A program made the position numbers and the translations under genes. A model generated the notes under the pieces. It ran no database searches. It had not been told where the DNA came from and was given only the letters and a program-made list of their open reading frames with translations. From positions 1-60,936 of the forward strand of contig CAZQWJ010000001.1 in the NCBI GenBank assembly GCA_964597265.1: a stretch of DNA of 60,936 nucleotides. The letters run 5' to 3'. This document shows positions 1-60,936 of the stretch, one piece after another (within the stretch, counting starts at the first letter, position 1; the number at the start of each line of letters is the position of its first letter). The stretch comes from an uncultured Candidatus Saccharibacteria bacterium (GTDB lineage: Bacteria; Patescibacteriota; 4484-211; JAGQKX01).

Positions 1-248
1 AATAGACACGTGCCGGTCCAACCCACTCCATCAATACTTGTGGTTTTTCAAATTTTATCGGTGTATTGACATTCTCCGATCGAGAGGTAGGGGATGTTTC
101 TGCTGGCATATATCTTTACTGTAATACAGGCAGGGCAGGTACGCAAGTAGACATACCGGTAGATACGCTGACAGACAACAATTGGCGCGGTTAGAACCTG
201 TTCTATCAATTCTCTCCAGGCCAAGCAGCAATTCGCCTTTAAACTATC

Positions 249-1082
249 CTACTGATTGTTTACTTCAACTTCATGGATATATTCATATGGTGTTAAGGAA
301 ACATAAAACCAAAGTGGGATAAATTTAACCGGAAAACTACCCACGTACGATTGTCTTTGACTATTATAAGTATAGACAGCTTTAATCTTGTTTATTACTC
401 CACTAAACCCAACCCATATTCTATGCGTAGGATACATCCTGCTGCTTTTGTAATTTGGATCTTTAGCCATGTGTTCAGGAAGAGGTGTCATGTTTAGAAT
501 TTTCTCCGGGAACGACACATACCAAAGCTTGGTTTCTTTGAAGTCCTCTTTAACTAATTTAGTTACAACTTCAGATACAACTATATGATCTGGATGTCCA
601 TACAAACCTGCTAAGTCATAGGTTAAAACCACATCTGGATTTATATCCTGCATTACTTGTTTTACTTCATTGGTTAGTTCAACTTTGTGTTCATCCACAG
701 CATTATCAGGGAAATCTAATTGTATTAACTTCTTAACCCCGTATATTTCAGAAGCATTTTTCGCTTCTTTAACTCGAATCTCTTTAAGCCCTTCATCATA
801 TATAGCATTCTCGTTACCTTTCTCGCCTTTAGTCAAAACAACCCAATAGATTTCAACTCCCTTTGCAGAGAGTTGGGATAACAAACCACCCATGCTTAAC
901 ACTTCGTCATCTGCATGAGGGAAGACGACTAAAACTCTCTTAGAGTCGATGAAGTGTTTTTTGATATTTTTGCTTGGTATTTTGAAGTCATTTGCAAAGA
1001 TAAACCCAAACACCCATAACGATAGTATTAATAGCAGAAGAATTCCGACGAGCATCATAACTATTCGAATAATAATAAACAC
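249..1082 (-). CDS. PIG-L/LmbE-family deacetylase with N-terminal membrane anchor
   Basis: 277-aa ORF. Hydrophobic N-terminus (MMLVGILLLLILSLWVFGFIF), then 'VVFPHADDEVLSMGG' (PIG-L AHPDDE-type motif) and 'YGHPDH' (second metal-binding motif). Confidence 0.8.
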   Translation of the reverse strand: MFIIIRIVMMLVGILLLLILSLWVFGFIFANDFKIPSKNIKKHFIDSKRVLVVFPHADDEVLSMGGLLSQLSAKGVEIYWVVLTKGEKGNENAIYDEGLKEIRVKEAKNASEIYGVKKLIQLDFPDNAVDEHKVELTNEVKQVMQDINPDVVLTYDLAGLYGHPDHIVVSEVVTKLVKEDFKETKLWYVSFPEKILNMTPLPEHMAKDPNYKSSRMYPTHRIWVGFSGVINKIKAVYTYNSQRQSYVGSFPVKFIPLWFYVSLTPYEYIHEVEVNNQ

Positions 1083-1297
1083 TTTTAAAGTATATCAAGT
1101 AATGAATCTACATTCTTTCAAAACCCGGTTAGAACCGTGTCAAAAAAGACAAAGAATTACAGATTTTAAGGAATAAAGCCTACTTCTTAATTGAAAAAGG
1201 AAAAAAGAGATTGCGTTAATTATTGATTTGTTAGAACCCGCAAAAAAGACCGAAATAGTAAGTAATTTACAAGATTACTAACCTACTCAGTCAAGAT

Positions 1298-1386
1298 TGG
1301 CGGAGGAGGTGGGATTCGAACCCACGGACGGCTTACGCCGTCACGGTTTAGCAAACCGTTCCTTTGGGCCTCTCAGGCACTCCTCC
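1298..1386 (-). tRNA. tRNA-Ser (anticodon GCU)
   Basis: Minus-strand read is GGAGGAGTGCCTGAGAGG...ACGGT-TTGCTAA-ACCGT...long variable arm...GGGTTCGAATCCCACCTCCTCCGCCA. It has a 7-bp acceptor stem, anticodon loop TTGCTAA (GCT), a class II variable arm and an encoded CCA. Confidence 0.9.
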
Positions 1387-1453
1387 TCACCCGATACGCA
1401 CACCATTATACTATGCTGTTTACCCAATAACCAATTGCTAATCCTCAAGAGAG

Positions 1454-2263
1454 TTGCTCCAAGATTACTTTTATGATACAAGTGTAAAGAACATGGATAA
1501 TCCCAATTCCACCACTATTACCATCAGCACTCCAGCAGCTATTATCATTGCCGGCGCTATTATTGGTATTGCTATTTACATGAGCAACACCAACACCCAG
1601 CCTGCCACCTCAACAACTAACACGCCTGTGGTTGGAGGCGATACGACCGTTCCCACACCACAACCTACCGTGGGCCCTATACAGGTAACGCTTGGCGACG
1701 ATCCAACACTTGGCAACCCTGACGCACCCGTTACAATGATCGAATTTAGTGATTATGAATGTCCTTTCTGCCAGCGGCATTATGAGAGTTCTTACGCGCA
1801 GCTTAAGGCAGACTTTATTGACACTGGAAAGGTAAAACTCGTCTTCCGCGATTTGCCACTACCATTCCACGAACCAATGGCTAGCAAAAACGCTATCGCC
1901 GCACATTGCGCACGAGAACAGGCTGGAGATGAAGGCTACTTTAGATATCACGACCAAATATTTGAACGCACTACCACTGGTGGAAACGGCATCACCGTTG
2001 AACAACTCTACGACATTGCCAGCGATCTTAATTTGGATCGAGCTGCGTTCCAGGAGTGTCTTGATGAAGACCGGTATGCGGACCGAGTCGCAGCAGACCT
2101 TGCGTATGCCGGCACTATTGGTATTTCCGCCACACCATCTTTTGTTCTGGGCCTCTCGACTGATGGTGATACTGTGACTGGTACCCCTATCATTGGTGCT
2201 CAAGCATACGCTACGTACATTAAACCTGCAATCGAAGCGCTTCTCGCTGAAGCAGGGTCCTAA
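1454..2263 (+). CDS. DsbA-family thiol:disulfide oxidoreductase, membrane-anchored
   Basis: TM helix (AAIIIAGAIIGIAIYM), a Thr/Pro-rich linker, and the thioredoxin-fold active site 'FSDYECPFCQRH' (CxxC). The track start is TTG; an alternative ATG lies at 1493. Confidence 0.85.
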   Translation: MLQDYFYDTSVKNMDNPNSTTITISTPAAIIIAGAIIGIAIYMSNTNTQPATSTTNTPVVGGDTTVPTPQPTVGPIQVTLGDDPTLGNPDAPVTMIEFSDYECPFCQRHYESSYAQLKADFIDTGKVKLVFRDLPLPFHEPMASKNAIAAHCAREQAGDEGYFRYHDQIFERTTTGGNGITVEQLYDIASDLNLDRAAFQECLDEDRYADRVAADLAYAGTIGISATPSFVLGLSTDGDTVTGTPIIGAQAYATYIKPAIEALLAEAGS

Positions 2264-2297
2264 TCCCAGACGTCTTTACGCAAATACTTTGTGAGAA

Positions 2298-3080
2298 TTG
2301 TGTATGATTGATACGCATTGCCATTTGACTGACGAGCACCTTTTTGCTCAATTGCCCCATGTGATCCAGCGAGCGCACGAAGCGCATGTTACGTCTTTTG
2401 TTGTCCCTGGTCTAGATGTGGAATCATCCCAAAAAGCTGTTGAGATCGCCAACCAATATCCCTTTGTATATGCTGCAGCTGGTATGTATCCGAGCGAAGT
2501 GTATGGTACTGATTTGGCGCCTATTGAACATTTGCTTCAGGATCCTCGTGTTGTTGCTATCGGAGAGGTTGGATTGGATCACACATACGCTGAGGAGTTT
2601 CCGTTGGAAATACAATTAACGTGTTTGCGAGAGCAAATACATTTGGCAAGTAAGCACCAAAAAAGCCTCATCCTTCATAACAGAGGAACAACCACAGAAC
2701 TTCTTTCGCTCCTGGCACACTCATGGGATTCTACACTTGAAGGACGCACGGTATTTCACTGTTGTGAACCCGACGAAGAATTGTTGACATTTGCTAAAAA
2801 ACATCACGTGTACATCGGCGTAGATGGGGATATTACTTACCAACAAGCGAAGCAGGAGTTTCTGGCCCAGGTGCCTTTGGAGTTGTTAGTGCTGGAAACC
2901 GATGCGCCTTACCTGACCCCAGAACCAATACGTAGTGAAAAAAAGTTTCCAAACGAACCAACCAACCTCAAATATATTGCCCAAAAAGTCGCCGACATTT
3001 ACAATATATCTATTGAAGAACTGGATACAATAACCACCCAAAACGCACAAACGCTCTTTAACCTTTCTTCCATACAGTGA
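2298..3080 (+). CDS. tatD: TatD-family metal-dependent hydrolase/DNase
   Basis: 'IDTHCHL' HxH motif, plus 'GEVGLDH', 'LILHNR' and 'LVLETDAPYL'. The likely ATG start is at 2304. Confidence 0.85.
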   Translation: MCMIDTHCHLTDEHLFAQLPHVIQRAHEAHVTSFVVPGLDVESSQKAVEIANQYPFVYAAAGMYPSEVYGTDLAPIEHLLQDPRVVAIGEVGLDHTYAEEFPLEIQLTCLREQIHLASKHQKSLILHNRGTTTELLSLLAHSWDSTLEGRTVFHCCEPDEELLTFAKKHHVYIGVDGDITYQQAKQEFLAQVPLELLVLETDAPYLTPEPIRSEKKFPNEPTNLKYIAQKVADIYNISIEELDTITTQNAQTLFNLSSIQ

Positions 3081-4121
3081 TAGAACCTGATTCGGATGTG
3101 TACTCCAACGAAAATCCGCTGTCCACAGTAAGACGCTCTTTGAGGAGCTCTGTATATGATGCGGCAGTTTGGGTTCATGATCTTCCTCGTAGAAAATAGT
3201 TTTTATTGGTACATCGAGGTTTTCTAATCTTTCTGCGAGTTTTATGGAGTGTGCTTCCAAAGGGTCGCCGTTTCCTACTGTGATAAAAGCAGGAGGGAAA
3301 TCAGATGTCACATAATTTATTACAGATCCTGTCACAAATGCCTCGGAATTTTCAAAGTCCTTTTGTCCTGAATACGTCCAAAGTACATCACTGAATAGTT
3401 TTTTGGTAAAAATATTGAGTTTAAGCTCGGTCAAGAGAGAAGTATCATACGCACCATTAGCAAGGATAACTGCTTTCAACTGATTGCTTGAAGTAGATGG
3501 CTCTATATCCATTATTTCTCTGTACTCAGGGCTTGATATTACAGTTGCAAGTTGTGCCGCAATATGTGCACCTGCGGAGTTTCCGGCAATAATAATACGC
3601 TCTACGTCGATATTAAAACGTTCATAGTTGTTTGTTAAATAGGCTAATGCATCATTTATCTGGGATAACGGTACAGGATATTGTTTCTCAGGTGCCAGCG
3701 AATAGTTTACGGCTGCAACGATATAGTCTTCTGACGCCAGAATTTTAGAATAGTTAGCCACGCTTTTTTTATCTCCCAAAATCCATCCACCACCATGAAC
3801 CCAAACTATAAGAGGTAAGGCACTATCTGTTTTGTTTATGTCAGATGGGTAATATAGATCAAGATAGGCATCATTCTCATCTTCTCTATATTGAATGTCC
3901 AACATAGCCTCAACATTTGCAGGAACATATTGTTCTGATGTTTGGGATAATTGTTCGGAATATCTATTAGAAAGAAAGCGTAGTAGAAATACACTTGGCC
4001 GGGGGCTTATTAATGGGGCAATGATAAGAATACACAGTGCTAGAGAGACTATTGCAATTCCAATTCTTATAATTTTCTTTTTACTAATCACAGGAAATTT
4101 TTTTGACTGTTCTCCACACAT
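2886..4121 (-). CDS. alpha/beta-hydrolase (esterase/lipase-like, HGGG type), membrane-anchored
   Basis: N-terminal TM (IGIAIVSLALCILIIAPLI), 'VWVHGGGW' oxyanion motif, 'GNSAGA' GxSxG nucleophile elbow, and downstream 'GNGDP' and 'EEDHE'. The C-terminal tail runs antisense into tatD. Confidence 0.75.
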   Translation of the reverse strand: MCGEQSKKFPVISKKKIIRIGIAIVSLALCILIIAPLISPRPSVFLLRFLSNRYSEQLSQTSEQYVPANVEAMLDIQYREDENDAYLDLYYPSDINKTDSALPLIVWVHGGGWILGDKKSVANYSKILASEDYIVAAVNYSLAPEKQYPVPLSQINDALAYLTNNYERFNIDVERIIIAGNSAGAHIAAQLATVISSPEYREIMDIEPSTSSNQLKAVILANGAYDTSLLTELKLNIFTKKLFSDVLWTYSGQKDFENSEAFVTGSVINYVTSDFPPAFITVGNGDPLEAHSIKLAERLENLDVPIKTIFYEEDHEPKLPHHIQSSSKSVLLWTADFRWSTHPNQVLSLYGRKVKERLCVLGGYCIQFFNRYIVNVGDFLGNIFEVGWFVWKLFFTTYWFWGQVRRIGFQH

Positions 4122-4208
4122 AGGTATTAGTGTTTTACATTAATACTATTCTACCTAGAAGTACAAGAGAAACCAGTCAGCTTATCTCTTTGTACTACTC
4201 CTGTAATT

Positions 4209-4295
4209 TGGCGGAGGGGGTGGGATTCGAACCCACGAGGGCGTTAACCCACTGGTTTTCAAGACCAGCGCCTTAAACCGCTCGGCCACCCCTCC
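4209..4295 (-). tRNA. tRNA-Ser (anticodon UGA)
   Basis: Minus-strand read is GGAGGGGTGGCCGAGCGGTTTAAGGCGCTGGT-CTTGAAA-ACCAG...GGGTTCGAATCCCACCCCCTCCGCCA. It has a long variable arm and an encoded CCA. Confidence 0.9.
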
Positions 4296-4387
4296 ATACC
4301 TTAATGTTAATGGTTTTTCCCGCTACGCGGGATTAATTCGACTAGCAAAAAATCTCGCTACGCTCATTTTTTACAGTACTCATTTAA

Positions 4388-4425
4388 CAAGACCAGCGCC
4401 TTAAACCGCTCGGCCACCCCTCCAT
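4388..4425 (-). pseudogene. duplicated 5' half of tRNA-Ser(UGA), ending inside the anticodon loop
   Basis: 38 nt at 4388-4425 are identical to 4260-4297. This covers tRNA positions 1 to the second anticodon base plus 2 nt upstream. No matching 3' half follows. Confidence 0.7.
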
Positions 4426-4457
4426 GGATGTGACCTTGCCCGCTATTGTACTGTATT

Positions 4458-4997
4458 TTAGGCCTTCTTCAAAGCCACCTCGTGCAGGACAGTGTATTTG
4501 GGACCATATGGCGTCAAGACGCTTTTTATAATACATACCGTAGTCACACGACATGTTCCCACTGGATACTCAGTAAAGCATACCTGTTGCAGGATATCCG
4601 CACGTGTTGTTGGTGAATGTTTGACCCGTGCCAATGTCGCATGTGGTGAAGAAAACCTGCCGCCAACCAATTTGGTTATGGTATGCGCAAGCGACTCCAA
4701 CGGAACTTTGCCTTGCAAAATATCAACCGCAAGGACCTGCGGATGTTTACTCTCTGGGAGCAACAGAATATTACCCAGTTGTATGTCAAACGGCCGACCC
4801 GTAAGCTGGCTCTCCAGCTTGGCATGTGTGGCTTGTACCTGCTCTGGCGTACACTCCCCAAGAAAACAAACAGTCAGATGAAAATTCTCCTTCTCCACCC
4901 ATTTGCAATGAATCGGCAACTGCTGCAGCTTCTCTTGCAAAAGAAACAGGTTGTTGCGTATGTCATCTGGTAATGTAATTGCAATGAATAATCGCAT
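4458..4997 (-). CDS. thpR: RNA 2',3'-cyclic phosphodiesterase / 2'-5' RNA ligase family (2H phosphoesterase)
   Basis: Two HxT/S motifs, 'FHLTVCFLGE' and 'PHATLARV', at the spacing typical of LigT/ThpR. Length is 179 aa. Confidence 0.8.
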   Translation of the reverse strand: MRLFIAITLPDDIRNNLFLLQEKLQQLPIHCKWVEKENFHLTVCFLGECTPEQVQATHAKLESQLTGRPFDIQLGNILLLPESKHPQVLAVDILQGKVPLESLAHTITKLVGGRFSSPHATLARVKHSPTTRADILQQVCFTEYPVGTCRVTTVCIIKSVLTPYGPKYTVLHEVALKKA

Positions 4998-5024
4998 GCG
5001 TACGAATCTGATTATAAATCATTC

Positions 5025-5744
5025 CTACACCCCTCTGGCCAAGGTGATCCCCCACACTGTCTCAGCTCCAGTCTGCTTCAATACTTTGGCGCATTCTTGC
5101 AGTGTGGCGCCGGTCGTCCACACATCATCAATCAATAACACAAATCTCGGGCTCTGTTCACTGCTGGTAAATGCAAACGCACCTTTCAAATTCTTGAGCC
5201 GCTCGTGGCGGGTCAGATCTTTTTGCGGCAATGTAGGTCCTGCCTTTCGTATGAGCGAATAATCAGTCTTATACGAAAAAATTCCAGCAACAATATCCGC
5301 AACACGCTGTGCCGTATTATAACCTTTGAACCGTTGTTCGATCCAATACATGGGTACACACGTAACCATGGGCGGCTGCATGGCGTGTGCTTCCCAAATC
5401 GGCTCTTCGATTTCGTCAATTAGATAGCGTTCCATGGCCCTAACGAGTATAGGCTCCAATTTGTACACCCCACGCCGTTTATAAAATTCCAACATTGACT
5501 TGATCACGCCATCATATTGGGCAATGGCTATATGCCCATCCAGGGCAGACGATTTTTCACATCGTGTATGTACCAGCCCGTGCAACGAAGGTTTGCCACA
5601 GGACACTGCAGGACAATATTGTTTTGTACAAAAAGAGATTTTGGCAAAGCACTCATCACACACATACGAACCAAACTGTTTGCGGCAATGAACACAACGT
5701 TGCGGGAAAAGAAGCGGGGCAAGCATCTTATGATTATAGAGCAA
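5025..5744 (-). CDS. comFC: ComF-family protein (ComFC-like phosphoribosyltransferase)
   Basis: N-terminal Cys clusters (CVHCRK...CDEC) and the C-terminal PRTase motif 'VLLIDDVWTTGATLQE'. Confidence 0.8.
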   Translation of the reverse strand: MLYNHKMLAPLLFPQRCVHCRKQFGSYVCDECFAKISFCTKQYCPAVSCGKPSLHGLVHTRCEKSSALDGHIAIAQYDGVIKSMLEFYKRRGVYKLEPILVRAMERYLIDEIEEPIWEAHAMQPPMVTCVPMYWIEQRFKGYNTAQRVADIVAGIFSYKTDYSLIRKAGPTLPQKDLTRHERLKNLKGAFAFTSSEQSPRFVLLIDDVWTTGATLQECAKVLKQTGAETVWGITLARGV

Positions 5745-5764
5745 AATAAAACACCCTATATATC

Positions 5765-5791
5765 AAAAAACCCCGATCCGAAGATCAGGGG
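5765..5791 (-). terminator. intrinsic terminator downstream of ssrA
   Basis: Minus strand reads CCCCTGATC-TTCG-GATCGGGG followed by TTTTTT, starting immediately after the tmRNA CCA end. Confidence 0.7.
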
Positions 5792-5795
5792 TTTT

Positions 5796-6207
5796 TGGTG
5801 GAGATGGCGGGAATCGCACCCGCGTCCGGTTAGATTACAGTCCATTTAGATATACAAGCTTCTCTAGAAAACTAGAAAGATAACGTGATAAATCCACGTG
5901 ACTAATGATACAAAATGAACCCGCTAGTCAGAACAAAGCTCACCCGTCCTCGTGTGTATAACACCCACCTCGGACCTACGAGGAAAAACCCGTGTGGATG
6001 TCACACAAAAGTTTAGGCAAATGCAGGAACAGCAAAAGCTGTTGCAATGTTGTCAAACGTCTGTGTGATGGCATTTTTAATTTTGCCGTTTGTATGTTTT
6101 GACCGTTCCAACACCAATGTAGGCTTGCGCTGGACATTAGTGAAGCGAGTGGTCGCCTCGGCTTGCCAAATGATAAAGTGCTCTACCGTCGAATCTAGGT
6201 CATCCCC
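5796..6207 (-). ncRNA. ssrA: tmRNA (SsrA)
   Basis: The 5' end GGGGATGACCTAGATTCGACGG is a canonical tmRNA start. The 3' end is GCGGG-TGCGATT-CCCGC-CATCTCC-A-CCA. The acceptor stem has the G3:U wobble. An internal frame ends ...NIATAFAVPAFA-TAA (stop at 6013-6015). The gene lies directly downstream of smpB. Confidence 0.9.
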
Positions 6208-6300
6208 ATGCATTCTGCTTTTGATATCAAGGATATCACGCATTGCGTGATATTTTACCACTAAAATACCCCAAAATCAAGCCTTTTCCGTGAATATTCC

Positions 6301-6747
6301 TCACCGACCAACCCCCTTCAATTCCCGCTGTGCTTGGCGATCTTGGGCTTTGCGTTTTTTGGCAAGGCCTTGTTCGAATTTTTTCTTACCTTTGGCCAGG
6401 GCGATCTCCAGTTTGATTAGGTTTCTGGTCGTATACACTCGTACTGGCACCACTGCTACATTTTTGGCAGCCACTTGATGGAGGATTTTGTCTATCTCCT
6501 GCCGGTGCAGGAGCAGTCGCCGACTGCGTGTAGGCTCTGTCTCACCCGTATGTGTGTCCAGCGGAGAAATGAGTGCATTCACCAGAAAAAACTGGCCGCC
6601 GATAGGTTTGATATAGCTGCCCTTAAAGTCAACTCTGCCCTGTTTGAGCGCAGTTACCTCCCAGCCATATAGCTCCAGACCGGCCTCGAAGCGATCCAAT
6701 AAAAAATATTTGAACTTTGCATCCTGGTTGTATTTGAGCGTCGGCAT
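6301..6747 (-). CDS. smpB: SsrA-binding protein SmpB
   Basis: 148 aa. 'RFEAGLELYGWEVTALKQGRVDFKGSYI' and the C-terminal basic tail 'GKKKFEQGLAKKRKAQDRQ' are typical of SmpB. It is adjacent to ssrA. Confidence 0.95.
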   Translation of the reverse strand: MPTLKYNQDAKFKYFLLDRFEAGLELYGWEVTALKQGRVDFKGSYIKPIGGQFFLVNALISPLDTHTGETEPTRSRRLLLHRQEIDKILHQVAAKNVAVVPVRVYTTRNLIKLEIALAKGKKKFEQGLAKKRKAQDRQAQRELKGVGR

Positions 6748-6785
6748 ACCTCTGTATTATAGATTATTCTCGAAAAATCGAACCC

Positions 6786-6838
6786 GTCATCCCAACCTAC
6801 ACTATTGTCATCCCGACCGCAGCGGAGGGATCTGATCC
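6786..6838. repeat. short hairpin-forming intergenic repeat (GTCATYCC-type)
   Basis: GTCATCCCAAC (6786-6796) and GTCATCCCGAC (6807-6817). GCAGCGGAGGGAT (6819-6831) recurs reverse-complemented at 60911-60923. Confidence 0.45.
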
Positions 6839-6855
6839 TACCCAAGTAGATTTCT

Positions 6856-8736
6856 CTACAGAACCTCTACGAATAATGTATCGCCCGCAAATAGGAACAG
6901 GTGAGATTCGTCCGTGGTTACACCAAACGTAGCAATCTGACGATCATTGGGCAATTTGTACCGCGCAACATATGCGCCATCAGTGGTAAACACAAGCACA
7001 CTATTGTCAGCAAGCATATACACATGCTCTGCGTCAACATAGGTTATCAACTGCTTCGCCTGGTGGATAGGAGGCAACACTCCATGCAACGAGAAATCCG
7101 TGCGGCGGCCGCTCAAAAATTTCTCAACCGTGCCATTCTCATGCAACAGGTACACGTATCCGTCTATCGCGATATCTACTATCTGCGAGTATGACACTGG
7201 ATCTGACATGTAGTTGGTTGCACCTCCGAGATTACCATTCCCCAGACCAATATATTTGAACACCTGCTCCCGTCCCTGCGCAGCCACATACAGATTGTCC
7301 ATATAGGTAGCAACACCTTGTACTGCTCCCCACTGTCCAGTTTGTTCAATGATCTTTGAGGTAGTAAAGGTATCAAAATCCGTGTACCAAACCCCACGCT
7401 CATCACTATACGTATACCAACCATTCATCCCGGCAGCCACACGATCTGCTTGCATCATTTCATGTAACTGGCGCACCTCACCAAACGTACCGTTCTCTGA
7501 CACTGATACCACCGCACCCTGCTGCGGCAATACCCCAATGACGCCATCTCCTCGAGGGACAACCAACAGCGAATCCTCGTACACCGGAACAGGCACGCCT
7601 GCATGCTCGACATACTTCGTCGCATAGATCACATCCAGTACCTGCTCCGTTGCCACTCCTTGCACGCTGCCCAGTTCTCCTTGCAATGCATCAAACGCCC
7701 GCTGTGCTTGTGCACGGTCTACTTGGGCAATTTCCTGTACACGTTGAAGTTTGTTTGCTAACTCTTCTTGTTCCTGTGCGGTTTTTTCCTGTTGCTGGCT
7801 GCGCTGATTGTATCTATAGGTACCATAGACACTCCCCGCCAACAGTGCCAGCAGGACAAACACGATTATCCACCGTTTGAGGGATCCTCCAGGCCGTGGG
7901 ATTTTGAGATACACGTCGCTTCGCAATGGCAACGCCATACGGATGCGTGTGAGATGTGTCTTTATGAAAAATGCCAAACGGCCCATATCCGGTAGCGCAA
8001 CCTTACCGGTACGTGATTGCGCTTCGTGCTCTGGCATCCCGGGCATGACCAGCTCAATCACTTCTTCTTCTGCTGGTTGGGTCTTGATCGCGATATGTAA
8101 TATGAGTCCTGAGAGGAGCGCGCTTTCCTCCACATCTTTGACCTCGTCTCTGAGTGATTGCTGCCAATCATCTGATAATTCACTTTGCAAAATCTTTTGC
8201 AAGGTGGTGGTGCCAATTCGTTCACCTAACACGGATGTCCCCAGCACGAGCGTATCCTGATCTTCTATAGCCTCCTGCACAAAACGATCATGCGACAGAT
8301 CGATCAACTCATTATTGCGAAAAAGAGAAAAATATACCCTGCCAGACGAGCGGAAGACAAACGCTCCTCCCCACACTACCAACGCGCCAATATGCAGATC
8401 AATCACCGGAGACCTGCCGCTTCCGACAAGTTTGCCGGCTATGGTGGCGTGCATATCTGACTTAGTACTCTCAAGCGCCTCTTCTAGTGCCGCCAATACG
8501 CTGCCTGCGGAGGACCCAAAGTATGTATCGCGCAAGTGGTTAAACGCCTGGATAGCTGTACGCTCCCAATCTATCTCTAGTCCTGATACTGCCACAGAAA
8601 AAATAGCAAAGATTTCCCCTCGAGTACTTTTGAGCATTTCGTCAGCAGGCTGGAACAAAAATACCCGAGAGAACGCATCCTTACTCCCCATCGAGCCCAC
8701 AATGGTATATGGTCGTATCGAAACGGACTTTTCCAT
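6856..8736 (-). CDS. hypothetical bitopic membrane protein: PP2C-like (apparently degenerate) N-domain, TM, coiled coil, beta-rich C-domain
   Basis: The start is taken at the internal Met (MEKSVSIRPY), 2 nt after the upstream stop. The TM is 'WIIVFVLLALLAGSVYGTY' and a Gln/Glu-rich helix follows. The N-domain resembles PP2C/SpoIIE, but no acidic metal-ligand motifs are visible. Confidence 0.55.
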   Translation of the reverse strand: MEKSVSIRPYTIVGSMGSKDAFSRVFLFQPADEMLKSTRGEIFAIFSVAVSGLEIDWERTAIQAFNHLRDTYFGSSAGSVLAALEEALESTKSDMHATIAGKLVGSGRSPVIDLHIGALVVWGGAFVFRSSGRVYFSLFRNNELIDLSHDRFVQEAIEDQDTLVLGTSVLGERIGTTTLQKILQSELSDDWQQSLRDEVKDVEESALLSGLILHIAIKTQPAEEEVIELVMPGMPEHEAQSRTGKVALPDMGRLAFFIKTHLTRIRMALPLRSDVYLKIPRPGGSLKRWIIVFVLLALLAGSVYGTYRYNQRSQQQEKTAQEQEELANKLQRVQEIAQVDRAQAQRAFDALQGELGSVQGVATEQVLDVIYATKYVEHAGVPVPVYEDSLLVVPRGDGVIGVLPQQGAVVSVSENGTFGEVRQLHEMMQADRVAAGMNGWYTYSDERGVWYTDFDTFTTSKIIEQTGQWGAVQGVATYMDNLYVAAQGREQVFKYIGLGNGNLGGATNYMSDPVSYSQIVDIAIDGYVYLLHENGTVEKFLSGRRTDFSLHGVLPPIHQAKQLITYVDAEHVYMLADNSVLVFTTDGAYVARYKLPNDRQIATFGVTTDESHLFLFAGDTLFVEVL

Positions 8737-8738
8737 AG

Positions 8739-8990
8739 CTATAGTATATACATACGTGCGTACCACACTCCAAGCAGAATAACTGCTAGCAAAAAGACCC
8801 ACGCAATAATCGTCCACACCGATGCAAATGTTGTGTGCAGGAAGCGATTAAGCAAACGTACCTGTTGTACTTTTTGCACAGCAAAGAGTAACAGTATGAT
8901 CAAAAAGCCTACAACAAATACGTGCTCCAATATACGAATTATCGTAGCCATATCAAGAGAAAGGTTTCCAAAAAATAATGGGCTGTCCAT
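8739..8990 (-). CDS. small two-TM membrane protein
   Basis: 83 aa with two hydrophobic helices, tightly packed between its flanking genes. Confidence 0.45.
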   Translation of the reverse strand: MDSPLFFGNLSLDMATIIRILEHVFVVGFLIILLLFAVQKVQQVRLLNRFLHTTFASVWTIIAWVFLLAVILLGVWYARMYIL

Positions 8991-8993
8991 AGA

Positions 8994-9590
8994 TTAGTGC
9001 CATCTTGTCCCGGATTTGCGGTGAAAATCCTGAACAAGATCAGTTATTTTGTCATGTATCATAGCTGGATTTGGAGCTTTGGTAATCTCAAGATTTTGAT
9101 CACGTCCGGCTGTTTGAATAAACACCCCTCCAAAGTCAAAGAAATTAGAGGCAAAACCACCCTGCCGGAACGACACATCTTGCACCTGCGAAAAATGCGC
9201 CTCGGACACAAACCGGTAAAACGGCCAATGCACATCCAAATCAACAAAACGCTCGTTGGTAACAATCAACACGTTAAAAAACCACTCCAACGCATGTTGC
9301 AAAGCAAAAAAGGCAATGAACAAATACCAAATCCCTACTACCGCTGTAATCGCGGTGTCGGAAAATAATTCGAAGATGTCAGTAAGCCCCAAGTACGTAC
9401 GGCCGAAATCAGAAAATATCACAATCGGTACAATCATACCGATGATCGCAGCCAGAATCCACGGCGCGTTGGTCACACGATGTCGTCGAATAAGCATCTC
9501 TATGGTTTCATCTTTTTGCTGCACTTCTATGGAAGTTTTTTCTGGGGCTATGGCAAGTGCGGTAAGTGGATTTGCAGAGTGATTAGTCAT
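8994..9590 (-). CDS. membrane protein with bacterial PH (bPH_2/YdbT-like) domain
   Basis: Two N-terminal TM helices, then 'LIVTNERFVDLDV...VQDVSFRQGGFASNFFDFGGVFIQTAG', which matches the bPH_2 pattern. Confidence 0.55.
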   Translation of the reverse strand: MTNHSANPLTALAIAPEKTSIEVQQKDETIEMLIRRHRVTNAPWILAAIIGMIVPIVIFSDFGRTYLGLTDIFELFSDTAITAVVGIWYLFIAFFALQHALEWFFNVLIVTNERFVDLDVHWPFYRFVSEAHFSQVQDVSFRQGGFASNFFDFGGVFIQTAGRDQNLEITKAPNPAMIHDKITDLVQDFHRKSGTRWH

Positions 9591-9607
9591 AGATTCATTG
9601 TACTATG

Positions 9608-11443
9608 TCATTTGTGTTCGATATTGAAGAATGCAAAACCTGCCTGTTGTATTCCCAAGTATCCCGGTGCACGGGTGTTAAATATTGCCTTAAACTCTGC
9701 ACCCGTGAACCGCTTTTCTCCTTTATCTGTCTGAAATATCACACGGTTGGTTTGGCCATTAGTACCCTGTACCATGGTCACGTCGGACACATGGCTAATC
9801 CCGCCAGTCCCGAACTCTGCAATTTCATAATTGGCAGACACCTGCCGTAGCTCTGCATAGCTATATGGATTACCCGGCCAACACGAAGTAGTCACAGGAA
9901 CAATCCTACCAATATCCGCACCCGAACCGTTCCCGTATAACACAATCGCTGCGTTAATCAAATCCGCCATTTCTTCTGGCGAAAGCCATGGGTTAGATCG
10001 TCCGCACTTATCACTATCATTTCGGTATGTTTTGGTATACCAGGCTTTGTACACCCATGGGGAACCAGCAATTTTTTCGTATGATTTATTGATCAGGTCT
10101 GCCCCTCCCTGACCATCGGTAGTATCCCACCCCACGTTGTTAATCCAACCACCGGTTGTCGCAGAATATTGATACCCACTACCACCAGTCATGATGATCC
10201 CTCTGGTTTGCTCAACTGCATCCTGCCATGCTTGTGCGTTGATTTCACGTTTGAACTCCTGGCAACTTTGGCTTGGACAAATAGTTGACTTGCCATACGC
10301 ATAACTGCGGGCAGCAATAGCTTGAGCCTTGAGGATTTCTGTCGGCCATGATGCAGGCACTTCATAGATGTGTTTGAGGTATTCCTCAAACGCATATTCT
10401 TCGTTATTAAACGTCTGACCATAGCTATTTGTACCGTTCACAATGATCTTAGAGTGCGTCGTATCCACATGCTGTATGCTCGCACTAGGGTAATAGAATC
10501 CAAGAAGATCTTGGTACGTGGTAGACGGATTGTTTATAATCCGCCCACGCGCGCCCCATTGGCTCATGCCGTTTCGATGGGTAAATGCACCGATAGAGAA
10601 TACTGCAAAATATCCATTCGGCGCTTGTTCATTGAATCCAAGCAAAGAGGCATAATAATCATCTGCTCCTTGGTTTTCGGCGTTGATGACAAAGCCACCG
10701 CTACGTGCTGCTAAGATCGCTTGTTGCTGTGCCGTAAGTTGAGCCAGCTTTTCGTTAAGACCAGTGAGGTTTGAGGAGAGGTCTTGCCGCTGTGATTGTG
10801 TAGTGGCAAGAGCATTACGGGTAGATGCGATCTGTTGGTTGAGGGCAACCCGTCGTTGCTCCAGTGTACTCTTTGCTTCTTCAAACTCCTGCCGCTGTTG
10901 ATTCAACTGTGCTTCGGTTTCCTCCAAAGAAGAGAGTTCTTCTGTAGATGCCAGTACTCGCTCTTGATATTTTCTACTTACGAATTGACGATAGACCCAG
11001 GTGTTTGCCCAACTGTCCAAATCTTCAGCATCTAACCAAAACAGTATCTTCTCTACAAAATTCTCCACATAATGTTGGCGTACCGCTGTAGAAAACTGCC
11101 GCTGCGCTCGCTCCAAAAACAGCCGTGCTTGCGAAACCTCCGCCTCTATTTCTTCAATCTCCAGTTCTTTTTGGCGAATTTCAAGTTCAGTGCTGGCAAG
11201 TTGCAACTGCGCATACGCCAGTTGGCCACCCAAAGTGTTAAGTGCACCGTGATACTGTTGTTCTTTTTGCTGAGCTTGTGAAAGCGCGTTTTCAGTTGCT
11301 TCTTTTTCTTTCTTGATGGTATCTATCTCACGCTGAATGACATCCAATGGGTCTTCCTCCGCACGTACTGTTACGCCGGAGAACACGACCGCGAGGCACA
11401 TCACCACTATGGAAGACAATAAAACGTATTTCTTCATACTCAT
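9608..11443 (-). CDS. SpoIID/LytB-domain peptidoglycan-remodelling protein with long N-terminal coiled coil
   Basis: Signal peptide (VVFSGVTVRAEE), about 230 aa of heptad-like Q/E/L-rich sequence, then 'RNGMSQWGARGR' and 'ILKAQAIAARSYAYG' (SpoIID signatures). Confidence 0.8.
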   Translation of the reverse strand: MSMKKYVLLSSIVVMCLAVVFSGVTVRAEEDPLDVIQREIDTIKKEKEATENALSQAQQKEQQYHGALNTLGGQLAYAQLQLASTELEIRQKELEIEEIEAEVSQARLFLERAQRQFSTAVRQHYVENFVEKILFWLDAEDLDSWANTWVYRQFVSRKYQERVLASTEELSSLEETEAQLNQQRQEFEEAKSTLEQRRVALNQQIASTRNALATTQSQRQDLSSNLTGLNEKLAQLTAQQQAILAARSGGFVINAENQGADDYYASLLGFNEQAPNGYFAVFSIGAFTHRNGMSQWGARGRIINNPSTTYQDLLGFYYPSASIQHVDTTHSKIIVNGTNSYGQTFNNEEYAFEEYLKHIYEVPASWPTEILKAQAIAARSYAYGKSTICPSQSCQEFKREINAQAWQDAVEQTRGIIMTGGSGYQYSATTGGWINNVGWDTTDGQGGADLINKSYEKIAGSPWVYKAWYTKTYRNDSDKCGRSNPWLSPEEMADLINAAIVLYGNGSGADIGRIVPVTTSCWPGNPYSYAELRQVSANYEIAEFGTGGISHVSDVTMVQGTNGQTNRVIFQTDKGEKRFTGAEFKAIFNTRAPGYLGIQQAGFAFFNIEHK

Positions 11444-11478
11444 TGCTCATTTGCTTACTAAATTTATACAATGCGCCT

Positions 11479-12780
11479 ATGCGTATCGCAATTCTAGGGG
11501 CGGGTTTCGCGGGGCTGGCTGCCGCGTACGAAGTACAAAGACAAGGGCACAATGCTGTTATTATAGACAAAGAAGCATACATTGGCGGGCTAGGCGCAGG
11601 ATTTCGGGAGCAGGTTGATGACTATCCGCCGAACTGGGATTGGGACCTGGAGCGCTATTACCATCACTGGTTTACAAACGACTCAGAGATATTCAGATTA
11701 GCCAAAGAGCTGCACGTCACGGATAAGATACTTATCAAACGCCCGGTTACCGCCAGCCTCATCAACGGTGCACGCTACCAACTCGATTCACCCATGGCAC
11801 TACTCACATTTTCTCCATTACCACTGTGGGATCGGATCCGTACTGGATTAGTATTGGGATTTCTTAAGCTCTTTCCATTTGGCCAGCTACTTGAACGGTG
11901 GACGGTGCATGACCTGCTTCCTACATTAGTCGGGCGACGTTCATACCAATTATTGTGGGAGCCACTTATGAAAGGTAAATTTGACGACCGATATCGCGAC
12001 ATTAACCTGGCATGGTTTTGGGCACGCATCTACAAACGCACCACCAAGCTGGCATATTTTGTAGGGGGATTTCAGGCGTTTGCGAACGAATTGGCAACAC
12101 ACATCAAGAAGCAGGGAGGCTCCCTGCTTTTGGGCGCTGATATCGAGAAAATCACACAGGCTGAATCTCAGTGGGAGATCACTATCAAAGGTCACACGCC
12201 AATCATTGCTGACCGCGTCATTGTAACCACGCCATTTCCGGTATTTGCCAAACTCTTCCCACAGCTACCTCCAGACTACGTCCAAACATACAGCCAATTA
12301 AAAGGCATTGGTGCCCAGGCACTGATAGTAGTGCTAAACAAACCATTCTTTGACGATCACACGTATTGGCTCAATATCCACGACACTGCGTGGCCGTTTT
12401 TGGTCATGGCAGAACATACCAACTTTGCCGACCCCAGCCACTATGGCGGGGACACGATACTCTACATAGGCAATTACCTTGCTGCAGATCACCCATTGAT
12501 GCAGCTATCAAAAGATACACTTATTGAAAACATCCTCCCGTACCTTAAGCGTATTAAGCCTGATTTTGATACTACCACTATCAAACACGCATGGCTCTGG
12601 CGCGCCCCATACGCCCAACCCATTGTTGAGGTCAATCACTCACAGCGTATTCCACCAATCACCACGCCACTACAACACGTATATCTTGCGAATATGAGCC
12701 AAGTGTACCCGTGGGATCGGGGTACCAATTATGCGGTTGAACTGGGGCGACACGCGGCACGACTGGCTACAAAAACATGA
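11479..12780 (+). CDS. FAD/NAD(P)-binding oxidoreductase (amine-oxidase/phytoene-desaturase-like fold)
   Basis: 'MRIAILGAGFAGLAAAYEVQRQGHNAVIIDKEAYIGGLG' Rossmann GxGxxG plus the downstream acidic-residue pattern. The upstream 44 codons of the track ORF overlap the divergent gene and were discarded. Confidence 0.8.
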   Translation: MRIAILGAGFAGLAAAYEVQRQGHNAVIIDKEAYIGGLGAGFREQVDDYPPNWDWDLERYYHHWFTNDSEIFRLAKELHVTDKILIKRPVTASLINGARYQLDSPMALLTFSPLPLWDRIRTGLVLGFLKLFPFGQLLERWTVHDLLPTLVGRRSYQLLWEPLMKGKFDDRYRDINLAWFWARIYKRTTKLAYFVGGFQAFANELATHIKKQGGSLLLGADIEKITQAESQWEITIKGHTPIIADRVIVTTPFPVFAKLFPQLPPDYVQTYSQLKGIGAQALIVVLNKPFFDDHTYWLNIHDTAWPFLVMAEHTNFADPSHYGGDTILYIGNYLAADHPLMQLSKDTLIENILPYLKRIKPDFDTTTIKHAWLWRAPYAQPIVEVNHSQRIPPITTPLQHVYLANMSQVYPWDRGTNYAVELGRHAARLATKT

Positions 12781-14225
12781 CACATACACACATACAAAGA
12801 AACATTCTTCTGGCTATACTGTGGGGGCTGTACGTCATCAGCTTCACAGTATTATTCCCTCTTACCAGCATTGCACCTAATCAATTTATTCCGTACGCAA
12901 CCACATTGACGCCGGTTACACTTGTTTTGTTTTTCTTATGCCTGATTGGTAGTGCCTGCATTGTGTATCATCTCCCTCGGTATCTACAAGGAATCACGGT
13001 CAAGTCAGCGCTTCTCTTGGTTACAGTGTTTTCTATTCCGTTTTTTCTTTCCTATCCTGGTGATTCGTATGATGTGTTTGTCAACATGTGGCAAGCCGAA
13101 CGGGTCATCACATACCATGAAAACCCGTACGCCAGTATCTTGGATACTAGCAATTACCCCACCCACGAATTTCTGCCTGATATTCAACAATACGTCCACC
13201 TGCCCTACGGTCCTATTTGGCTTGCCCTGCAAATAGGACTGTATAGCTTGGTCAGTAACACATCTATTCTGGTAGCCACGATATTTTTCAAAAGTGTCTT
13301 CTTGGTCTTATGGTTACTGTTTTCATACCTATTACTGACCATAACCGCCCGCACCAATAGCCATATACTCAAAGAATTAACCACACTTCTCATCTCACCG
13401 CTTCCCTTGGCAGGCATCATGGGCAACATGCACAATGATCTGATTCTACTGATATTTTGGCTAGGGATATATGTATGCTTAGTACGCAGAAAGCACGCTT
13501 TGACCATACTGCTTTTCCTATTGAATATATTCACCAAATTCATTGCTATTATTATCTTGCCATTGCTTCTGCTTTTTTATTTGCTGACTGCAGGTCGGTC
13601 GCGGTTTTTGATATGTGGCGTCTTACTAGGGCTTACCGTGGTAGGTATTGGGTTGGCGGAGTGGCAACTGGGATTTTTGCATGGTCTTGTTGACCAGACA
13701 AGTACATTTGGTGGATCAATCATTTTTGCTGCAAGCTTTTTTTTCAGTGATAGCATTGTCCTTGCCTTACGCAGCGTCTACTTTGCCGTGTTTGCCATCG
13801 TATACAGTATCGTACTTCGCCATGTGTATGTTACGTACAAAGACAACCGTCTGAATGAAACACGCCTTTTACAATGGGCAGGGTTCGTGATGACCATCGC
13901 GATCATTCTGCTCGTTCATTTTTTCGGATACCATTATTTGGTGTGGCCTATTCCGTTTCTTATCTTGTATAAAGACCCCAAATTACTACGATTCTATGCA
14001 TTTGCAAGCAGTATTGTTTTGACCGTTATGCTTATGACATTTATCATATATGACAACTCATATGGTGTACGATATAGCCAAGTGTACCTGTTTAATGCCA
14101 TTAACGTGCATACAGCATATTTATTGTTGTTCTTGCTCTCACATATCCTGATCACATCACTCGTATTGTATACAGGGTATCGGATGTACCGATATCTCAC
14201 GACTAATGAAAACCTTACGTCATAA
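12777..14225 (+). CDS. polytopic membrane protein, probable GT-C-fold glycosyltransferase
   Basis: 482 aa, highly hydrophobic throughout with more than 10 helices. Its start overlaps the upstream stop (ATGA). Family assignment is uncertain. Confidence 0.55.
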   Translation: MTHTHIQRNILLAILWGLYVISFTVLFPLTSIAPNQFIPYATTLTPVTLVLFFLCLIGSACIVYHLPRYLQGITVKSALLLVTVFSIPFFLSYPGDSYDVFVNMWQAERVITYHENPYASILDTSNYPTHEFLPDIQQYVHLPYGPIWLALQIGLYSLVSNTSILVATIFFKSVFLVLWLLFSYLLLTITARTNSHILKELTTLLISPLPLAGIMGNMHNDLILLIFWLGIYVCLVRRKHALTILLFLLNIFTKFIAIIILPLLLLFYLLTAGRSRFLICGVLLGLTVVGIGLAEWQLGFLHGLVDQTSTFGGSIIFAASFFFSDSIVLALRSVYFAVFAIVYSIVLRHVYVTYKDNRLNETRLLQWAGFVMTIAIILLVHFFGYHYLVWPIPFLILYKDPKLLRFYAFASSIVLTVMLMTFIIYDNSYGVRYSQVYLFNAINVHTAYLLLFLLSHILITSLVLYTGYRMYRYLTTNENLTS

Positions 14226-15912
14226 CCAAGTCCAGCTCGTGTTTATTATCTGCTGCATAGTGATCGGAGCTTGTGTGCGCATGTATAACCTAGGGTGGGG
14301 GCCATACTATTTTCATCCTGACGAACACAACATCGCCTACAGTATCAGCCAGTTGCGATTTCCTGATCAGATGCATCCTGATTTTTTTGTGTATGGTTCA
14401 TTCCCTATATATGTGGCGTATGGATTTGGCACACTGTTTGTTGGGGATATTGACCCTCAAGCCGCAGTCATGATTGCACGGTATATATCAGCGATTGCAT
14501 CCACCGCAACCATACCGCTCATATATATGCTGGTGAAAACACTCCTACATAGTACATCGTTGGCTATGATCGGTGCATTACTCGGGGTTTTTCTGACCGG
14601 CTTTACCCAGTATGCACACTTTGGCACGTTTGAAAGCCTGGTGACGCTTCTGTACTGTGCGATTGCATACTGGTCTATCCAGTACATCACAACCCGGACT
14701 AAAAAAGACCTACTCATCATAGCCACCTTAATTGGCCTGGCCATGGGTACCAGAATCAACAATACCTACCTGCTTGGCCTGCCATTTCTGCTCGCTGGCA
14801 TACACCGCTACCACAACGCTGCTCCTGGATTGCGCTCTTTCTTACAAGAGATTGAACTACACCGCATCCTACTGGACAAGCACGCCATCATGGCAATTCT
14901 ACTTGCAGGGGCTGTATTTGTCCTAACCAATCCGTTTGCCATACTTGATTTTCCATGGTTCATTGCAAGCCTAGCATCCGAAAGCAACATCGCCACAGGA
15001 GTACGGCCGGTGTTTTTTACCCGGAGTTTCCTGGACACCATACCCGGTGTATTTCAGCTAACCCAGGTATTGCCGTACATTAGCGGAATCCCGTTCACTA
15101 TCGCAGGCGTTCTGGGTGGCATAATCATCGTGTGGAAATGGTTTCGAACGGACACGCACGCGTTCAAGGCAATCCTGCCGCTTATGTACATCTTTGGCAT
15201 ATATGCATTACTCACGTTCACATTGTTCGTCAAATGGACGCGGTATGTGGTTCCGTTCGTACCGTTTTTGATCATTGGCGTACTTGTTGTGCTTGATGTG
15301 GTGAAAAAAGCAGCGGCACGACGCATCATCCCTGCTGCCTTGTTTTGGGTTCTGACTGTTGCGCTTCTACTGGATATTGGCATACGAGGACTATTGTTTT
15401 TCTCCATCTATACCAGGATCGACCCTCGCGTACAGGCATCCCAGTGGCTTTTTGAGCATATCCAATCGGACGAACAAATCTTGGTCCAGGACAAAGATCC
15501 TAACGCGATTCTCTTTTGGCTGACATTTCCTGAGCAAACCACCTTCTTCAATTTCTATGCATTATCAGGCACCTTGGATGAGGCCAATACAACGCATGTG
15601 ACATCACCAGAGCAATTAGCTCATCAACTGGCCCAAACAGATTGGATCGTCGTCCCCAGTCAACGGGTGTACGCTTCAGCGTTACGCCTACCGGAACACT
15701 TCCCGCATGAGGCAGCATTTTTTGGCGCGCTTTTTGAAAGAAAGTTGGGCTTTGCGCAGACAGTACAAACCCCACCCCACCCACTATCGGCAGACAATGC
15801 CGAGGAAACATTCACCGTGTATGATTACCCCACCATCACTATGTGGCACAAACAACACCCCTACAGCGCAGCAGAGTATGAGAAAATATTACGCAATCCA
15901 CAAGAACATTGA
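14206..15912 (+). CDS. GT39/PMT/ArnT-like GT-C glycosyltransferase, paralogue 1
   Basis: TM1, then the loop motif 'YYFHPDEHNIAYSISQLRFP'. Many TM helices and a C-terminal soluble domain ending 'AEETFTVYDYPTITMW'. Confidence 0.7.
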   Translation: MKTLRHNQVQLVFIICCIVIGACVRMYNLGWGPYYFHPDEHNIAYSISQLRFPDQMHPDFFVYGSFPIYVAYGFGTLFVGDIDPQAAVMIARYISAIASTATIPLIYMLVKTLLHSTSLAMIGALLGVFLTGFTQYAHFGTFESLVTLLYCAIAYWSIQYITTRTKKDLLIIATLIGLAMGTRINNTYLLGLPFLLAGIHRYHNAAPGLRSFLQEIELHRILLDKHAIMAILLAGAVFVLTNPFAILDFPWFIASLASESNIATGVRPVFFTRSFLDTIPGVFQLTQVLPYISGIPFTIAGVLGGIIIVWKWFRTDTHAFKAILPLMYIFGIYALLTFTLFVKWTRYVVPFVPFLIIGVLVVLDVVKKAAARRIIPAALFWVLTVALLLDIGIRGLLFFSIYTRIDPRVQASQWLFEHIQSDEQILVQDKDPNAILFWLTFPEQTTFFNFYALSGTLDEANTTHVTSPEQLAHQLAQTDWIVVPSQRVYASALRLPEHFPHEAAFFGALFERKLGFAQTVQTPPHPLSADNAEETFTVYDYPTITMWHKQHPYSAAEYEKILRNPQEH

Positions 15913-15928
15913 ACAAGCATGGTACAAA

Positions 15929-17776
15929 ATGGAAAACCTCTATAAAATAGCAACGATACCAAAAATGTTCGCAAGATACCGGGATGGCCGTTTGTACTCA
16001 TGGCTCGATGACGCGCCTAAATTGCGCACATTTTTGTGTATCGTTACTGTTACCACCCTGACCGTCATCGGAGGGTACCTCCGATTTTATAATCTCGACT
16101 GGGGGCAGCCGTTTTTGCATCCGGATGAATTCAACATCGGCCACGCCATCAGCACACTCGATTTCCCTCATCAACTCAATCCACAGTTTTTTGCCTATGG
16201 ATCATTTCCACTATACCTAACATACTTTCTGGGCGTGGTGATCAATACATTTCAAAGTACTCAAGAGGTCTGGAGCGTGTCGGCAAGCCAGGCAATTTTG
16301 ATCGGACGGTACGTGTCCGCGTTTCTTTCCACATTATTGATTCCACTCCTGTTTGTCCTTGCAAGGCAGCTGAAACTTTCCAAACCCCTCAGCCTTATCA
16401 TCACCGCGCTCGCAACATGCATGATCGGATTTATCCAATATGCCCACTTTGCCACGTTTGAAACCTTCCTCACCTTCTTCTACTGTCTGGCCGTCATCAT
16501 TGCACTCAAAGCAGTACAACGACCCACGCTCGCATGGCTCATTGCACTCAGCGTGATAACCGGTCTTGCTATCGCCACCAAAATCGTGAGCCTGTACCTC
16601 CTCGCCCTGCCGCTTATTGTCCTCCTGGCTATGCAGATCCCACAGGAAGCAAAAGATGATTCCCGTCTGTGGAAAGCCTTACTTCTTGATACATCTATCG
16701 CAAAACTGTTACATAATCCCAAATCATGGCTTTGCCTTGCACTAATACTACTGACATTTGTAGTAACCAATCCATTTACCTTTCTGGATTGGCAGAGTTT
16801 CTGGGGATCTATGCAATATGAACGTGGTGTGGCGGACGGGAGTTTGGCTGTGTTTTATACACGTGGATTTTTGGATACCATCCCAGGATTGTATCAACTC
16901 CAGCACGTACTACCTTTTATCTCCGGCTATGTCTTCACCGCCGTATCCATACTATCCGTACTGGTGGTTACTGTGACCGCATTACGCACCAAAGACCGGA
17001 CACATACCCCGTTGCTTATCTTGCTGTTTGTCCTTGGAGGATATCTTATCGTGCACCTTTTGATGTATGTCAAATGGACCCGCTACATGATCCCCGTGTT
17101 ACCATTACTGCTACTAGCTCTTGGCATTGCAGTGAAGTGGACATGGGAGAAACTTCCCCTCCCCATCATACGTATCACCCTAATAGCTCTAATCACCATC
17201 GTGATGGCAGAAATCTCCCTGCGCGGGGTTTCTTTTTCTCAGATCTATCGTGTTCCTGACACGCGCGTATCCGCAGCCCAGTGGGCACAGCACAACATTC
17301 CTCCTGATGTCACTATCCTATCAGAACAATATGACCCTGGTGTTATGCCTTTTAATAATGCTGTCCCAAACATGATCCGGTTGTTTAACCTGTATGACTA
17401 TGACACGCACCCTGATGGGATGTGGTCAACCACCAAACTTGCCCAGGAGTTATACCGCGCTGACGCAATTATTATCCCCAGCCGCAGGGTATACAAAACT
17501 GCAAGTAAACACCCTGATGCATTTCCTCGCGCCAACCAGTACTACCAGGCATTGTTTGATGGAGAATTGGGATATGAACTGGCTCACACCAGCAATCATA
17601 CACCGTGCGTACTACCAGCCGATCTGCCAGACGTTGTACGAATATTCAGCTGCCCGATTAACGACGAACATGCGGAAGAAACCTTTGTCGTGTTTGACCA
17701 CCCCACAGTGTTGATCTATCAGAAAACAACCCCACTCTCAGTGGAAGAATATCTCTCGGTATTGGAACGCGTATGA
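15929..17776 (+). CDS. GT39/PMT/ArnT-like GT-C glycosyltransferase, paralogue 2
   Basis: ATG at 15929 (MENLYK). Shares 'PFLHPDEFNIGHAISTLDFP', 'YGSFPLYL' and 'AEETFVVFDHPTVLIYQK' with its neighbours. Confidence 0.7.
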   Translation: MENLYKIATIPKMFARYRDGRLYSWLDDAPKLRTFLCIVTVTTLTVIGGYLRFYNLDWGQPFLHPDEFNIGHAISTLDFPHQLNPQFFAYGSFPLYLTYFLGVVINTFQSTQEVWSVSASQAILIGRYVSAFLSTLLIPLLFVLARQLKLSKPLSLIITALATCMIGFIQYAHFATFETFLTFFYCLAVIIALKAVQRPTLAWLIALSVITGLAIATKIVSLYLLALPLIVLLAMQIPQEAKDDSRLWKALLLDTSIAKLLHNPKSWLCLALILLTFVVTNPFTFLDWQSFWGSMQYERGVADGSLAVFYTRGFLDTIPGLYQLQHVLPFISGYVFTAVSILSVLVVTVTALRTKDRTHTPLLILLFVLGGYLIVHLLMYVKWTRYMIPVLPLLLLALGIAVKWTWEKLPLPIIRITLIALITIVMAEISLRGVSFSQIYRVPDTRVSAAQWAQHNIPPDVTILSEQYDPGVMPFNNAVPNMIRLFNLYDYDTHPDGMWSTTKLAQELYRADAIIIPSRRVYKTASKHPDAFPRANQYYQALFDGELGYELAHTSNHTPCVLPADLPDVVRIFSCPINDEHAEETFVVFDHPTVLIYQKTTPLSVEEYLSVLERV

Positions 17777-19488
17777 AAAAAATAAACGAACGCATTTCAC
17801 CATACTTTTTATTAAGCATCCTCATCTTCGCCATTGGGTTTGGCTTGCGTACATACAACATCAATTGGGATGGCAGATATTATTTTCATCCCGACGAATT
17901 GCACTTGTACAATGTAACTTCACAATTACACCTCCCTGATACATGGCAGGCGTTCTGGGATACAGATAGCCCGCTCAACCCCAAATTCTTTGCATATGGA
18001 TCATTACCACTGTATCTACTCAAAGGTACGTCACATGTTGTTTCTCTTTTGGGACCGGAGCTTGAACAATATAGCCAATTGTATGCCGTGGGCCGGCTCA
18101 CATCCTCTCTTTTTGATTCTCTCACCATACTACTGGTGTATATGATCGCAGCACGTATCGGTCTGACTATGCGGTGGCGGTTAACCGCAGCAGCCATATA
18201 TGCACTAGCAGTGTTTCCCATCCAAAATGCGCACTTTTATACGGTTGACACCCAACTAACGTTTTGGGCTATGTGTACACTCGTGCTTTGCCTCACCGCA
18301 GTACACATAAATCGTACCTGGCCGCTATTTCTTGCTGCGATCACTACCGGGATGGCGCTATCCACCAAGATAACTGCGGTGTTACTTGTACCAATCGTTC
18401 TTATTAGCCTGATCTTTGTATGCTTTGCCAAACACGCCTCATGGCGTCGATCCGCGCTTATGGCCGCGGGGATAGGAATACTACTGATTGGTAGTATGGG
18501 TGCTGTCACACTAGTAACTCAACCGTATATCGCGATTGATTACCACACCTTTGTTCGTGATGTTACTCAGCAATTACGCATGCGTGCTGATGCAACAATC
18601 TTTCCGTACACCCTTCAATATATCAACACCAAACCCTACATGTATCCTATGGCACAAATCATACAGTGGGGGCTGGGGCCTCTGGTCGGTATATTGGGGT
18701 TTGGTGGTATCGGGGTGTTATTGATACACATTATTGCGGCGGTCAAAAAACGTGCACCCACTCAAAATTATACGTCCTTACTACTTGTGCTACTGGTGTT
18801 CTTTCTATTTTTCATCCCACTCGGGTCATCTGCGGTCAAGTTCATGCGTTACTATTTGCCGCTGTATCCTGTCTTGGCGATAACGGCAACATACGCTCTG
18901 TACACACTGTTTCAACACATCCGTCTGCCGTTTCAACTCCTGTTTGGAAGCGTAGTCGGTGGAACCTATCTATTCTGGATAACGGCTTTTATGGCAATAT
19001 ACACCACGCCTCATCCATGGATACAAGCGAGCACGTGGATCACCACACAGATTCCTCCTGGCTCGACCCTGGCGATCGAACATTGGGATCGCGGGCTGCC
19101 GGTTTGGGGTATGTCAATGTATGATGTTGAAGAGTTAGAGCTCTACCGTCCCGACTCATCCGCAAAAATCAATACCCTTACTCAACAATTGGAACGTAGT
19201 GATTACATCATCATAGCAAGCAATCGACTGCATGCGTCAATCCCTCGATGGCCGCAACGCTACCCTGCGACGATCGTGTATTATGAGCAGCTGTTTTCTG
19301 GACAACTAGGGTTTGAGAAAGTTGCCACGTTTGAATCCTACCCGCAGTTTTTGGGCGTCCGAATCAATGATGCCCGAGCGGATGAGAGTTTTACCGTGTA
19401 TGATCATCCACAAGTACTTATTTTTAGGAAAACAACGTTCGACGCAGGGAACGCAGCTGATATGTTGCGAACACGCCTTACTATATAA
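17773..19488 (+). CDS. GT39/PMT/ArnT-like GT-C glycosyltransferase, paralogue 3
   Basis: 'YYFHPDELHLYNVTSQLHLP', 'YGSLPLYL' and 'ADESFTVYDHPQVLIFRK'. A 4-nt overlap with the upstream gene. Confidence 0.7.
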   Translation: MKKINERISPYFLLSILIFAIGFGLRTYNINWDGRYYFHPDELHLYNVTSQLHLPDTWQAFWDTDSPLNPKFFAYGSLPLYLLKGTSHVVSLLGPELEQYSQLYAVGRLTSSLFDSLTILLVYMIAARIGLTMRWRLTAAAIYALAVFPIQNAHFYTVDTQLTFWAMCTLVLCLTAVHINRTWPLFLAAITTGMALSTKITAVLLVPIVLISLIFVCFAKHASWRRSALMAAGIGILLIGSMGAVTLVTQPYIAIDYHTFVRDVTQQLRMRADATIFPYTLQYINTKPYMYPMAQIIQWGLGPLVGILGFGGIGVLLIHIIAAVKKRAPTQNYTSLLLVLLVFFLFFIPLGSSAVKFMRYYLPLYPVLAITATYALYTLFQHIRLPFQLLFGSVVGGTYLFWITAFMAIYTTPHPWIQASTWITTQIPPGSTLAIEHWDRGLPVWGMSMYDVEELELYRPDSSAKINTLTQQLERSDYIIIASNRLHASIPRWPQRYPATIVYYEQLFSGQLGFEKVATFESYPQFLGVRINDARADESFTVYDHPQVLIFRKTTFDAGNAADMLRTRLTI

Positions 19489-19497
19489 TAACAATCT

Positions 19498-21696
19498 ATG
19501 AGCGATCTTGGTGCATTTTTTACTTTCTATATAACGGTCTTACTCCTCGGTCTTGCTGGTTGGCCATTGGCACGTACTGCATTGCCATCCTTTCCTGACA
19601 AGGGATGGGTATTAAGCAAAAGCATCTCATTACTCCTGGTCTCATATGTGGCCTGGCTTCTGGGCATGGGCGAGTTACTTGCATTCACCCGACCAAACCT
19701 TCTGCTCATTACCCTTGTCTTAGCGCTGATCTGCTGGCTGCCATACCTAGCCAAAACACGACAACAGGGTACCTTTAAGAGAGCCTCCCTCAAAGGTATA
19801 CGCCACCACTCAACCTTTAAGCTCATTCTGATCCAGGAGGTAGTATTCATTGCTGTATTGGGTTTTTGGGCAATTGTTCGTGCGTATAATCCGGACATCT
19901 TTGGTCTAGAAAAATATATGGACTATGGTTTCTTGCTTTCGATACTTCGCGCTGATTACTTTCCACCGCTTGATCATTTTTTTGCAGGTGAGTCCATAAA
20001 TTATTACTACTTTGGCCATCTGATGGGTGCGATCCTGACACGCCTATCTACCGTACCACCAGCAGTGAGTTACAACTTGCTGATTGCATACTTAGGTGCG
20101 ATGACATTTATAAGTAGCTTTAGTGTTTCTGTTGCACTCATAACCCGCTCACTCAAACGCTCCGTGCTCAGTACCACAACACTTATGGCCGGACTGCTTG
20201 GTGGCGCATTTACAGGAATCATAGGCAACCTCCATGCTGCACTTAATATCTTTGATTACAAAACCTATTGGTACGCCAATGCCAGCAGACTGATCCCGTT
20301 CACGATCAACGAATTCCCGGTGTATAGCTTTGTTGTCGCGGATCTACACGCACACGTCAACAACCTGCCCACTGTGCTACTTATCATTGCGCTGCTTGTA
20401 CAATTGGTCACCACGTGGTGGGGCAATGATGGCACTGCCACACCCACATTGCGTCGAGCATATCGCGATCCGGCATACCTCTTGCTTATCATGGCAATTG
20501 GCTCATCATATGCAACCAATGCGTGGGATTATCCTATCTATCTCGTGCTGACCGCCTGTGTGTTTTTCTGTTTTACATATCGCTCTCAAACAACTACCAC
20601 AAAAGCCCTCCTGCGGCTGCTTTCTTCCGTGGAGCGTACTGCACAACTAATCATTCCTTTGTTTGTTGCGTCGTTTGTTTTATTCATCCCATACTGGCGA
20701 ACTGTGATACCGCCTTCACAAGGGATTGGCCTGGTAGCTGATCAGTCACCCCTAACGTTAGTACTAATTCTATGGGGGATGTTCTTCTTTTTGAGCGCGA
20801 GTTTTGTTGGATTTGTTTTTCGGGAGAGAGTGGGACATGTGGTTCGAAACATGGTTTCAAAAAGCACATCCATACCTCCTACCTCCTCATTCCCGCTAAA
20901 CAGGTATGATATTTTCGCCATGGTGTTGATGGCAGTGGCATTATCCCTGATCATCATTCCCGAGATCGTGTACGTCAAAGACATCTATCCCCAACATTAC
21001 CGAGCCAATACCATGTTCAAGTTGTACTACCAAGCCTGGGTCATGTTTTCAATCGCTACGGCGTACGGGTTTGTCCGAATAGCAAAAATTATCAAGCAGG
21101 GAATCACCAACAACTTCTGGATTACAAATGTACTCATCCAATATGTGTTGATTGCGGCAACATTGTTGTATCCGTACTTAGCGGTCAATTCCGCAACTGG
21201 CAGTTTTCGCGAATACCAGGGACTCAATGGTATCGCACACCTTACCAGACAGTATCCGGACGACGCCGCAGCTATCGACTGGCTTAATCAGAACATAACT
21301 GGACAGCCAACAGTGTTAGAAGCAGTCGGCGACAGCTACACAGAACACGCACGCGTATCGGCAAACACCGGCTTACCAACCGTACTAGGCTGGCAGGTGC
21401 ACGAGTGGTTGTGGCGCGGGAGCTATGGCGATCCTGTCGTTCCTCCTTCCAAGGTGCTCAAAGAATATGGTGCTGACTCTGTTTCCCAACGCAATAGTGA
21501 CGTACACACCATCTATTCCAGTACTGATCCGGAAGAAGTACAGCGGCTTCTGCAGAAATACAGAGTCGATTACATTTTTATCGGGACACTAGAACGAAAC
21601 AAGTACCCTCTCTTACAAGAGACAGTGCTCAAGGACCTGGGTACAGTTGTCTATGAAGAAGGTACTACCATAATCGTCAAAACTATCTTAAGATAG
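19498..21696 (+). CDS. DUF2298 ('YYY' motif) polytopic membrane protein, GT-C-like
   Basis: 732 aa. The 'ESINYYYFGHLMG' motif is characteristic of the Chlor_Arch_YYY/DUF2298 family. Many TM helices and a C-terminal soluble domain. Confidence 0.7.
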   Translation: MSDLGAFFTFYITVLLLGLAGWPLARTALPSFPDKGWVLSKSISLLLVSYVAWLLGMGELLAFTRPNLLLITLVLALICWLPYLAKTRQQGTFKRASLKGIRHHSTFKLILIQEVVFIAVLGFWAIVRAYNPDIFGLEKYMDYGFLLSILRADYFPPLDHFFAGESINYYYFGHLMGAILTRLSTVPPAVSYNLLIAYLGAMTFISSFSVSVALITRSLKRSVLSTTTLMAGLLGGAFTGIIGNLHAALNIFDYKTYWYANASRLIPFTINEFPVYSFVVADLHAHVNNLPTVLLIIALLVQLVTTWWGNDGTATPTLRRAYRDPAYLLLIMAIGSSYATNAWDYPIYLVLTACVFFCFTYRSQTTTTKALLRLLSSVERTAQLIIPLFVASFVLFIPYWRTVIPPSQGIGLVADQSPLTLVLILWGMFFFLSASFVGFVFRERVGHVVRNMVSKSTSIPPTSSFPLNRYDIFAMVLMAVALSLIIIPEIVYVKDIYPQHYRANTMFKLYYQAWVMFSIATAYGFVRIAKIIKQGITNNFWITNVLIQYVLIAATLLYPYLAVNSATGSFREYQGLNGIAHLTRQYPDDAAAIDWLNQNITGQPTVLEAVGDSYTEHARVSANTGLPTVLGWQVHEWLWRGSYGDPVVPPSKVLKEYGADSVSQRNSDVHTIYSSTDPEEVQRLLQKYRVDYIFIGTLERNKYPLLQETVLKDLGTVVYEEGTTIIVKTILR

Positions 21697-21701
21697 AACT
21701 A

Positions 21702-22133
21702 ATGAGACACTCCTTTGCAATTTTTGTTCTGCTATTTGCTTTCTGTTCATTGACGCTTGTTGCTCCCATAACTGCGCAAGCTCAACGCCCGACACCGGAT
21801 GTAGTCTGTCGGACAGATCCAAGTGATCCCGACAGTGACCCTGACCCCAGCCAAACATACATCGCCATTATCAACGACTGTGTTAATGTAGAAAGTTTCT
21901 TAACGTTTCTACTCAACCTCTTTATAATTGCTGGTGTCTTAGCCGCTATATATCGGATCTCAATAGGCCTCTTTCTTATTAACACCGCCTTAGGTGATCC
22001 CACCAAATTACAAAACGGGCGAGAAGCACTCACAGAAGCTGTGGTAGGATTATTAATAGTAGTTGGCGCGTGGGCATTGATTCAGTTTATAGAATCTTTT
22101 GCACCCGCTAATTGGTTCCTAAACCTAGCGTAG
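21702..22133 (+). CDS. VirB2/TrbC-like T4SS pilin paralogue 1
   Basis: Signal peptide ending 'ITAQAQ', a Cys pair (VVCRTD...NDCVNV), and two TM helices separated by a short polar loop. The C-terminal helix 'EAVVGLLIVVGAWALIQFI' aligns with paralogue 3. Confidence 0.6.
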   Translation: MRHSFAIFVLLFAFCSLTLVAPITAQAQRPTPDVVCRTDPSDPDSDPDPSQTYIAIINDCVNVESFLTFLLNLFIIAGVLAAIYRISIGLFLINTALGDPTKLQNGREALTEAVVGLLIVVGAWALIQFIESFAPANWFLNLA

Positions 22134-22147
22134 AAACGTAACATAAT

Positions 22148-22465
22148 ATGACTGTAGATTGTGCAAATCCAGCTCCAGGTTATTCCGTCCTCTCATACCC
22201 CGAGTGTACGATGTATGTCATAGGGCAAATGATAGTCGCGATGATCTATGCTTTGATGATCGTCGGTGCAATAGTCACATTATTTTCGTTTTTCTATGCT
22301 GCATGGTTATACATATTTGCAGCGGACGATCGAGAAAAAACGCAGCGTTCTCGGAGTGCAATGGTATGGTCGGTTGTTGGACTGTTCGGTATTACTACAA
22401 TCTTTATTGTCTTCCGATTTGTTGTTGATATTGTTCCTAACCTCAATGCATTCATCCGTTTTTGA
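22148..22465 (+). CDS. VirB2/TrbC-like T4SS pilin paralogue 2 (no obvious signal peptide)
   Basis: 105 aa. A Cys pair (DCANP...PECTMY), two TM helices, and the loop 'ADDREKTQRSRSAMVWSVVGL', which parallels 'GDNEENTKKARSMITNAVIGL' of paralogue 3. Confidence 0.5.
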   Translation: MTVDCANPAPGYSVLSYPECTMYVIGQMIVAMIYALMIVGAIVTLFSFFYAAWLYIFAADDREKTQRSRSAMVWSVVGLFGITTIFIVFRFVVDIVPNLNAFIRF

Positions 22466-22519
22466 TCGAGGCTCTTGCGGAGGTTAGTACACTGTGCTAC
22501 GCTACTATACAGATAGACT

Positions 22520-22535
22520 TAGATCTTGAGATCTA
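22520..22535. promoter_or_regulatory. operator-like palindrome overlapping a putative promoter for pilin paralogue 3
   Basis: TAGATCT-TG-AGATCTA is a 7-bp inverted repeat. TTGAGA (22526-22531), a 17-nt spacer, then TAGAGT/TATATA. A strong SD (AAGGGGGTGGAG) lies 8-9 nt before the ATG at 22579. Confidence 0.35.
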
Positions 22536-22578
22536 CTTTCTTTTCAATTAGAGTATATAAAGGGGGTGGAGCAAAGTT

Positions 22579-22962
22579 ATGACAATCAATAAAGTTTCCA
22601 AATTCACCACACGACTTGCGTTGACCGCCATAATGTTGTTGGCCACAGCGCAATCGACATTCGCTCAAGCGGTCCCAACGATAGTATTGACTCCGCCTAG
22701 TGCTGGGTTTTCCGACTTCGGTTCATTAATCTCTACCGGTTTGACCATCATCTTTATCGTCGCCGGATTGGCAGTGTTGGTGTACTTATTTATAGGTGCT
22801 TTCACCTACTTGACTGCTGGAGACAATGAAGAGAACACTAAGAAAGCGCGTTCGATGATTACCAACGCCGTGATCGGTTTGATTATTTTGGCAGCAGCGT
22901 GGGCCCTATGGCAGTTAGTCATCAACCTCGTCCCTGGCTTAGCAGAATTGCTTGGTCAGTAA
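22579..22962 (+). CDS. VirB2/TrbC-like T4SS pilin paralogue 3 (candidate major pilin)
   Basis: Signal peptide 'LLATAQSTFAQA', two TM helices, the loop 'AGDNEENTKKARSM', and its own promoter and SD. Confidence 0.6.
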   Translation: MTINKVSKFTTRLALTAIMLLATAQSTFAQAVPTIVLTPPSAGFSDFGSLISTGLTIIFIVAGLAVLVYLFIGAFTYLTAGDNEENTKKARSMITNAVIGLIILAAAWALWQLVINLVPGLAELLGQ

Positions 22963-22990
22963 CCCGTAAGGGATAGGATGAAACGCAGAC

Positions 22991-25900
22991 ATGCTGAGTA
23001 GACTATATACGTGTTTCAAATCTATTGTCACAGCAATCGCCCCAATAAGCATGGGTGTGATTGGGTTAGCAATAGTCCAGATGACAACACCGCCGGTAGT
23101 TTTCGGACAGCAAACGGAAAACAACACGGCGGTGTTTTCTGGACAGGTTATCCCTGCATTTATCGGAACTGCATATGACCCTTCGGAAGCATACCAACGC
23201 CTTGCAGGGCTTCCTATCTATGTGTTTGCCTACGATAGTTGGACTGGCGGTAATTTCATCATTAACAACTTTGCTGTACGAACGCAGATCCGATTGGATG
23301 GATCGTTCCAAGCACAAGGGTTGCCACACGGTAACCACTATGGTGTTTATTTTCCTTTTCGTTTAGAGGGAGGCAGTGTCATTAGAACCGACTGCACCGA
23401 CCCTGCTGCAAGTCCTTGCGTAGGCAGTGTCACAGGAGAAAACGTTCAGTTTAGGATGCCTCAGCGAGGTGCTGTCGGCAACCCCGATCCTGACCTTATT
23501 AAGGACATTTTTTCCTACAACATGGGAGACCCGGGGGATATTGTTGTGAACACACAAATCTCGGGCGAAACAGTGCGTCTGGGGCCGAGTTTTCTTACCA
23601 GCGAAACACGAGTTGATATCGCAAATAATACAAACACCTTTCCTTTGGTTCCAACGAGTTCTATTAAAGTGACCGTGAAGGCACACGGGCACTTTCTGGA
23701 GAGTGGAACGTTCATCGATTCAAGTGCATATGAAATTGTTGCACAGCGTGTGGTCGAGGTAGGTGGAATTACTAATCGGCTTCCTGTTGAAGCCCCTCTA
23801 ATTAAAGGTCGAACGACATTTCCTCTGCAGGCTGCTCATGATAGCGATAATCCTCACAATAACGACAGGGTATTTCAGGCATATGCTCCACCAGGCGTGT
23901 ATGCTATTACTGCGTGGCGAGCGGACGGAGCAACAACGTATTCTAGCTATGCAGTTGGCGAATCTGTTAATTCGTCTCTTACAGGACTAGCCTTTTTATA
24001 TGTCCAAGGTGGTGATGATTGGTCACTATCACTCACGAGGCGACACCTTATGCCCTTACGAGTTAATCAGTTTACACTATGGGGAAGGGTACACACCTCA
24101 ACCGGTTTAGTTGTAAATCCAACAAGCCCTCAAATAAATATCAATATGAGAAACATAAATAATAGTTCCGTCCCTCCCGTCACCCATAGCCCCAAAATGC
24201 GGAACGAAAGTTGCGACATTCCTTTTTGGACATTTAATTACGACGGTCTTTTTGTTGGTGACACAGACTGTAACGATCGTGACAATAGCAACTTAGAGGA
24301 TAGCGACCCTGTTAACCAGGATCCTCAACATAGTTACGGGCTATTCGCATTGTATGAAAGCCAATCCGTTAATTTTACCAATATACGGACTAGCATTTTT
24401 GAGGCATATGTTGATACCACCGGATACGAAAGAAACACCGTTTCCACGCAACAAATTTTCAGCAAAGACGGACCTCAACGTATAGATCTGACGGTATCTC
24501 CGATTGATACATCTCAAGGCGGTATCTTGTTAGAAGCAACTCCCCCGATCTCTATTAATACAGGTCGGCCCTCCAACCCAAGTGGAACGCAGGTATTTTC
24601 TATCCGGCCAGTGGATGAGAATATTGTAATTCCCGCATCCGGCAAAACCTACACTGCCGATATGTTAGGACAAATCAAAATCCCTCATGCAGATCTGGTT
24701 CCGCGTGGGAGAGATTTTGCACCGTACGACCTGAAGCTACTTATAAAACATCCATATTCGGAACTGTTCACCGATTATGGATGTGAAGCTGATAGTTGTG
24801 CACTGACGTATACGGGAGAACTCTTGGCACCCGCCTCAATCACACTAGCCCAAAAAGGCTTCAAAGAGCCCGAACCGTATAAATTTTTGGGGCTAATACC
24901 TGCTGATTTCCTAATGCCCAACCCACCTACAGCACTTGCTAATGTAAGCGCTGATCACGCTCACATAGAAATCGCGTTTACTGGAGCAGACTATTACCAG
25001 AGCGTAGTATATCTTAACAACGCTGGACAGGTGATTGATTCTTTGGATGAAAGTACCGTAACTGGCATGTCTGGTAATTGGACACTCAATCTTCAATTAC
25101 CATATGTGGGTCCACGTACTTGTTCAGATGGAAGCGTTATGGCTATGGAAGCGTGCCGTAGAGATGTTGACACAATGAATACCTATACTGTCGTCGCAAC
25201 CGCAGACGAAACAGTGCTATCTAAGACATTTCGTGTTCAATATAATCCCGGTGAGGATGTTGCATATGCGACCGATCCTTCATGGACCTTTGATTTTACC
25301 AATGAGTGCGATCGGCTGGAAGCAGATCTCAAAGAACAACTTGAAGCTGAAAAACAATCAAAGAAGAGGCCCGTCCGAGGGCTTGATTTTGCCACTGACA
25401 TCCTACGTAATGGTCTCATTGACTTAGAATTCAGTATCCAAGAAATCCAGGATGTTCATCTACCCAGATTAGGCTGTAACGCGAGTCTGTCTGCCAGCAG
25501 GCTTGCAGCTTCAGGCCTTCAGACTCTCCAAAGCGCACTTATCATGGAACCCCTTACTGTTTCGATAGCCGTACTGAACACATGGGAGACCATCAGAGGC
25601 CTTGCAAACGTATTCTTTATCTTCATCCTGCTCATTATAGGTATAAATCAAATCCTAGGACTTGACCAAAAAACATGGACCGCTAACACCATGTTGCCAC
25701 AATTAATTGTGGGTATTATTCTTGCAAATGTCAGTCTTCTGCTGGTTCAGTTCGTCCTAGATGTTAACAATATCCTCACTGCATGGATTTTTTCCGTTAT
25801 CTTTGGCGTTCTACAGACGTCCGGTATATCTGCTAATGCTATTGCAGGAGTGGGATTGGTCGGAACATCAGCTGCAACGTTTTCGTTCTTAAGCTCTATT

Positions 25901-27208
25901 ATCTCCGGCGGAATAGCTGGTGCAATCACATCTATAGCAGGTACAGGTGGAACTATCCTGATTCCTATACTAGGTGCCATCATCGCTGGTGCATTTGTAA
26001 TTTTTGCATTGGTCATATCGATCTTAGCTACTCTCTACGGCAGATATTTGATTATCTGGATTCTTACTATGGTAGCGCCAATTATTTTCGCTATATCAGT
26101 ATTACCTTGGGGAAGAAGTATGCGCAATATGTGGTGGAAAACCGTAATTCCGATTAGTTCCATCCAAACCATTGTGGCAGTACTGCTTTCTATCGGCATA
26201 TTGCTCTTAAGCAAAGGGGTTGAAGCTGATGGGTTACTCAATCAAGCCGGTGTCTTCTTGATTGGTGGTGCAACACTATTTATGGCAACCAAGGCTCCCC
26301 AATTTGCCGTACAACTACTGGGTGCTGGTGGTATGGCTGGTGCAGCACTTGGAGCTCTCACTGCTGTTGGTTCCAAGCTCGGCGGCGTGACTCAAGCTGT
26401 TGGGCAAAAGGTATCCCACCCTCTTACTGCGGAAGGGATCGCTGAGAGGCAAGACAGAAAAGCAACACTTCAAGGGCTTGGCTCTTCTGTTACCAATACA
26501 CGCGCGGGTAGGATTGCCAACTTCTTCACCGGTGGCACGCTAGAAAGGTCTGCATATGCCAAACATGAAGCACGGGCCAAAATCGAGAGAAGGCAAAAAG
26601 AAATACAGTCCAAAGAGAAAGCAGCATTCAGCACTTCTGTCGCCCGCAAGAAGACAGATGAATATAAAGGCAATATCCAACAAAGATTGCAACAGCAGTT
26701 CGCCACCGAGGTCCGGCCTGAGCTAGAAATTCAAAGAGATTTGGGGATTACTGACCCTCGCCTACAAAACATCAAAGCAGGTGTAAATAGTTTCTTTAAT
26801 AACTCCGAAACAAAAATTACAGTACTCAACGACGCTGGCGATCCAGTTGCAATGACAGTCCCTGAGATGAAAGCTGAACTTGTACAAAAGTTAGACATTA
26901 GTGATGCAGCCAAACCTCAACTACTAGCTGCTCTGAACAAGGCAAGTGACTTGGATAATATCGCCAAGACTCTGGCAGATAACGGCTTCAGGGATCCCGA
27001 GCTAGCAAAAAACATTAAGAGGGAACTAATAAGACGAGCACACGTAAGTGACAAAGCAAACGTATATGCCTCAGGAGCACTAGGCAGCAGAGAGTTCTCC
27101 CTAAGGGGGAGCAGGAATCGTGCAGCAGAACGACAAGCGGAAAACACCCAAGCGGCTGCTCCGCAACAAGGTGGAGGCGGTGGTGGTGCCACCAGAGGTC
27201 AATCGTAA
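22991..27208 (+). CDS. giant VirB6/TrbL-like polytopic protein with about 850-aa extracytoplasmic N-domain and charged C-terminal tail
   Basis: An N-terminal anchor, a long beta-rich region, then about 8 TM helices (roughly aa 860-1130, e.g. 'RYLIIWILTMVAPIIFAISVLPW'). A Lys/Glu/Gln-rich tail ends in 'QQGGGGGGATRGQS'. Confidence 0.55.
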   Translation: MLSRLYTCFKSIVTAIAPISMGVIGLAIVQMTTPPVVFGQQTENNTAVFSGQVIPAFIGTAYDPSEAYQRLAGLPIYVFAYDSWTGGNFIINNFAVRTQIRLDGSFQAQGLPHGNHYGVYFPFRLEGGSVIRTDCTDPAASPCVGSVTGENVQFRMPQRGAVGNPDPDLIKDIFSYNMGDPGDIVVNTQISGETVRLGPSFLTSETRVDIANNTNTFPLVPTSSIKVTVKAHGHFLESGTFIDSSAYEIVAQRVVEVGGITNRLPVEAPLIKGRTTFPLQAAHDSDNPHNNDRVFQAYAPPGVYAITAWRADGATTYSSYAVGESVNSSLTGLAFLYVQGGDDWSLSLTRRHLMPLRVNQFTLWGRVHTSTGLVVNPTSPQININMRNINNSSVPPVTHSPKMRNESCDIPFWTFNYDGLFVGDTDCNDRDNSNLEDSDPVNQDPQHSYGLFALYESQSVNFTNIRTSIFEAYVDTTGYERNTVSTQQIFSKDGPQRIDLTVSPIDTSQGGILLEATPPISINTGRPSNPSGTQVFSIRPVDENIVIPASGKTYTADMLGQIKIPHADLVPRGRDFAPYDLKLLIKHPYSELFTDYGCEADSCALTYTGELLAPASITLAQKGFKEPEPYKFLGLIPADFLMPNPPTALANVSADHAHIEIAFTGADYYQSVVYLNNAGQVIDSLDESTVTGMSGNWTLNLQLPYVGPRTCSDGSVMAMEACRRDVDTMNTYTVVATADETVLSKTFRVQYNPGEDVAYATDPSWTFDFTNECDRLEADLKEQLEAEKQSKKRPVRGLDFATDILRNGLIDLEFSIQEIQDVHLPRLGCNASLSASRLAASGLQTLQSALIMEPLTVSIAVLNTWETIRGLANVFFIFILLIIGINQILGLDQKTWTANTMLPQLIVGIILANVSLLLVQFVLDVNNILTAWIFSVIFGVLQTSGISANAIAGVGLVGTSAATFSFLSSIISGGIAGAITSIAGTGGTILIPILGAIIAGAFVIFALVISILATLYGRYLIIWILTMVAPIIFAISVLPWGRSMRNMWWKTVIPISSIQTIVAVLLSIGILLLSKGVEADGLLNQAGVFLIGGATLFMATKAPQFAVQLLGAGGMAGAALGALTAVGSKLGGVTQAVGQKVSHPLTAEGIAERQDRKATLQGLGSSVTNTRAGRIANFFTGGTLERSAYAKHEARAKIERRQKEIQSKEKAAFSTSVARKKTDEYKGNIQQRLQQQFATEVRPELEIQRDLGITDPRLQNIKAGVNSFFNNSETKITVLNDAGDPVAMTVPEMKAELVQKLDISDAAKPQLLAALNKASDLDNIAKTLADNGFRDPELAKNIKRELIRRAHVSDKANVYASGALGSREFSLRGSRNRAAERQAENTQAAAPQQGGGGGGATRGQS

Positions 27209-27225
27209 GTATTCCACAGTACACT

Positions 27226-29388
27226 ATGCGTATGTTTGTTTCTCACTCCCCCAATAGAAAAAATCTCAACCTGCTGATCTTCATGCTTGTCATAGCGCTC
27301 ATGGTGCCACGAGCAAGCTATGCCAGTATATTTGATGGACTTGGTAGCGGCGGGAGCGGCATTTTTGGCGGCCTTGGTGAGCGAGTACAAACTATATTTG
27401 AAGGCCGCCGAGTGGATATAGGCGGTAGCACTGTACCGTTTATCCCAGACCCCCCTTCTCCACCGCAACCGGGTGATCCTCCGGCTCCAGGTGCAGGAGA
27501 GTTTGTTAAGGTATGGTTGGAATATGAATCATACTACCGAGGAACACAAGCACATGATATTGTGCAGGAGGATCCGCTAGAAAGCCTGCATAGAGAATAT
27601 ATTCAAGGTTCTGCCGAAGAACCAATGCACGGTTGTTGCGCATCCTGTGGAGAAGAAGTGCAAAACATTCAGCACTCTTTATGGGGCTGGTGTGGCGGAG
27701 AAGCTCAAACCCAAGGTATTCCAACTCCAGACGGAGCAGTCAGTTCGGTTCAAATATCTTCTCCAGGACCTAACGATAACACATTACCAGGTGCCGTCCC
27801 GAACAAATTTATTCGTAGAGATGGATATACATATGAGTGTGTGAAGACTGCCTGCTGGAGTGAAGAAATTCCCGGACCGACTCCCACTAGTTCCATAGAC
27901 CCAACCCCAACTCCTCAAGTTGTTTGGCACGAAGAACGCAGATACAACTATATGGAGTTTCAGACCATGATCTATCACAGTAACGACATCCTCCTCAGAG
28001 TTCATTATATGAATATCGGTGACGACGACATCCCGAAAGAACAAGTTAAAATTTATCGCTATGCGCGTGACGGCAAAGAATGGCCTCATAACCTTGATGC
28101 AATGGGCACTAACCCTCTTGCCGAATGTGCAGGTATTCCTTCATATGCAGGCTATGAAGTTGCGCCAATGACACATATGAATGCTCTTGATGCGCACGAA
28201 GAAAATATTTGTGGTCCACCCGGGGATGTTCTACCTCCTGGTGATTTGTCACAATCTACAGAACCACCAGCGGGTTCGTGCGATCAATTTTCTGATCGTT
28301 CTAGAAGAAACTCGATCCCTTCTGTTTCTCAAACATTCTCTCTGCTAGGTGGCAACACACCGCGAGACTTTAATTTTGTATGCGATCCCAACGATGGCGA
28401 GGAAGGAGAACGTTGTGGAAACAGGAGGCTCGTTCTTGAAGAGCGAGAACTAACCACCGAGGAATATTGTCGTCTGTTCTTTGAATTTAGAGATGTTACT
28501 AAAATCGGAGGGTGTGGGTATAACGCTTCATCCAACAACAGCATCCTGGGGCCCATAACCTACGAGGTTCGATATGGCGAAAATCAATCATCACGCTCTG
28601 TCGCAACGCTCTCAATTCCCATCGGCAACCCTGTTGATGACGAAGCTCGTCCTTTTGGGTGGCCTGCCACTGGACGTATCGCTGAAAACTGGGGCAACAC
28701 CGGCCAAGCACAAGCTCTCGCAAGTTACCGTAGCCTCGCAGACGGAAGATCCGAGTATGACGAATACCTGTTTTGTCCCGGCCAGGGCCAAACATATCCT
28801 CTCGATGGCCGCGCTCGTGCCGGAGACCAACTCCATCCTGGTATTGATATTGTTCCTGCATTTTCCTCAGCCAAACCACCCTTCGTATATACGACTCATG
28901 CTGGATGGGTGACATTTGCTGGAATAGATCCAAACTTTCCTGATAAAGGTCTCACTGTGCAGGTAGAAACCGACGTGAACCGTGACTGGATTCCTGACGT
29001 GGTCACACGTTACACACACTTACAGCCCGGATCTTTGACATTTGACGGGCAATATGGCTTAGACTCATCTTACTTTGCCAATCCGTATGCACCGACAGAT
29101 GGCCTGCCACATACGTTTGGTACTACTTTGTATGTTGCACGTAACACCCTCATTGGCTTAATGGGGGACACTGGATCTGATGGCGTCAGACAACTTCAAT
29201 ACGAGATACCATATACCAACCCTGAGCATGGTACGCCTCCCGCAAACGGAAACATCGGATCTGAGCGATGTTCAGATGATCCATACATGAGTAGCTGTGT
29301 GGTTGGAGATCAAAGTGAATCACAATTTTTCTATCGGTTACGATTTGAGCCGAATCTCGTTTTTGGCCCAACATACGTAAACCCGTAG
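27226..29388 (+). CDS. secreted Cys-rich protein with C-terminal M23 (LytM) domain lacking the HxH motif
   Basis: Signal peptide 'VPRASYAS'. 'LHPGIDIV' (HxxxD, 28834-28848) is present, but the 'PHLHFE' position reads 'RQLQYE' (Gln codons at 29191-29193 and 29197-29199). Confidence 0.65.
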   Translation: MRMFVSHSPNRKNLNLLIFMLVIALMVPRASYASIFDGLGSGGSGIFGGLGERVQTIFEGRRVDIGGSTVPFIPDPPSPPQPGDPPAPGAGEFVKVWLEYESYYRGTQAHDIVQEDPLESLHREYIQGSAEEPMHGCCASCGEEVQNIQHSLWGWCGGEAQTQGIPTPDGAVSSVQISSPGPNDNTLPGAVPNKFIRRDGYTYECVKTACWSEEIPGPTPTSSIDPTPTPQVVWHEERRYNYMEFQTMIYHSNDILLRVHYMNIGDDDIPKEQVKIYRYARDGKEWPHNLDAMGTNPLAECAGIPSYAGYEVAPMTHMNALDAHEENICGPPGDVLPPGDLSQSTEPPAGSCDQFSDRSRRNSIPSVSQTFSLLGGNTPRDFNFVCDPNDGEEGERCGNRRLVLEERELTTEEYCRLFFEFRDVTKIGGCGYNASSNNSILGPITYEVRYGENQSSRSVATLSIPIGNPVDDEARPFGWPATGRIAENWGNTGQAQALASYRSLADGRSEYDEYLFCPGQGQTYPLDGRARAGDQLHPGIDIVPAFSSAKPPFVYTTHAGWVTFAGIDPNFPDKGLTVQVETDVNRDWIPDVVTRYTHLQPGSLTFDGQYGLDSSYFANPYAPTDGLPHTFGTTLYVARNTLIGLMGDTGSDGVRQLQYEIPYTNPEHGTPPANGNIGSERCSDDPYMSSCVVGDQSESQFFYRLRFEPNLVFGPTYVNP

Positions 29389-29395
29389 CGACATT

Positions 29396-30409
29396 ATGGA
29401 CATTCACTCGCTCAAAGAGCGACTACGATACAATAAAAAACGCCTCGCTTTGTTGACACTAGGTATGGTATTGATAGTATCGATACTACTGGTAGTGAGC
29501 CGGCTGGATACACTATTGGTTACACCCATACCTCCGTCCCCTTCGCAGCGTGCTGACGTCACATCTGCACAACACCTAAAATTTGCAAATCCAGAGGATA
29601 CCGCTTATCCTTCGTCGTATTCTTTTGAAGATCCTATTATTGTTCCTGATACTATACGGGTTTACCGAATTCTGCCTGGGCCGGATGAACTATTTTCGAA
29701 TGCAAATCTTCCTGCAATGGCTAAAGCGTTTGGTTTTAATGTAGATGCACAGGTTACCTCTATTACACAAGGGTACATGTATTATCAGGAAGGAAATGAA
29801 CTTGCTATTATACCTACAAAAGGTTCTATTCGTTTCTCGTCTGACCTTACAACCTTGCCTCCTTTTAATATCCAGGATGCGGGAGCACAACCACATGTTA
29901 TAGACAGCGTGCGCTTGGTGCTTAGTAGAGCTAGACTTGATAATCCACTCATTAATTGGCAGGGCGCTGAGGTCAAAATGTATGAGCTGCGAAACAACAG
30001 CTTAGAGGAAGTATTTAGCCTTGGAGAGAAAACATTTTATCACGTTACTTTGCCACTTCGGCTAAACAATTTGCCCTTACTCAGTACGGAAAAACAATAT
30101 GTCCGTGTAGCTCCAAACGGAAACGTCCTTGGTGCATTTATCTGGTATCCAAATTTGGATATTTCTGGCGTAGAAGAATGGAAAATCATTGACTACTTGA
30201 GTGCAGTAGGGCGAGTCAGGAGTAATCAAGGTTTGTTTTGGGAATCAGATACTCGAGCGCTACATGAGCAGATTACATTTACGCAAACGGGATTAACATA
30301 TTTTTTGCCAAATGATTTTTTTAGCAACCCGACTGGTGAATTTCACATTTTGCCTGCGTATATGTTTACCAACAATGTAGACTCAGTAATCGTTTCTGCG
30401 TTGCCATAA
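29396..30409 (+). CDS. hypothetical membrane-anchored exported protein
   Basis: 337 aa with a single N-terminal TM (LALLTLGMVLIVSILLVV). No recognisable motif. It is embedded in the T4SS-like locus. Confidence 0.45.
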   Translation: MDIHSLKERLRYNKKRLALLTLGMVLIVSILLVVSRLDTLLVTPIPPSPSQRADVTSAQHLKFANPEDTAYPSSYSFEDPIIVPDTIRVYRILPGPDELFSNANLPAMAKAFGFNVDAQVTSITQGYMYYQEGNELAIIPTKGSIRFSSDLTTLPPFNIQDAGAQPHVIDSVRLVLSRARLDNPLINWQGAEVKMYELRNNSLEEVFSLGEKTFYHVTLPLRLNNLPLLSTEKQYVRVAPNGNVLGAFIWYPNLDISGVEEWKIIDYLSAVGRVRSNQGLFWESDTRALHEQITFTQTGLTYFLPNDFFSNPTGEFHILPAYMFTNNVDSVIVSALP

Positions 30410-30414
30410 TAACT

Positions 30415-33400
30415 ATGCAAGTTACAAAAAACGGACAATTCATCATCACAGTTGCCTGCATCATCGCTGTTATAATGTTGTCACGAAACGAGTTGGCCAT
30501 AGCACCAACTCCCATTGCACATGCACAGCAAGTCCCCGACGTGGCATGTATCGGAAACTCTGTCTGTCAATATCTAGACGGTGTCATGGGGGATTCAAGA
30601 ATAAGTTCTCTGCAACACCTCAAGTTTCTCTCGCCTGTATTCAATATGACTTCTCCATACTTTGTTGATATTGTTAATACAATCTCTCAATGCTCAAATT
30701 ATTGGGAACAGCTCGATGGTATAGCAGGAAACGCATACAACTTTCTCAATGGACCATATATCCCAGACTGGGTTAACACTGCCCGAAATATACCTGCAAT
30801 AGGTAGCAAACCAATAGTTCTTACAGAGATCGGTTGGTATGAGCTTCTTCAGGGGAGTGATCGAGCCACCGCCCTTAATAATCTTACAAACTCAATTAAC
30901 TGGCTCAAAAATCCATCTAATGGTGTAATCGGGTCAATGTTGTTTAATGTGTTTAACAACAATCCAGGATGGAGCGACTACTCAATGAGTGATACGGAGA
31001 TTAACACTATCTGCAGCGGGTCATGCGATAACATTGGCGCTAATTCCGCAGTGTATTATTCATCAAGCGACGCAAGTTTTTATGACCCTGCAGGATCCCA
31101 CAACATGGGCTGGACCATAGAAATAGCTAACAACGATACCAACCCTCAATTACCTTCTGTAATGCCGGGTATCAACAGTGCTCATTCGCGAAACATAACT
31201 CCGGTGATCCGTATTGGAGTTATGGATAGCAGTGGCGGTTTTGACACTCCAGCCCAGTACGTTAATTTCTTAGTAACACTCAATGATCTCATCGCCCAAA
31301 ATCATCAGAAAGACGTATATGTCATTGTGGGCCCCAACGAGCCGGAAACAGAGTGTTGGGCATCACAACAGTGTTTTAATGGCTGTAGCGCAGGAGGAGG
31401 AGAGCAACAAGCAAGTTGCGCTCTCGATGATTGGCCTGCCGTCGGACCAAACGTCAGTGCCCAAAACCTGGTATGTGCGTGCTCGGGTAGCACCTGCGCG
31501 CCATGGCAACCTCAAACATTTAATAGACCCACCAATCAAGATACGGGACAGGCAGACGGTACAGGACAAGGTTTCTATCAGTTGTTTGACTATGATGTCA
31601 GCCTTTTGTTGGAAATCCCGCCTGTCTTGCCCTATGTTTCCGTAGGGACACCCCCGGGAGGAGGGCCAGGTATTCCGCCTCCTGGTGGTGGCGGCGGTGG
31701 GACGTGTAATCCCTTTAACTGCTTTGCACCGTATGTCGTAGATTTTGCAACGTCTCTGGAGTGTGCAGCAAATTCGTTGCGGGTAGAAGAACCTACATGG
31801 TATTGGTTTGATCGATACGGTCCATATTGTGATAACGAAACACGCTCACTTCCTTTCGGATACAATTTCTGGGTAAACTTTTATGATAAATACGCACCTG
31901 TCGGAGCGGCCCAGCGCACCTGTTGTAATTCTTCACGAAACTGCAGTGAGAGTCCTCCGGGAAATCCTCCACGTCCTCAGGATGTTGGCATGGCTTGCCC
32001 GGCACAAAGTGATCCCTTGCGTCAACCAGGAGCTGAAGAATTTGACTACTACCGAGGGGCACTTGATACATGCGGACTCACACTTGCCCAGCAAAGGTGG
32101 ACCACACAAAACACACTTGGATTGAGCATACCGGAGCTTGCCGATCACATGTACAGCCTGAACATGACGTACCTCGGTTTGTCATTTAATAACGTTCCAC
32201 GTGCTGATGTAGAGGCGGTTCTTACCAAAGCACAAGAAAATAATATCAACCCATGGCTCTTGATGGGAATGTGGGCAACCGAAAGTGCATGGAGTCAAAC
32301 ACAGTCGTGCCAAGGCGGAGGCGGATCTGTAAATGGATGTCTCTCTTGCCCAGTCGGGTTCAACAATCCTGGCTGGGACCATTGCAAGGTAGTAACTGAC
32401 CCTCTGTACAGTGGCGGTACTCACTTTGGTCAAGATTTCCTCGGACCACAAGGCTCGCCCGTATATGCAACAACTGGCGGAATAGTGGAAACTGCTGGAT
32501 ATATAGCCGGTCAAGGTGTAGGGTATATGATTAGAATTGCCGGAAACGATGGAAACGCTCATGTTTATTTCCACTTAAACCTGAATGTTAATGATTACGT
32601 TATCGCAGGCGATACTGTTACTGCAGGTCAACAGATTGCAGAAATTGGCCCTGTGTGTCTACCCTCAGCTGTTCCTGGTTGTGACCCAAAACCTACGTCT
32701 ACGTGTGCCTCAGGGTGCGGTAACGGATTAACTAATGCTACCCACTTACACTACGAAATATATCCACCACCAAACCTCAGTAAACCCGCAAATTGTAGCC
32801 TGGAACCAGATCCCATAGACCTTCTCCCGCCTTCATGTGGAGGTACATGTACGGGTACTGGTGGTGGAACACCAGGCGGTCCAGGAGAAGGAGGAAGCCC
32901 ACCACCTCCTGGAACATATGGAACGGGAGTGGGATGCAGCACCACCGGCTACCATCCAACTGGTGGAAGCGCAACGAACCGGTTCCACTGGGATGGGCAT
33001 CGGCCGGTTGATTTGTTTGCCGTAGACGGGGCACCAGCATATGCTCCCTATGATGGCGTGTCGTATCCCGTGGATGATCTGACCGGAGGATATACCATAG
33101 AATTTGTTCCTTCCGACCGATGCCAACCAGCTATGTATTATGCGCATAATAGAAACTCGAACCGGGTTAGTGGCAACGTCACGAGAGGGCAACAAGTAGG
33201 TTTTGTCAGTAATTCTGGCTCGGCTTGTCAGCCATGTACCTCCCAAAACTGTACAACAGGTGAACCTGGCTGCAGTCAACCTGGCCGCTGTCGTCCCGGT
33301 GACACCAACTGCAACCTGTGCAATGGATCAAACGGTGGCAGATGTTACTGCAATGCCTCTGCAAATGGACAATGCTCTGGGCCTCCACATATTCATCTTG

Positions 33401-33585
33401 CTGCTAGTACCAATGGTAGCTTTACTACGCCGGGACCGAACATCTGCGCTGTGCAGCTCTTATCTGACTGGGGAGCTAACGTCACACAAGGACCAGAAAT
33501 AATGTGTTGCAATCCGGATCTCCCTAATTTAAGTGGCTGCCAGCCAGCCCTGAATCAATCGACATGGACACCACCAATTCTTTAA
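30415..33585 (+). CDS. multidomain Cys-rich cell-wall hydrolase: GH-like region + SLT/lysozyme-like + two M23 peptidase domains
   Basis: An N-terminal TM. 'LTEIGWYE' and 'VGPNEPE' are GH-like. 'NPWLLMGMWATESAW' is the SLT motif, with the catalytic Glu codon at 32281. M23 number 1 has 'HFGQD' and 'THLHYEI'. M23 number 2 has 'HRPVD' and 'PPHIHL'. Gly/Pro linkers include 'PPGGGPGIPPPGGGGGG'. Confidence 0.75.
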   Translation: MQVTKNGQFIITVACIIAVIMLSRNELAIAPTPIAHAQQVPDVACIGNSVCQYLDGVMGDSRISSLQHLKFLSPVFNMTSPYFVDIVNTISQCSNYWEQLDGIAGNAYNFLNGPYIPDWVNTARNIPAIGSKPIVLTEIGWYELLQGSDRATALNNLTNSINWLKNPSNGVIGSMLFNVFNNNPGWSDYSMSDTEINTICSGSCDNIGANSAVYYSSSDASFYDPAGSHNMGWTIEIANNDTNPQLPSVMPGINSAHSRNITPVIRIGVMDSSGGFDTPAQYVNFLVTLNDLIAQNHQKDVYVIVGPNEPETECWASQQCFNGCSAGGGEQQASCALDDWPAVGPNVSAQNLVCACSGSTCAPWQPQTFNRPTNQDTGQADGTGQGFYQLFDYDVSLLLEIPPVLPYVSVGTPPGGGPGIPPPGGGGGGTCNPFNCFAPYVVDFATSLECAANSLRVEEPTWYWFDRYGPYCDNETRSLPFGYNFWVNFYDKYAPVGAAQRTCCNSSRNCSESPPGNPPRPQDVGMACPAQSDPLRQPGAEEFDYYRGALDTCGLTLAQQRWTTQNTLGLSIPELADHMYSLNMTYLGLSFNNVPRADVEAVLTKAQENNINPWLLMGMWATESAWSQTQSCQGGGGSVNGCLSCPVGFNNPGWDHCKVVTDPLYSGGTHFGQDFLGPQGSPVYATTGGIVETAGYIAGQGVGYMIRIAGNDGNAHVYFHLNLNVNDYVIAGDTVTAGQQIAEIGPVCLPSAVPGCDPKPTSTCASGCGNGLTNATHLHYEIYPPPNLSKPANCSLEPDPIDLLPPSCGGTCTGTGGGTPGGPGEGGSPPPPGTYGTGVGCSTTGYHPTGGSATNRFHWDGHRPVDLFAVDGAPAYAPYDGVSYPVDDLTGGYTIEFVPSDRCQPAMYYAHNRNSNRVSGNVTRGQQVGFVSNSGSACQPCTSQNCTTGEPGCSQPGRCRPGDTNCNLCNGSNGGRCYCNASANGQCSGPPHIHLAASTNGSFTTPGPNICAVQLLSDWGANVTQGPEIMCCNPDLPNLSGCQPALNQSTWTPPIL

Positions 33586-34679
33586 AGATAACAAAAAACA
33601 ATTTTCTACTCTTTCTGGGAGCACTTCTTATTCCAATAATCTTGGCGGTAGTATATATATCTTTCTCCTCGCTAAACGATCGTAGTTTCAAAAACATTGA
33701 TACGAGTGATGGACCAGCTATAGTGCAAGCACAAAAGTTTACGACTGGTGCCGTAGAATATCCTCAAGTGTTTTTTAACCCTCAAAACAGTGCTTCATTA
33801 CTCGTATACATCAATTCCCTGGAGCATCATATCGAGGTCAATGATGGTTTCAGAACAGGGAAAATTCGTCCTGAAGGGTTTTATTGGGTAAACGAAATAT
33901 CATGGGGACCTCATAATCTGGCTATCATAAGTACTGGACAGGTAGAAGCAGACAAGTCTGACTATCTTGTCAATTCCGCAGCACTTGGAAGCAGCAGGCC
34001 ATTCAATTACGAAAAACTTCCCTTTTTCGGAGAGAACTACACATGGTCCCACGACGGAAAACGAGTGGCGTTCTTTGGAAACATAGACTATGGCAAAGGA
34101 ACAGCACACATTCTGATATATACGTTTGCAACGCAACAACAAGAACAAATCGAAGATATTATAATTCAAGGCCCTACCGAATTGTTATGGCTACAGGATA
34201 ATAGCTTTATTGTGTATGAACTGCCTGATGGGCGTGACTTGGAGGATCCGACAATTATCACGTTATTCCGAGTTTCTCAAAACAGTGAAGGTGCTTGGGT
34301 GAAAGAGCCATATGCTGGAACATATGCCCCTCCCAAAATCAGTCATGACAGAACAACAATTGCATATCCAGCAGTTACTTCTTATGTTATTCACAACATG
34401 GTCAACGATATACGATACGAGGTGCTTGATCTCGATTTGGTTGCACCTCATTTTGTTTATGACTTTGTCGATAATAGCACCATTAGTTTTGTGTATCAGA
34501 GCGACAATTCCTTTTACCTGCTGCTGTATGATTTTACAAAACATCAAGGCACCAGTTTCAAACTGGACTTTCTATCTGCACCACAGCTGAAAATCCAAAC
34601 GATTACTGTTCAGGATGATAAAAAGATATTGCTTCGTTTTAGTAATGACGAACTCTACGCCATCACGCCACCTCTTTAG
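33564..34679 (+). CDS. hypothetical membrane-anchored protein, possible beta-propeller (PD40/TolB-like repeats)
   Basis: N-terminal TM (FLLFLGALLIPIILAVVYISF). 'WSHDGKRVAFFG' and 'ISHDRTTIAYP' resemble PD40 repeats. Confidence 0.45.
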   Translation: MDTTNSLKITKNNFLLFLGALLIPIILAVVYISFSSLNDRSFKNIDTSDGPAIVQAQKFTTGAVEYPQVFFNPQNSASLLVYINSLEHHIEVNDGFRTGKIRPEGFYWVNEISWGPHNLAIISTGQVEADKSDYLVNSAALGSSRPFNYEKLPFFGENYTWSHDGKRVAFFGNIDYGKGTAHILIYTFATQQQEQIEDIIIQGPTELLWLQDNSFIVYELPDGRDLEDPTIITLFRVSQNSEGAWVKEPYAGTYAPPKISHDRTTIAYPAVTSYVIHNMVNDIRYEVLDLDLVAPHFVYDFVDNSTISFVYQSDNSFYLLLYDFTKHQGTSFKLDFLSAPQLKIQTITVQDDKKILLRFSNDELYAITPPL

Positions 34680-34758
34680 ACAGATACTGTGTTTCTATCG
34701 ACAGATCTTCTTTCCTTAGCAGCATTCATAATCTATACTTATAGATAATCGAGTTCAT

Positions 34759-35295
34759 ATGCCTTTTACGCATAAGATTCCGCAAAATGTAACACAGTAC
34801 GAAAGCCGTATCGTTGGCAACTTTACCTCTCGCCAATTTATTTATTTGGCAGCTGGAGGCATTATTATTATGCTCTTTTTCATGCTGCCGTTTCCGCCTC
34901 TCGTTGGAATCATCGTAGCATTGGTGGTCCTACCTGTAACGCTCCTGTTGGCACTCATTAGTTTTGATGGTCGAAGAAGTGATATTTGGATCATCAATTT
35001 TGTGAATGCTGTTGCCGAACCCACGCAACGGATATGGGAAAAGGACGAAGTGCCACCACAAGTGCTTTTACCATCGTATGTTGTCCCTCACCACACAACG
35101 GAAAAAAGGCAAAAAACTGGTACCGATTTGGAGGAGTTTTTGGGTTTTTGGCGTGCCAATGAAGCAAAAAGCGACTATTCTTCAGAGGAACAGGCATTTC
35201 TTAACCGCATAGCCATGATGAGTCGATATTATGAAAGTGCTACCCAGGAACAATCGTCTCTGACAACAGAGCACAGCGACCAAACCGAACCATGA
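34759..35295 (+). CDS. PrgI-family (VirB3-like) T4SS membrane protein
   Basis: 'IPQNVTQYESRIVGNFTSRQFIYLAAGGIIIMLFF' followed by a second TM. This is the typical PrgI N-terminal pattern, and the gene lies upstream of VirB4. Confidence 0.6.
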   Translation: MPFTHKIPQNVTQYESRIVGNFTSRQFIYLAAGGIIIMLFFMLPFPPLVGIIVALVVLPVTLLLALISFDGRRSDIWIINFVNAVAEPTQRIWEKDEVPPQVLLPSYVVPHHTTEKRQKTGTDLEEFLGFWRANEAKSDYSSEEQAFLNRIAMMSRYYESATQEQSSLTTEHSDQTEP

Positions 35296-36602
35296 GAGAT
35301 TTAGCTACTAATAACAACAATCGAGCCATTTTTTCTCTTCCCGGAACCATTGTTTCGGCATCTCCGGTGCAAAAGATTGCCAATCAACGGGCAAATCGTC
35401 AATTGTCGCGTGCCGCGCTTTCACCTTCTGTTACGCCGATTTGGCGTCAACAAATATTTGCCCCATCTGCTGAACTGCAACGTCGCTTTACACCCCAAAA
35501 CGACATACCCAATGCAGCAACTGCTACTCCCCAATTATCGACCGAAGCCGAAGGCACAGCCAAACCACCTGCGCCACTCGCCCCGCAGCCGGCGGCAGTG
35601 CCAGATCAGCAATCACTACCCGATGACAGAAAGCAACAACCTACCCCATCCACAGCGCCAGATACCAAACCCGCTGCTAATGCACCACAACCCGTGCCCT
35701 CTACCAAACCAAAGCCAGCTTCCCCTACTCTGCCGCAGGATAAACCGCAACAACCGCCACCATCGCAACCCTCCCCTCCTGCCTCTGATTCTCATGAAAC
35801 AAACGCAGAGCTAAGCAAGTCTCTGGATGCTATCACGCATATACGGCAACAAATCCAATCACAAGAGCAAAAATTAAAACAGCTTGAGCAGCAAACACCC
35901 CAAGGACAACAAGAAGACATTGATACTGAGCAAAAAACAAAGGAAGCGCTTGTAAAAAACCTTGATCAAGCCATACAAAACACGCAAACGGAGCTACAAA
36001 CATACGCGGCTATGCCTGGAGCCAATACGACCATATTGGACGGGCTCAAAAAACAATTCAGGCAGCAAAAAGAATTATTCAACCGGTTAGTGCACGAAAG
36101 AGATTTGCTTGCCAAAAAGAAAGAGGCACTCAAGGAAAAAGCGCTCGAAGAGCAAAAAGCAAAAAAACAACTCGACTCCCTGCAACAACAGCATGAGCAG
36201 CTTGCACAGCAGTATCCGGTAGCTTCCTCACAAGCTGCGGCATCACCATCATCACCTCCTCCAACAGCTGCCTCTGCTCCACGACCAGCTCCGACTCAAG
36301 CGCCGACAAAAGTTGTTATGCCTGCAATCACCAAACAACCCAATGCAATCAACGGTATAGTTCAAAATGCGCAGGGGAAAATGATAACCGAGGCCATTGT
36401 TATCATCAAAGCGGCTGACCAGCGCCCCCTTAGGGCACTTAAGACCAACGAGCTTGGACAGTTCTGGATTACGACCGCCTTAGAAAACGGCGACTATGAG
36501 ATTCAGACAGAAAAAGACGATTTGAGCTTTGGTACAATAAAAATACATCTTGATGGATCGGTGGTCGAACCAATTCTTATCAAAGAACAGGCTGCATCGT
36601 GA
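35292..36602 (+). CDS. Pro/Gln-rich coiled-coil protein with C-terminal carboxypeptidase-regulatory-like beta domain
   Basis: A low-complexity PxxP tract (PPAPLAPQPAAVPDQQ...), a Q/E/K heptad region, and a C-terminal 'INGIVQNAQGKMITEAIVIIK...GDYEIQ'. No TM is seen. Confidence 0.45.
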   Translation: MRDLATNNNNRAIFSLPGTIVSASPVQKIANQRANRQLSRAALSPSVTPIWRQQIFAPSAELQRRFTPQNDIPNAATATPQLSTEAEGTAKPPAPLAPQPAAVPDQQSLPDDRKQQPTPSTAPDTKPAANAPQPVPSTKPKPASPTLPQDKPQQPPPSQPSPPASDSHETNAELSKSLDAITHIRQQIQSQEQKLKQLEQQTPQGQQEDIDTEQKTKEALVKNLDQAIQNTQTELQTYAAMPGANTTILDGLKKQFRQQKELFNRLVHERDLLAKKKEALKEKALEEQKAKKQLDSLQQQHEQLAQQYPVASSQAAASPSSPPPTAASAPRPAPTQAPTKVVMPAITKQPNAINGIVQNAQGKMITEAIVIIKAADQRPLRALKTNELGQFWITTALENGDYEIQTEKDDLSFGTIKIHLDGSVVEPILIKEQAAS

Positions 36603-37294
36603 CTATGGCTGGATTTATAGGGAGCACTCAAAATCATCTCGACATCATTGATATAAAAGATGATGTACTCGTACTCAAAGGAGGACGCTATCGTATTGTT
36701 CTGGAAGCACAGGCAATCAACTTTGACCTTTTGTCAGAGGCCGAACAGGATGCCGCGATTTACTCCTATGCCAACCTTGTTAACTCGTTGGATTTTCCGA
36801 TGCAAGTAGTGATCCGAACCAGGCAAGTTGATATTACCGAGTACATTGCGTATCTGCAGGGGTATAGCAAATTACAACCCACTGCAACGCTTAGGCAGCA
36901 ACTCGAAAACTACATCAAATTTGTACGCGAATTGGTATCAGAAAATACCGTACTGTACAAGAGGTTTTACGTTGTCATCCCACACACCAGCAAAGTCGCA
37001 GAACAATCCCAGAGTTTCCTCGACCCTTTTTTCAAGATCTTTGGCAAACAAGAACGTGTCAATTTGGAGTACTCTGCGAAACAACTGGAGGAGGCCAAGA
37101 AAGTTTTTACACAACGCACCCAAGAGCTCGCATGGCAGTTTCGTCGGCTAGGTATCGGTATCAGACAGCTCAATACAGAGGAACTTATCCGCTTGTTTTA
37201 TGATATTTATAACCCGGAAACAGGACAAAATGACGGCTTACAGACCGATCTTATGGGCTACACCAGCACCATTATCAAACCAAGTGTAGCTTAG
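36599..37294 (+). CDS. stand-alone protein resembling the N-terminal domain of VirB4/TrbE
   Basis: 'IIDIKDDVLVLKGGRYRIVLEAQAINFDLLSEAEQDAAIYSYANLVNSLDFPMQVVI' parallels the N-domain pattern of Gram-positive VirB4 proteins. No P-loop is present. Confidence 0.45.
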   Translation: MTMAGFIGSTQNHLDIIDIKDDVLVLKGGRYRIVLEAQAINFDLLSEAEQDAAIYSYANLVNSLDFPMQVVIRTRQVDITEYIAYLQGYSKLQPTATLRQQLENYIKFVRELVSENTVLYKRFYVVIPHTSKVAEQSQSFLDPFFKIFGKQERVNLEYSAKQLEEAKKVFTQRTQELAWQFRRLGIGIRQLNTEELIRLFYDIYNPETGQNDGLQTDLMGYTSTIIKPSVA

Positions 37295-37302
37295 AACGTA
37301 TT

Positions 37303-39576
37303 ATGGCAAATCCGTTGCAGGGTCTACAAAAATTAATTAACAAACTCCTGCCGCTCCCATCAACTGCGGCTCAACCGGCAAACACCGGAGGCGCAACAGT
37401 GTCAGAGGAAGAAAAAGCTAAGCAAGAAGCAGAGAATGCAGAGGCAACAAAAAAAGCCGAGCAGTTTGCGCAGGGTATGCTCACTATCCGCGACCTGATC
37501 GCTCCTTCTGGCATGGAGCATGATTTCGGCTTTCTGAGGATTGGCCAGACATACTACCGGACGTTTTTTATCGCTGGGTACAGACGAGAAGTAGGAGCCA
37601 ACTGGTTATCACCGCTCATTAACTTTCCGCATGCCTTGGATATTGCCATGTTTTACTATCCCGTTGATGCACGGGAAGTACTAAACAACTTACGCCGGAA
37701 AGTTACCGAGATGGAGGCCGAACTCAACATTGAACAGCAACAGGGGCGCATTCTCGATCCAAGCGTTCAACTAGCCCTACAGGACGCACGCGCCTTGCAA
37801 GAAGATCTCGTAGCCGAACGGGAACGCTTTTTTCAATTTGGCCTTTATATAACCATTCCTGCAGAATCTCAAGAAGAGCTTAACCTCATTACCAAACAGC
37901 TCGAATCTGTCCTGGGATCAGCTACGCTCGTATCACGAAAAACTACTCTCCAGATGGAGGATGGTTTTCGATCGACATTGCCGTTTTTCCTGGACAAGAT
38001 TCAAGTGTACCGAAACATGGATACCACCTCGATTGCGACGACATTTCCATTTACGTCATCTAGTTTGACGTCTGATCGGGGGATCTTGTATGGCATTAAC
38101 GAACACAATGCCAGTTTGATTATCTTTGATCGATTCAGTCTTCCCAATGCCAACATGGTAGTATTTGCCAAATCAGGATCCGGTAAAAGCTATTTTGTAA
38201 AACTAGAAGCATTGCGGTCGTTAATGTTAGGTACGGAAGTCATTATTATTGACCCTGAAAATGAATACAAGACTATGGCAGAAGCCATCGGTGGCGAGTA
38301 TATTGCGCTTGATTTTAATTCATCATCAAAACTTAACCCATTTGATCTATCGCAGGTATACGAAGAAGGTGAAGATGAATTGGGCTTAAAGATCCTGACC
38401 CTGCACTCCATGATGAAGGTCATGCTGGGGGACATGAATCCTTCTGAAGAAGCAATCTTAGATCGCGCCCTTTTAGAAACATACCGACTCAAAGGGATTA
38501 CTCAGGATCCTGAAACCCAAAAACTCGACCCGCCGCTTTTGGAAGATCTGTACAAAGTTCTACTGGGAATGGAAGAAGCTGAGGCAAAAAATATTTCGGA
38601 TCGGCTGCAAAAATTTGTCGTTGGGTCTGCCAAAGGACTTTTTGACCAGCAGACCAATGTCGATATTCACAATACGTTTACGGTTTTTGGGATCAGGGAT
38701 CTGGAAGAAAGCGTGCGGCCAATTGGCATGTTCGCCGTGCTTGACTATATTTGGACGCGGGTACGCAGAGATCGCCGCAAGCGGATCCTGATTGTTGACG
38801 AGGCGTGGTTTATGATGAAGCACCCGGACAGTGCAAACTTTCTCCACAGTATTGCCAAGCGCGGACGTAAATATTACCTGGGTCTTACCACTATTACTCA
38901 AGACGTGGAAGATTTTTTGAATACAGACAAAGGCCGTGCTGTTGTAACCAACGCATCTATCCAAGTATTGTTTAAGCAATCTGTTTCCGCCATTAATCAT
39001 TTGACTGAGGTATTCTTCCTTTCCGAAGGGGAGCGAAATCTACTCATGTCTGCCAATGTGGGCGAAGGGCTATTTTTTGCCGGAGAAGCACACGTCGCCA
39101 TGCAGGTAATCGCCTCTCAGGACGAGCACGAAATCATTACCACCAATCCTGCGGAACTGGAAGCTATTGAACGGGCAAAGCAGTTGCAAGAAGTCGAGGT
39201 CGTTACAGAAGAGATTGGCGGGGAGCAAGAGGCAGCTGCATATGATTTTGGTACATCGGTTGACCAAGCACTACAAGAAGAAGCGCCTTCTGAGTCCGAG
39301 GCCAGCGGGGTGATAGAGTTTCAGCAACAGCCAGCAGAAGAACCACAACCACCCGCCCAGGAAACCGAGGAACCCTCTGCACAGGAGATCATCGCTCAGG
39401 CAATGAGCGAAGTGGAGGACTCTCAGTCGCAAGCAGAGATACCCGACACGTTGACCACTGAGATGCTTGATGAAAATCTCACGCAAACACCGCAAGAAAC
39501 TAGTGGGCAAGTAGATACTGAAGAGCAACCAGAAGGGGTCGTCCCAGAGGATGGCGCTACCACGTCATCGAGCTAA
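37303..39576 (+). CDS. virB4: VirB4/TrbE-family T4SS ATPase with acidic C-terminal extension
   Basis: N-domain 'TIRDLIAPSGMEHDFGFLRIGQTYYRTFFIAGY'. Walker A 'FAKSGSGKSYF' and Walker B 'RILIVDEAWFMM'. A C-terminal tail of about 140 aa is rich in Glu/Gln/Pro. Confidence 0.85.
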   Translation: MANPLQGLQKLINKLLPLPSTAAQPANTGGATVSEEEKAKQEAENAEATKKAEQFAQGMLTIRDLIAPSGMEHDFGFLRIGQTYYRTFFIAGYRREVGANWLSPLINFPHALDIAMFYYPVDAREVLNNLRRKVTEMEAELNIEQQQGRILDPSVQLALQDARALQEDLVAERERFFQFGLYITIPAESQEELNLITKQLESVLGSATLVSRKTTLQMEDGFRSTLPFFLDKIQVYRNMDTTSIATTFPFTSSSLTSDRGILYGINEHNASLIIFDRFSLPNANMVVFAKSGSGKSYFVKLEALRSLMLGTEVIIIDPENEYKTMAEAIGGEYIALDFNSSSKLNPFDLSQVYEEGEDELGLKILTLHSMMKVMLGDMNPSEEAILDRALLETYRLKGITQDPETQKLDPPLLEDLYKVLLGMEEAEAKNISDRLQKFVVGSAKGLFDQQTNVDIHNTFTVFGIRDLEESVRPIGMFAVLDYIWTRVRRDRRKRILIVDEAWFMMKHPDSANFLHSIAKRGRKYYLGLTTITQDVEDFLNTDKGRAVVTNASIQVLFKQSVSAINHLTEVFFLSEGERNLLMSANVGEGLFFAGEAHVAMQVIASQDEHEIITTNPAELEAIERAKQLQEVEVVTEEIGGEQEAAAYDFGTSVDQALQEEAPSESEASGVIEFQQQPAEEPQPPAQETEEPSAQEIIAQAMSEVEDSQSQAEIPDTLTTEMLDENLTQTPQETSGQVDTEEQPEGVVPEDGATTSSS

Positions 39577-40668
39577 CGGTACGATCATCACATCCGACTC
39601 ACTCATCAAATGTTGGATACCCGCATAGTTCTTATTCGTAGTAGTAATGAACATTTGATACGTATCCCCTAGCGACACTATCTTGTGCTGATGATCCTCA
39701 TCTAATTCAGAAAACACATCATCCAATAACCACAGTGGCGTTTGTCCGGTTTCTCTACTTAGTAACTTCAAAGCAGCATGCTGCACATGAATCACTACCA
39801 GTCGTTGTTGCCCACGCGATGCGTACGTACCTACATTGATGTATTTCCCGCTACCATTAAACACCGCTTCCAAATACCAGTCGTCCCGCTGCGGCCCCAT
39901 AAGCGAAAATCCTATGGCTATTTCTTTTTTCCGCAATGTTGCCCATTTGTCTTGCAAAAATTCCCGAATTTTTTCCGCTGATTCCCGCACTAATTGCCGC
40001 ACATCGTCTGTTTCTGACAGTAATGGCAACACTTTGCGAGGGCTTGCTAGGTAGGTTATGTGAACAGGCAGTTCCATATTCGTTTGTAACTGTCCAAGGA
40101 GCCAGTGCCTGTACAGCATAATCACCGCAGCATGGCGCGCTAACTCTTCTTCCCATACTCCTAGTTGAGAGACATAGCCTTGTCGTAGGGCAGCATTACG
40201 CTGTTTGAGTACACGCATGTAGTGAGTATGCGCATCATAATAATCCGGAAACATAGCGATAAGGATGCGATCCAGAACCGCCCGACGATTTCCAGGATCT
40301 CCAACAAACAGCTGTACTGTTTCGGGCGCAAAAATGATACTTGGCAACAAACCCGCTACCTGAGCGGTTGTGACGACATTGGAATTTAACACATACTGTA
40401 TCCGTCCCGACTGGATGACCATGCGGACTGATTCTTCGTTGTCGGTATGTATGCTTCCTTCGACTACTGCGAGCGGCTCTCCCCAGCGTATCATATCCGC
40501 AGGACGGCTCTTGCGGCGCAGCGGTATCCCACCAAGCAAAGCGACAGCCTCCAACACATTTGTCTTTCCTGTACCGTTTGGACCAATGAGCACAGTAACC
40601 TGAGGGATAGTAGGCAGAGAAAAGTTCTCAAAATTTCTGAAATCAGCCAATGATAATGCAGTGAGCAT
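39565..40668 (-). CDS. recF: DNA replication/repair protein RecF
   Basis: 'LIGPNGTGKTNVLEAV' Walker A, 'GSGKYINVGTYASRGQQR' signature region, and 'LLDDVFSELD' Walker B. The start is taken at MLTALSL. Confidence 0.9.
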   Translation of the reverse strand: MLTALSLADFRNFENFSLPTIPQVTVLIGPNGTGKTNVLEAVALLGGIPLRRKSRPADMIRWGEPLAVVEGSIHTDNEESVRMVIQSGRIQYVLNSNVVTTAQVAGLLPSIIFAPETVQLFVGDPGNRRAVLDRILIAMFPDYYDAHTHYMRVLKQRNAALRQGYVSQLGVWEEELARHAAVIMLYRHWLLGQLQTNMELPVHITYLASPRKVLPLLSETDDVRQLVRESAEKIREFLQDKWATLRKKEIAIGFSLMGPQRDDWYLEAVFNGSGKYINVGTYASRGQQRLVVIHVQHAALKLLSRETGQTPLWLLDDVFSELDEDHQHKIVSLGDTYQMFITTTNKNYAGIQHLMSESDVMIVPLAR

Positions 40669-40682
40669 GGAGTAAGTATACG

Positions 40683-42266
40683 CTACAATCGCCGAATATA
40701 GTCGCCGTTGACCCAACCAACAGTACCGTCAAGTAAGGTAATTTGGTGCCACTCTCCCTGGCTTTGGAGGAGTACATATCGTTCTCCGGGGTAGACAGCA
40801 CCAAGAAGCTCACTACCCAATGAGGCTTCGGCGCGGACGTTCAAAAATCCTGTAGGTGTGTCTACTATTTCTATACCAATGCCACTACCTTCAATGACAA
40901 ATGGTATAGAAATAGTAGACTGTGCCAATTCGATACCTCGCTGAGTCAAGATAAATGTTTCTGTGGTCGTGATCGGGTAGGCAGAGGCTTTGAATGTTAC
41001 AGGGATCGTTGTGTCAGCTCCCGGAATAACCATTGGATCTGCCAAACTCGCTACCGTGTCAGGGGCAAGCCACACATCAGGATGATAAAAGTTAGAACGC
41101 TGAGTCGTGTTTTGCGGCTGCACACGCAACTGCCCATCACCGCTATCTTCCCAAACCGTCCATCCAGTATTTTTTACTTGAAGAGAAACGGTGCGTATCT
41201 CTTCTGTTTGTAACGTCAGTGTGGTCGGCACATCAAGAATCTGAGATGATGGTACAGGCTCCTGTTGGATAAACGCCAAAAGATGCTCTAATGATCTTTT
41301 TTGTTCCTCAGTAATAGATGACCCCAACACCAACACTGGCGCTTCGCCAGACTGAAACGTAGTAACAGAAACATTCACCGTGGAATAGTCAAAATCCCAC
41401 AACCCCAACCCTTCCCAGATATTTCCTTGTGTGTCTACTATAAACGCAAATGGTATCCGTACAAACACGGCACGTTCTCGAAACGTACGTTCGATCATTG
41501 GCAAAAGCGCCTCAGTTGAAGCATCTATAGCTGTATCCGCCTGATACACACCAAGGCTTTTCCATTCCGTAGTCTGCAATGAGTCTATAGGAACAGGGGT
41601 GCTTGGGGCTCCCCAATCCCACCGTCTATATATAGTAGACTCACGCAAGGCAGGTTCCAATACAAGCCCTTCCTGTTTTTGTATCGTAGTTACAATATCA
41701 AGGAATAATTTGATTCGTACTTCAAGTGCGGTACCCACAGGTACCTCTATATCAAACTCCATGTCTGGGTAGACAGAATGCTCAACTCGTACTGTGTGTG
41801 TACCTGCCATAACTTCTGGCAGAAGAATAGGATTGCCAGTATATGAGGCTTCGTCAAAAAATACTGTGCTATCTGATGGTTGGACGAAAATACGAGACAC
41901 CGTTGCCGATGAATGCATCAACCGAACTAATGCCGCCCCTGTAAGTTGATTGTCTTGCGCTTGCAAAATAAGCTGTAAGGAATCCCCTCTCTCTACGGTT
42001 ACTTCTTCCTGCCACCATACGTGCGATTCTGTTTCTCCAAGTACATTGCGCAGTGATAGCGTGTGTACGCCAACGCTCAGCGGCACCACATCAAGAGGTA
42101 ACGTACCTATCAGACGATTGTCTATATACAGTACCATGGGCAAAAAATCTCCTGTTATCTGCAACTCGCCTCCGGTGTGTGGCAGGAGCTGTCTAAGGCT
42201 GGTCGAACGAAACAAAATGGCTGTTAAGGGGATAACCAAAACTGCTATCCACAGAAGTTTCTTCAT
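40683..42266 (-). CDS. exported envelope protein: PEGA-like repeats, amidase-like remnant, C-terminal SH3b domain
   Basis: A signal/TM segment, 'MVLYIDNRLIGTLPLDVVPLSVGVHTLSL' (PEGA-like), and a C-terminal 'GFLNVRAEASLGSELLGAVYPGERYVLLQSQGEWHQITLLDGTVGWVNGDYI' (SH3b). Confidence 0.55.
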   Translation of the reverse strand: MKKLLWIAVLVIPLTAILFRSTSLRQLLPHTGGELQITGDFLPMVLYIDNRLIGTLPLDVVPLSVGVHTLSLRNVLGETESHVWWQEEVTVERGDSLQLILQAQDNQLTGAALVRLMHSSATVSRIFVQPSDSTVFFDEASYTGNPILLPEVMAGTHTVRVEHSVYPDMEFDIEVPVGTALEVRIKLFLDIVTTIQKQEGLVLEPALRESTIYRRWDWGAPSTPVPIDSLQTTEWKSLGVYQADTAIDASTEALLPMIERTFRERAVFVRIPFAFIVDTQGNIWEGLGLWDFDYSTVNVSVTTFQSGEAPVLVLGSSITEEQKRSLEHLLAFIQQEPVPSSQILDVPTTLTLQTEEIRTVSLQVKNTGWTVWEDSGDGQLRVQPQNTTQRSNFYHPDVWLAPDTVASLADPMVIPGADTTIPVTFKASAYPITTTETFILTQRGIELAQSTISIPFVIEGSGIGIEIVDTPTGFLNVRAEASLGSELLGAVYPGERYVLLQSQGEWHQITLLDGTVGWVNGDYIRRL

Positions 42267-43408
42267 GAATTTTGGCGGTCAAGGCGAACGGGCATGATGA
42301 TTTGGCGCACACTTTCCTGGTCGGATGCTTCAGAAGAAACAAATAATGAGGGAGCATCAGCAGCACGCATCTGTAAGACAACCTGATCACCCTCTATACC
42401 TGTCAGCGCATCCAGCAAATAATTTGCGTTAAATGCTGTTTCTAATGATTGGCCCGACACCGTAACTGGTAGTGTGGTCTCTTGTCTACCTAGTTCATTA
42501 CTTTCTCCTCGTACAAACGCTTTTTGCTGGTCTTGGTCAATCTGCACTCGGATCGTATGGCTTTGGGCATGGGCAAAAATTGCTGCAGTCTTGACTGCCT
42601 GTATCAACGCATCTTTATCAAACTGAACCGTTGTTGCAAAATCGGTCGGTATAATCGCTTCATACCGCGGATACTCTGCTTCCAAGAGCCGTGCGTACAT
42701 GCGCATATCCGGTGTCGTGAACACCACCTGATTTTTGTCCTCAGTCAACCGCAGCTCCCACACATCTTCCGAGATACCAGAGAATTGCCCTATCTCTTTG
42801 AGCATTTTTGCGGGAATAATCATTTCTACCGGCTCAGTAGGCGGTTGCGCATCAATTGCCGACCACGCAACGGTCACTTCTGCCAAACGAAAACCATCAG
42901 TTGCTACAAGAATAAGCCCTTCGCTTGTGCCGCGGCACAAGACTCCGGTTAGTACAGGACGGCTCTCATTTGTAGCAGCAGCAAATAATATCTTTTTGAG
43001 GATTGCCTGCAATTTGTTAGGTGAGAGGGTTAATAATACGTCGGACGAAACACTCGGAAATGTCGGAAACTCGTCCGCTGCCATAGTTACAAAACGAGCT
43101 TCGCTTGCTGTCCCGCCTATAACCAATTGGTTGTCCTGCAAGGCCAACGTTAGCTTTTCTGGGGTGAGGTTTTGGATGTAATTATTGAGTACATTGGTGG
43201 AGGTTGTGGCTTTTCCTTCTTGTTCAACCTTTCCACCCACCCAATATTCCAGCGAAACCTCCAGGTTGGTACCCGAGAGTTTGAGTCTGCCATCAGCTGC
43301 TTCCAATAAGGTGTTGGCCAAAATAGGTAAGGTTGTTCGCGTTGATGCGATTCGGTTGGTTAATCCGATTCCAATGGCCAACTTTTCCTGTAAGACTTCG
43401 ACTTTCAT
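42263..43408 (-). CDS. dnaN: DNA polymerase III beta sliding clamp
   Basis: 'LPILANTLLEAADGRLKLSGTNLEVSL', a three-domain length of 381 aa, and 'ESRPVLTGV'. Confidence 0.95.
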   Translation of the reverse strand: MKVEVLQEKLAIGIGLTNRIASTRTTLPILANTLLEAADGRLKLSGTNLEVSLEYWVGGKVEQEGKATTSTNVLNNYIQNLTPEKLTLALQDNQLVIGGTASEARFVTMAADEFPTFPSVSSDVLLTLSPNKLQAILKKILFAAATNESRPVLTGVLCRGTSEGLILVATDGFRLAEVTVAWSAIDAQPPTEPVEMIIPAKMLKEIGQFSGISEDVWELRLTEDKNQVVFTTPDMRMYARLLEAEYPRYEAIIPTDFATTVQFDKDALIQAVKTAAIFAHAQSHTIRVQIDQDQQKAFVRGESNELGRQETTLPVTVSGQSLETAFNANYLLDALTGIEGDQVVLQMRAADAPSLFVSSEASDQESVRQIIMPVRLDRQNS

Positions 43409-43738
43409 GTTCCTAAGTGTATCACACTCTCTTGACAGACAAAATATTTTGTCCCTCTGTCTTTACATATATTTAAAAAATAGCAGTTGTATTAGTAGTG
43501 GTGTGGAAGTGTTGAATAGCATTGTTGTTGTTTGTGTGACGCTAAAATAACATCAACGCAGGTGCGGATAACATTGTGAACAAAATAACTAAATCAACAC
43601 AAACAATATAATTGTCCACATTCTATATTTATTATCAAAAATTTATCAACGTACTCAGTAAAGTTATCCACAAATATGTTTACATAGTCATGCTGGGCAT
43701 AATTATTCGTTGACACTTATGCAGGTCAACGGTACATT
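43409..43738. promoter_or_regulatory. oriC: chromosomal replication origin (oriC) with DnaA boxes and AT-rich tracts
   Basis: A perfect TTATCCACA at 43664-43672. TTGTCCACA at 43612-43620. TGCGGATAA at 43563-43571. TGTGAACAA at 43575-43583. AT-rich runs at 43441-43490 and 43621-43650. The region lies between divergent dnaN and dnaA. Confidence 0.7.
43710..43738 (+). promoter_or_regulatory. putative dnaA promoter (TTGACA-17 nt-TACATT)
   Basis: The -35 TTGACA is at 43710-43715 and the -10 TACATT at 43733-43738. This implies a very short or absent leader before the ATG at 43748. Confidence 0.35.
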
Positions 43739-45148
43739 GTGAACATTATGCTCGACCCAAAATCTCTCTGGAAGGCAGTAATTGATGAAGTAGATGTAAC
43801 GATCGAATCTGCACCAGTGAAAGCGTGGCTCAAGCAAACGCAGGGATTGTCCTTTGAAGAAGATTCGTTTGTGGTGGGTTGTGAGCATACGTACACGCGT
43901 GATTTTTTGCAAACACACAGTCATGACCTTTTGCTAGACATTTTGCAGCGGATTACCAAACGAAAACTTTCACTACAGTGGGAAATTCTCCCCCCCAAAG
44001 AAACGCGGGAAACAGAAGCGCCCTTGTTTTCTGGTTTTGATCACGAACCAACCGATGCCAGTCGTCCTTCTTCCGGAGCGACATTGTATGAACGTGTGTC
44101 TCGAGAGTTTGACCTCGAACGAATTAATCACAATTACACATTGGATCGGTACATCGTAGGTCCCAGCAACAGGGTAGCACATGCCGCAGCTCAGGCAGTG
44201 ATTGATAACCCTGGTATGGCATATAATCCTTTGTTTATGTATGGCGGTACTGGGGTTGGCAAAACACACCTCATGCATGCCATTGGCAACGGTATCAAAA
44301 AGAATGATCCATCACTACGCGTCATTTACTTCACGAGCGAACAGTTTCTTAATGATTTTGTGGAGTACCTTATGAAGAAAAAAGAAATGATGACGTTTCG
44401 TAAGCGGTATCGTAGTGCGGATTGTATCCTGGTTGATGATGTGCAGTTTCTTGGAGGCAAGGAAGCGATTCAGGAAGAGTTTTATCATACATTCAACGAA
44501 CTGTATCAGAGTGGCCGGCAGATTGTGCTGGTGTCTGACCGGCTGCCGGACGATATTGCAAATCTCGCGGACAGACTGGTCTCACGGTTCAAGGGAGGAT
44601 TGATGGTTGATATTAATGCACCTGATTATGAAACGCGTGTCGCCATAATCCAGACTAAGGCAGAGGAGCTAGGCGTACAATTAGGTGCTCCTGCGGTAGA
44701 ATTGGTTGCTGATCTGATCAAAAGCAATATTCGGGAAATAGAGGGTGCATTGTTAAAAATAAAATCAGAGCTTATTGCTCGCGATGTAGCACATGTTGAT
44801 TTGGCGCTGATTGAGGATATCCTAGGCAAAAGAGAAATGATACGTGAACCGCGGCGTAAGTTGACACCAGAGCTTATTCTTAGTCTGATTACCGAAACCT
44901 ACGGCGTTTCGATGAAAGAGATCTGCGGCAAACGCAGAAAGAAAGAGATAGTAATTCCGCGACAGTTAGCGATGTTTATGCTGCGAGATGAAATAGGTAT
45001 GAATTATGTCGATATTGGCGGAGTATTGGGCGGGCGCGATCACTCAACGGTAATCCATGGATATGAACAGGTAAAAAGATTGATAGCAGGCGGTGACAAA
45101 GCGTTACAGGCAACCTTGACCAGTTTGCGAAAGGAGTTATATGAGTAA
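43739..45148 (+). CDS. dnaA: chromosomal replication initiator DnaA
   Basis: '[23 protein letters not shown]' Walker A, 'LVDDVQFL', '[10 protein letters not shown]', and the C-terminal HTH '[34 protein letters not shown]'. The track start is GTG; an alternative ATG lies at 43748. Confidence 0.95.
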
Positions 45149-45210
45149 AAAGCAAGAGAGAGCGACTGGTTGCTAATACAGACAAAATTTGCTATCCTTG
45201 CGAACAGTAT

Positions 45211-45366
45211 ATGCCAAAAAGAACCTATCAGCCCAAAAACCGAAGATCCAATAAAGTGCATGGTTTTCGCAAACGAATGGCTTCAAAAGACGGTCGTAAT
45301 GTACTAAAAAGCCGCCGCCTTAAAGGAAGAAAACAGCTTACCGTTCAAAAACGAAAAGCTGCGTAA
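45211..45366 (+). CDS. rpmH: 50S ribosomal protein L34
   Basis: Not in the ORF track (51 aa). Read by hand as [51 protein letters not shown]. It has the canonical L34 N-terminus and lies upstream of rnpA. Confidence 0.9.
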
Positions 45367-45410
45367 CATACTACCAACTGCTTAGCTGTAGGCTGAACAG
45401 TGTATCTTCC

Positions 45411-45746
45411 TTGCTTCCTCGTCAGCATCGACTAAAAGAAGAGTATCGGTTTCGTGTCCTGCGCAAACATGGTACTGTGGCCCGGACTCCGTATTTTCTT
45501 ATGAGTTTTTTGCCTAACAATCAGTCGATGAATAGGTTTGGTTTTATCGCAACCAAAAAACTTGGTACTGCCACCAGAAGAAATCGTGCGGTACGAGTGT
45601 TGCGCGAAGCAGTACGTACACTCCTTCCTGATATGACGCAAGGGTTTGATGTGGTCTTGGTAGCGCATGCACGTACACTGGAGGCAACTCCTGCCGAAGT
45701 AGCTCATGTAATGCGACAAACATTTCAACGGTATAACCTGCTATAA
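45411..45746 (+). CDS. rnpA: RNase P protein component
   Basis: TTG start. 'LPRQHRLKEEYRFRVLRK', 'RFGFIATKKLGTATRRNRAVRVLRE' (RNR motif). It follows rpmH. Confidence 0.9.
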   Translation: MLPRQHRLKEEYRFRVLRKHGTVARTPYFLMSFLPNNQSMNRFGFIATKKLGTATRRNRAVRVLREAVRTLLPDMTQGFDVVLVAHARTLEATPAEVAHVMRQTFQRYNLL

Positions 45747-45758
45747 TTACACGCGACT

Positions 45759-46430
45759 ATGCAAAACATCTGGCAACTATTTTTTATTAACCCACTTTCG
45801 AGCGCTCTCTTTTTCCTCAGTGATCTGACTGGCAACTTGGGTATAGCAATTATTATCTTGACGATTGTTATTCAGCTGGTATTGTTGCCGTTGCGTCTCC
45901 CATCGCTTCGTTCGGCAGAAAAAATGAAGACGCTTAAACCGCATCTGGATGACATCAAAAAGAAACATAAGGATAATCCGCAGAAAATGATGCAGGAACA
46001 AATGGAACTGTACCGCGAACATGGGGTGAGCCCGTTTGGAGGTATCCTCTCTTTGCTATTATCGCTCCCTATTGTGTTTGCGTTATACCGGGTGTTGCAA
46101 ACTGCAGTAAGTGCGCAAACAGAAGGCGTGATGTTTCTTTGGTTGAACTTGGCACAGCCTGATGGATACTATATCTTGCCGGCTGTCGTGGGGGCCACCC
46201 AGTGGCTGCTTACCCGTTTGTCCACGCCGTCACCAAGTAGCAATACCGGAACTGAGCCGGATATGGCTGTCGCGATGCAAAAGAACATGCAGATTGTGTT
46301 TCCATTGATGCTTGGCTTTATTACTATACAGCTGCCGAGCGGTGTAGGTATTTATTTTGTAGTAAGCGCAGTATTTGCTATAATCCAGCAAGTCATAATT
46401 GGGAAGAAGCTATGGATCCACAAACAATAA
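45759..46430 (+). CDS. yidC: membrane protein insertase YidC (short form)
   Basis: 'LGIAIIILTIVIQLVLLPL', 'MKTLKPHLDDIKKKHKDNPQKMMQEQMELYREHGVSPFGG', and rnpA-yidC-jag synteny. Confidence 0.9.
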   Translation: MQNIWQLFFINPLSSALFFLSDLTGNLGIAIIILTIVIQLVLLPLRLPSLRSAEKMKTLKPHLDDIKKKHKDNPQKMMQEQMELYREHGVSPFGGILSLLLSLPIVFALYRVLQTAVSAQTEGVMFLWLNLAQPDGYYILPAVVGATQWLLTRLSTPSPSSNTGTEPDMAVAMQKNMQIVFPLMLGFITIQLPSGVGIYFVVSAVFAIIQQVIIGKKLWIHKQ

Positions 46431-46906
46431 CAGAAATAAAACAAGTTACCGAAGAATTGCTAACCAAACTCAGCCTGACACCCGAGGTTGTTGTTGAGGT
46501 TGATGAGTCTGCTGTGGTGCAAGTCAATATTGTCAGTGGTGAAGGTTCGCCCGAAACAGATGAGACTTCTGAGCCATCAGCTCGTGGTATCCTAATCGGT
46601 CGTCATGGCGAGACACTACACGCGCTGCAGTTGCTCCTAGGGTTGATGATAAACAGGAAGAGAGATTCCTGGGTGCAAATCACCGTAGATGTGGACGGCT
46701 ATCGCAAACGACGAGAGGAACAGCTTGTTGCACTAGCCAACCGTATCGCAGAAAAAGTGCAGTACCTCAAAGAACCAATTGCCTTAAACCCCATGCCAGC
46801 AAGCGATCGACGAATTATTCATATGGCTTTGGTCGATACCGAAGGGGTAGTCAGTGAATCAACCGGTTCCGGCCGCCAACGAAAAATAGTAGTTTCACCC
46901 GCGTGA
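46412..46906 (+). CDS. jag: Jag/KhpB-like RNA-binding protein (KH + R3H)
   Basis: 'ILIGRHGETLHALQLLL' (KH GxxG-like), 'NPMPASDRRIIHMAL' (R3H), and its position after yidC. Confidence 0.8.
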   Translation: MDPQTITEIKQVTEELLTKLSLTPEVVVEVDESAVVQVNIVSGEGSPETDETSEPSARGILIGRHGETLHALQLLLGLMINRKRDSWVQITVDVDGYRKRREEQLVALANRIAEKVQYLKEPIALNPMPASDRRIIHMALVDTEGVVSESTGSGRQRKIVVSPA

Positions 46907-48162
46907 GATATCAACGCCTTATACAGTTTTTGTTTTGGTTACTACCGTTTGTATTTTTTTGGCAAACTCGTTTTCCATTATTTAATCAATATCAGATCAG
47001 TGATTACCTCATTGGGTTTGTGTATGTACGAGACGTGGTGGTGGGATTGTTTGTGTTGGCGGTTATCGCAGGAGGGAAAGGAGAGTTTTGGCGGTGGGTG
47101 GTGTCTAAGCGGTGGTTTGTAGTGTGGTGTGTAGGTTTGATACTTTTTTCTGCCCTATCTATCATTCCTGCACCGTTGGTGAGTGTTGCACTATTTAGAA
47201 CAGTGTTTTTAGGGCTATATTGCCTGTTTGCACTTTGTTTTGGGTATGTGTTGGTTACATTGTACAAAGATAACCAGCGATGGTACGGCTGGTGGAATAT
47301 CCCCTTTGTGGTCATTGCAGTATTGAGTTCGTATGAAGTCATTATGGGTAGATCTGCGGGATTTCAGTTTTTGGGTGAGTGGACTTTTTCACTGACAACA
47401 CTGGATATTGCTACAGTTACAATCGGAACAACCACGTTTTTGCGTCCGTACGCGACATTCCCCCATCCGAATGTGCTGGGAGGAGTGAGTGTGGTGTTTT
47501 TGACGGTGTTGTTATACCAATGGCATCAACAACAAAACCCATCCAAATGGGCGTTAATGGGTTTGGCAGTACTCTGGTTTTTGGTCATTATTAGTTTTTC
47601 TCGTTCTGCTTGGCTGGGGTTGATCCTCGTGTTTGGGTTATATGTGTCTAAGAGTCTGCAAGATCGTACAAAAAGGCGCACGGCCTTGATGCTACTAATC
47701 GGCGTTTGTATCTTTGCCTTACCATACTTTTTGCGATTACTCGATAGTACCGATCCTTCGGTCATAGAGCGTGTGGAGCTTGTGAATCAGGCATTAACCC
47801 TTATCAAGACGTATCCGCTGCTTGGGGTGGGTAATGGAAATTTTGTCATAGCATTGGAAGAGACAGTATGGAAAGTATATCCTATAATCAAGCAACCGGT
47901 ACACATAGTATGGCTATTGGTAGTGGCAGAAATAGGCGTGATAGGAGGATTATGGTTTCTGGGGGGTTGGATATATACATTACTCAGAATTATAAAAAAT
48001 ACCATACATAAAAATAAATACGTAATAGTTTCGATGTTTGGCATAGTATTTGTAACAGCGTTTTTTGATCATTACTGGTGGAGTATACCTATAGGTCAAG
48101 CGTTGTTTTGGTGGATTATGGGTTATAGCCTGTCAGTGCTACAATGGGAAACTGAAACCTAA
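46903..48162 (+). CDS. O-antigen ligase (Wzy_C)-family polytopic membrane protein
   Basis: More than 10 TM helices. 'IISFSRSAWLGLILVFGL' fits the Wzy_C/O-antigen ligase loop pattern. Confidence 0.65.
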   Translation: MRYQRLIQFLFWLLPFVFFWQTRFPLFNQYQISDYLIGFVYVRDVVVGLFVLAVIAGGKGEFWRWVVSKRWFVVWCVGLILFSALSIIPAPLVSVALFRTVFLGLYCLFALCFGYVLVTLYKDNQRWYGWWNIPFVVIAVLSSYEVIMGRSAGFQFLGEWTFSLTTLDIATVTIGTTTFLRPYATFPHPNVLGGVSVVFLTVLLYQWHQQQNPSKWALMGLAVLWFLVIISFSRSAWLGLILVFGLYVSKSLQDRTKRRTALMLLIGVCIFALPYFLRLLDSTDPSVIERVELVNQALTLIKTYPLLGVGNGNFVIALEETVWKVYPIIKQPVHIVWLLVVAEIGVIGGLWFLGGWIYTLLRIIKNTIHKNKYVIVSMFGIVFVTAFFDHYWWSIPIGQALFWWIMGYSLSVLQWETET

Positions 48163-48166
48163 CTAT

Positions 48167-48586
48167 ATGCAACTTGATGTTTTTACTGATGGTGGTGCAC
48201 GAGGAAATCCCGGACCGGCGGCTATTGGAATAGCCATATACGAACGGGGCACCAAAAACGTCCCGCTCAAAACCATAAGTCAATTTCTAGGCTCTTCTCA
48301 GACAAACAACGAAGCCGAATATCAGGCGGTTATTGCGGCGTTGACCGCCTTAAACGAATTTTCGCCACAAGAGGCCAACTTTTATCTTGATTCAGAATTG
48401 GTAGTCAAACAATTGAACGGAGAATACAAGGTTAAGCAGCCACATCTTAAGGAATTTTATAACCAGATCAAGTCTTTGAGTACAACCATTCCTATGTTAA
48501 AATTTGACTATATACCACGGGCAAAAAATAAGGTTGCTGACGCTTTGGTCAACCAAGCCCTTGATGCACATGCAGCACAAGCATAA
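48167..48586 (+). CDS. rnhA: RNase HI-family protein
   Basis: 'VFTDGGARGNPGPAAIG', 'NNEAEYQAVIAAL' and 'DSELVVKQLNGEYKVK...NKVADALVNQA' give a DEDD-type RNase H pattern. Confidence 0.75.
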   Translation: MQLDVFTDGGARGNPGPAAIGIAIYERGTKNVPLKTISQFLGSSQTNNEAEYQAVIAALTALNEFSPQEANFYLDSELVVKQLNGEYKVKQPHLKEFYNQIKSLSTTIPMLKFDYIPRAKNKVADALVNQALDAHAAQA

Positions 48587-48590
48587 CTAT

Positions 48591-49217
48591 ATGGAATTAC
48601 GAGCGTTTTTGTTGTTCTTAAAAAGAAATTTGACAGCTATTGTATTGGTAGGCGCGATCACCGGCATACTGGCGTTACTCATATCGTTGCGCCTCCAGCC
48701 GACCTATCATGCAGTATTGTCTGTGTATGTGCAGAAAATCCCCGAGCAGCCTGCTGGTGGTGACTTTACGTTCGACGGGTTTTATGCCCAACAGGCAGCA
48801 GAATCGTATACCGATACCGTAGTCGGGCTGTTCGAAAGCCCCGCTATTTATGTGCGTGCGTTGCAAATTGCGGATCGAGATTCGGAAGCATCAGCAGTTG
48901 AGCAGGTCAAACAACAAACCCGTATTCAAAAAGTAGCACCACGCCTCATTGACTTGGAGGTGCGTTCGTATGAGCGTGAAGAAGCACGGATACTGGCACA
49001 ATCACTTTTTAAAGCAGTGAGTAATCGCCTGGATGAATTAACATTGGAAGATAGTGCTAATCTCAACATGAAGATCAATGCAGTCAATGACGAACCACTT
49101 ATTTCTCTGGCACAACCACGTGTGATATTGAATACAGTCGTTGGTGTATTGGTAGGGATATTTATTGCTACCACTGCATTGTTGCTAAAAGAGTATTTAT
49201 TGTCTGCACGACAGTAA
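48591..49217 (+). CDS. Wzz/YveK-like polysaccharide chain-length-determinant protein
   Basis: ATG at 48591. An N-terminal TM (IVLVGAITGILALLISL), a periplasmic helical region, and a C-terminal TM (VVGVLVGIFIATTALLL). Confidence 0.5.
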   Translation: MELRAFLLFLKRNLTAIVLVGAITGILALLISLRLQPTYHAVLSVYVQKIPEQPAGGDFTFDGFYAQQAAESYTDTVVGLFESPAIYVRALQIADRDSEASAVEQVKQQTRIQKVAPRLIDLEVRSYEREEARILAQSLFKAVSNRLDELTLEDSANLNMKINAVNDEPLISLAQPRVILNTVVGVLVGIFIATTALLLKEYLLSARQ

Positions 49218-49232
49218 ATATAATAACTGCCC

Positions 49233-52200
49233 ATGCAAACAGAAAAAGTTCTCATTGCAGGAGTCTCCGGATTCCTCGGTTCACACCTGGCAAATTCCTT
49301 AATTGCAAGTGGTTTGAAAGTTGTTGGTGTAGATGCTCTTGTGAGTGGCAATAAAAGCAATATAGAGCATTTACTCGGCTCCCCTCAGTTTGATTTTATT
49401 GAAACGAATATTAATCAGCGGCTACCAGAAGCGTTTTTTGGCGAAGAGTGGTTAGCTATTGTACATGTGGCTAACACAGAAATACTCCCGTCAGGCAGTC
49501 GTATTGAACTAAATGAATTACTTACTAATTCGTTCGGTGTGAAAAATCTGCTTGATTTGGCTCTTCGTACCAAGTCAAAGATGATTTTCACCTCTACCAT
49601 TGATCTCTATCAAGGGTTGGCTTCCCATACCAGCCTTCATCATTACTATGAAAACTCTGAGCAGGCAGGGGTATTGAGTTATTCTGAAGCCAAACGATTC
49701 GCAGAAGCTTTGTGCCAGGAGTATGTAAATATCTATGGGGTGGACGTGAGGGTCGTTCGATTATCAGAAACATACGGTCCACGGATGAATTTGGAGTCGC
49801 CAACCTTAACTGCAAAATTGATCCGTAAGGGTCTGGAGGGCGGTGTTTTGGCTTTGGAAGATGTGGGGTCACGCATGTTGTATGTCACGTATTACTCGGA
49901 CGTGATTTTTGGCCTCAACAAGCTCGTGGTGAAAGAGGATGACAAATTGAGCGGAGGGATTTTTTATTTGGTGAATGAAGAGCCGGTTTCGGTGCTGAGT
50001 TTGGTGTTGGCGATTAAAGAATACGCTCCTGAAGAAATGACTGTAGAGTTTTTACCTAGGGTAGAAGAATCGTTGTTTGATCTGCCACGTATCAATTTGA
50101 CTCGGAGCAAAAACGAACTGTATTGGTCTCCCAAAATCGGCCTGCAAGAAGGTATCAAGCGTACGTTTGAGGATTTTGCTTCCAAGAAACCAACGCCCAC
50201 CCCTCGGGCCTCTGTAGAAATACCTGCAGTGGCTAAAAAAAAAGACCCGCCTCCGGTAGCTGATGCTGGTACGGCAGAGGAGGTTGAAGGTGAGTACATT
50301 GCTGACATCATTGATCATGCAGAAAAACAGCTAGAACAGCCCGAAATAGAAACGGTTCCCTCTGCAGCGCAACTCAAGCCTGCAACCGGCTGGTTATCGC
50401 TCAAAGATAAAGCCAGCAATCTCCCCATAAAAGGCCTATCTCTCAAAACACACCGCAAGTCGCGTGCGAAAGATTTACTTGTCATTGCTGCAGGTGCTGC
50501 ATTTGCATGGTTTGTTTTCGTTCCATTAGTGGGAATATTTGGCCATACAGCAGCGGCATACTACCACATGCAACAGTCACAGACCGCGTTACAACAAGTT
50601 GACTTGGTTCAGTCGCGCGAGCATCTCAGGAAAGCAGCCGGCAATATTACGGATTTGCAATACTATTTAAGCCGGACACAGGGAGCATGGTCTGTACTTG
50701 GGCAGAAAGAACTATTTACCACTATTGTACAGACGTCCGAAGCTGCCAAAATCGCTACGCTTGCAGCTTCCTGGGGAGTGCAGTTTGCAGATACCATACA
50801 CCCATGGTGGCAACCGCTCGTGCAGGGAGAAGATGATCTCGCTCTTCAAGAGGCACGTACGCCGGAACGTTTGGAGCAGGCCAAATTAGATTGGCGACTG
50901 TATCGAGAAAACATTGAACTCAGTAAGAGTATTTTTACCAAAATACGCGAAAAAAATAGCTGGCCAGCCACATTGGTCGAGGGAGTAACAGAAGCTGTAG
51001 AAATGGTCGAGACGCACACGCGTATGCCTGATGAATCATGGGTAAACCTGCCCGAATGGTTAGGGTACACGACTCCTCAGACCATAGTCGTGCTGTTACA
51101 AAATAATCACGAGTTGCGTGCAGGTGGAGGATTCATAGGTAGTTATGCGCTAGTAACGCTTGATAGCGGAATTATAAAGTCTCTTTTGATAGATGATATC
51201 TACAACCCCGACGGGCAATTGGACATAAAACGTACTGATACTGAGCCTCAGGTGCCGGAGGCGATTGCCAAATACATGGCAGTGCCCGAACTAGGGTTAC
51301 GGGATAGTAATTGGGATCCACATTTTCCGGAGTCTGGAGCAGCTTTTATTCAGCTATATGAAACCGCTACAGGTATAAGACCTAACTGGGTGTTTGGGGT
51401 AAATCTATTACTCATACAAGATTTGCTCAGAGTCGTGGAACCTCTGGACCTGCCAATTACCAATACCACGATAACAGCTGATAATCTCTTTGAAAAAGCC
51501 GAAGTGGCAAGTGAAGTAAATTTTGTCCCAGGATCTACCGGCAAAAAAGACTTTCTTACCGAGGCGGCGCAACAACTCTGGTTGGCATTGTTTCCACTTT
51601 CCGGAGAAACTCTTTCTCAGGTAATGCATGTGGTAGCGCAAAACATTGCACATGGTGAAATCATGGCCTATTCGTCTGTGCCTGCATGGCAAAAAACAGC
51701 AAGCGATCTTGGTGTTAGCGGCGAGGTGCTCCCTGCGGATCATGACTATCTGTATGTTGTGTCATCTAATGTTGGCGGAACCAAAGCCAATTATTGGGTA
51801 ACCCGTTCGACAGACTATTCAGTTTTTGTTGATCGTAATGGCCGACTTCGAGCCAAACTCATTATATCGTTTGATCACTCTGGTACTTCGGAGACCTGGC
51901 CGGGAGGTACATACAAGGATTATCTGCGTGTTTTGGTGCCTGAAGGGAGTACCTTGGTAGAGTCGGAAGGGTTTGATGACACGGTTTCTGTTGATACCAA
52001 ATGGGGAAAGAACGTTATTGGTGGGTTGGTTGAAGTACCGATTCAATCAAGCAAGCAGGTCGTACTTTCGTATGAATTGCCAGAGCGTCTTAATGTACAA
52101 GATACCTCGAAGTACTTATTATTGGTTCAACAACAACCTGGTATACGAGAAGAAGCTGTCAACGTTGCCCTAGGAGTACCCTTCTTTTTGTCTGTAGAAC

Positions 52201-52301
52201 AAACAGCACCTCCTGCCGAGAAGATTGGTGAAACCCTGTCATGGGGGCTGGATCTGCAACAAGATACTTTGTTTGAGGTTATGTTTTCCGAGCCACAATA
52301 A
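49233..52301 (+). CDS. fusion protein: NAD-dependent sugar epimerase/dehydratase + TM + DUF4012-like extracytoplasmic domain
   Basis: 'VLIAGVSGFLGSHLANSL' Rossmann motif and 'YSEAKRFAE' (YxxxK). A Pro-rich linker, a TM (LLVIAAGAAFAWFVFVPLVGIF), and 'LLQNNHELRAGGGFIGSYALV', which is typical of DUF4012. Confidence 0.6.
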   Translation: MQTEKVLIAGVSGFLGSHLANSLIASGLKVVGVDALVSGNKSNIEHLLGSPQFDFIETNINQRLPEAFFGEEWLAIVHVANTEILPSGSRIELNELLTNSFGVKNLLDLALRTKSKMIFTSTIDLYQGLASHTSLHHYYENSEQAGVLSYSEAKRFAEALCQEYVNIYGVDVRVVRLSETYGPRMNLESPTLTAKLIRKGLEGGVLALEDVGSRMLYVTYYSDVIFGLNKLVVKEDDKLSGGIFYLVNEEPVSVLSLVLAIKEYAPEEMTVEFLPRVEESLFDLPRINLTRSKNELYWSPKIGLQEGIKRTFEDFASKKPTPTPRASVEIPAVAKKKDPPPVADAGTAEEVEGEYIADIIDHAEKQLEQPEIETVPSAAQLKPATGWLSLKDKASNLPIKGLSLKTHRKSRAKDLLVIAAGAAFAWFVFVPLVGIFGHTAAAYYHMQQSQTALQQVDLVQSREHLRKAAGNITDLQYYLSRTQGAWSVLGQKELFTTIVQTSEAAKIATLAASWGVQFADTIHPWWQPLVQGEDDLALQEARTPERLEQAKLDWRLYRENIELSKSIFTKIREKNSWPATLVEGVTEAVEMVETHTRMPDESWVNLPEWLGYTTPQTIVVLLQNNHELRAGGGFIGSYALVTLDSGIIKSLLIDDIYNPDGQLDIKRTDTEPQVPEAIAKYMAVPELGLRDSNWDPHFPESGAAFIQLYETATGIRPNWVFGVNLLLIQDLLRVVEPLDLPITNTTITADNLFEKAEVASEVNFVPGSTGKKDFLTEAAQQLWLALFPLSGETLSQVMHVVAQNIAHGEIMAYSSVPAWQKTASDLGVSGEVLPADHDYLYVVSSNVGGTKANYWVTRSTDYSVFVDRNGRLRAKLIISFDHSGTSETWPGGTYKDYLRVLVPEGSTLVESEGFDDTVSVDTKWGKNVIGGLVEVPIQSSKQVVLSYELPERLNVQDTSKYLLLVQQQPGIREEAVNVALGVPFFLSVEQTAPPAEKIGETLSWGLDLQQDTLFEVMFSEPQ

Positions 52302-53028
52302 AGATCGACGGCCCCAGAAGAAAACGAGTAAAAAGCGGCTGCAGGAGGCGATCTATCCACACCAAAAGCGCAACAGGTAGTACTCGGTACACCAAGGGAA
52401 TACGGATATTAGAAACAGAAACCTGCCTGAGTAATTCAAAATCGTTTTCCTTTAATTTTTCCTGAATAAATTGCGGGTGAAATTGATAGAAAATACCATC
52501 CTCGCTCAAATTGACAGGTTTTGGGTCAATGAGGCCAGGCTGTTTTTTGAGCCACGCCTTGATGCGGGTTTTCACATGTGCTTTGTTGGCATATTGCATA
52601 ACTAGCAAGCCGCCTGGCCGTAGAATACGATAAATTTCATGCAATGCCAAACTTGGCCGTTCTAGGTGGTGGATTACGCGTACCATTAGTGCTACATCAA
52701 ACGTTTCGTCTCCGAACGGCAATTCATACACATTTCCCTGTTGAGTACTAATATGGTGATAATTTTGTGCCTCTATCTGAGACTGGGCTATTTGTAGTGC
52801 CTGTTTGGAGTAGTCAAGGATTGTAATATGCTTGAACTTGTTGTGATATTTCTCCAAAAATCTACCATAGCTACCACCGATATCAATAAGATGCTCCCCA
52901 AAGGCCGGGAGTAGTTTGTCAACGGTTTGTTTTTCGATTTTGTCGTCATATTGACGATTACGCCAATATTCTCTATAATCGTAACCCGATTGATCATAAT
53001 CGGAAACATCAATATGTGTCGTTTGCAT
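52279..53028 (-). CDS. class I SAM-dependent methyltransferase
   Basis: 'HLIDIGGSYGRF' (motif I), 'FDVALMVRVIHHL', and 'LRPGGLLVMQ'. Confidence 0.8.
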   Translation of the reverse strand: MQTTHIDVSDYDQSGYDYREYWRNRQYDDKIEKQTVDKLLPAFGEHLIDIGGSYGRFLEKYHNKFKHITILDYSKQALQIAQSQIEAQNYHHISTQQGNVYELPFGDETFDVALMVRVIHHLERPSLALHEIYRILRPGGLLVMQYANKAHVKTRIKAWLKKQPGLIDPKPVNLSEDGIFYQFHPQFIQEKLKENDFELLRQVSVSNIRIPLVYRVLPVALLVWIDRLLQPLFTRFLLGPSIFIVARKT

Positions 53029-53078
53029 TGCGTAATGGTATCACAAATGCAACGCAAAGATTACGTTATCCAGGATAT

Positions 53079-53750
53079 ATGCCACAATATCAGCAGTTAG
53101 CTGTCCAAGAAAGAAATATAGTCGGCCGACAGGTCAAACAATTGCGCGACAGTGGTTTGACCCCAGCCAATATCTACGGCCTTCAGCTTGCCTCTCAGGC
53201 AGTTACGGTTCCATCGTCAGAACTGAAAAAGCTTATGAGTCAGGTGGGGGAATCAGAAATTATCGAAATCATGCTAGAGGGTGAGTCCAAAACGCGGCCG
53301 GTATTGGTCAGCGGTGTGCAACGCGATCCGGTTACAAGAGAGATCGTGCACGTTGATTTTCGCCAGGTTGATCTTACCAAAGAGGTAACCGTACCAGTTG
53401 AAATTGTCTTCGAAGGAGAGGCTCCTATTACAAAATCAGGCCTGGCTGTTTTGTTAGAGTTGATGACTGAGGTGGAGGTAACCGCATTGCCCGACAAACT
53501 TCCCAGTGAGATCGTTATTGATGTATCAAGGTTAGAAAATATCGGCGACCAGATAACGCTTGCTGATATCTCTTTGCCTGAAGGGGTTGTTATCGTAGCA
53601 GAAGATATGGAACAGCCTATTTGCAAAGTAGATGCAGTACAGATCAAAGAAGAGGAAGAAGAAATAGTTGAGGAAACTGAAGCCACAGGTGAAGAAACTG
53701 CCAGTGGCGAGACTCCCGCTGAGGAAGAAACTCCCCCCGCCGAAGAATAA
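53079..53750 (+). CDS. rplY: 50S ribosomal protein L25/general stress protein Ctc
   Basis: 'LAVQERNIVGRQVKQLRDSGLTPANIYG', 'VLVSGVQRDPVTREIVHVDF', and an acidic C-terminal tail. The ATG is at 53079. Confidence 0.85.
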   Translation: MPQYQQLAVQERNIVGRQVKQLRDSGLTPANIYGLQLASQAVTVPSSELKKLMSQVGESEIIEIMLEGESKTRPVLVSGVQRDPVTREIVHVDFRQVDLTKEVTVPVEIVFEGEAPITKSGLAVLLELMTEVEVTALPDKLPSEIVIDVSRLENIGDQITLADISLPEGVVIVAEDMEQPICKVDAVQIKEEEEEIVEETEATGEETASGETPAEEETPPAEE

Positions 53751-53756
53751 TACTTT

Positions 53757-54599
53757 TTAGGATTTACGTTCTATCGCTGCCAGCAGTTGTTTGCTGCCTT
53801 CATGGTCAGGATCAATGGTTAGTGCATGATTCACCGCCTCTGTTGCACGCTCAATTTGGTCTGTCTGAAAATAGCTCACTGCAAGCAGGTAGTGCGCATC
53901 AACATACTCAGGCTCTTGTTGGGCTACCGGCTCTATGACTTGTAGTGCAAGATACGGCTGTGTTATTTCTAATAACGCGTACGTAAGTAATGTGTCTTGG
54001 TACAATGGATTATTATCACTCGCTATTTCCTGCCATATTGCCCAAAAGTCTGTAATAGTGGTGGTTGCGTCAGGGGCGACTGCTGCTCGCCGAAGTAAGT
54101 CGACGCCGTCTTCTTCCTTTTCAGCCAAATAGATGAGCGCCAGGTAAAATTGCCCTTCTGTGTGATTGTTCTGCAGCTCCAACACTTTTTTGAAAGAATC
54201 TTCTGCGAGGCTGAGTTCATTGCGTTTCAACGCAATGTGCCCTTGTAATAGATTCCCTTCAAGAGAATTCGGTTGTTCCTGCAGGTATTTGGTGATCTTT
54301 TCCTGCGCTTGATCAAGATCAAAGACCAAATACTGCAATCTGGCGATAGCCAATGTGTTGGCAGTGTTGTCAGGATCAAGTTGCTGGATTGTGGTTCTTA
54401 TAGCAAATGCCTCGGTATAGTTTTGCTGTTGTTCGGCTTGTGTAGCCCTGATCTCAAGTGTCTGGATACGGTGAGTGCTGAGTGATGTGTAGATTTGCAG
54501 GACACTGTACAACACACCTGCCACAGCAATGATTATTACCAAGGAGATACCTATAGACCGTATGTTAGGCCGCTTTGTCATACTGTATAGTCTATACAA
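53757..54599 (-). CDS. membrane-anchored TPR-repeat protein
   Basis: N-terminal TM (IGISLVIIIAVAGVLYSVL). Repeated 34-aa A/Y/L patterns (e.g. 'AHYLLAVSYFQTDQIERATEAVNHALTIDPDH'). Confidence 0.7.
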   Translation of the reverse strand: MYRLYSMTKRPNIRSIGISLVIIIAVAGVLYSVLQIYTSLSTHRIQTLEIRATQAEQQQNYTEAFAIRTTIQQLDPDNTANTLAIARLQYLVFDLDQAQEKITKYLQEQPNSLEGNLLQGHIALKRNELSLAEDSFKKVLELQNNHTEGQFYLALIYLAEKEEDGVDLLRRAAVAPDATTTITDFWAIWQEIASDNNPLYQDTLLTYALLEITQPYLALQVIEPVAQQEPEYVDAHYLLAVSYFQTDQIERATEAVNHALTIDPDHEGSKQLLAAIERKS

Positions 54600-54626
54600 A
54601 ACACGGGCATGAGCACAAGCAGGCTG

Positions 54627-56897
54627 TTACAACACAGTATGGTGTGGCCATTGGGCGGTGATGAGCAAAGAGGGTGCAGTGTCTGACACGATGCCTTCTT
54701 CCCGAAAGCCCTGATAGATTTTCTCCGTAACAAACGGCATGAATGGATGCAGGAGCTTGAGTGATTCAATATACACATGAAGCAACACACTGAGTGCAAC
54801 ATCGCTATCTGCACGGTCTTTTGTTGATTCAATGTACGTGTCTGCAACATCGTGCCACATGAATTGGTAGATAGTATCAGCAGCATCAGCAAAGCGATAT
54901 TTCTCCAATGCTGTGTTTACTGTGGTAATGGTCTGGTTCAGTTTGTCCAGCAGGAGAGTGTCTTCTTCCGTGAGTGTGAGTTTGTGGATGTCCTGCGGTT
55001 TCACCTCTGCATGTTGGATTCTTCCCACTATAAAGCGCCCCATATTCCATATTTTGGTAATAAACTTCTTGTACCCAACAATCTTGTCATGTGGGAAGTT
55101 GAAATCTTTGCCATTTGCCGTACCGCTGATTAAACCCATACGAAGGGCATCTACGCCGTATTCCTCCATGTAATCCTCAGGATTAATGACATTACCCAGG
55201 CTTTTGCTCATCTTTCGCCCGTCAATTGCTTTGACCAACCCATGTAGATACACATCAGAAAACGGCGGTTTGCCAGTCAAGTAGACCCCAAACATCACCA
55301 TGCGAGATACCCATCGGGTAACAATCTCCCAACCAGTCTCGAGCACACTCGTCGGATAGAAATACGTAAAGTCTTCAGAATCAGGATACCCTAGGGTAAT
55401 CAGTGGCCACTGCCCAGACGAAAACCACGTGTCAAATGTGTCTGTTTCTTGTAAAAACCGATCTCCGGGCTTTTCTTTACTAATCACGTAAGTAGCATTA
55501 TTAGGAGCTATCAGCGATTGTAGTCCGGTTGCAATATCCTCAATTGAGTATGTGAGTAATGCTTCGGCTACGGCAGTAGTTACTGTTTGTTTGTCAGGTG
55601 TCAAAAACGTAACCACCAGTGTTGGGTTTTCGTCTACATCGTACCATGCAGGAATACGGATACCCCATACCACTTGTCTTGAGATGGCCCAGTCGTGCAT
55701 ATTCTCCATCCACCGTATATAAGTAATTTCTCGCCATTTTGGGTAAATTGTTACCTCGCCCGACTTGACCGCTTCAAGCGCCGGTTCTTTCAGCCCTTTG
55801 ACGTTCACAAACCAGTTCGGGATTACTAACTGCTCAATATAATCACCACTTCTGTAATCTACTGGTACCAAGTGCTCGTACTCAGCATCGATTTTCTCTA
55901 TCAAACCTTCCTCCTGGAGATAGGCGACTACTTTTTCCCGTGCTTCTTTGATTGCTAAGCCTGCAACAAAACCGCCATTTTCATTGAGAGTGCCATCAAG
56001 CGAGATGAGGTTGACAACATCCAAGTTGTGCTGTCGCGCCACTTCGTAGTCGTTTTTGTCATGTGCGGGAGTAATTTTGACGATACCAGAGCCAAAGACA
56101 GGATCTACAAACGAGTCTGCAATAATAGCCATTGGCCGTTTGGTTAGAGGATTTTCAATCTTTCGCCCCACCAAAAAACGCTTGCTCTCATCATCTGGAT
56201 TAACAGCAGCGTGGGTGTCTACAAAGATTGTTTCCGGTCGAACCGTCGCAACGGCAACATATTCAGGCTCATCTGCTTTCCTGTCAAGCAAACGATAGCG
56301 GATGTAATAGAGTGGGTCGATTTGCTTCTTATACACCACCTCGGCATCGCTAAATGTGGTACCCCAGCGGAATGAGTAATTCACCAGATAATCCGCACGA
56401 TACACTTTGCCATCCTCGACCATTGTGGTAAACGTGTTGATAACGGTATCAATAGATTTTTGATCAAGGGTAAATACGTACCGACTCCAGTCCACACTGG
56501 CGCCCATGATGCGCATTTGGTCTTCGATGAGGTGCTTGTTCTCCATAACAAACTCCATGATCTTGTCGTAAAGTGTTTGGCGGTCAAAGTCGAAGCGAGA
56601 TTTGCCTTTCTCTTTGAGTTTTCGCTCAAATGTGGTTTGCGTTTCAAATCCTGCATGGTCTGTGCCCGGTATCCATAGTGCGGCATAACCCTGCATCCGT
56701 TTCCATCGGATCAAAAGGTCTTCGATCGCAATCATCAAAACATTGCCGGTGTGCATTTTGCCTGAGGCATTTGGCGGTGGGAGAATAATGGTATAGGGTT
56801 TTTTGGTAGGATCGCGCTCAGGGGTGAACGCACCGGACTCTTCCCAGAGCATATACATTTCTTTTTCGTATTGGTGAAAGTCAGGTCTTTTTTCCAA
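54627..56897 (-). CDS. valS: valine--tRNA ligase (short form)
   Basis: 'ILPPPNASGKMHTGN' (HIGH-type), 'WIPGTDHAGFETQ' and 'GRKMSKSLGNVI' (KMSKS). TTG start. 756 aa. Confidence 0.9.
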   Translation of the reverse strand: MEKRPDFHQYEKEMYMLWEESGAFTPERDPTKKPYTIILPPPNASGKMHTGNVLMIAIEDLLIRWKRMQGYAALWIPGTDHAGFETQTTFERKLKEKGKSRFDFDRQTLYDKIMEFVMENKHLIEDQMRIMGASVDWSRYVFTLDQKSIDTVINTFTTMVEDGKVYRADYLVNYSFRWGTTFSDAEVVYKKQIDPLYYIRYRLLDRKADEPEYVAVATVRPETIFVDTHAAVNPDDESKRFLVGRKIENPLTKRPMAIIADSFVDPVFGSGIVKITPAHDKNDYEVARQHNLDVVNLISLDGTLNENGGFVAGLAIKEAREKVVAYLQEEGLIEKIDAEYEHLVPVDYRSGDYIEQLVIPNWFVNVKGLKEPALEAVKSGEVTIYPKWREITYIRWMENMHDWAISRQVVWGIRIPAWYDVDENPTLVVTFLTPDKQTVTTAVAEALLTYSIEDIATGLQSLIAPNNATYVISKEKPGDRFLQETDTFDTWFSSGQWPLITLGYPDSEDFTYFYPTSVLETGWEIVTRWVSRMVMFGVYLTGKPPFSDVYLHGLVKAIDGRKMSKSLGNVINPEDYMEEYGVDALRMGLISGTANGKDFNFPHDKIVGYKKFITKIWNMGRFIVGRIQHAEVKPQDIHKLTLTEEDTLLLDKLNQTITTVNTALEKYRFADAADTIYQFMWHDVADTYIESTKDRADSDVALSVLLHVYIESLKLLHPFMPFVTEKIYQGFREEGIVSDTAPSLLITAQWPHHTVL

Positions 56898-56904
56898 TGA
56901 AACT

Positions 56905-56930
56905 CAGAAAATATGCACGCATATTTTCTG
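56905..56930. promoter_or_regulatory. 26-bp perfect palindrome in the valS/pyrG divergent intergenic region
   Basis: CAGAAAATATGC-AC-GCATATTTTCTG: 12-bp arms with a 2-nt centre. It begins 8 nt upstream of the valS TTG start. Confidence 0.4.
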
Positions 56931-57100
56931 TTAGTTGAATTAATCCCAAATGTTTGATCATCTGGTCTGGCTCGAATTATAGGTAAAAACAACTGATAAC
57001 TCAAGAAAAACAAATATAAGTGCTATTCTGTTGGAACTGCGGTGTATCCTGAGGGGTGCGTTTGCTTGAGAATCGTGTACTATCTATCATATCGCGACAC

Positions 57101-58795
57101 ATGCCAAAAAAGCGACTTGTCAAATACATCTTTGTTACAGGTGGTGTAATTTCCGGCCTCGGGAAAGGAATTAGCACCGCCTCCATTGCCTCTTTGCTCA
57201 AGCATTCCGGCTACACAGTTTCTATCCTCAAAGTAGACATGTATCTTAACCTTGATGCGGGAACCATCAACCCTCTCGAACATGGTGAGGTGTTTGTGAC
57301 AGCAGACGGGTTGGAAACAGATCAAGATATTGGTAATTATGAGCGGTTTCTCAATCAAAATCTCCATCGACATAATTACATGACCATGGGGCAAGTGTAT
57401 TACGACGTGATCTCCCGCGAACGCCGGCTTGAATATGAAGGCGAAGATGTGGAGGGGCATGTCCATGTCCCCAAAGAAATTATTCGTCGTATCAAAGAAA
57501 CTGCAGTCAAAGATCGCGCGGATATTGTCCTTATCGAAGTCGGCGGAACTGTAGGTGAATATCAGAATGTGATGTTTTTTGAGGCGATTCGTCGGCTCAA
57601 ACAATTACAACCAGAGGATGTGTTTTTGGTTCATCTGGTGTACTTACCTAAGCCACGACACTTAGGAGAGCTCAAAAGCAAGCCAGCCCAAACCTCCATC
57701 TACGAATTGTACAAACTGGGTTTGCAGCCACATTTTGTCATTTGCCGTAGCGAACAAATGATCGATGCCAAGAAGAAAAAACTCATCGCGTTTAATGCTG
57801 GTATACCCGAGGAGAGTATTATTGCAGCACCTGATGCAGATACGATTTATCAGATTCCTTCGGTGTTTCGTAAACAAAAATTACACACTAATCTGCTCAG
57901 ACAAATGGACCTTAAGGTCAAAAAGGATACAACGCGACGTTGGGATGACTACTATACCAAGATCTCGAAGCACAAAGCAGAAGTAAAGATCGCCATTGTC
58001 GGCAAATATTTTCACATTGGCACGTCTGTGTTGGAGGATGCATATATTTGTGTGATCGAAGCGATAAAACACGCAGCGTGGCAGCAGGCGGCCAAGCCGG
58101 TGATTCAGTGGTTTGATGTCGAACGGTTTGAGCATTCTGGTGAAAAGGAAGGAATCGCAGAAGAACTCAAGCAATATGACGGCATTATCGTACCACAGGG
58201 GTGGGGATCACGCGGGGTAGAAGGAAAAATCGCTACAGTGCAGCTTGCCCGCACCGAGAAAATCCCCTACTTAGGGTTATGTTTTGGCATGCAAATGGCA
58301 GTGATCGAATATGCCCGCAATGTGGTGGGACTCAAAAACGCCAATTCCCAAGAGGTACAGCCCAAGACTCCCCACCCTGTGATACATCTCATGGAGCACC
58401 AGCAAAAGTATATGGCTGAGAAAAAATATGGCGGCACGATCCGGCTAGGGCAGTGGCCCTGTAAGATAAAGAAAGGTAGCCTCCTGCATGAGGCATATAT
58501 GCAGTATGTTGACTATCCCTCCGAGGTTTTGAAAGCCAGAGGCCCCGGTTTGGTTCACGAACGTCATCGACATCGATATGAGGTAAACAACAAGTATCGG
58601 AGTCGGCTAGAAAAAGCAGGGTTGCTATTCAGCGGTGTATCGCCGGATGGCAAGTTGGTAGAGGCATTGGAATTGGACAAGAACGAACATCCATTTTTCG
58701 TCGGCACACAATTTCATCCCGAGTACCAAACCAGACCAACCGTGCCTCACCCGCTGTTTATGGCGTTTGTGCGGGCAGCGCAGGATAGAAATTAA
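57101..58795 (+). CDS. pyrG: CTP synthase
   Basis: 'KYIFVTGGVISGLGKGISTASIASLL' and 'YLGLCFGMQMAVIEYARN' (GATase Cys), plus 'HRHRYEVN'. The ATG is at 57101. Confidence 0.95.
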   Translation: MPKKRLVKYIFVTGGVISGLGKGISTASIASLLKHSGYTVSILKVDMYLNLDAGTINPLEHGEVFVTADGLETDQDIGNYERFLNQNLHRHNYMTMGQVYYDVISRERRLEYEGEDVEGHVHVPKEIIRRIKETAVKDRADIVLIEVGGTVGEYQNVMFFEAIRRLKQLQPEDVFLVHLVYLPKPRHLGELKSKPAQTSIYELYKLGLQPHFVICRSEQMIDAKKKKLIAFNAGIPEESIIAAPDADTIYQIPSVFRKQKLHTNLLRQMDLKVKKDTTRRWDDYYTKISKHKAEVKIAIVGKYFHIGTSVLEDAYICVIEAIKHAAWQQAAKPVIQWFDVERFEHSGEKEGIAEELKQYDGIIVPQGWGSRGVEGKIATVQLARTEKIPYLGLCFGMQMAVIEYARNVVGLKNANSQEVQPKTPHPVIHLMEHQQKYMAEKKYGGTIRLGQWPCKIKKGSLLHEAYMQYVDYPSEVLKARGPGLVHERHRHRYEVNNKYRSRLEKAGLLFSGVSPDGKLVEALELDKNEHPFFVGTQFHPEYQTRPTVPHPLFMAFVRAAQDRN

Positions 58796-59022
58796 AGTCT
58801 TTTGAGGATTTCTAGATATTCCTCGACCGTGATGCCGAGTGTCCTGAGGTTGCTACGTATGATATACGGTGAAACCTCTTTATCTTCGGGAAAGACTACT
58901 GGACGTTTGAGCCCTATTCTTGAGTAAATGATATGGCTTCCTTTCTTGCGTTTGAACTCGCAACCAACAAACTTGAGAAACTTTTCAAATAGGCTCCTTT
59001 TGATAGGTGTGACGCGTGGCAT
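58792..59022 (-). CDS. hicA: HicA-family toxin (mRNA interferase)
   Basis: 76 aa. 'FLKFVGCEFKRKKGSHIIYSR...RPVVFP...IIRSNLRTLGITVEEY' is the YcfA/HicA pattern. Confidence 0.75.
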   Translation of the reverse strand: MPRVTPIKRSLFEKFLKFVGCEFKRKKGSHIIYSRIGLKRPVVFPEDKEVSPYIIRSNLRTLGITVEEYLEILKRL

Positions 59023-59026
59023 GAAA

Positions 59027-59311
59027 TTATGTAGTTATAGCTATTTGTTTTAATTCATGCGCAATAATCGCCGGGGGTGTCCATTGTTTTTTGACTTTTT
59101 GCCAACCAAGTTCACTAAGTACCTCATCAAGTGTGCCCATTTCAATGAGCTCTTCAAAGAAAATTTCAACGATTTCGATAAATCGCTGCTCTGCCTCTTT
59201 GAACGATTTTCCTGAAGTTGCCAGGTCAAGTACTGGGGTATAAGCAACGATGTGATCGCCTTCGCTCAAAAAAGAAACTGGCACATTGTACGAGAATCTT
59301 ATCTTTCGCAT
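59027..59311 (-). CDS. hicB: HicB-like antitoxin (UPF0150 fold, no obvious DNA-binding extension)
   Basis: 94 aa. 'VSFLSEGDHIVAYTPVLDLATSGKSFKEAEQRFIEIVEIFFEEL' is typical of the HicB N-domain. It lies 4 nt upstream of hicA. Confidence 0.65.
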   Translation of the reverse strand: MRKIRFSYNVPVSFLSEGDHIVAYTPVLDLATSGKSFKEAEQRFIEIVEIFFEELIEMGTLDEVLSELGWQKVKKQWTPPAIIAHELKQIAITT

Positions 59312-59360
59312 AGCAGCATTATAGCAGAAATAGTTTGTTGTTGACGTTTATTCTCGAACT

Positions 59361-60365
59361 TTACACCTTCTTTCTTCTGCTTGTACCGACAGTTCGTGAG
59401 TGGTAGTTGGGATCTGCGACAACTTCTTCGATAGGCATGGGTTGGTTATTGAAATACGCGCAGCATGCGATCATGGCCGCATTGTCTACCGATAGGCTGA
59501 GTGGTGAGATGTATACATCCAGGCTATCTGCAAATGTTTTGACAATTTTCTCGCGCAAATAGGTGTTGGCAGCTACACCGCCGGCAACGATGAGCGATGT
59601 TGGCGCATAGGTCTGTAACGCATATTCTATCTTGCGCAGCAATACGTCTGTTACTGCTTTTTGGAATGATGCAGCAATGTCAGCTTTATCCAGTGCAGCA
59701 TCAGACGCAGCAAGACGTACTGCGTTTTTCAATCCCGAAAAAGACATTTCCAGCGAAACAGTGTCTGTCATCGGCCGAGGAAGCGGGATAGCATCAGGAT
59801 TGCCGTCTTTGGCTAACTTCTCGATCTCCGGCCCACCAGGATAGGGTAACCCCAACAGGCGAGCAACCTTATCAAACGCCTCTCCTATGGCATCGTCCCG
59901 TGTGCCGCCGAGAAACTCGACGTCTCCATGATCGTGTAACAACAAAAACTCGCTATGCCCACCAGAAATAATCAGCCCCAACGCCGGAAATGTCGGTATA
60001 TTCCCTTCAAGCCATGGGGCATACAGATGTGCAACCACGTGATCAATCGGAATCAGCGGCTTGTGCCATGCGGCTGCAAGCGCCTTGGCGGTCTCTACGC
60101 CAACGATTAGAGATCCAATAAGTCCAGGGCCAACCGTAACCGCAATTGCATCAATATCGTTGGGTGTATGTTCATGCATGGCTTTTTCCAATGTTGGAAT
60201 CATGGCGATGATTTGCTGACGTGCGCCAACTTCGGGTACAATGCCGCCGGTCTTAACGTGATCCGGCGCGCTCGTGGCAAGCTCGTGCGCCATAATATGC
60301 GTACCGTTTTCTACGACGGCAACACTTGTTTCATCACAACTGGTTTCGATAGCAAGGATACGCAT
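59361..60365 (-). CDS. tsaD: tRNA N6-adenosine threonylcarbamoyltransferase TsaD
   Basis: 'MRILAIETSCDETSVAVV', 'HVVAHLYAPW', 'LIISGGHSEFLL', and 'VAGGVAAN'. Confidence 0.95.
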   Translation of the reverse strand: MRILAIETSCDETSVAVVENGTHIMAHELATSAPDHVKTGGIVPEVGARQQIIAMIPTLEKAMHEHTPNDIDAIAVTVGPGLIGSLIVGVETAKALAAAWHKPLIPIDHVVAHLYAPWLEGNIPTFPALGLIISGGHSEFLLLHDHGDVEFLGGTRDDAIGEAFDKVARLLGLPYPGGPEIEKLAKDGNPDAIPLPRPMTDTVSLEMSFSGLKNAVRLAASDAALDKADIAASFQKAVTDVLLRKIEYALQTYAPTSLIVAGGVAANTYLREKIVKTFADSLDVYISPLSLSVDNAAMIACCAYFNNQPMPIEEVVADPNYHSRTVGTSRRKKV

Positions 60366-60770
60366 TTAGCCAAACAAGATGATCACTCTAAGCAGTGAAA
60401 ATAGTGCGATGAGGTTAAGAAACATCAATGATGACAGTACTAATTGCGAATAAAACTTGTCTAGCCTCCACAACCACCACGCAAGCAGCAAAACGCCAAT
60501 CAACGCAATACTGCTGTACAGCGGCAAGTGCCAGAGGTCGGACACGGCTACTAATTGGTCTAATCCCCATGGGCGAAGGTAATTGAACGGCACCATTGAT
60601 GGCAAGCGGTCGCGGAACAGCCACCACAGCCACCACATCGCCTGAGTCGCGACAAAGCTGATGCTGAAGTAGGTATAAAAGTAACGAGAGCGAAACATAG
60701 GTGTATTGTAAAGGAGTGATAGGAGTAGGAAAAGTAGTAGGAAGGTTTGCCATCCCAGACCCTGTATCAA
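60366..60770 (-). CDS. hypothetical Trp-rich four-TM membrane protein
   Basis: 134 aa, hydrophobic. Its stop abuts the tsaD start. Confidence 0.45.
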   Translation of the reverse strand: MIQGLGWQTFLLLFLLLSLLYNTPMFRSRYFYTYFSISFVATQAMWWLWWLFRDRLPSMVPFNYLRPWGLDQLVAVSDLWHLPLYSSIALIGVLLLAWWLWRLDKFYSQLVLSSLMFLNLIALFSLLRVIILFG

Positions 60771-60792
60771 GTACAGGACAAGCTTGATCTGC

Positions 60793-60930
60793 CTGCCTGC
60801 GCAGGCAGATACGCAGGGATCCAGCCTGTCTACTGTCTGGATTCCAGGTCAAGTCTGGAATGACGATGCGCCTTACCGCTTACTATCGCCTGTCTCTAGT
60901 CGTGGGAATAATCCCTCCGCTGCCTTGACC
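60793..60930. repeat. cluster of intergenic palindromes/hairpin repeats
   Basis: A 16-nt perfect palindrome, CTGCCTGCGCAGGCAG (60793-60808). ATTCCAG-GTCAAGT-CTGGAAT (60841-60861). ATCCCTCCGCTGC (60911-60923) is the reverse complement of 6819-6831. Confidence 0.4.
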
Positions 60931-60936
60931 TGTGTA

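What the first reader, a model, noticed from the sequence alone, without database searches (positions are those of the whole stretch)
11479..39576. A 28-kb, nearly gapless plus-strand supercluster joins a GT-C glycosyltransferase array to a T4SS-like apparatus
Twenty consecutive ORFs lie on one strand. Junctions are either overlaps (4 nt at 12777, 17773, 35292 and 36599; 20 nt at 14206; 22 nt at 33564) or gaps of 28 nt or less. The only exceptions are two gaps, 113 nt at 22466-22578 and 79 nt at 34680-34758. The last GT-C gene stops at 21696 and the first pilin-like gene starts at 21702. GT39/PMT/ArnT-type enzymes transfer sugars from polyprenyl-phosphate donors to secreted proteins or lipids outside the membrane. 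The downstream exported proteins carry Ser/Thr/Pro-rich linkers, for example 'GPTPTSSIDPTPTPQ' in 27226-29388 and 'PKPTSTC' in 30415-33585. One hypothesis is that this is a single functional unit in which a dedicated extracytoplasmic glycosylation module modifies the pilins or hydrolases of the secretion or attachment machine, or builds the envelope layer that machine crosses. I am not aware of such a coupling having been described.
Basis: partly seen in the sequence, partly recalled or inferred. Interest (0 to 1): 0.8.

Follow-up and report, generated by a model that had tools for sequence, protein, structure and literature searches.

The report
Glycosylation cassette abutting a Patescibacteria T4SS
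In this ultra-small (WWE3/Patescibacteria) bacterium, a widely conserved set of membrane sugar-transferase genes sits directly in front of the already-described secretion/pilus machine of this group. The one junction that evolution keeps is between a single uncharacterised transferase (DUF2298) and one small pilin gene, which suggests, but does not prove, that pilus proteins are glycosylated.

Summary
The run is real: 18 (not 20) plus-strand genes, 11479-39576, with every stated junction correct. Tight spacing, however, is normal for this genome.

It consists of two separately conserved modules.
- **Module 1** is an FAD oxidoreductase plus five GT-C glycosyltransferases: one MptA/B-like, three PMT-like, and DUF2298.
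- **Module 2** is the published oriC-proximal, relaxase-less, MPF-FATA-like T4SS of Patescibacteria: three VirB2-like pilins, a VirB6-like protein, M23 hydrolases, PrgI, a TrsD-like protein and VirB4.

The two modules are usually apart.
- The glycosylation cassette occurs in 73 evaluable Microgenomatia-type loci; a T4SS pilin follows it in only 2.
- None of 80 Microgenomatia-type T4SS loci carries the cassette (24 have at least 3 kb upstream).
- In deep WWE3 lineages the T4SS core lies elsewhere.

One junction is robust. DUF2298 followed by the ectodomain-bearing pilin p1 is kept in all 9 evaluable WWE3-clade loci, through several rearrangements. A DUF2298-to-pilin junction also arose a second time, with a different pilin, in a Levybacteria-like lineage. 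In Microgenomatia the same cassette follows type IV pilus PilN/PilO-like genes.

The DUF2298 model has a GT-C fold closest to AglB/STT3/DPY19.

The most likely function is a general surface-protein/pilus glycosylation system rather than a T4SS-dedicated one. No glycosylation has been shown.

The parts
11479..12780 (+). FAD-dependent oxidoreductase (phytoene-desaturase/HpnE-like); first gene of the glycosylation cassette and not a GT-C enzyme
   Evidence: Pfam Amino_oxidase E 1.2e-24. NCBIfam NF005560 PRK07233 E 4e-123. Heads the cassette in WWE3 and Levybacteria-like loci.
12777..14225 (+). Polytopic membrane protein, MptA/MptB-like GT-C glycosyltransferase
   Evidence: About 13 hydrophobic segments. 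No hit in the local Pfam copy. Orthologues in L001 and L004 carry the precomputed PF26314 MptA_B_family hit.
14206..15912 (+). PMT/ArnT-like GT-C glycosyltransferase, paralogue 1
   Evidence: Pfam PMT_2 at 29.0 bits (cut-off 26.1). 'HPDE' motif in the first loop. 34% identical to paralogue 2.
15929..17776 (+). PMT-like GT-C glycosyltransferase, paralogue 2 (start taken at the ATG 16 nt after the preceding stop)
   Evidence: Pfam PMT at 41.9 bits (cut-off 22.7). 'HPDE' motif.
17773..19488 (+). PMT-like GT-C glycosyltransferase, paralogue 3
   Evidence: Pfam PMT at 35.4 bits, PMT_2 at 25.9 bits. Weak ArnT hit. 'HPDE' motif.
19498..21696 (+). DUF2298 / Chlor_Arch_YYY membrane protein with a GT-C fold; the gene whose downstream junction with pilin p1 is conserved
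   Evidence: Pfam DUF2298 E 7e-104. TIGR03662 E 5e-162. AF2 model pLDDT 84.5, pTM 0.90. Foldseek best hits are AglB, DPY19, STT3, AftA and PglB.
21702..22133 (+). Pilin p1: VirB2-like pilin with a signal peptide and a Cys/Pro/Thr/Asp-rich N-terminal ectodomain; follows DUF2298 in every evaluable WWE3-clade locus
   Evidence: Pfam T4SS_pilin E 2.9e-5, below cut-off. Pilin HMM E 1e-35. Orthologue group with a C..C motif and an 'LPxxW' tail. Synteny.
22148..22465 (+). Pilin p2: VirB2-like pilin lacking the signal peptide that its orthologues have
   Evidence: Pfam T4SS_pilin E 2.7e-4. NCBIfam Mbov_0395 pilin-like E 1.2e-7. Alignment.
22466..22578 (+). Largest intergenic gap of the run, holding a conserved non-coding block and the SD-like AAAGGGGGTGG; probable start of a separate expression unit for p3 and the T4SS core
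   Evidence: Alignment of the p2-p3 spacers from window, L001, L004, L008 and L006. Almost no other gene in the window has an SD. No stable RNA fold (z 0.82).
22579..22962 (+). Pilin p3: VirB2-like pilin, probably the major subunit; its orthologues stay with the VirB6-like gene when the cluster is split
   Evidence: Pfam T4SS_pilin at 38.2 bits (cut-off 26.6). p3-type pilins precede the VirB6-like gene in L168, L169 and L171.
22991..27208 (+). 1405-aa protein: about 840-aa extracytoplasmic N-terminal part plus a polytopic VirB6/TrbL-like C-terminal part
   Evidence: Hydrophobic segments at residues 865-1070. No Pfam hit itself. Homologue P0133 carries PF04610 TrbL and PF19590 TrbL_3; P0139 carries PF19590 TrbL_3. 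Only 22 homologues, the named ones being WWE3.
27226..29388 (+). 720-aa exported protein of unknown family, with a PT-rich linker; an 'HPGID' motif resembles M23 peptidases (seen by eye only)
   Evidence: N-terminal hydrophobic segment. No Pfam hit. Syntenic orthologues in L001, L004, L006, L008 and L170.
29396..30409 (+). 337-aa membrane-anchored protein of unknown family
   Evidence: No Pfam hit. N-terminal hydrophobic segment. Syntenic orthologues.
30415..33585 (+). 1056-aa exported cell-wall hydrolase with two M23 (LytM-like) stretches; candidate VirB1 analogue
   Evidence: Pfam Peptidase_M23 E 1.1e-20. PDB LytM/lysostaphin hits. The role is as discussed for Patescibacteria in PMC12102498.
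33564..34679 (+). 371-aa membrane-anchored protein of unknown family
   Evidence: No Pfam hit. N-terminal hydrophobic segment.
34759..35295 (+). PrgI / VirB3-like protein, preceded by the 79-nt gap
   Evidence: Pfam PrgI E 5.7e-11, 43.3 bits (cut-off 27).
35292..36602 (+). 436-aa Pro/Gln-rich, probably coiled-coil (by eye) protein with a C-terminal CarboxypepD_reg-like domain; fused to PrgI in Microgenomatia
   Evidence: Pfam CarboxypepD_reg E 1.7e-5, below cut-off. PrgI+CarboxypepD_reg fusions of 408-417 aa in L068 and L030.
36599..37294 (+). 231-aa TrsD/TraC-like protein (related to the VirB4 N-terminal region)
   Evidence: No hit in the local Pfam copy. The orthologue in L170 carries PF26593 TraC-like. 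It always sits directly before VirB4. TrsD is described in PMC12102498.
37303..39576 (+). VirB4-type ATPase
   Evidence: Pfam P-loop_TraG E 2.3e-24, AAA_10, DUF87, CagE_TrbE_VirB. PDB 4ag5 VirB4-like protein E 3e-49.

Best explanation
The 28-kb run is two independently conserved modules lying end to end.

**Module 1 (11479-21696).** This is an extracytoplasmic glycosylation cassette: an FAD oxidoreductase plus five GT-C transferases, which as a class take sugars from polyprenyl-phosphate carriers on the outer face of the membrane. The same cassette is found across WWE3 and Microgenomatia. There it often carries UbiA, a PAP2 or HAD-like phosphatase and an SDR epimerase, i.e. genes that could make a lipid-linked sugar donor.

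**Module 2 (about 22579-39576).** This is the known chromosomal, oriC-proximal, relaxase-less MPF-FATA-like T4SS of Patescibacteria.

**The link.** In the WWE3 clade the cassette's last gene, DUF2298, is followed within a few nucleotides by p1, a minor VirB2-like pilin with a variable Cys/Pro/Thr-rich ectodomain. The pair is probably co-transcribed and possibly translationally coupled. Pilin p3 and the T4SS core probably start a separate unit at the 113-nt gap.

**Proposed function.** I propose the cassette is a general surface-protein/pilus glycosylation system, not one dedicated to the T4SS. Pilin p1 would be a preferred substrate, and other exported T4SS or type IV pilus proteins possible ones.

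**Shown versus inferred.** Shown: gene identities, the GT-C fold of DUF2298, and the synteny statistics. Inferred: co-transcription, the donor, the acceptor, and any glycosylation at all.
For: **Gene identities.**

**Published T4SS layout.** The T4SS half matches the described system: VirB4, PrgI/VirB3, TrsD, VirB6, VirB2 arrays, M23 hydrolases, proximity to dnaA/dnaN, no relaxase (PMC12102498; PMC10633639).

**Cassette conserved without a T4SS.** 71 of 73 evaluable non-WWE3 loci. None of 80 T4SS loci carries GT-C genes.

**DUF2298-to-p1 junction conserved.**
- It is kept in all 9 evaluable WWE3-clade loci while the gene upstream of DUF2298 varies: PMT, DUF362, a reversed 608-aa gene, a reversed methyltransferase, or a 529-aa gene.
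- In L005 and L172 p1 stays with DUF2298 (4-nt and 35-nt overlaps), with no VirB6/VirB4 gene called in the 4-10 kb of downstream sequence held. Meanwhile p3-type pilins stay with the VirB6-like gene in L168, L169 and L171.

**Independent second junction.** L030/L068 are nested among pilin-less Levybacteria-like relatives, and their pilin is orthologous to the last pilin of the Microgenomatia array.

**Third pilus link.** PilN/PilO/Ig-like genes lie upstream of the cassette in 42 of 57 Microgenomatia loci.

**Enzyme evidence.**
- DUF2298 model: best solved matches are AglB, DPY19, STT3 and PglB (protein-modifying) plus AftA. Its C-terminal domain resembles the AglB C-terminal globular domain.
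- The PMT-like paralogues exceed Pfam PMT cut-offs and keep the loop-1 'DE' motif.

**Substrate and boundary evidence.**
- p1 orthologues carry S/T/P-rich ectodomains, with (TP)n repeats in L172.
- A conserved spacer and SD lie before p3.
Against: - No experimental or direct sequence evidence shows that any pilin is glycosylated. No conserved acceptor motif was found in p1.
- Most genomes with the cassette have no pilin next to it, so pilins cannot be its only purpose.
- Within WWE3 the adjacency may trace to a single ancestral event plus inertia. The type-B split may be one inversion.
- An MptA/B-like polymerising GT-C, an LCP gene next to the cassette in Levybacteria-like loci, and the AftA match fit glycopolymer synthesis equally well.
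- Foldseek TM-scores are modest (0.31-0.44).
- My trees are rough neighbour-joining trees and my gene maps use a greedy ORF caller.
- Roughly 3 of about 18 distinct neighbour states are pilus-related against about 0.6 expected. This is only a post-hoc P of about 0.03.
Confidence: 0.42

Rival explanations
1. The link is synteny only. The cassette builds an envelope glycopolymer or lipoglycan (arabinan/mannan-like), or modifies lipids. It merely lies next to the T4SS in WWE3 because of lineage-specific gene order in a compact genome near oriC. Pilins are not its substrates.
For: - The cassette is conserved without a T4SS in 71 of 73 loci, and none of 80 T4SS loci has GT-C genes.
- An MptA/B-like gene, an LCP neighbour and FemAB/SpoIID cell-wall neighbours are present.
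- UbiA, phosphatase, SDR and FAD-enzyme genes recall the decaprenyl-phospho-arabinose pathway of cell-wall arabinan (own knowledge).
- AftA is among the best structural matches.
- Tight gene packing is genome-wide.
Against: - The DUF2298-p1 junction survives rearrangements that changed everything else around it.
- There is an independent second DUF2298-pilin junction.
- The cassette also follows type IV pilus genes in Microgenomatia.
- Four of the five distinct structural neighbours modify proteins.
Confidence: 0.33
2. The whole 28-kb run is one dedicated functional unit, in which the GT-C array exists to glycosylate the T4SS pilins and hydrolases or to build the layer that the T4SS crosses.
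For: - The run is uninterrupted and co-directional, with a 5-nt junction.
- The full layout is conserved in L001, L004 and L008, and its T4SS half in L170.
- PT-rich linkers occur in exported T4SS proteins.
Against: - The modules occur separately in most relatives.
- The cassette composition upstream of DUF2298 varies freely.
- A conserved regulatory-looking spacer splits the run before p3.
- PT linkers are generic.
Confidence: 0.07
3. Pilin p1 is not a working pilus subunit. It is a small two-helix membrane partner, chaperone or anchor of DUF2298 that merely shares the VirB2-like fold. The link would then be enzyme and accessory subunit rather than enzyme and substrate.
For: - p1 segregates with DUF2298 rather than with VirB6/VirB4 when the cluster is split.
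- p1 has no SD and a 5-nt or overlapping junction, suggesting stoichiometric co-expression.
- T4SS_pilin domains are reused as anchors in fusion proteins next to sortase in WWE3.
Against: - Microgenomatia DUF2298 genes have no such partner.
- p1 has a cleavable signal peptide and a variable, adhesin-like ectodomain typical of a minor or tip pilin. First-in-array pilins with large ectodomains also exist in Microgenomatia T4SS loci far from DUF2298.
Confidence: 0.08

Closest known systems
Chromosomal T4SS of Patescibacteria (Quinonero-Coronel et al. 2025, PMC12102498; essential T4SS of Southlakia epibionticum, Wang et al. 2023, PMC10633639)
   Same: - VirB4 of the monoderm (MPF-FATA-like) type, with a TrsD-like gene directly upstream.
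- PrgI/VirB3 and a VirB6-like protein.
- An array of divergent VirB2-like pilins.
- M23-type hydrolases in place of VirB1.
- No relaxase or coupling protein in the cluster.
- Location next to dnaN/dnaA.
   Different: - Here and in related WWE3 genomes a GT-C glycosylation cassette is fused to the pilin end of the cluster. Neither paper's main text mentions glycosyltransferases.
- PrgI and the CarboxypepD_reg protein are separate genes here but fused in Microgenomatia.
- The VirB6-like protein is very large (1405 aa), and its named homologues are all WWE3.
TfpW-type pilin glycosylation in Pseudomonas aeruginosa group IV type IV pili: a GT-C arabinosyltransferase encoded beside pilA, using decaprenyl-phospho-arabinose (own knowledge; the literature search failed)
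   Same: - A GT-C enzyme is encoded immediately beside a pilin gene.
- Relatives' cassettes carry UbiA, a phosphatase, an SDR and an FAD oxidoreductase, which is the logic of a polyprenyl-phospho-pentose donor pathway.
- The acceptor would be an exposed Ser/Thr/Pro-rich pilin segment.
   Different: - The pilin here is a VirB2-like T4SS pilin, not a type IV pilin.
- The enzyme is DUF2298/YYY, unrelated in sequence to TfpW as far as tested.
- The FAD enzyme is phytoene-desaturase-like, not DprE1-like.
- The donor and the modification are entirely unproven.
- The window itself lacks UbiA, phosphatase and SDR genes inside the run.
Actinobacterial envelope GT-C enzymes: Pmt protein O-mannosyltransferase (GT39) and the MptA/MptB lipomannan mannosyltransferases (family knowledge)
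   Same: - Three paralogues pass the Pfam PMT or PMT_2 cut-offs and keep the loop-1 Asp-Glu motif.
- One gene is MptA/B-like through its orthologues.
- All are polytopic membrane proteins.
   Different: - There is no sequence-level match to any solved PMT or ArnT structure.
- Each paralogue has its own C-terminal soluble domain.
- The acceptors are unknown.
- The organism is a Patescibacterium with an unknown envelope glycan repertoire.
STT3-family oligosaccharyltransferases (AglB, PglB, STT3), which glycosylate archaeal pilins, archaellins and S-layer proteins
   Same: The DUF2298 model has a GT-C fold. Its best solved matches are AglB (E 7e-8), STT3 and PglB. Its C-terminal globular domain resembles that of AglB (prob 0.99).
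   Different: - A sequence profile finds no PDB relative.
- TM-scores are only 0.31-0.44.
- There is no WWDYG motif; the conserved motifs are instead GLEKYMDYG, YYY, DLHxH and HEWLWRG.
- No N-X-S/T sequon was seen in the window's p1 and p3 (by eye).

Membership tests
Patescibacteria MPF-FATA-like T4SS | VirB4-type ATPase | tested here: met
   37303-39576: Pfam P-loop_TraG, AAA_10 and CagE_TrbE_VirB; PDB 4ag5 VirB4-like protein E 3e-49.
Patescibacteria MPF-FATA-like T4SS | VirB3/PrgI and a TrsD-like protein next to VirB4 | tested here: met
   PrgI at 43.3 bits. The 231-aa gene sits directly before VirB4, and its L170 orthologue carries PF26593 TraC-like. The same order is seen in most of the 80 related loci.
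Patescibacteria MPF-FATA-like T4SS | VirB6/TrbL-like polytopic channel protein | tested here: inconclusive
   The window protein has no Pfam hit. It has 6-7 C-terminal hydrophobic segments, and its homologues P0133 and P0139 carry PF04610/PF19590.
Patescibacteria MPF-FATA-like T4SS | Array of VirB2-like pilins | tested here: met
   Three T4SS_pilin hits. p3 is above the cut-off (38.2 vs 26.6 bits); p1 and p2 are below it. A family HMM recovers all three.
Patescibacteria MPF-FATA-like T4SS | Chromosomal, near dnaA/dnaN, with no relaxase or coupling protein in the cluster | tested here: met
   recF, dnaN and dnaA lie at 39565-45148. No relaxase or VirD4 family was hit among the ORFs I scanned (most ORFs of at least 120 aa). 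The rest of the genome was not seen.
Conjugative (DNA-transfer) T4SS | Relaxase plus type IV coupling protein | tested here: not met
   None found in the 61-kb window. This agrees with PMC12102498.
GT-C glycosyltransferases, PMT/GT39-like | Pfam PMT/PMT_2 above cut-off, polytopic topology, and an Asp-Glu motif in the first extracytoplasmic loop | tested here: met
   29.0, 41.9 and 35.4 bits for the three paralogues. HPDE motif in each. 7-11 hydrophobic segments.
GT-C glycosyltransferases, PMT/GT39-like | Transfer of mannose from polyprenyl-phosphate-mannose to protein Ser/Thr | not testable with these tools
   Needs biochemistry. No polyprenyl-phosphate sugar synthase (GT2) was found in the window.
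DUF2298 / Chlor_Arch_YYY (TIGR03662) | Full-length match to the family model, including the YYY motif | tested here: met
   Pfam 348.8 bits. TIGR03662 541 bits (cut-off 300). INYYYFGH is invariant in 18 sequences.
STT3/AglB/PglB oligosaccharyltransferases | GT-C fold with a C-terminal globular domain | tested here: met
   Foldseek: AglB E 7e-8, STT3 and PglB; the AglB-S2 C-terminal domain matches at prob 0.99.
STT3/AglB/PglB oligosaccharyltransferases | WWDYG motif and sequence-level homology | tested here: not met
   No PDB hit with the family profile at E up to 1. No WWDYG among the invariant columns. DUF2298 is therefore not filed as an STT3 member.
Pilin-linked GT-C glycosylation system (TfpW-like logic) | GT-C gene immediately adjacent to a pilin gene, conserved across relatives | tested here: met
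   9 of 9 evaluable WWE3-clade loci, plus L030/L068 independently.
Pilin-linked GT-C glycosylation system (TfpW-like logic) | Lipid-linked donor pathway encoded with it | tested here: inconclusive
   UbiA, PAP2/HAD, an SDR and an FAD oxidoreductase are present in relatives' cassettes. In the window run only the FAD oxidoreductase is present.
Pilin-linked GT-C glycosylation system (TfpW-like logic) | Glycan actually present on the pilin and dependent on the enzyme | not testable with these tools
   Requires mass spectrometry or genetics.
Single operon | One transcript across 11479-39576 | not testable with these tools
   Consensus scans are uninformative. A conserved spacer plus SD before p3 argues for at least one internal start.

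The most novel reading that the evidence does not exclude
DUF2298/YYY proteins are a new, STT3-like family of protein glycosyltransferases of monoderm-type lineages. In Patescibacteria they glycosylate pilus subunits. These would include a VirB2-like T4SS pilin, which would be the first glycosylated conjugative-type pilin. The sugars would come from a polyprenyl-phosphate (possibly pentose, DPA-like) donor made by the co-clustered UbiA, phosphatase and oxidoreductase genes. The same cassette would serve both type IV pili and the T4SS-like pilus that these epibionts need for host contact.
Probability: 0.18. Interest if true: 0.8.

Novelty: new variant of a known kind. Interest (0 to 1): 0.5.

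Why it matters
**Background.** Patescibacteria make up a large share of bacterial diversity and live attached to host cells. Their T4SS and its pilins are essential for epibiotic growth in the one genetically tractable species (PMC10633639), yet what the machine does is unknown.

**If the link is real.** If the conserved DUF2298-pilin link reflects pilin glycosylation, three things follow.
- A large uncharacterised GT-C family (DUF2298/YYY), also present in Archaea and Chloroflexi according to the TIGR03662 family description (own knowledge), would gain a function.
- A new post-translational modification would be added to T4SS-type pilins.
- Surface glycans would emerge as a determinant of host recognition.

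**If the link is only synteny.** The finding then reduces to a known T4SS lying next to an envelope-glycan cassette.

**A usable comparative result either way.** Two modules were delimited, and the specific conserved junction (DUF2298 to p1) was identified. A parallel link of the same cassette to type IV pilus genes was found in Microgenomatia.

Tried and rejected
- **Hidden pilins downstream of DUF2298 in Microgenomatia.** A pilin HMM built from WWE3 pilins and iterated found none. Inspection of 46 small plus-strand ORFs downstream of DUF2298 found none either, apart from L009, which is a truncated p1.
- **Promoter and terminator scans.** Promoter-like matches were at or below shuffle expectation; terminator-like matches were slightly above it. 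They were not used as evidence.
- **RNA structure in the 113-nt gap.** No better than shuffles (z 0.82).
- **Sequence searches of DUF2298 and a PMT paralogue against the PDB.** No hits. Only the fold comparison was informative.
- **A conserved acceptor motif or N-X-S/T sequon in p1.** None found.
- **A diversity-generating retroelement near the Avd-like gene between pilins in L006.** No template/variable repeat pair within 11 kb.
- **AmOx as UDP-galactopyranose mutase or DprE1.** Rejected. It is phytoene-desaturase/HpnE/protoporphyrinogen-oxidase-like.
- **Literature.** Several full-text searches failed on time-outs: pilin glycosylation plus VirB2, TfpW, and Saccharibacteria plus glycosyltransferase. 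The search of the supplements of PMC12102498 for PF10060 and PF13231 also failed. 'Not described' therefore rests on two papers' main texts and two successful searches.
- **Tight spacing as evidence of a single unit.** Rejected after comparison with the rest of the window.

Full report
**1. Observation**

The window is a Patescibacteria chromosome segment.
- The DUF2298 protein's closest named relatives are from candidate division WWE3.
- The window holds a tmRNA and two tRNA-Ser genes.
- It holds recF, dnaN and dnaA, and the cumulative GC-skew minimum lies at about 44 kb, so oriC lies just right of the cluster.

From 11479 to 39576 there is an unbroken plus-strand run. I count 18 ORFs of at least 60 aa, not 20.

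The spacing is only modestly tighter than the genome background. The median same-strand gap is 7 nt inside the run and 27 nt outside. Unrelated genes (recF/PEGA-SH3/dnaN; yidC/jag/Wzy_C/RNase H/Wzz) overlap in the same way. Consensus promoter and terminator scans are uninformative.

**2. Gene content: glycosylation half**

| Coordinates | Identity | Evidence |
|---|---|---|
| 11479-12780 | FAD oxidoreductase of the phytoene-desaturase/HpnE type, not a GT-C enzyme | PRK07233, E 4e-123 |
| 12777-14225 | 13-helix membrane protein; orthologues are MptA_B_family | |
| 14206-19488 | Three PMT/PMT_2 paralogues above Pfam cut-offs, each with the loop-1 HPDE motif | |
| 19498-21696 | DUF2298 / Chlor_Arch_YYY | E 7e-104; TIGR03662 E 5e-162 |

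DUF2298 is essentially uncharacterised. Only two papers in the library mention it, both in passing.

An AlphaFold2 model of DUF2298 (pLDDT 84.5, pTM 0.90) has a GT-C fold. Its best solved matches are AglB, DPY19, STT3, AftA and PglB (E 7e-8 to 1e-4, TM 0.31-0.44). Its C-terminal domain resembles the AglB C-terminal globular domain. There is no sequence-level PDB match and no WWDYG motif.

**3. Gene content: T4SS half**

- Three VirB2-like pilins: p1 at 21702, p2 at 22148, p3 at 22579.
- A 1405-aa protein with a polytopic C-terminal part. Its homologues carry TrbL/VirB6 domains.
- Exported proteins, including a double-M23 hydrolase.
- PrgI/VirB3, a CarboxypepD_reg protein, and a TrsD/TraC-like protein.
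- VirB4.

No relaxase or coupling protein is in the window. This matches the T4SS described for Patescibacteria, including its position near dnaA/dnaN (PMC12102498). It also matches the essential, pilin-bearing T4SS of Southlakia epibionticum (PMC10633639). This half is therefore already known.

**4. Is the adjacency conserved? DUF2298 side**

Within the WWE3-like clade:
- Relatives with 46-50% identical DUF2298 (L001-L004, L008) have the same full layout.
- At 42-43% identity (L006, L007) the GT-C array is remodelled (UbiA, DUF362, a reversed gene), but DUF2298, the pilins and the VirB6-like gene persist in order.
- In L173/L009 the array differs again and VirB4 is reversed, yet DUF2298 is followed after about 40-90 nt by a 211-aa p1.
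- In L005 and L172 the neighbourhood is entirely different. No VirB6 or VirB4 gene is called in the 4-10 kb of downstream sequence held, yet a p1-type pilin overlaps the end of DUF2298 by 4 or 35 nt.

All 9 evaluable loci of the WWE3-like clade therefore keep the DUF2298-to-p1 junction, while the gene upstream of DUF2298 varies.

Outside that clade, 80 species representatives were retrieved from GTDB, mostly Microgenomatia.
- 73 non-WWE3 loci are evaluable.
- Only L030 and L068 have a pilin next to DUF2298. In both it is followed by PrgI-fusion, TrsD-like and, in L068, VirB4 genes.
- In a rough neighbour-joining tree these two are sisters, nested among Levybacteria-like loci that lack the pilin.
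- Their pilin groups with the last pilin of Microgenomatia arrays, not with p1. This is a second, independent juxtaposition.

**5. Is the adjacency conserved? T4SS side**

- A VirB4-based metagenome scan gave 80 Microgenomatia-type loci. Their standard order is pilin x3-6, PrgI-fusion, TrsD-like, VirB4 and further genes, ending at dnaN and dnaA.
- None carries any cassette gene. Of these loci, 24 have at least 3 kb upstream of the first T4SS gene.
- The 1405-aa VirB6-like protein has only 22 homologues; every one that carries a clear taxon name is WWE3 (one is labelled Cloacimonetes, probably a mis-binned MAG).
- In four deep WWE3 loci (L168, L169, L171 and the P0136 locus) a p3-type pilin and the VirB6-like gene are flanked by housekeeping genes (MraY-like, SBP and GroES/EL downstream; SecDF and RecJ upstream in L171 and the P0136 locus). 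No GT-C gene lies within the 1.5-10 kb held upstream.
- Overlapping synteny (TruB and a 314-aa gene) suggests that in these genomes the DUF2298-p1 pair lies about 10-14 kb away in convergent orientation. One inversion with a breakpoint between p1 and p3 would produce this.

The two modules are therefore separable. When they separate, p1 goes with DUF2298 and p3 goes with the T4SS.

**6. Where is the internal boundary?**

- The largest gap in the pilin region always precedes p3.
- That spacer contains a block conserved in four relatives, and the SD-like AAAGGGGGTGG conserved in five.
- Almost no other gene in the window has any SD.
- The spacer has no significant RNA fold.

The natural boundary is thus 22466-22578, not 21696/21702. 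Pilin p1, and perhaps p2, is expressed with the cassette.

**7. What the cassette looks like elsewhere**

Microgenomatia have two variants.

| Variant | Cassette genes | Followed by |
|---|---|---|
| Levybacteria-like | AmOx, PMT x2-4, SDR epimerase, HAD-like, DUF2298 | LCP on the opposite strand |
| Shapiro/Woesebacteria-like | UbiA, PMT x2, GT4, PAP2, DUF2298 | UvrD and FemAB |

The combination of UbiA, a phosphatase, an FAD enzyme and an SDR recalls the logic of the polyprenyl-phospho-arabinose pathway. This is my own knowledge and an inference.

Unexpectedly, 42 of 57 loci with enough upstream sequence have type IV pilus PilN/PilO-like genes and an Ig-like protein directly upstream on the same strand (PilO Pfam E 1e-14). 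L030 carries T4P-assembly genes, the cassette and T4SS genes on one strand.

The cassette has therefore become linked to pilus genes at least three times: once to T4P genes and twice to T4SS pilins. Roughly 3 of about 18 distinct neighbour states are pilus-related, against about 0.6 expected. This is suggestive, but it is a post-hoc count.

**8. Acceptor-side hints**

- p1 orthologues share a C..C motif and an 'LPxxW' tail.
- They carry a variable Cys/Pro/Thr-rich ectodomain of 31-212 aa, with (TP)n repeats in L172.
- p2 and p3 have short N-termini.
- No conserved acceptor motif was found.
- PT linkers in the hydrolases are generic.

**9. Interpretation**

The best-supported view (confidence about 0.42) has three parts.
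- Two modules lie end to end.
- The cassette is a general extracytoplasmic glycosylation system associated with pilus or surface proteins.
- In WWE3, p1 is co-expressed with DUF2298 and is its likeliest substrate.

The main rival (about 0.33) is envelope glycopolymer synthesis with adjacency by descent only. A further possibility is that p1 is an accessory partner of DUF2298 (about 0.08). Nothing here shows glycosylation.

**10. Novelty and score**

- The T4SS is known.
- GT-C genes next to type IV pilin genes are known (TfpW; own knowledge).
- A conserved GT-C/VirB2-like-pilin pair, and the cassette's parallel link to T4P genes in Patescibacteria, are not mentioned in the literature I could read. 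Several searches failed, so this is provisional.
- I rate it a new variant of a known kind, with interest 0.5.

**11. Caveats**

- Gene maps use a greedy ORF caller, with labels transferred by phmmer.
- Trees are neighbour-joining on trimmed alignments.
- Several loci come from near-identical organisms (L001/L002/L003/L170; L009/L173).
- Many record titles of the metagenome-assembled genomes are clearly mislabelled.

Noticed in passing
L009-L087 (e.g. L046 625-3585; L036 1186-3986; L030 119-3017): In most Microgenomatia loci the GT-C cassette is directly preceded, on the same strand, by type IV pilus PilN/PilO-like genes, a gene of about 105-124 aa and a Big_13/fn3 Ig-like protein (42 of 57 loci with at least 9 kb upstream). 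L030 carries T4P-assembly genes, the cassette and T4SS genes on one strand.
   Followed up: partly
window 22466-22578 and the equivalent spacers in L001, L004, L008, L006: A conserved non-coding block and a strong SD-like AAAGGGGGTGG lie upstream of pilin p3. Almost no other gene in the window has any Shine-Dalgarno match, so p3 looks specially expressed (major pilin?).
   Followed up: partly
window 11479-39576 relative to 43409-43738: The whole 28-kb cluster is transcribed toward the putative oriC (the dnaN/dnaA gap; GC-skew minimum at about 44 kb). That places it on the lagging strand, head-on with replication. The Microgenomatia T4SS loci (L088-L167) have the same orientation relative to dnaN/dnaA.
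   Followed up: no
window 22148-22465: Pilin p2 starts at about the mature N-terminus and lacks the signal peptide present in its orthologues (L001, L004, L008). It may insert without cleavage or may be decaying.
   Followed up: no
window 34759-35295 and 35292-36602; L068 12774-14000; L030 12240-13493: PrgI (VirB3-like) and the CarboxypepD_reg protein are two genes with a 4-nt overlap in WWE3. In Microgenomatia they form a single 408-417-aa fusion protein.
   Followed up: partly
L006 12872-13237: An Avd-like gene (23S_rRNA_IVP/bAvd, the accessory protein of diversity-generating retroelements) is inserted between pilins p1 and p2. No template/variable repeat pair was found within 11 kb.
   Followed up: partly
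L168 20976-22936; L169 12964-14505; L171 20782-22549: Deep WWE3 lineages encode a T4SS_pilin domain fused to a CarboxypepD_reg domain (seen in L169 and the P0136 locus; partial domain hits in L168 and L171), immediately followed by a sortase gene. This suggests pilin-like anchors for sortase-processed surface proteins.
   Followed up: no
L005 12706-13776; L172 13331-14401: In type-B WWE3 genomes the DUF2298-p1 pair is followed by a conserved 356-aa CAP-domain (cysteine-rich secretory protein family) gene.
   Followed up: no
window 46903-52301: A second envelope-polysaccharide group lies right of oriC: a Wzy_C (O-antigen-ligase-like) protein, a Wzz-like protein, and a 1022-aa fusion of an NAD epimerase/dehydratase with DUF4012. 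An RNase H/RVT_3 gene (48167-48586) is wedged between them.
   Followed up: no
window 5796-6207 (-): A tmRNA with the unusual tag peptide AITQTFDNIATAFAVPAFA lies in the same 6-kb stretch as two tRNA-Ser genes (1298-1386 and 4209-4295).
   Followed up: no
window 6856-8817 (-) and 8994-9590 (-): Two ORFs (653 aa and 198 aa) upstream of the divergent SpoIID gene have no Pfam family. Syntenic ORFs of similar size and position in L001 and L004 (636/620 aa and 192/190 aa) are likewise almost unannotated (the 192-aa L001 gene has only a weak bPH_2 hit).
   Followed up: no

Follow-up and report, generated by a model that had tools for sequence, protein, structure and literature searches.

The window, by which we mean the whole 60,936-nt (61-kb) stretch of DNA analysed, contains a compact T4SS-like cluster of 12 genes at 21702-39576 on the plus strand, with all 12 ORFs intact and closely packed or overlapping. 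The source lineage is WWE3-like and belongs to the Patescibacteria. All of the components listed in a first-pass annotation of this DNA were borne out at the positions given in Table 1, in which ORFs are identified by their start coordinates; the locus is not minimal, however, as that annotation had called it.

Table 1 Genes of the T4SS-like locus and the principal basis of each assignment.
Feature	Coordinates	Strand	Basis
VirB2-like pilin 1, 143 aa	21702..22133	+	PF18895 below cut-off; signal peptide and two TM helices
VirB2-like pilin 2, 105 aa	22148..22465	+	PF18895 below cut-off; two TM helices, no obvious leader
VirB2-like pilin 3, 127 aa	22579..22962	+	PF18895 above cut-off
Extended VirB6, 1405 aa	22991..27208	+	TrbL match of a homologue; fold matches; TM helices
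Exported 720-aa Cys-containing protein, degenerate M23/LytM-like C-terminal domain	27226..29388	+	PF01551, E 0.03
Bitopic 337-aa membrane protein, YycH/YpeB-like (PepSY-type) ectodomain	29396..30409	+	AF2 fold
Exported 1056-aa cell-wall hydrolase, 49 Cys, two intact M23 endopeptidase domains	30415..33585	+	PF01551, 1.1e-20
Bitopic 371-aa protein, possibly TolB-like beta-propeller	33564..34679	+	Weak NCBIfam TolB match
PrgI/VirB3-like membrane protein	34759..35295	+	PF12666 above cut-off
436-aa protein, Ig-like C-terminus	35292..36602	+	PF13620
TrsD / TraC-like protein	36599..37294	+	NCBIfam TrsD; PF26593
VirB4 ATPase, MPF_FATA/CD1110 type, acidic low-complexity tail	37303..39576	+	NCBIfam NF045971

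The window corresponds to the oriC region. The genes dnaA, dnaN, recF, rnpA and yidC, together with SmpB and tmRNA, lie around the T4SS locus; the virB4 stop codon is 2.7 kb from dnaN and 4.2 kb from dnaA, and three DnaA-box-like sites occur about 4 kb from the locus. GC content is flat throughout (0.45-0.48), with the locus indistinguishable from its flanks. An array of GT-C glycosyltransferases stands immediately upstream, and the gene order running from these glycosyltransferases through VirB4, recF, a PEGA/SH3 gene and dnaN to dnaA is kept in CAYMOT01, L002 and L011 at 29-73% amino-acid identity; overall, order is conserved in relatives at 40-75%. The locus was also found in four SRA samples at 99.94-99.99% identity. 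It is chromosomal and, judging by synteny, appears to be vertically inherited. No att-like direct repeats beyond those at chance level or derived from paralogues flank the locus, and a Pfam profile search of the sizeable ORFs in the window recovered no integrase or recombinase domain, both in agreement with the first-pass annotation.

The VirB4 ATPase scored 392 bits against NF045971, the CD1110 family (cut-off 325), with Pfam matches to P-loop_TraG, AAA_10 and CagE_TrbE_VirB and a best PDB match to 4AG5 (3.3e-49). Its closest homologues come from WWE3, Patescibacteria and Dojkabacteria MAGs (52-75% identity), and the nearest match outside the CPR is a Clostridium MAG at 26%; the CD1110 score and these nearest relatives place it, by sequence matches, in the MPF_FATA-related Patescibacteria clade. 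ORF 36599 matches NCBIfam TrsD (E 1.3e-8), carries a precomputed PF26593 TraC-like match, and aligns to positions 12-133 of the CD1110 VirB4 profile (6e-9), VirB4 itself taking up positions 172-735; these alignments indicate that 36599 is the equivalent of a detached VirB4 N-terminal domain. A TrsD gene also precedes VirB4 in L001-L004 and, with weaker conservation, in L006. The PrgI/VirB3-like protein scored 43.3 bits against PF12666 (cut-off 27), and its stop codon is overlapped by the start of 35292, a protein with neither signal peptide nor TM helix in which disordered P/Q-rich sequence and a coiled coil are combined with an Ig-like (CarboxypepD_reg) domain at the C-terminus (PF13620, E 1.7e-5; 3.3e-7 in the L011 orthologue). 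In L003, PrgI and this Ig-like domain form a single 301-aa ORF. From the weak profile matches and its position, 35292 probably partners PrgI at the cytoplasmic face.

The VirB6-like protein (22991) has no direct Pfam match of its own. Its homologue P0013 matches the TrbL/VirB6 family PF04610 at 26.9 bits (cut-off 25.9) over a segment corresponding to residues 940-1101 of 22991, whose TM helices span residues 871-1073. In the AF2 model (pLDDT 70), the helical bundle resembles R388 TrwI/VirB6 (Foldseek probability 0.7) and BFVD TrbL models (0.9), and further Foldseek matches were to a TIE protein (6e-9) and to T-antigen and BcpA pilins; the fold matches are moderate, their TM-scores being low because the model is multi-domain. 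The VirB6 identity proposed in the first-pass annotation is thus supported by the homologue's Pfam match together with these moderate fold matches. The predicted layout is an N-terminal anchor, a stack of adhesin-like extracellular beta-sandwiches of about 720 aa, a polytopic VirB6-type helical bundle and, at the C-terminus, a long charged tail.

Three tandem PF18895-type ORFs (21702-22962) make up the VirB2-like pilin array upstream of the translocon genes, in the same co-oriented string. Against the T4SS_pilin family PF18895 (cut-off 26.6 bits), only pilin 3 exceeds the threshold (38.2 bits, E 1.6e-9); pilins 1 (24.5 bits, E 2.9e-5) and 2 (21.4 bits, E 2.7e-4) fall below it, and both share the two-TM hairpin of pilin 3 and can be aligned to it. 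The orthologous array in L011 also matches PF18895. Pilin 2, the weakest of the three, was missed by gene callers on Logan contigs.

Between VirB6 and PrgI lies a block of four exported or bitopic proteins. ORF 30415 matches PF01551 in two stretches, has PDB matches to LytM/lysostaphin (2e-8), and contains two complete M23 motif pairs (HxxxD at residues 670 and 862; HxH at 777 and 992); in the L011 orthologue a GH5 cellulase domain replaces the first part. Its sequence features identify it as a functional analogue of VirB1. The other exported protein, 27226, has an N-terminal TM helix and no PDB sequence match; its PF01551 match reaches E 0.016 in the L011 orthologue. It keeps HxxxD at residue 537, and a motif scan found no HxH anywhere in the protein; the M23-like domain is probably non-catalytic. 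The first-pass reading of peptidoglycan hydrolases as a VirB1 analogue holds for 30415; in 27226 the M23 domain is only a degenerate one.

By position, 29396 was the VirB8 candidate. It was rejected as a VirB8-like NTF2-fold bitopic protein (PrgL/TraM/TcpC), as it folds like YycH/YpeB instead: its AF2 model (pLDDT 85.7) matched YycH (9a5d_B, 1.4e-6, probability 1.0) and the YpeB C-terminal domain (5boi, 1.6e-3) in Foldseek, with VirB8/NTF2 absent from the top 50 matches. The L011 orthologue has a weak match to PF14620 (YpeB), and homologues number about 25 among 1.8 billion representatives. From its fold and position, 29396 may regulate the adjacent hydrolases or act as their chaperone. ORF 33564 has an N-terminal TM helix, is conserved in L002 and L011, and has no PDB sequence match; the sole match, to NCBIfam TolB, is weak (E 3.5e-4, residues 160-223), and a TolB-like beta-propeller is possible. 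Five ORFs had initially been left without a recognisable family. Of these, 36599 can be assigned from its sequence to TrsD or the VirB4 N-domain, while the other four have only fold-level or weak profile assignments: YycH/YpeB for 29396, TolB for 33564, the Ig-like domain fused to PrgI in L003 for 35292, and adhesin-like beta-sandwiches for the N-domain of 22991.

Searches of the window ORFs with Pfam and NCBIfam profiles recovered no relaxase, VirD4/T4CP or VirB11. The CD1115 VirD4 model gave only 11.6 bits, on VirB4 itself, whose Walker A at residue 289 is the only one in the locus; the reported lack of a second P-loop ATPase of the VirD4 or VirB11 type was thereby confirmed, as was that of a relaxase, and none of the ORFs then considered hypothetical proved in profile searches to be a homologue of VirD4 or a relaxase. 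The statement that there is no coupling protein stands for the 61-kb window and is restricted to it, a distal VirD4-like gene being common in Patescibacteria: most genomes of this group carry one far from virB4 (PMC12102498). Profile searches found no VirB8, VirB9 or VirB10 family matches in the locus, and VirB4 scored 124 bits against TIGR00929 VirB4_CagE (cut-off 643). A type IVA VirB/D4 (MPF_T) system was rejected, with no matches to its VirB5, VirB7-VirB11 and VirD4 set. A conjugative T4SS or ICE of the MPF_FATA class was also rejected: the window holds neither a relaxase nor a coupling ATPase (VirD4 or TcpA/FtsK-like), and integrase, att repeats and foreign base composition are absent.

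One may still postulate that the locus supports active conjugation with a relaxase and a coupling protein supplied from another part of the genome, given that 61 kb of the genome was inspected and that T4CP genes in Patescibacteria often lie distant from virB4, with a VirD4 homologue in most genomes (PMC12102498). We regard this as very unlikely: relaxases occur in just 103 of 3,035 Patescibacteria genomes and seldom near virB4 (PMC12102498), and the chromosomal position at oriC without integrase or att sites leaves no mobile unit to transfer. Even less credible is a decayed or domesticated ICE remnant, non-functional or disappearing after loss of its relaxase, T4CP and integrase. The missing DNA-processing genes and the ICE/plasmid (MPF_FATA) type of VirB4, TrsD and PrgI would fit such a remnant, but the 12 ORFs are all intact and packed or overlapping, their order is kept across divergent relatives, composition is native, the locus recurs nearly unchanged in the four SRA samples, the oriC-proximal site is fixed and common even to Saccharimonadia, and a homologous system is essential in Southlakia epibionticum. 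Housekeeping neighbours, native GC and conserved order bear out the initial view of a fixed chromosomal apparatus, serving contact, pilus or translocation functions, rather than a conjugative element, and the same conclusion was reached in PMC10633639 and PMC12102498.

The locus is of an already published kind of Patescibacteria T4SS, with some accessory genes particular to its lineage. It was shown by Wang et al. 2023 (Cell) that a Saccharibacteria counterpart, which has neither coupling protein nor relaxase, is required for epibiotic growth (PMC10633639). In Southlakia epibionticum ML1 it comprises SEML1_0006-0019, whose neighbours, as at the present locus, are recF, a PEGA protein, comFC and tRNA-Ser (PMC10633639). 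Quinonero-Coronel et al. 2025 surveyed these MPF_FATA-derived systems across 3,035 Patescibacteria genomes, recording VirB2 arrays together with TrsD, PrgI and VirB6, and noting that relaxases are rare, that the T4CP gene is distant and that the loci lie close to dnaA/dnaN (PMC12102498). The present locus shares with them VirB4 flanked by a small TrsD-like protein, PrgI and a large VirB6, an array of divergent VirB2-type pilins near virB4, a cluster that includes large exported wall hydrolases and is free of relaxase and T4CP genes (here within 61 kb), and a chromosomal site beside recF/dnaN/dnaA with the PEGA-domain protein, comFC and tRNA-Ser nearby. It differs from S. epibionticum in having three rather than six pilins, which are co-oriented with VirB6 instead of divergent from it, and in hydrolases that belong to the M23 endopeptidases, perhaps with a glycosidase portion, where those of S. 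epibionticum are lysozyme-like or phage-tail-lysozyme proteins. Compared with the Patescibacteria T4SSs described, the NTF2/VirB8-like protein was not found here, either in profile searches or in the fold of 29396, and there are additional YycH/YpeB-like, degenerate M23 and possible TolB-like proteins, a large N-terminal beta-sandwich ectodomain on VirB6, a PrgI C-terminal extension present as a separate ORF, and the GT-C array directly upstream.

Monoderm MPF_FATA systems (C. difficile CTn2 CD1110; pGO1 TrsD; pCF10 PrgI/PrgJ/PrgH) resemble the locus in their VirB4, which here exceeds the CD1110 cut-off, in TrsD and PrgI, in lacking a VirB7, VirB9 and VirB10 core, and in carrying a wall hydrolase. 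Unlike them, the locus lacks a relaxase, a T4CP, an integrase and any oriT context, sits on the chromosome with a synteny that points to vertical inheritance, possesses the VirB2-type pilins missing from Gram-positive systems, and encodes an M23 hydrolase instead of SLT plus CHAP or NlpC/P60.

A different reading is that the pilus and the VirB6/VirB4 channel import host DNA or macromolecules as nutrients, which would explain the absence of coupling protein and relaxase. The parts list, T4SS-derived with VirB2-like pilins, VirB6 and VirB4 and neither T4CP nor relaxase, presumably parallels that of the archaeal Ced and H. pylori ComB systems, and VirB4 has a weak CedB match (2.9e-12). Nucleotide synthesis is missing in Patescibacteria, and one perspective article puts the T4SS forward as a possible means of uptake (PMC11665869); comFC and tRNA-Ser are, moreover, ancient neighbours of the locus. 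Against this, sequence affinity to Ced is far lower than to CD1110 (CedB 46 bits, cut-off 700; CedD 23.7 bits, cut-off 600), and the Crenarchaeota-type Ced system, with a CedB-type ATPase and CedA/A1/A2, was rejected. So was a ComB-type system, because the outer-membrane core of ComB7, ComB9 and ComB10 with ComB8 is absent: there are no VirB7, VirB8, VirB9 or VirB10 matches, and the architecture is monoderm. In S. epibionticum, competence needs ComEC and is also tied to T4P; since cells survive deletion of comEC whereas the T4SS is essential, the indispensable function is something other than canonical transformation (PMC12857230). The comFC gene at 5025-5744 does encode a zinc ribbon plus PRTase, as first annotated, but it lies 16 kb from the locus, on the opposite strand and behind unrelated genes, and S. 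epibionticum comFC is non-essential (Tn-seq); the link drawn from it and from ComB to DNA uptake is weak. On this balance we consider a Ced/ComB-like import machine rather doubtful.

Much the same standing, improbable without being negligible, attaches to protein-effector export, in which toxins or host-manipulating proteins would be injected as by the antibacterial T4SSs of Xanthomonas and Stenotrophomonas or by S. suis 89K. Export of cytoplasmic substrates normally requires a VirD4-type coupling protein, and none was found in the window. Such export is the default speculation in the Saccharibacteria literature (PMC10633639; PMC11665869), and cell-wall hydrolase genes do lie inside the locus; these hydrolases have N-terminal signal or TM segments, however, and so leave by the Sec route and are not cargo of the T4SS. 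Paired effector and immunity genes were not seen, and the distal T4CP (VirD4) homologue of S. epibionticum is non-essential (PMC12102498).

We consider it highly probable that the locus encodes a non-conjugative, chromosomal Patescibacteria T4SS, descended from monoderm MPF_FATA conjugation machinery and no longer serving conjugation. VirB4, its detached N-domain TrsD, PrgI/VirB3 and the polytopic VirB6 constitute the membrane translocon, which may build a pilus or conduit from the pilins. The VirB6 ectodomain of about 720 aa could span the cell's own wall or hold a partner cell; the Sec-exported dual-M23 endopeptidase would cut peptidoglycan to give the structure passage, perhaps restrained by the degenerate-M23 and YycH/YpeB-like proteins. 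Function is carried over by analogy from Saccharimonadia, where the transposon test that the first-pass annotation had proposed has already been done: the T4SS genes of S. epibionticum, the only species in which a requirement for host-dependent growth is known, are essential in Tn-seq (PMC10633639). Because no dedicated coupling protein or relaxase is present in the window, this Patescibacteria T4SS would serve to exchange material with a host bacterium on contact, not to transfer plasmids. For the form of that exchange we tentatively favour a conduit built on the pilus, through which material is taken up or exchanged, with a likelihood a little short of even, over protein export, which is conceivable but less so, and over adhesion only, which seems unlikely.

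The 12 co-oriented ORFs of the T4SS locus, named here by their start coordinates, overlap or lie 5–113 nt apart (table). The parts listed in the first-pass annotation are confirmed, the pilins, PrgI and VirB4 by family matches and VirB6 through its homologues and a structural model. Of the three small ORFs, only the third (22579) exceeds the curated cut-off of Pfam T4SS_pilin, the matches of the first two (21702 and 22148) falling below it; a two-helix hairpin is common to all three, and they can be aligned with one another. ORF 34759 belongs to the PrgI/VirB3 family (above cut-off), and ORF 37303, the VirB4 ATPase, reaches 392 bits against the NCBIfam CD1110 family (cut-off 325 bits), its best solved relative being the C-terminal domain of Thermoanaerobacter VirB4 (4AG5, 3e-49); in PHROGs it matches a P-loop/terminase family only, and the unknown ORFs match nothing. 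ORF 36599 (231 aa) matches NCBIfam TrsD (1.3e-8) as well as positions 12–133 of the CD1110 VirB4 profile. As the VirB4 ORF spans positions 172–735 of this profile, the two genes together represent one full-length CD1110-type VirB4, and the split between them is kept in all related loci. ORF 35292 is devoid of a signal peptide or TM helix; besides a long stretch rich in P and Q and a coiled coil, it has a CarboxypepD_reg-type Ig-like domain at its C terminus. PrgI and a domain of this type form a single 301-aa ORF in a more distant patescibacterial relative (L003, 8256–9161), where the window has two overlapping genes; 35292 is therefore functionally tied to PrgI.

ORF 22991 (1405 aa) has no direct family match. 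Three of its 21 homologues match TrbL/VirB6, one of them above the cut-off, and that match maps to residues 940–1101 of the window protein, where the AlphaFold model (pLDDT 70) contains a helical bundle whose fold matches have probabilities of about 0.7 (R388 TrwI/VirB6) and about 0.9 (predicted TrbL proteins). The N-terminal 720 residues, which hold most of the invariant residues of the family, are predicted to form a chain of beta-sandwich domains; this part resembles Gram-positive pilins and adhesins (B. anthracis TIE protein, 6e-9; streptococcal T-antigen; BcpA) and also an archaeal S-layer protein.

Peptidoglycan hydrolases had likewise been reported in the locus, and this stands for ORF 30415, whose two M23 domains both have their HxxxD and HxH motifs intact and which matches LytM/lysostaphin. 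ORF 27226 is at best a degenerate M23 protein that keeps HxxxD and has no HxH motif anywhere; BLASTP detects no similarity between the two. The N-terminal third of the 1056-aa hydrolase corresponds to a region in which the orthologue of a related locus (L011) has a GH5 cellulase domain (PF00150). A GH5-like domain in the window protein is unproven, as it aligns only around the NEP motif (E 0.86), which a TEIGW motif precedes; this third may represent a glycosidase domain that has diverged or been permuted. Visual inspection alone points to a lysozyme/SLT-like 'WATES' ('ATES') motif near residue 610, for which profiles give no support.

Between the two M23-type genes lies ORF 29396 (337 aa), which has an N-terminal TM helix and a confident model (pLDDT 85.7) built from a 21-sequence alignment; this alignment came from an exhaustive search and was used in place of a word-index homology search, which returned only 3 proteins. 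Foldseek relates the model to YycH (1.4e-6, probability 1.0) and to the C-terminal PepSY domains of YpeB (1.6e-3), and Pfam gives a weak YpeB match for the orthologue from a relative. We had considered 29396 as the missing VirB8/TcpC-like protein and rejected this, as the AF2 model matches YycH/YpeB and not NTF2-fold proteins. YycH and YpeB both act in peptidoglycan-hydrolase control and, given also its location, 29396 would probably regulate or chaperone the two M23-type proteins. Separately, its residues 269–327 (the last ~60) recur 16 times in the unrelated P0032 (1402 aa) and five times in P0043 (757 aa), and are therefore a mobile repeat module. No significant match among PDB sequences was obtained with 29396, 33564, 36599, 35292, 27226 or 22991, or with a profile built from 21 sequences of the 29396 family. 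The first-pass annotation had left five ORFs without a recognisable family; of these, 36599 is placed by sequence, 29396 and the N-domain of 22991 by fold, and 35292 by its Ig-like domain, and ORF 33564 has only a weak TolB beta-propeller match (3.5e-4) and PD40-like motifs seen by eye.

The locus has a single Walker A motif, that of VirB4, and no sizeable ORF of the window matches VirD4/TcpA, VirB11, relaxase, integrase or recombinase families. Within the window, the earlier reading that a second P-loop ATPase, relaxase and integrase are absent thus holds, and none of the 'hypothetical' ORFs resembles a coupling ATPase or relaxase. The reported absence of att-like ends is upheld as well: a repeat search over 9000–46000 returned nothing beyond pairs at chance level and repeats shared by glycosyltransferase paralogues. 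A promoter and terminator scan gave counts like those of shuffled sequence, so that no operon boundaries could be assigned.

Features of the window in and around the T4SS locus
Feature	Coordinates (strand)	Content
One flank of the T4SS locus		2 tRNA-Ser, ComF-family gene, tmRNA and SmpB, SpoIID-like, amine oxidase, then a series of GT-C glycosyltransferases and DUF2298
ComF-family gene (comFC)	5025-5744	zinc ribbon and PRTase
tmRNA and SmpB	5796-6207 (-) and 6301-6747 (-)	tag peptide AITQTFDNIATAFAVPAFA; comFC immediately downstream
Glycosyltransferase module	11347-21696 (+)	amine oxidase, 482-aa membrane protein, three paralogous PMT/PMT_2 GT-C glycosyltransferases, DUF2298
T4SS locus	21702-39576 (+)	12 genes
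N-terminal third of hydrolase 30415	30415-31400
PrgI	34759-35295
PrgI partner	35292-36602
Other flank of the T4SS locus		recF, PEGA/SH3 protein, dnaN, dnaA, rnpA, yidC, jag; past jag, polysaccharide genes, ribosomal protein L25, class-I tRNA synthetase, CTP synthase, TsaD
PEGA/SH3 protein	40683-42266 (-)	527 aa, exported; between recF and dnaN
Inverted repeat	40860-40878 / 40902-40920	perfect, 19 bp, 23-nt spacer; within the PEGA/SH3 coding sequence
dnaN-dnaA spacer	43409-43738	DnaA-box-like sites at 43563, 43612 and 43664, within 110 bp

The 60.9 kb of the window are ordinary housekeeping DNA around a chromosomal replication origin. The only perfect TTATCCACA of the window falls among the three DnaA-box-like sites, and the dnaN-dnaA spacer is likely oriC, ~4 kb from the end of virB4; the neighbourhood of tmRNA, SmpB and comFC is ordinary and confirms the housekeeping context. 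GC content is 0.45–0.48 over the locus and its flanks. VirB4 and the large membrane protein both have their closest relatives in MAGs that carry the label candidate division WWE3, Patescibacteria or Dojkabacteria, and we therefore regard the organism as a WWE3-like member of the Patescibacteria (CPR). The glycosyltransferase module, whose 482-aa membrane protein is MptA_B-like in a relative, stops 5 nt before the first pilin gene, a layout also found in L011; it may be co-transcribed with the T4SS and serve to glycosylate surface proteins or pilins. The inverted repeat in the PEGA/SH3 gene (0 expected in shuffled sequence) is absent from the homologous genes of two related loci, L001 and L002, which keep the gene in the same position.

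Relatives' loci were read out to ±10 kb. In CAYMOT010000001 and the Logan copies (L002, L011), protein identity is 29–73%, yet gene order is the same: SpoIID, amine oxidase, GT-C genes, DUF2298, three pilins, the large VirB6, a 762-aa protein, a 321-aa protein, the hydrolase, a 353-aa protein, PrgI, a 419-aa protein, TraC-like, VirB4, recF, PEGA/SH3, dnaN and dnaA. The more distant L003 and L004 keep PrgI-TrsD-VirB4 and have exchanged accessory genes (in L003, for example, a membrane protein ending in NlpC/P60). Judged from sequence, such a pattern is in line with vertical inheritance of a core locus and does not fit a mobile island. A decayed ICE is unlikely, as the ORFs are intact, their order is conserved over deep divergence and the composition is native, and as the homologous system is essential in a relative. 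Contigs with these genes are present in SRR9016294, SRR9016297, SRR9016298 and SRR31189356, and as they are 99.94–99.99% identical to the window, there was no strain-variation signal to analyse.

That relative is the cultivated Saccharibacterium Southlakia epibionticum, in which Wang et al. 2023 (PMC10633639) described an essential T4SS (SEML1_0006-0019) similar to the conjugative systems of Gram-positive bacteria; its array of predicted pilins is itself essential, and neither a coupling protein nor a relaxase could be recognised. Its gene order is recF, SEML1_0004, PEGA protein, lysozyme-like protein, SEML1_0007, VirB4, SEML1_0009, PrgI, SEML1_0011, NTF2-like protein, VirB6, six pilins, Hsp20, comFC and tRNA-Ser (PMC10633639). 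The fitness test proposed in the first-pass annotation has thus already been done in a relative, the T4SS genes scoring as essential and comFC as non-essential (PMC10633639). The two loci share recF, the PEGA protein, comFC and tRNA-Ser as neighbours; the proximity of comFC is therefore old synteny and not a functional clue, and the hint of DNA uptake drawn from it is not supported as stated. The adjoining PEGA-domain protein, SEML1_0005, was also scored essential (PMC10633639), and the PEGA/SH3 protein may be functionally part of the T4SS or of a cell-surface module. In the survey of Quinonero-Coronel et al. 2025 (PMC12102498), VirB4 occurs in 2,417 of 3,035 Patescibacteria genomes as a clade nested in MPF_FATA, with TrsD, PrgI/VirB3, VirB6 and VirB2 arrays nearby and the locus often close to dnaA/dnaN. 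Relaxases were found in only 103 of the 3,035 genomes, and T4CP homologues lie mostly distant from virB4 (PMC12102498); with relaxases so rare in the phylum, conjugation with distally encoded partners is improbable. A non-conjugative chromosomal apparatus, as first proposed, is supported, but had already been published (PMC10633639, PMC12102498). Candidate membership in ComB, Ced or MPF_T fails on defining components or curated score cut-offs. As for function, a 2025 review counts these systems among T4SSs that are needed for growth and may elaborate pili (PMC12857230), and a 2024 perspective calls their role completely unknown, naming both effector delivery and ComB-like uptake (PMC11665869).

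What the sequence shows directly is which parts are present, the pattern of membrane topology, the fixed chromosomal position and, within the window, a lack of DNA-processing genes. In the mechanism that we consider most likely, VirB4 with TrsD, PrgI with its 436-aa partner, and VirB6 would form a translocon in the cytoplasmic membrane that extracts VirB2-type pilins and polymerises them; the VirB6 ectodomain would cross the cell's own wall or touch a partner cell. The Sec-exported dual-M23 enzyme would cleave peptidoglycan cross-bridges of the cell itself, its host or both, and the dead-M23 and YycH/YpeB-like proteins would restrain or position it. To our knowledge, neither classical VirB4-dependent pilus assembly nor Ced/ComB-type uptake needs VirD4, and cytoplasmic effector export usually does; on this analysis we slightly favour a conduit based on the pilus and serving uptake or exchange, with effector export and pure adhesion ranked below it. 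A bolder scenario, to which we give a rather low probability, is that the WWE3-like T4SS is a feeding tube that breaches the host wall, an essential nutrient-uptake organ importing host macromolecules without a coupling protein. The tube would consist of VirB6, with its built-in adhesin-like stalk, and the VirB2-type pilus; the dual-M23 endopeptidase would ease passage through the wall, held in check by the PepSY/YycH-like protein and its dead-M23 partner, and the adjacent co-oriented GT-C array might glycosylate surface parts. If true, this would be a bacterial T4SS working in reverse.

The system as a whole is already described, and the locus adds lineage-specific accessories. Incremental here are a fusion of VirB6 to a predicted adhesin-like ectodomain, surveys having turned up no adhesins; YycH/YpeB-like and predicted catalytically dead M23 proteins flanking the active hydrolase, which suggests that wall cutting is regulated; a partner domain of PrgI that is split off here and part of PrgI itself in other lineages; and a conserved GT-C glycosyltransferase array upstream. 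These four leads leave the overall picture in the literature unchanged and add a WWE3-like variant to the catalogue of patescibacterial T4SSs. Few machines are known to be indispensable to the epibiotic life of this very large, mostly uncultured radiation, and the T4SS is one of them.

What the first reader, a model, noticed from the sequence alone, without database searches (positions are those of the whole stretch)
30415..33585. A 1056-aa cell-wall hydrolase with four catalytic-looking modules: SLT, two M23 domains with Cys-rich insertions, and a GH-like N-region
One polypeptide carries an SLT/lysozyme-like motif ('GMWATESAW') and two M23 domains with intact HxxxD and HxH motifs ('HFGQD...HLHYE' and 'HRPVD...HIHL'). 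Each M23 domain is interrupted between the GxxG segment and HxH by a Cys-dense insertion, for example 'CQPCTSQNCTTGEPGCSQPGRCRPGDTNCNLCNGSNGGRCYCNASANGQC'. Modules are joined by Gly/Pro linkers. A glycan-strand cutter combined with two peptide cross-link cutters goes well beyond a VirB1-type 'hole puncher'. It could target a foreign (host or prey) wall. A membrane-anchored DsbA-like oxidoreductase at 1454-2263 could supply the disulfide formation this protein would need.
Basis: partly seen in the sequence, partly recalled or inferred. Interest (0 to 1): 0.65.

Follow-up and report, generated by a model that had tools for sequence, protein, structure and literature searches.

The report
Multi-module wall hydrolase in T4SS operon
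An uncultured ultra-small (Patescibacteria/CPR) bacterium encodes a secreted, disulfide-rich enzyme with a rearranged sugar-cutting barrel, an unknown helical domain and two intact peptide-cutting M23 domains, and because the gene sits inside the type IV secretion operon it most likely opens cell walls for that machine.

Summary
The 1056-aa ORF is real. Two Peptidase_M23 domains are supported at profile level. Both keep HxxxD, the middle His and HxH, and each has a Cys-rich insert just before HxH. The "GH-like" N-region is a confident TIM barrel (AF2 pLDDT 94). I show it is a circular permutant of a clan GH-A-type barrel: re-permuted, it aligns colinearly with homologues of normal order (E 1e-77). 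The link to GH5 itself is only marginal.

The "SLT" call fails. There is no Pfam, PDB-sequence or Foldseek support. That region is a rare CPR-specific ~200-aa helical, Cys-rich domain ("module B"). It ends in an invariant T-E-S that resembles only the first helix of SLT.

The gene lies in a chromosomal Gram-positive-type T4SS operon (three pilins … PrgI, TraC-like, VirB4) next to recF-dnaN-dnaA. Relatives with other module sets occupy the same operon slot, and 18 of 32 genome loci encoding module A carry T4SS genes nearby.

The best reading is a Sec-exported functional analogue of VirB1/PrgK. Published surveys say VirB1 is usually missing from Patescibacteria T4SS. Whether it cuts the bacterium's own wall or the host's wall is open. 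This is a new variant of a known kind, of moderate interest.

The parts
30415..30525 (+). N-terminal signal peptide or signal anchor (residues 1-37; K5, hydrophobic stretch 9-22, A35-H36-A37|Q38)
   Evidence: Read from the sequence. Homologues start module A right after similar xAQ motifs. Cleavage was not tested.
30526..31374 (+). Module A (residues 38-320): circularly permuted clan GH-A-like (beta/alpha)8 barrel. Candidate nucleophile E138 (TEIGW), candidate acid/base N308-E309 (GPNEP), and invariant C45/C320 flanking the new termini.
   Evidence: AF2 pLDDT 93.8, pTM 0.92, eight beta-alpha units. Generic TIM-barrel Foldseek hits. Invariant residues. Permutation shown. Marginal GH5 link.
31375..31704 (+). 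Cys-rich connector plus Gly/Pro linker (residues 321-430, 5 Cys)
   Evidence: Conserved with P0002-P0009. No family hit.
31705..32310 (+). Module B (residues 431-632): CPR-specific helical, Cys-rich domain of unknown fold with invariant W620, T622-E623-S624 and six invariant Cys.
   Evidence: Alignments. Only 46 representative clusters among 1.84 billion proteins. No Pfam, PDB or Foldseek match. AF2 pLDDT 68, pTM 0.73.
32338..32862 (+). M23 domain 1 (residues 642-816): H670/D674, H720, H777/H779. Cys-rich insert at 747-773 (window 32653-32733).
   Evidence: Pfam 57.5 bits, E 1.6e-15. LytM and lysostaphin among PDB sequences, E 2e-8. Motif alignment.
32950..33582 (+). M23 domain 2 (residues 846-1056): H862/D866, H911, H992/H994. 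Cys-rich insert at 937-989 (window 33223-33381, 10 Cys).
   Evidence: Pfam E 1.4e-5, 25.6 bits. PDB M23 peptidases 3slu and 6muk at E 5e-3. 50% identical to the C-terminus of P0008 including the insert.
21702..22962 (+). Array of three VirB2-like T4SS pilin genes at the head of the operon
   Evidence: PF18895 T4SS_pilin on the identical loci L001 and L002. ORFs listed.
22991..27208 (+). 1405-aa protein with a C-terminal polytopic membrane region; a conserved operon member (possible VirB6-like channel protein, unproven)
   Evidence: Sequence. No Pfam hit. Syntenic in L036.
27226..29388 (+). 720-aa secreted protein with a degenerate C-terminal M23 domain (HPGID and YTHL kept, HxH replaced by QLQ)
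   Evidence: Pfam E 0.03. Alignment. Syntenic 699-aa (faint M23) and 762-aa proteins.
29396..30409 (+). 337-aa membrane-anchored protein of unknown function; a conserved operon member
33564..34679 (+). 371-aa membrane-anchored protein. Its start overlaps the target's stop by 22 nt.
   Evidence: Weak TolB-like hit.
34759..39576 (+). PrgI/VirB3 (34759-35295), 436-aa protein, TraC-like (36599-37294) and VirB4 ATPase (37303-39576)
   Evidence: Pfam hits. Gaps or overlaps between genes are -4 to 79 nt.
1454..2263 (+). Membrane-anchored DsbA-like thiol-disulfide oxidoreductase (CPFC), a possible but unlinked source of disulfides
   Evidence: Thioredoxin_4 E 2.2e-28 and DSBA E 6e-11. CPFC at residue 103.

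Best explanation
This is the dedicated cell-envelope hydrolase of the chromosomal, Gram-positive-type (MPF-FATA-like) type IV secretion system of a Patescibacteria (CPR) bacterium from sludge or wastewater. It is a functional analogue of VirB1/PrgK/CwlT built from different parts. It is exported by Sec (shown only by sequence features). It probably folds outside the cell with about 24 disulfides (inferred from 48 Cys in the mature chain, an even number in each module, and a DsbA-like enzyme in the genome). It then acts next to the T4SS/pilus assembly site. Module A is a circularly permuted clan GH-A-like barrel. Its chain termini fall in the loop right after the NEP acid/base motif, and the C45-C320 pair probably staples them together. 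Module A would cut a glycan strand with E309 as acid/base and E138 as nucleophile (inferred). The two M23 domains, 29% identical to each other, would cut peptide stems or cross-bridges through a Zn site of H/D/H plus two catalytic His (motifs shown, activity inferred). The Cys-rich inserts sit in the loop before HxH that borders the substrate groove, so they probably tune specificity or access (inferred). Module B is a CPR-specific domain that is either a new glycan-cleaving or glycan-binding unit (invariant T-E-S). Its role is unknown.
For: Operon: the twelve genes from the pilin array to VirB4 lie on one strand, with gaps or overlaps of -22 to 113 nt. The target overlaps the next gene by 22 nt. 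T4SS genes are identified. Synteny: P0008 (GH5 + module B + M23) and P0005 (module A + M23) occupy the same slot in related operons. Family-wide: 18 of 32 independent genome loci with module A have T4SS genes in the flank, 16 with a pilin gene and 6 with PrgI/TraC/VirB4. M23 domains. Barrel and permutation. GH-A link. Relatives fuse module A to SLT_3, SLT_4+M23 or GDSL esterase. Module B partners are M23, GDSL, M15, CHAP, Glyco_hydro_cc and CBM60, so all these fusion partners degrade or bind cell envelopes. [quoted passage not shown]
Against: There is no biochemical or expression evidence. The GH-A assignment is marginal at sequence level (hhalign E 1e-4 with probability 56%; PDB E 0.048; Pfam E 0.015), and known clan GH-A enzymes are not muramidases. 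M23-2 is slightly below Pfam's gathering score. In PrgK the LytM and CHAP domains turned out to be inactive regulators (PMC11323569), so intact motifs do not prove activity. Proteins with module A or B also occur outside T4SS clusters: P0014 and P0017 sit next to a suf operon, and 14 of 32 loci show no T4SS gene.
Confidence: 0.7

Rival explanations
1. It is a host-directed lytic tool. The enzyme is released or displayed at the contact site and breaches the wall or surface polysaccharide of the host cell that the epibiont lives on, letting the T4SS or pilus reach the host membrane. It would not remodel the producer's own wall. This overlaps with the best explanation in mechanism but differs in target.
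For: The Patescibacteria T4SS lacks relaxases and is essential for epibiotic growth, so it is thought to act on the host (PMC12102498). The protein carries two divergent M23 domains (29% identity) plus a GH5-like barrel whose known relatives cut non-peptidoglycan beta-glycans. Module composition varies between closely related operons, as expected for adaptation to different hosts. The pilin arrays are variable.
Against: There is no evidence of release or targeting. No immunity gene was recognised next to it. T4SS-associated hydrolases that have been characterised act on the producer's wall (PrgK, PMC11323569). The host of this lineage is unknown.
Confidence: 0.3
2. It is mostly a regulatory or scaffolding protein. 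As in PrgK, only one module is catalytic, and the others (one or both M23 domains, module B) dock the protein to the T4SS or restrain activity.
For: PrgK's LytM and CHAP domains are inactive and down-regulate the muramidase (PMC11323569). The Cys-rich inserts lie next to the active-site HxH and could occlude it. Module B has no detectable enzymatic fold.
Against: Both M23 domains keep all five catalytic or metal residues, unlike PrgK's LytM and unlike the degenerate M23 of the neighbouring 720-aa protein. E138, N308-E309 and E623 are invariant across the families.
Confidence: 0.15
3. It is a general autolysin or cell-division hydrolase, and its position beside T4SS genes is incidental.
For: Paralogues with modules A and B occur outside T4SS clusters. 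M23 enzymes commonly act in cell separation.
Against: The slot within the operon is conserved in at least three lineages, with tight gene spacing and overlaps. T4SS genes lie next to module A in 18 of 32 genomes.
Confidence: 0.07
4. Module B is a true, circularly permuted lysozyme/SLT-type glycosidase, with the catalytic Glu helix moved to the C-terminus. In that case the reader's four-catalytic-module picture would hold.
For: T-E-S is invariant at the end of a confident helix. The 30 residues before it align to the first helix+ES of SLT-like regions in P0051 and P0020. Module A in the same protein is permuted. Relatives carry SLT_3 or SLT_4 in the equivalent position.
Against: Re-permuted module B gives no SLT hit in Pfam, and hhalign does not extend beyond the 30-residue motif. 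Foldseek finds nothing. The model is only moderate (pLDDT 68).
Confidence: 0.2

Closest known systems
PrgK of Enterococcus faecalis pCF10 (T4SS cell-wall hydrolase; LytM + SLT + CHAP)
   Same: It is encoded inside a Gram-positive-type T4SS operon, has an N-terminal membrane or signal segment, and carries several extracellular hydrolase-type domains including an M23/LytM domain. Its presumed role is to open peptidoglycan for the channel.
   Different: PrgK's LytM is degenerate and metal-free, and its glycosidase is an SLT-fold muramidase (PMC11323569). Here there are two M23 domains with intact motifs, no CHAP, no detectable SLT fold, a permuted TIM-barrel glycosidase-like module, and heavy Cys content.
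Two-domain VirB1 analogues of monoderm T4SS (TraG of pIP501, CwlT of ICEBs1; SLT or muramidase + CHAP/NlpC-P60)
   Same: They combine a glycan cutter with a peptide cutter and are associated with a T4SS (as summarised in PMC12102498).
   Different: Both domain families differ: a GH-A-like barrel instead of a lysozyme fold, and M23 metallopeptidases instead of Cys peptidases.
LytM/lysostaphin-type M23 endopeptidases (PDB 2b44, 4qp5)
   Same: They are the best PDB sequence matches for M23-1 (E 2e-8). HxxxD, the middle His and HxH are conserved.
   Different: The loop before HxH is 27 and 53 residues long here, with 4 and 10 Cys, instead of about 6-8 residues. There are two tandem divergent copies. 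Substrate is unknown.
Clan GH-A glycoside hydrolases (GH5 cellulases, PF00150; Glyco_hydro_cc, PF11790)
   Same: The fold is a (beta/alpha)8 barrel. NEP and a Glu-bearing strand lie three strands apart. The top PDB profile hit is the GH5 cellulase 5ecu. hhalign matches the PF00150-positive barrel of the syntenic protein P0008.
   Different: The strand order is rotated by four beta-alpha units (termini after NEP). No Pfam GH family reaches threshold. The context suggests a wall substrate, which is not typical for GH-A.
GH70 glucansucrases versus GH13 (a known circularly permuted GH barrel; own knowledge, plus MalS domain permutation in PMC10223318)
   Same: This is a precedent that a glycosidase TIM barrel can be circularly permuted and remain active.
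   Different: It is a different clan (GH-H) with a different permutation point. The literature search here surfaced no report of a permuted clan GH-A barrel.
Peptidase and lysozyme homologues next to virB4 in Ca. Southlakia epibionticum ML1
   Same: They are Patescibacteria T4SS-adjacent wall hydrolases, reported as essential for epibiotic growth (cited in PMC12102498).
   Different: They are separate genes downstream of virB4 and have a lysozyme fold. No sequence comparison was made here.

Membership tests
Peptidase_M23 (PF01551; LytM/lysostaphin type) | Significant match to the family profile | tested here: met
   Whole protein E 1.1e-20 with 2 stretches. M23-1 alone scores 57.5 bits against a cutoff of 28.7. 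M23-2 alone scores 25.6 bits, E 1.4e-5, slightly below the cutoff. PDB hits are M23 only.
Peptidase_M23 (PF01551; LytM/lysostaphin type) | Zn ligands HxxxD and the second His of HxH, plus catalytic His (middle His and first His of HxH) | tested here: met
   H670/D674/H720/H777/H779 and H862/D866/H911/H992/H994 align with the LytM motifs. The neighbouring 720-aa protein fails this test (QLQ in place of HxH).
Peptidase_M23 (PF01551; LytM/lysostaphin type) | Bound Zn and endopeptidase activity on peptidoglycan | not testable with these tools
   Requires protein expression and muropeptide analysis.
SLT / family-1 lytic transglycosylase (PF01464 and related SLT_3, SLT_4) | Significant match to an SLT-type profile | tested here: not met
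   No hit for the whole protein or the isolated segment at E<=10, or after re-permutation. The family profile has no lysozyme or SLT hit in PDB.
SLT / family-1 lytic transglycosylase (PF01464 and related SLT_3, SLT_4) | Catalytic Glu-Ser at the end of a helix | tested here: met
   T622-E623-S624 is invariant or nearly so in 28 sequences and lies at the end of helix 190-203 of the model.
SLT / family-1 lytic transglycosylase (PF01464 and related SLT_3, SLT_4) | The remainder of the lysozyme-like fold follows the ES motif (about 90 residues with the further conserved motifs) | tested here: not met
   The domain ends within 10 residues of ES. In P0014, P0017 and P0026 the protein itself ends there.
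SLT / family-1 lytic transglycosylase (PF01464 and related SLT_3, SLT_4) | Lysozyme-like three-dimensional fold | tested here: inconclusive
   Foldseek gives 0 hits in PDB and none in BFVD. However, the model is moderate (pLDDT 68), and Foldseek cannot see permutations.
Clan GH-A (4/7 superfamily; GH5-like) | (beta/alpha)8 barrel | tested here: met
   AF2 pLDDT 93.8 with eight beta-alpha units. Foldseek hits are all TIM barrels, best E 3e-5, TM 0.4-0.5.
Clan GH-A (4/7 superfamily; GH5-like) | Asn-Glu acid/base after strand 4 and nucleophile Glu after strand 7 (three strands apart) | tested here: met
   NEP follows the 8th predicted strand and TEIGW is on the 3rd, which is three strands apart going round the barrel. 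In standard-order homologues NEP precedes TExG by 106-126 residues. Both motifs are invariant. The 3D distance was not measurable because no coordinates were available.
Clan GH-A (4/7 superfamily; GH5-like) | Standard N-to-C strand order | tested here: not met
   The domain is circularly permuted. Native order gives two swapped alignments (6e-45 and 2.5e-39), and re-permuted order gives one colinear alignment of 261 columns at E 1e-77.
Clan GH-A (4/7 superfamily; GH5-like) | Detectable homology to a curated GH-A family | tested here: inconclusive
   hhalign against PF00150-positive domains gives E 1e-4, probability 56%. The PDB profile top hit is GH5 5ecu at E 0.048. PF11790 scores E 0.015 on one re-permuted homologue. 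Nothing reaches a curated threshold.
T4SS-associated wall hydrolase (functional class of VirB1/PrgK/CwlT) | Encoded within a T4SS gene cluster, with conserved synteny | tested here: met
T4SS-associated wall hydrolase (functional class of VirB1/PrgK/CwlT) | Sequence homology to VirB1, TrsG or CD419 hydrolase domains (SLT, CHAP) | tested here: not met
   No SLT or CHAP hit. It is an analogue, not a homologue.
T4SS-associated wall hydrolase (functional class of VirB1/PrgK/CwlT) | Required for T4SS assembly or function | not testable with these tools
   Needs genetics in a cultivated relative.
DsbA-type oxidoreductase (ORF 1454-2263) | Thioredoxin fold with a CxxC site and extracytoplasmic anchoring | tested here: met
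   Thioredoxin_4 E 2.2e-28, DSBA E 6e-11. CPFC and an N-terminal hydrophobic anchor. A functional link to the hydrolase was not tested.

The most novel reading that the evidence does not exclude
The permuted GH-A barrel and module B would found new enzyme families. Patescibacteria would use them, coupled to their host-interaction T4SS, to breach the envelope of the host cell. The variable module sets and Cys-rich M23 loops would act as host-range determinants. This would supply the 'missing VirB1' of the CPR T4SS and give a molecular handle on how epibionts open their hosts.
Probability: 0.3. Interest if true: 0.8.

Novelty: new variant of a known kind. Interest (0 to 1): 0.55.

Why it matters
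Patescibacteria make up a large share of bacterial diversity and depend on hosts. Their chromosomal T4SS is essential for epibiotic growth in the one lineage tested. Surveys note that a VirB1-type wall hydrolase is usually absent near virB4 and that other glycosidases may replace it (PMC12102498). This protein family is a concrete candidate for that missing function:

- It sits next to pilin or T4SS genes in 18 of 32 genomes.
- It occupies a fixed operon slot in the lineages examined.
- It carries swappable hydrolase modules.

It also appears to be the first case of a naturally circularly permuted clan GH-A-type barrel. At least three arrangements coexist among homologues, and the cut falls inside a loop that is closed by a disulfide. 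That is of interest for protein evolution and engineering. Finally, it defines a rare CPR-only domain (module B) with enzyme-like conservation. Each of these points can be tested directly by expressing single domains.

Tried and rejected
- **SLT by profile.** Pfam on the whole protein and on the isolated segment at E<=10 gave nothing. The module B family profile against PDB sequences gave nothing relevant.
- **Module B by fold.** Foldseek against PDB returned 0 hits, and BFVD returned 2 meaningless hits.
- **Module B as a permuted lysozyme.** Re-permuted sequences against Pfam gave no SLT hit. hhalign of native and re-permuted profiles against SLT_3/SLT_4/SLT-like regions of relatives aligned only the 30-residue helix+ES (E 1.3e-3, probability 19%), with no extension. 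This idea is not supported.
- **Weak module B hits as a bridge to SLT.** The weak hits in the 1.84-billion-protein search (P0088-P0093) carried no SLT domains in Pfam.
- **Module A by profile against PDB.** Native order gave no significant hit. Re-permuted order gave only E 0.048.
- **Module B as a strictly T4SS-linked domain.** Rejected. P0026 follows a pilin array, but P0014 and P0017 lie next to a suf operon.
- **Mobile element or plasmid origin of the cluster.** Rejected. The window has tmRNA, tRNAs, recF-dnaN-dnaA, leuS and pyrG.


Full report
**1. The observation**

The ORF at 30415..33585 (+) is present and encodes 1056 aa. All quoted motifs are there: TEIGW 137-141, GPNEP 306-310, ATESAW 621-626, HFGQD 670-674, HLHYE 777-781, HRPVD 862-866 and HIHL 992-995. 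The protein has 49 Cys (4.6%) against 0.60% for the other 41 ORFs examined in the window. One Cys is in the signal segment. The remaining 48 split into even numbers per module: 12 in module A plus connector, 10 in module B, 10 in M23-1, and 16 in M23-2 plus linker. That pattern is what full disulfide pairing would give. The N-terminus (K5, hydrophobic 9-22, AHA|QQ at 35-39) looks like a Sec signal peptide or anchor. Homologues begin their first domain after similar xAQ motifs.

**2. The two M23 domains are real**

- Pfam finds Peptidase_M23 with two stretches (E 1.1e-20).
- Scanned alone, M23-1 scores 57.5 bits (E 1.6e-15). M23-2 scores 25.6 bits (E 1.4e-5), just under the 28.7-bit gathering score.
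- Against PDB sequences, M23-1 hits LytM and lysostaphin (E 2e-8). M23-2 hits only the Neisseria M23 peptidases 3slu and 6muk (E 5e-3).
- A MAFFT alignment with LytM and homologues shows both domains retain HxxxD, the middle His and HxH.
- The inserts are shared with the nearest relatives (P0005 and P0007 for M23-1, P0008 for M23-2). They vary in length and are nearly absent in P0006.
- The two domains are only 29% identical to each other.

**3. The N-terminal "GH-like" region is a circularly permuted barrel**

No Pfam family hits residues 31-335. A 26-sequence alignment (A2) gave a high-confidence AF2 model: pLDDT 93.8, pTM 0.92, eight beta-alpha units. Foldseek returned only generic TIM barrels (TM 0.4-0.5).

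The invariant residues are E138 on the 3rd strand and G-P-N-E309-P after the 8th strand. That puts them three strands apart, which is the beta4/beta7 geometry of clan GH-A rotated by four units.

Six homologues (P0044, P0045, P0050-P0053) match the two halves in the opposite order. In them NEP precedes TExG by 106-126 residues. With hhalign, module A re-permuted in silico aligns colinearly with them over 261 columns (E 1e-77). The native order splits into two swapped alignments (6e-45 and 2.5e-39). A third arrangement, with the last beta-alpha unit at the N-terminus, appears in P0045, P0051 and P0052 (E 3e-8), and probably in P0008.

In standard-order homologues the sequence after NEP reads "NEP..W..C-[4-23 residue loop]-C-I-G..YMNAV", and P0050 lacks both Cys. 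In the query the chain ends at ...NEPETECWASQQC320 and begins ...VAC45IGNSVCQYL. The termini were therefore created inside a loop flanked by two invariant Cys. Those Cys probably form a disulfide that staples the new ends. This is an inference, because no coordinates were available.

The link to known GH-A families is only suggestive:
- hhalign of the re-permuted profile against the PF00150-positive barrels of P0008, P0009 and P0017 gives E 1e-4, probability 56%. TEIGW aligns with GEFGV, and the two NEP motifs lie a few columns apart.
- The top PDB profile hit is the GH5 cellulase 5ecu, at E 0.048 re-permuted against 0.4 native.
- PF11790 scores E 0.015 on one re-permuted homologue.

**4. The "SLT" region is not an SLT domain**

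Residues 431-632 ("module B") are conserved in a small family (A1). An exhaustive profile search of 1.84 billion representative proteins found only 46 clusters (31 at E<1e-30). In most of them the domain is at the extreme C-terminus of 1200-2300-aa proteins.

Those proteins also carry M23, GDSL/SGNH, M15_4, CHAP, Glyco_hydro_cc, NAGPA and CBM60 domains. The company module B keeps is therefore envelope-degrading.

Module B has no Pfam hit and no PDB sequence hit. Its AF2 model is moderate (pLDDT 68, pTM 0.73, helical) and has no Foldseek match in PDB or BFVD.

Invariant residues in 28 sequences include six Cys, N432, F444, N484, N612-P613, W620 and E623 (numbering corrected).

The 30 residues ending in T-E-S do resemble the first helix+ES of SLT-like regions in relatives (P0051 at E 1.3e-3, probability 19%; P0020). 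However, the domain stops within 10 residues of the ES. In P0014, P0017 and P0026 the protein itself ends there. Re-permuting module B does not extend the similarity.

**5. Context**

The window is chromosomal: tmRNA, two tRNA-Ser, recF, dnaN, dnaA, yidC, leuS and pyrG.

The target is the seventh of twelve same-strand genes, with gaps or overlaps of -22 to 113 nt. In order they are:
- three VirB2-like pilins (PF18895 on identical loci; ORFs);
- a 1405-aa protein with a polytopic C-terminal region;
- a 720-aa protein with a degenerate M23 (HxH replaced by QLQ);
- a 337-aa anchored protein;
- the target;
- a 371-aa protein;
- PrgI/VirB3, a 436-aa protein, a TraC-like protein and VirB4.

The cluster abuts recF-dnaN-dnaA.

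This matches the published description of the Patescibacteria T4SS: MPF-FATA-like, near dnaA, with pilin arrays, no relaxase, and VirB1 rarely associated. The authors state that other glycosidases might fill the VirB1 role, and that T4SS-adjacent peptidase and lysozyme homologues are essential in S. epibionticum (PMC12102498).

Homologues come from WWE3, Woesebacteria, Amesbacteria, Dojkabacteria, Paceibacterota and unclassified Patescibacteria. The sequence itself occurs in activated-sludge, wastewater and biogas metagenomes.

**6. Conserved slot, variable modules**

| Protein | Modules | Position |
|---|---|---|
| Query | A (permuted) + B + M23-1 + M23-2 | T4SS operon slot |
| P0008 | PF00150-type barrel + B + M23-2-type | Exactly the same slot, in an operon syntenic from DUF2298 to dnaN |
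| P0005 | A + M23-1-type | Same slot |

The query thus carries the union of the modules seen in its relatives. Further relatives fuse module A to SLT_3 (P0031, P0033), to a weak SLT_4 plus M23 (P0020), or to a GDSL esterase (P0018).

Across 32 independent genome loci encoding module A, 18 have T4SS genes within the available flank: 16 with a pilin gene and 6 with PrgI/TraC-like/VirB4.

The association is frequent but not universal. P0014 and P0017 lie next to a suf operon, while P0026 directly follows a four-gene pilin array.

**7. Interpretation**

The best-supported reading is a Sec-exported, disulfide-stabilised envelope hydrolase dedicated to the T4SS. It is a functional analogue of VirB1/PrgK, not a homologue.

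- *Shown:* domain identities for M23, the barrel fold and its permutation, invariant catalytic-type residues, operon membership and synteny.
- *Inferred:* catalytic activity of each module, disulfide bonding (including C45-C320), the role of the inserts in shaping the substrate groove, and the substrate.

Because PrgK's LytM and CHAP domains proved to be regulatory rather than catalytic (PMC11323569), intact motifs are necessary but not sufficient evidence.

Whether the enzyme opens the producer's own wall or the host's envelope cannot be decided here. Three things keep the host-directed reading alive at about 0.3: the GH5-like barrel, the two divergent M23 domains, and the shuffling of modules between close relatives.

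The DsbA-like ORF (Thioredoxin_4, CPFC, anchored) shows the organism can make extracytoplasmic disulfides. It is 28 kb away and is not specifically linked to this gene.

**8. Novelty and score**

A multi-domain T4SS wall hydrolase is a known kind. New here are:
- the domain set (a permuted GH-A-like barrel instead of a lysozyme fold, two apparently active M23 domains with Cys-rich inserts, and a CPR-only domain);
- the demonstration that homologous barrels exist in at least three circular arrangements;
- a candidate for the "missing VirB1" of the Patescibacteria T4SS.

I rate it a new variant of a known kind, with interest 0.55.

Noticed in passing
window 27226-29388 (+): The 720-aa secreted protein two genes upstream (the 337-aa ORF lies between) has a degenerate M23 domain: HPGID and YTHL are kept, but HxH is replaced by QLQ. 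It also has 16 Cys. Syntenic counterparts exist (699 aa in L037, 762 aa in L036). It could be a non-catalytic regulator or activator of the hydrolase, like EnvC/NlpD-type dLytM factors.
   Followed up: partly
homologues P0045, P0051, P0052 and P0008 (proteins): A third barrel arrangement appears to exist, in which the last beta-alpha unit (the equivalent of query residues ~155-190) sits at the N-terminus before beta1. If so, this barrel family occurs in at least three circular permutations.
   Followed up: partly
window 21702-22962 (+): There is an array of three divergent VirB2-like pilin genes at the head of the operon, as described for Microgenomatia and Saccharimonadia in PMC12102498.
   Followed up: partly
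window 39565-45148: The T4SS operon ends directly against recF-(SH3/PEGA protein)-dnaN and the divergently transcribed dnaA, so it sits at the replication origin region. The GC-skew sign change near 44 kb fits this.
   Followed up: partly
window 14206-21696 (+): Three consecutive PMT/PMT_2-type glycosyltransferase genes plus a DUF2298 membrane protein lie immediately upstream of the pilin array. DUF2298 is also upstream in the syntenic locus L036. They may glycosylate pilins or surface proteins.
   Followed up: no
window 22991-27208 (+): This 1405-aa protein has no Pfam hit. It has a long extracellular-looking N-terminal part and a C-terminal region with many hydrophobic segments and a charged coiled tail. 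It may be the divergent VirB6/PrgH-like channel subunit that surveys fail to find in Microgenomatia.
   Followed up: no
window 5796-6207 (-): The tmRNA gene has the tag peptide AITQTFDNIATAFAVPAFA, which ends in AFA rather than the common LAA.
   Followed up: no
window 9608-11443 (-): A 611-aa SpoIID-domain protein is another peptidoglycan-remodelling enzyme elsewhere in the window.
   Followed up: no
window 2298-3080 (+) and 2886-4121 (-): The TatD-like ORF and the convergent alpha/beta-hydrolase ORF overlap by about 195 nt on opposite strands. The hydrolase ORF runs about 195 nt into the 3' end of the TatD gene. Both ends are fixed by stop codons, so this is a real convergent overlap or one of the two is mis-called.
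   Followed up: no
L039 15242-17806 and L040 6032-8464: In the genomes where module A/B paralogues lie outside T4SS clusters, the neighbouring SufB gene carries an intein with a LAGLIDADG endonuclease.
   Followed up: no
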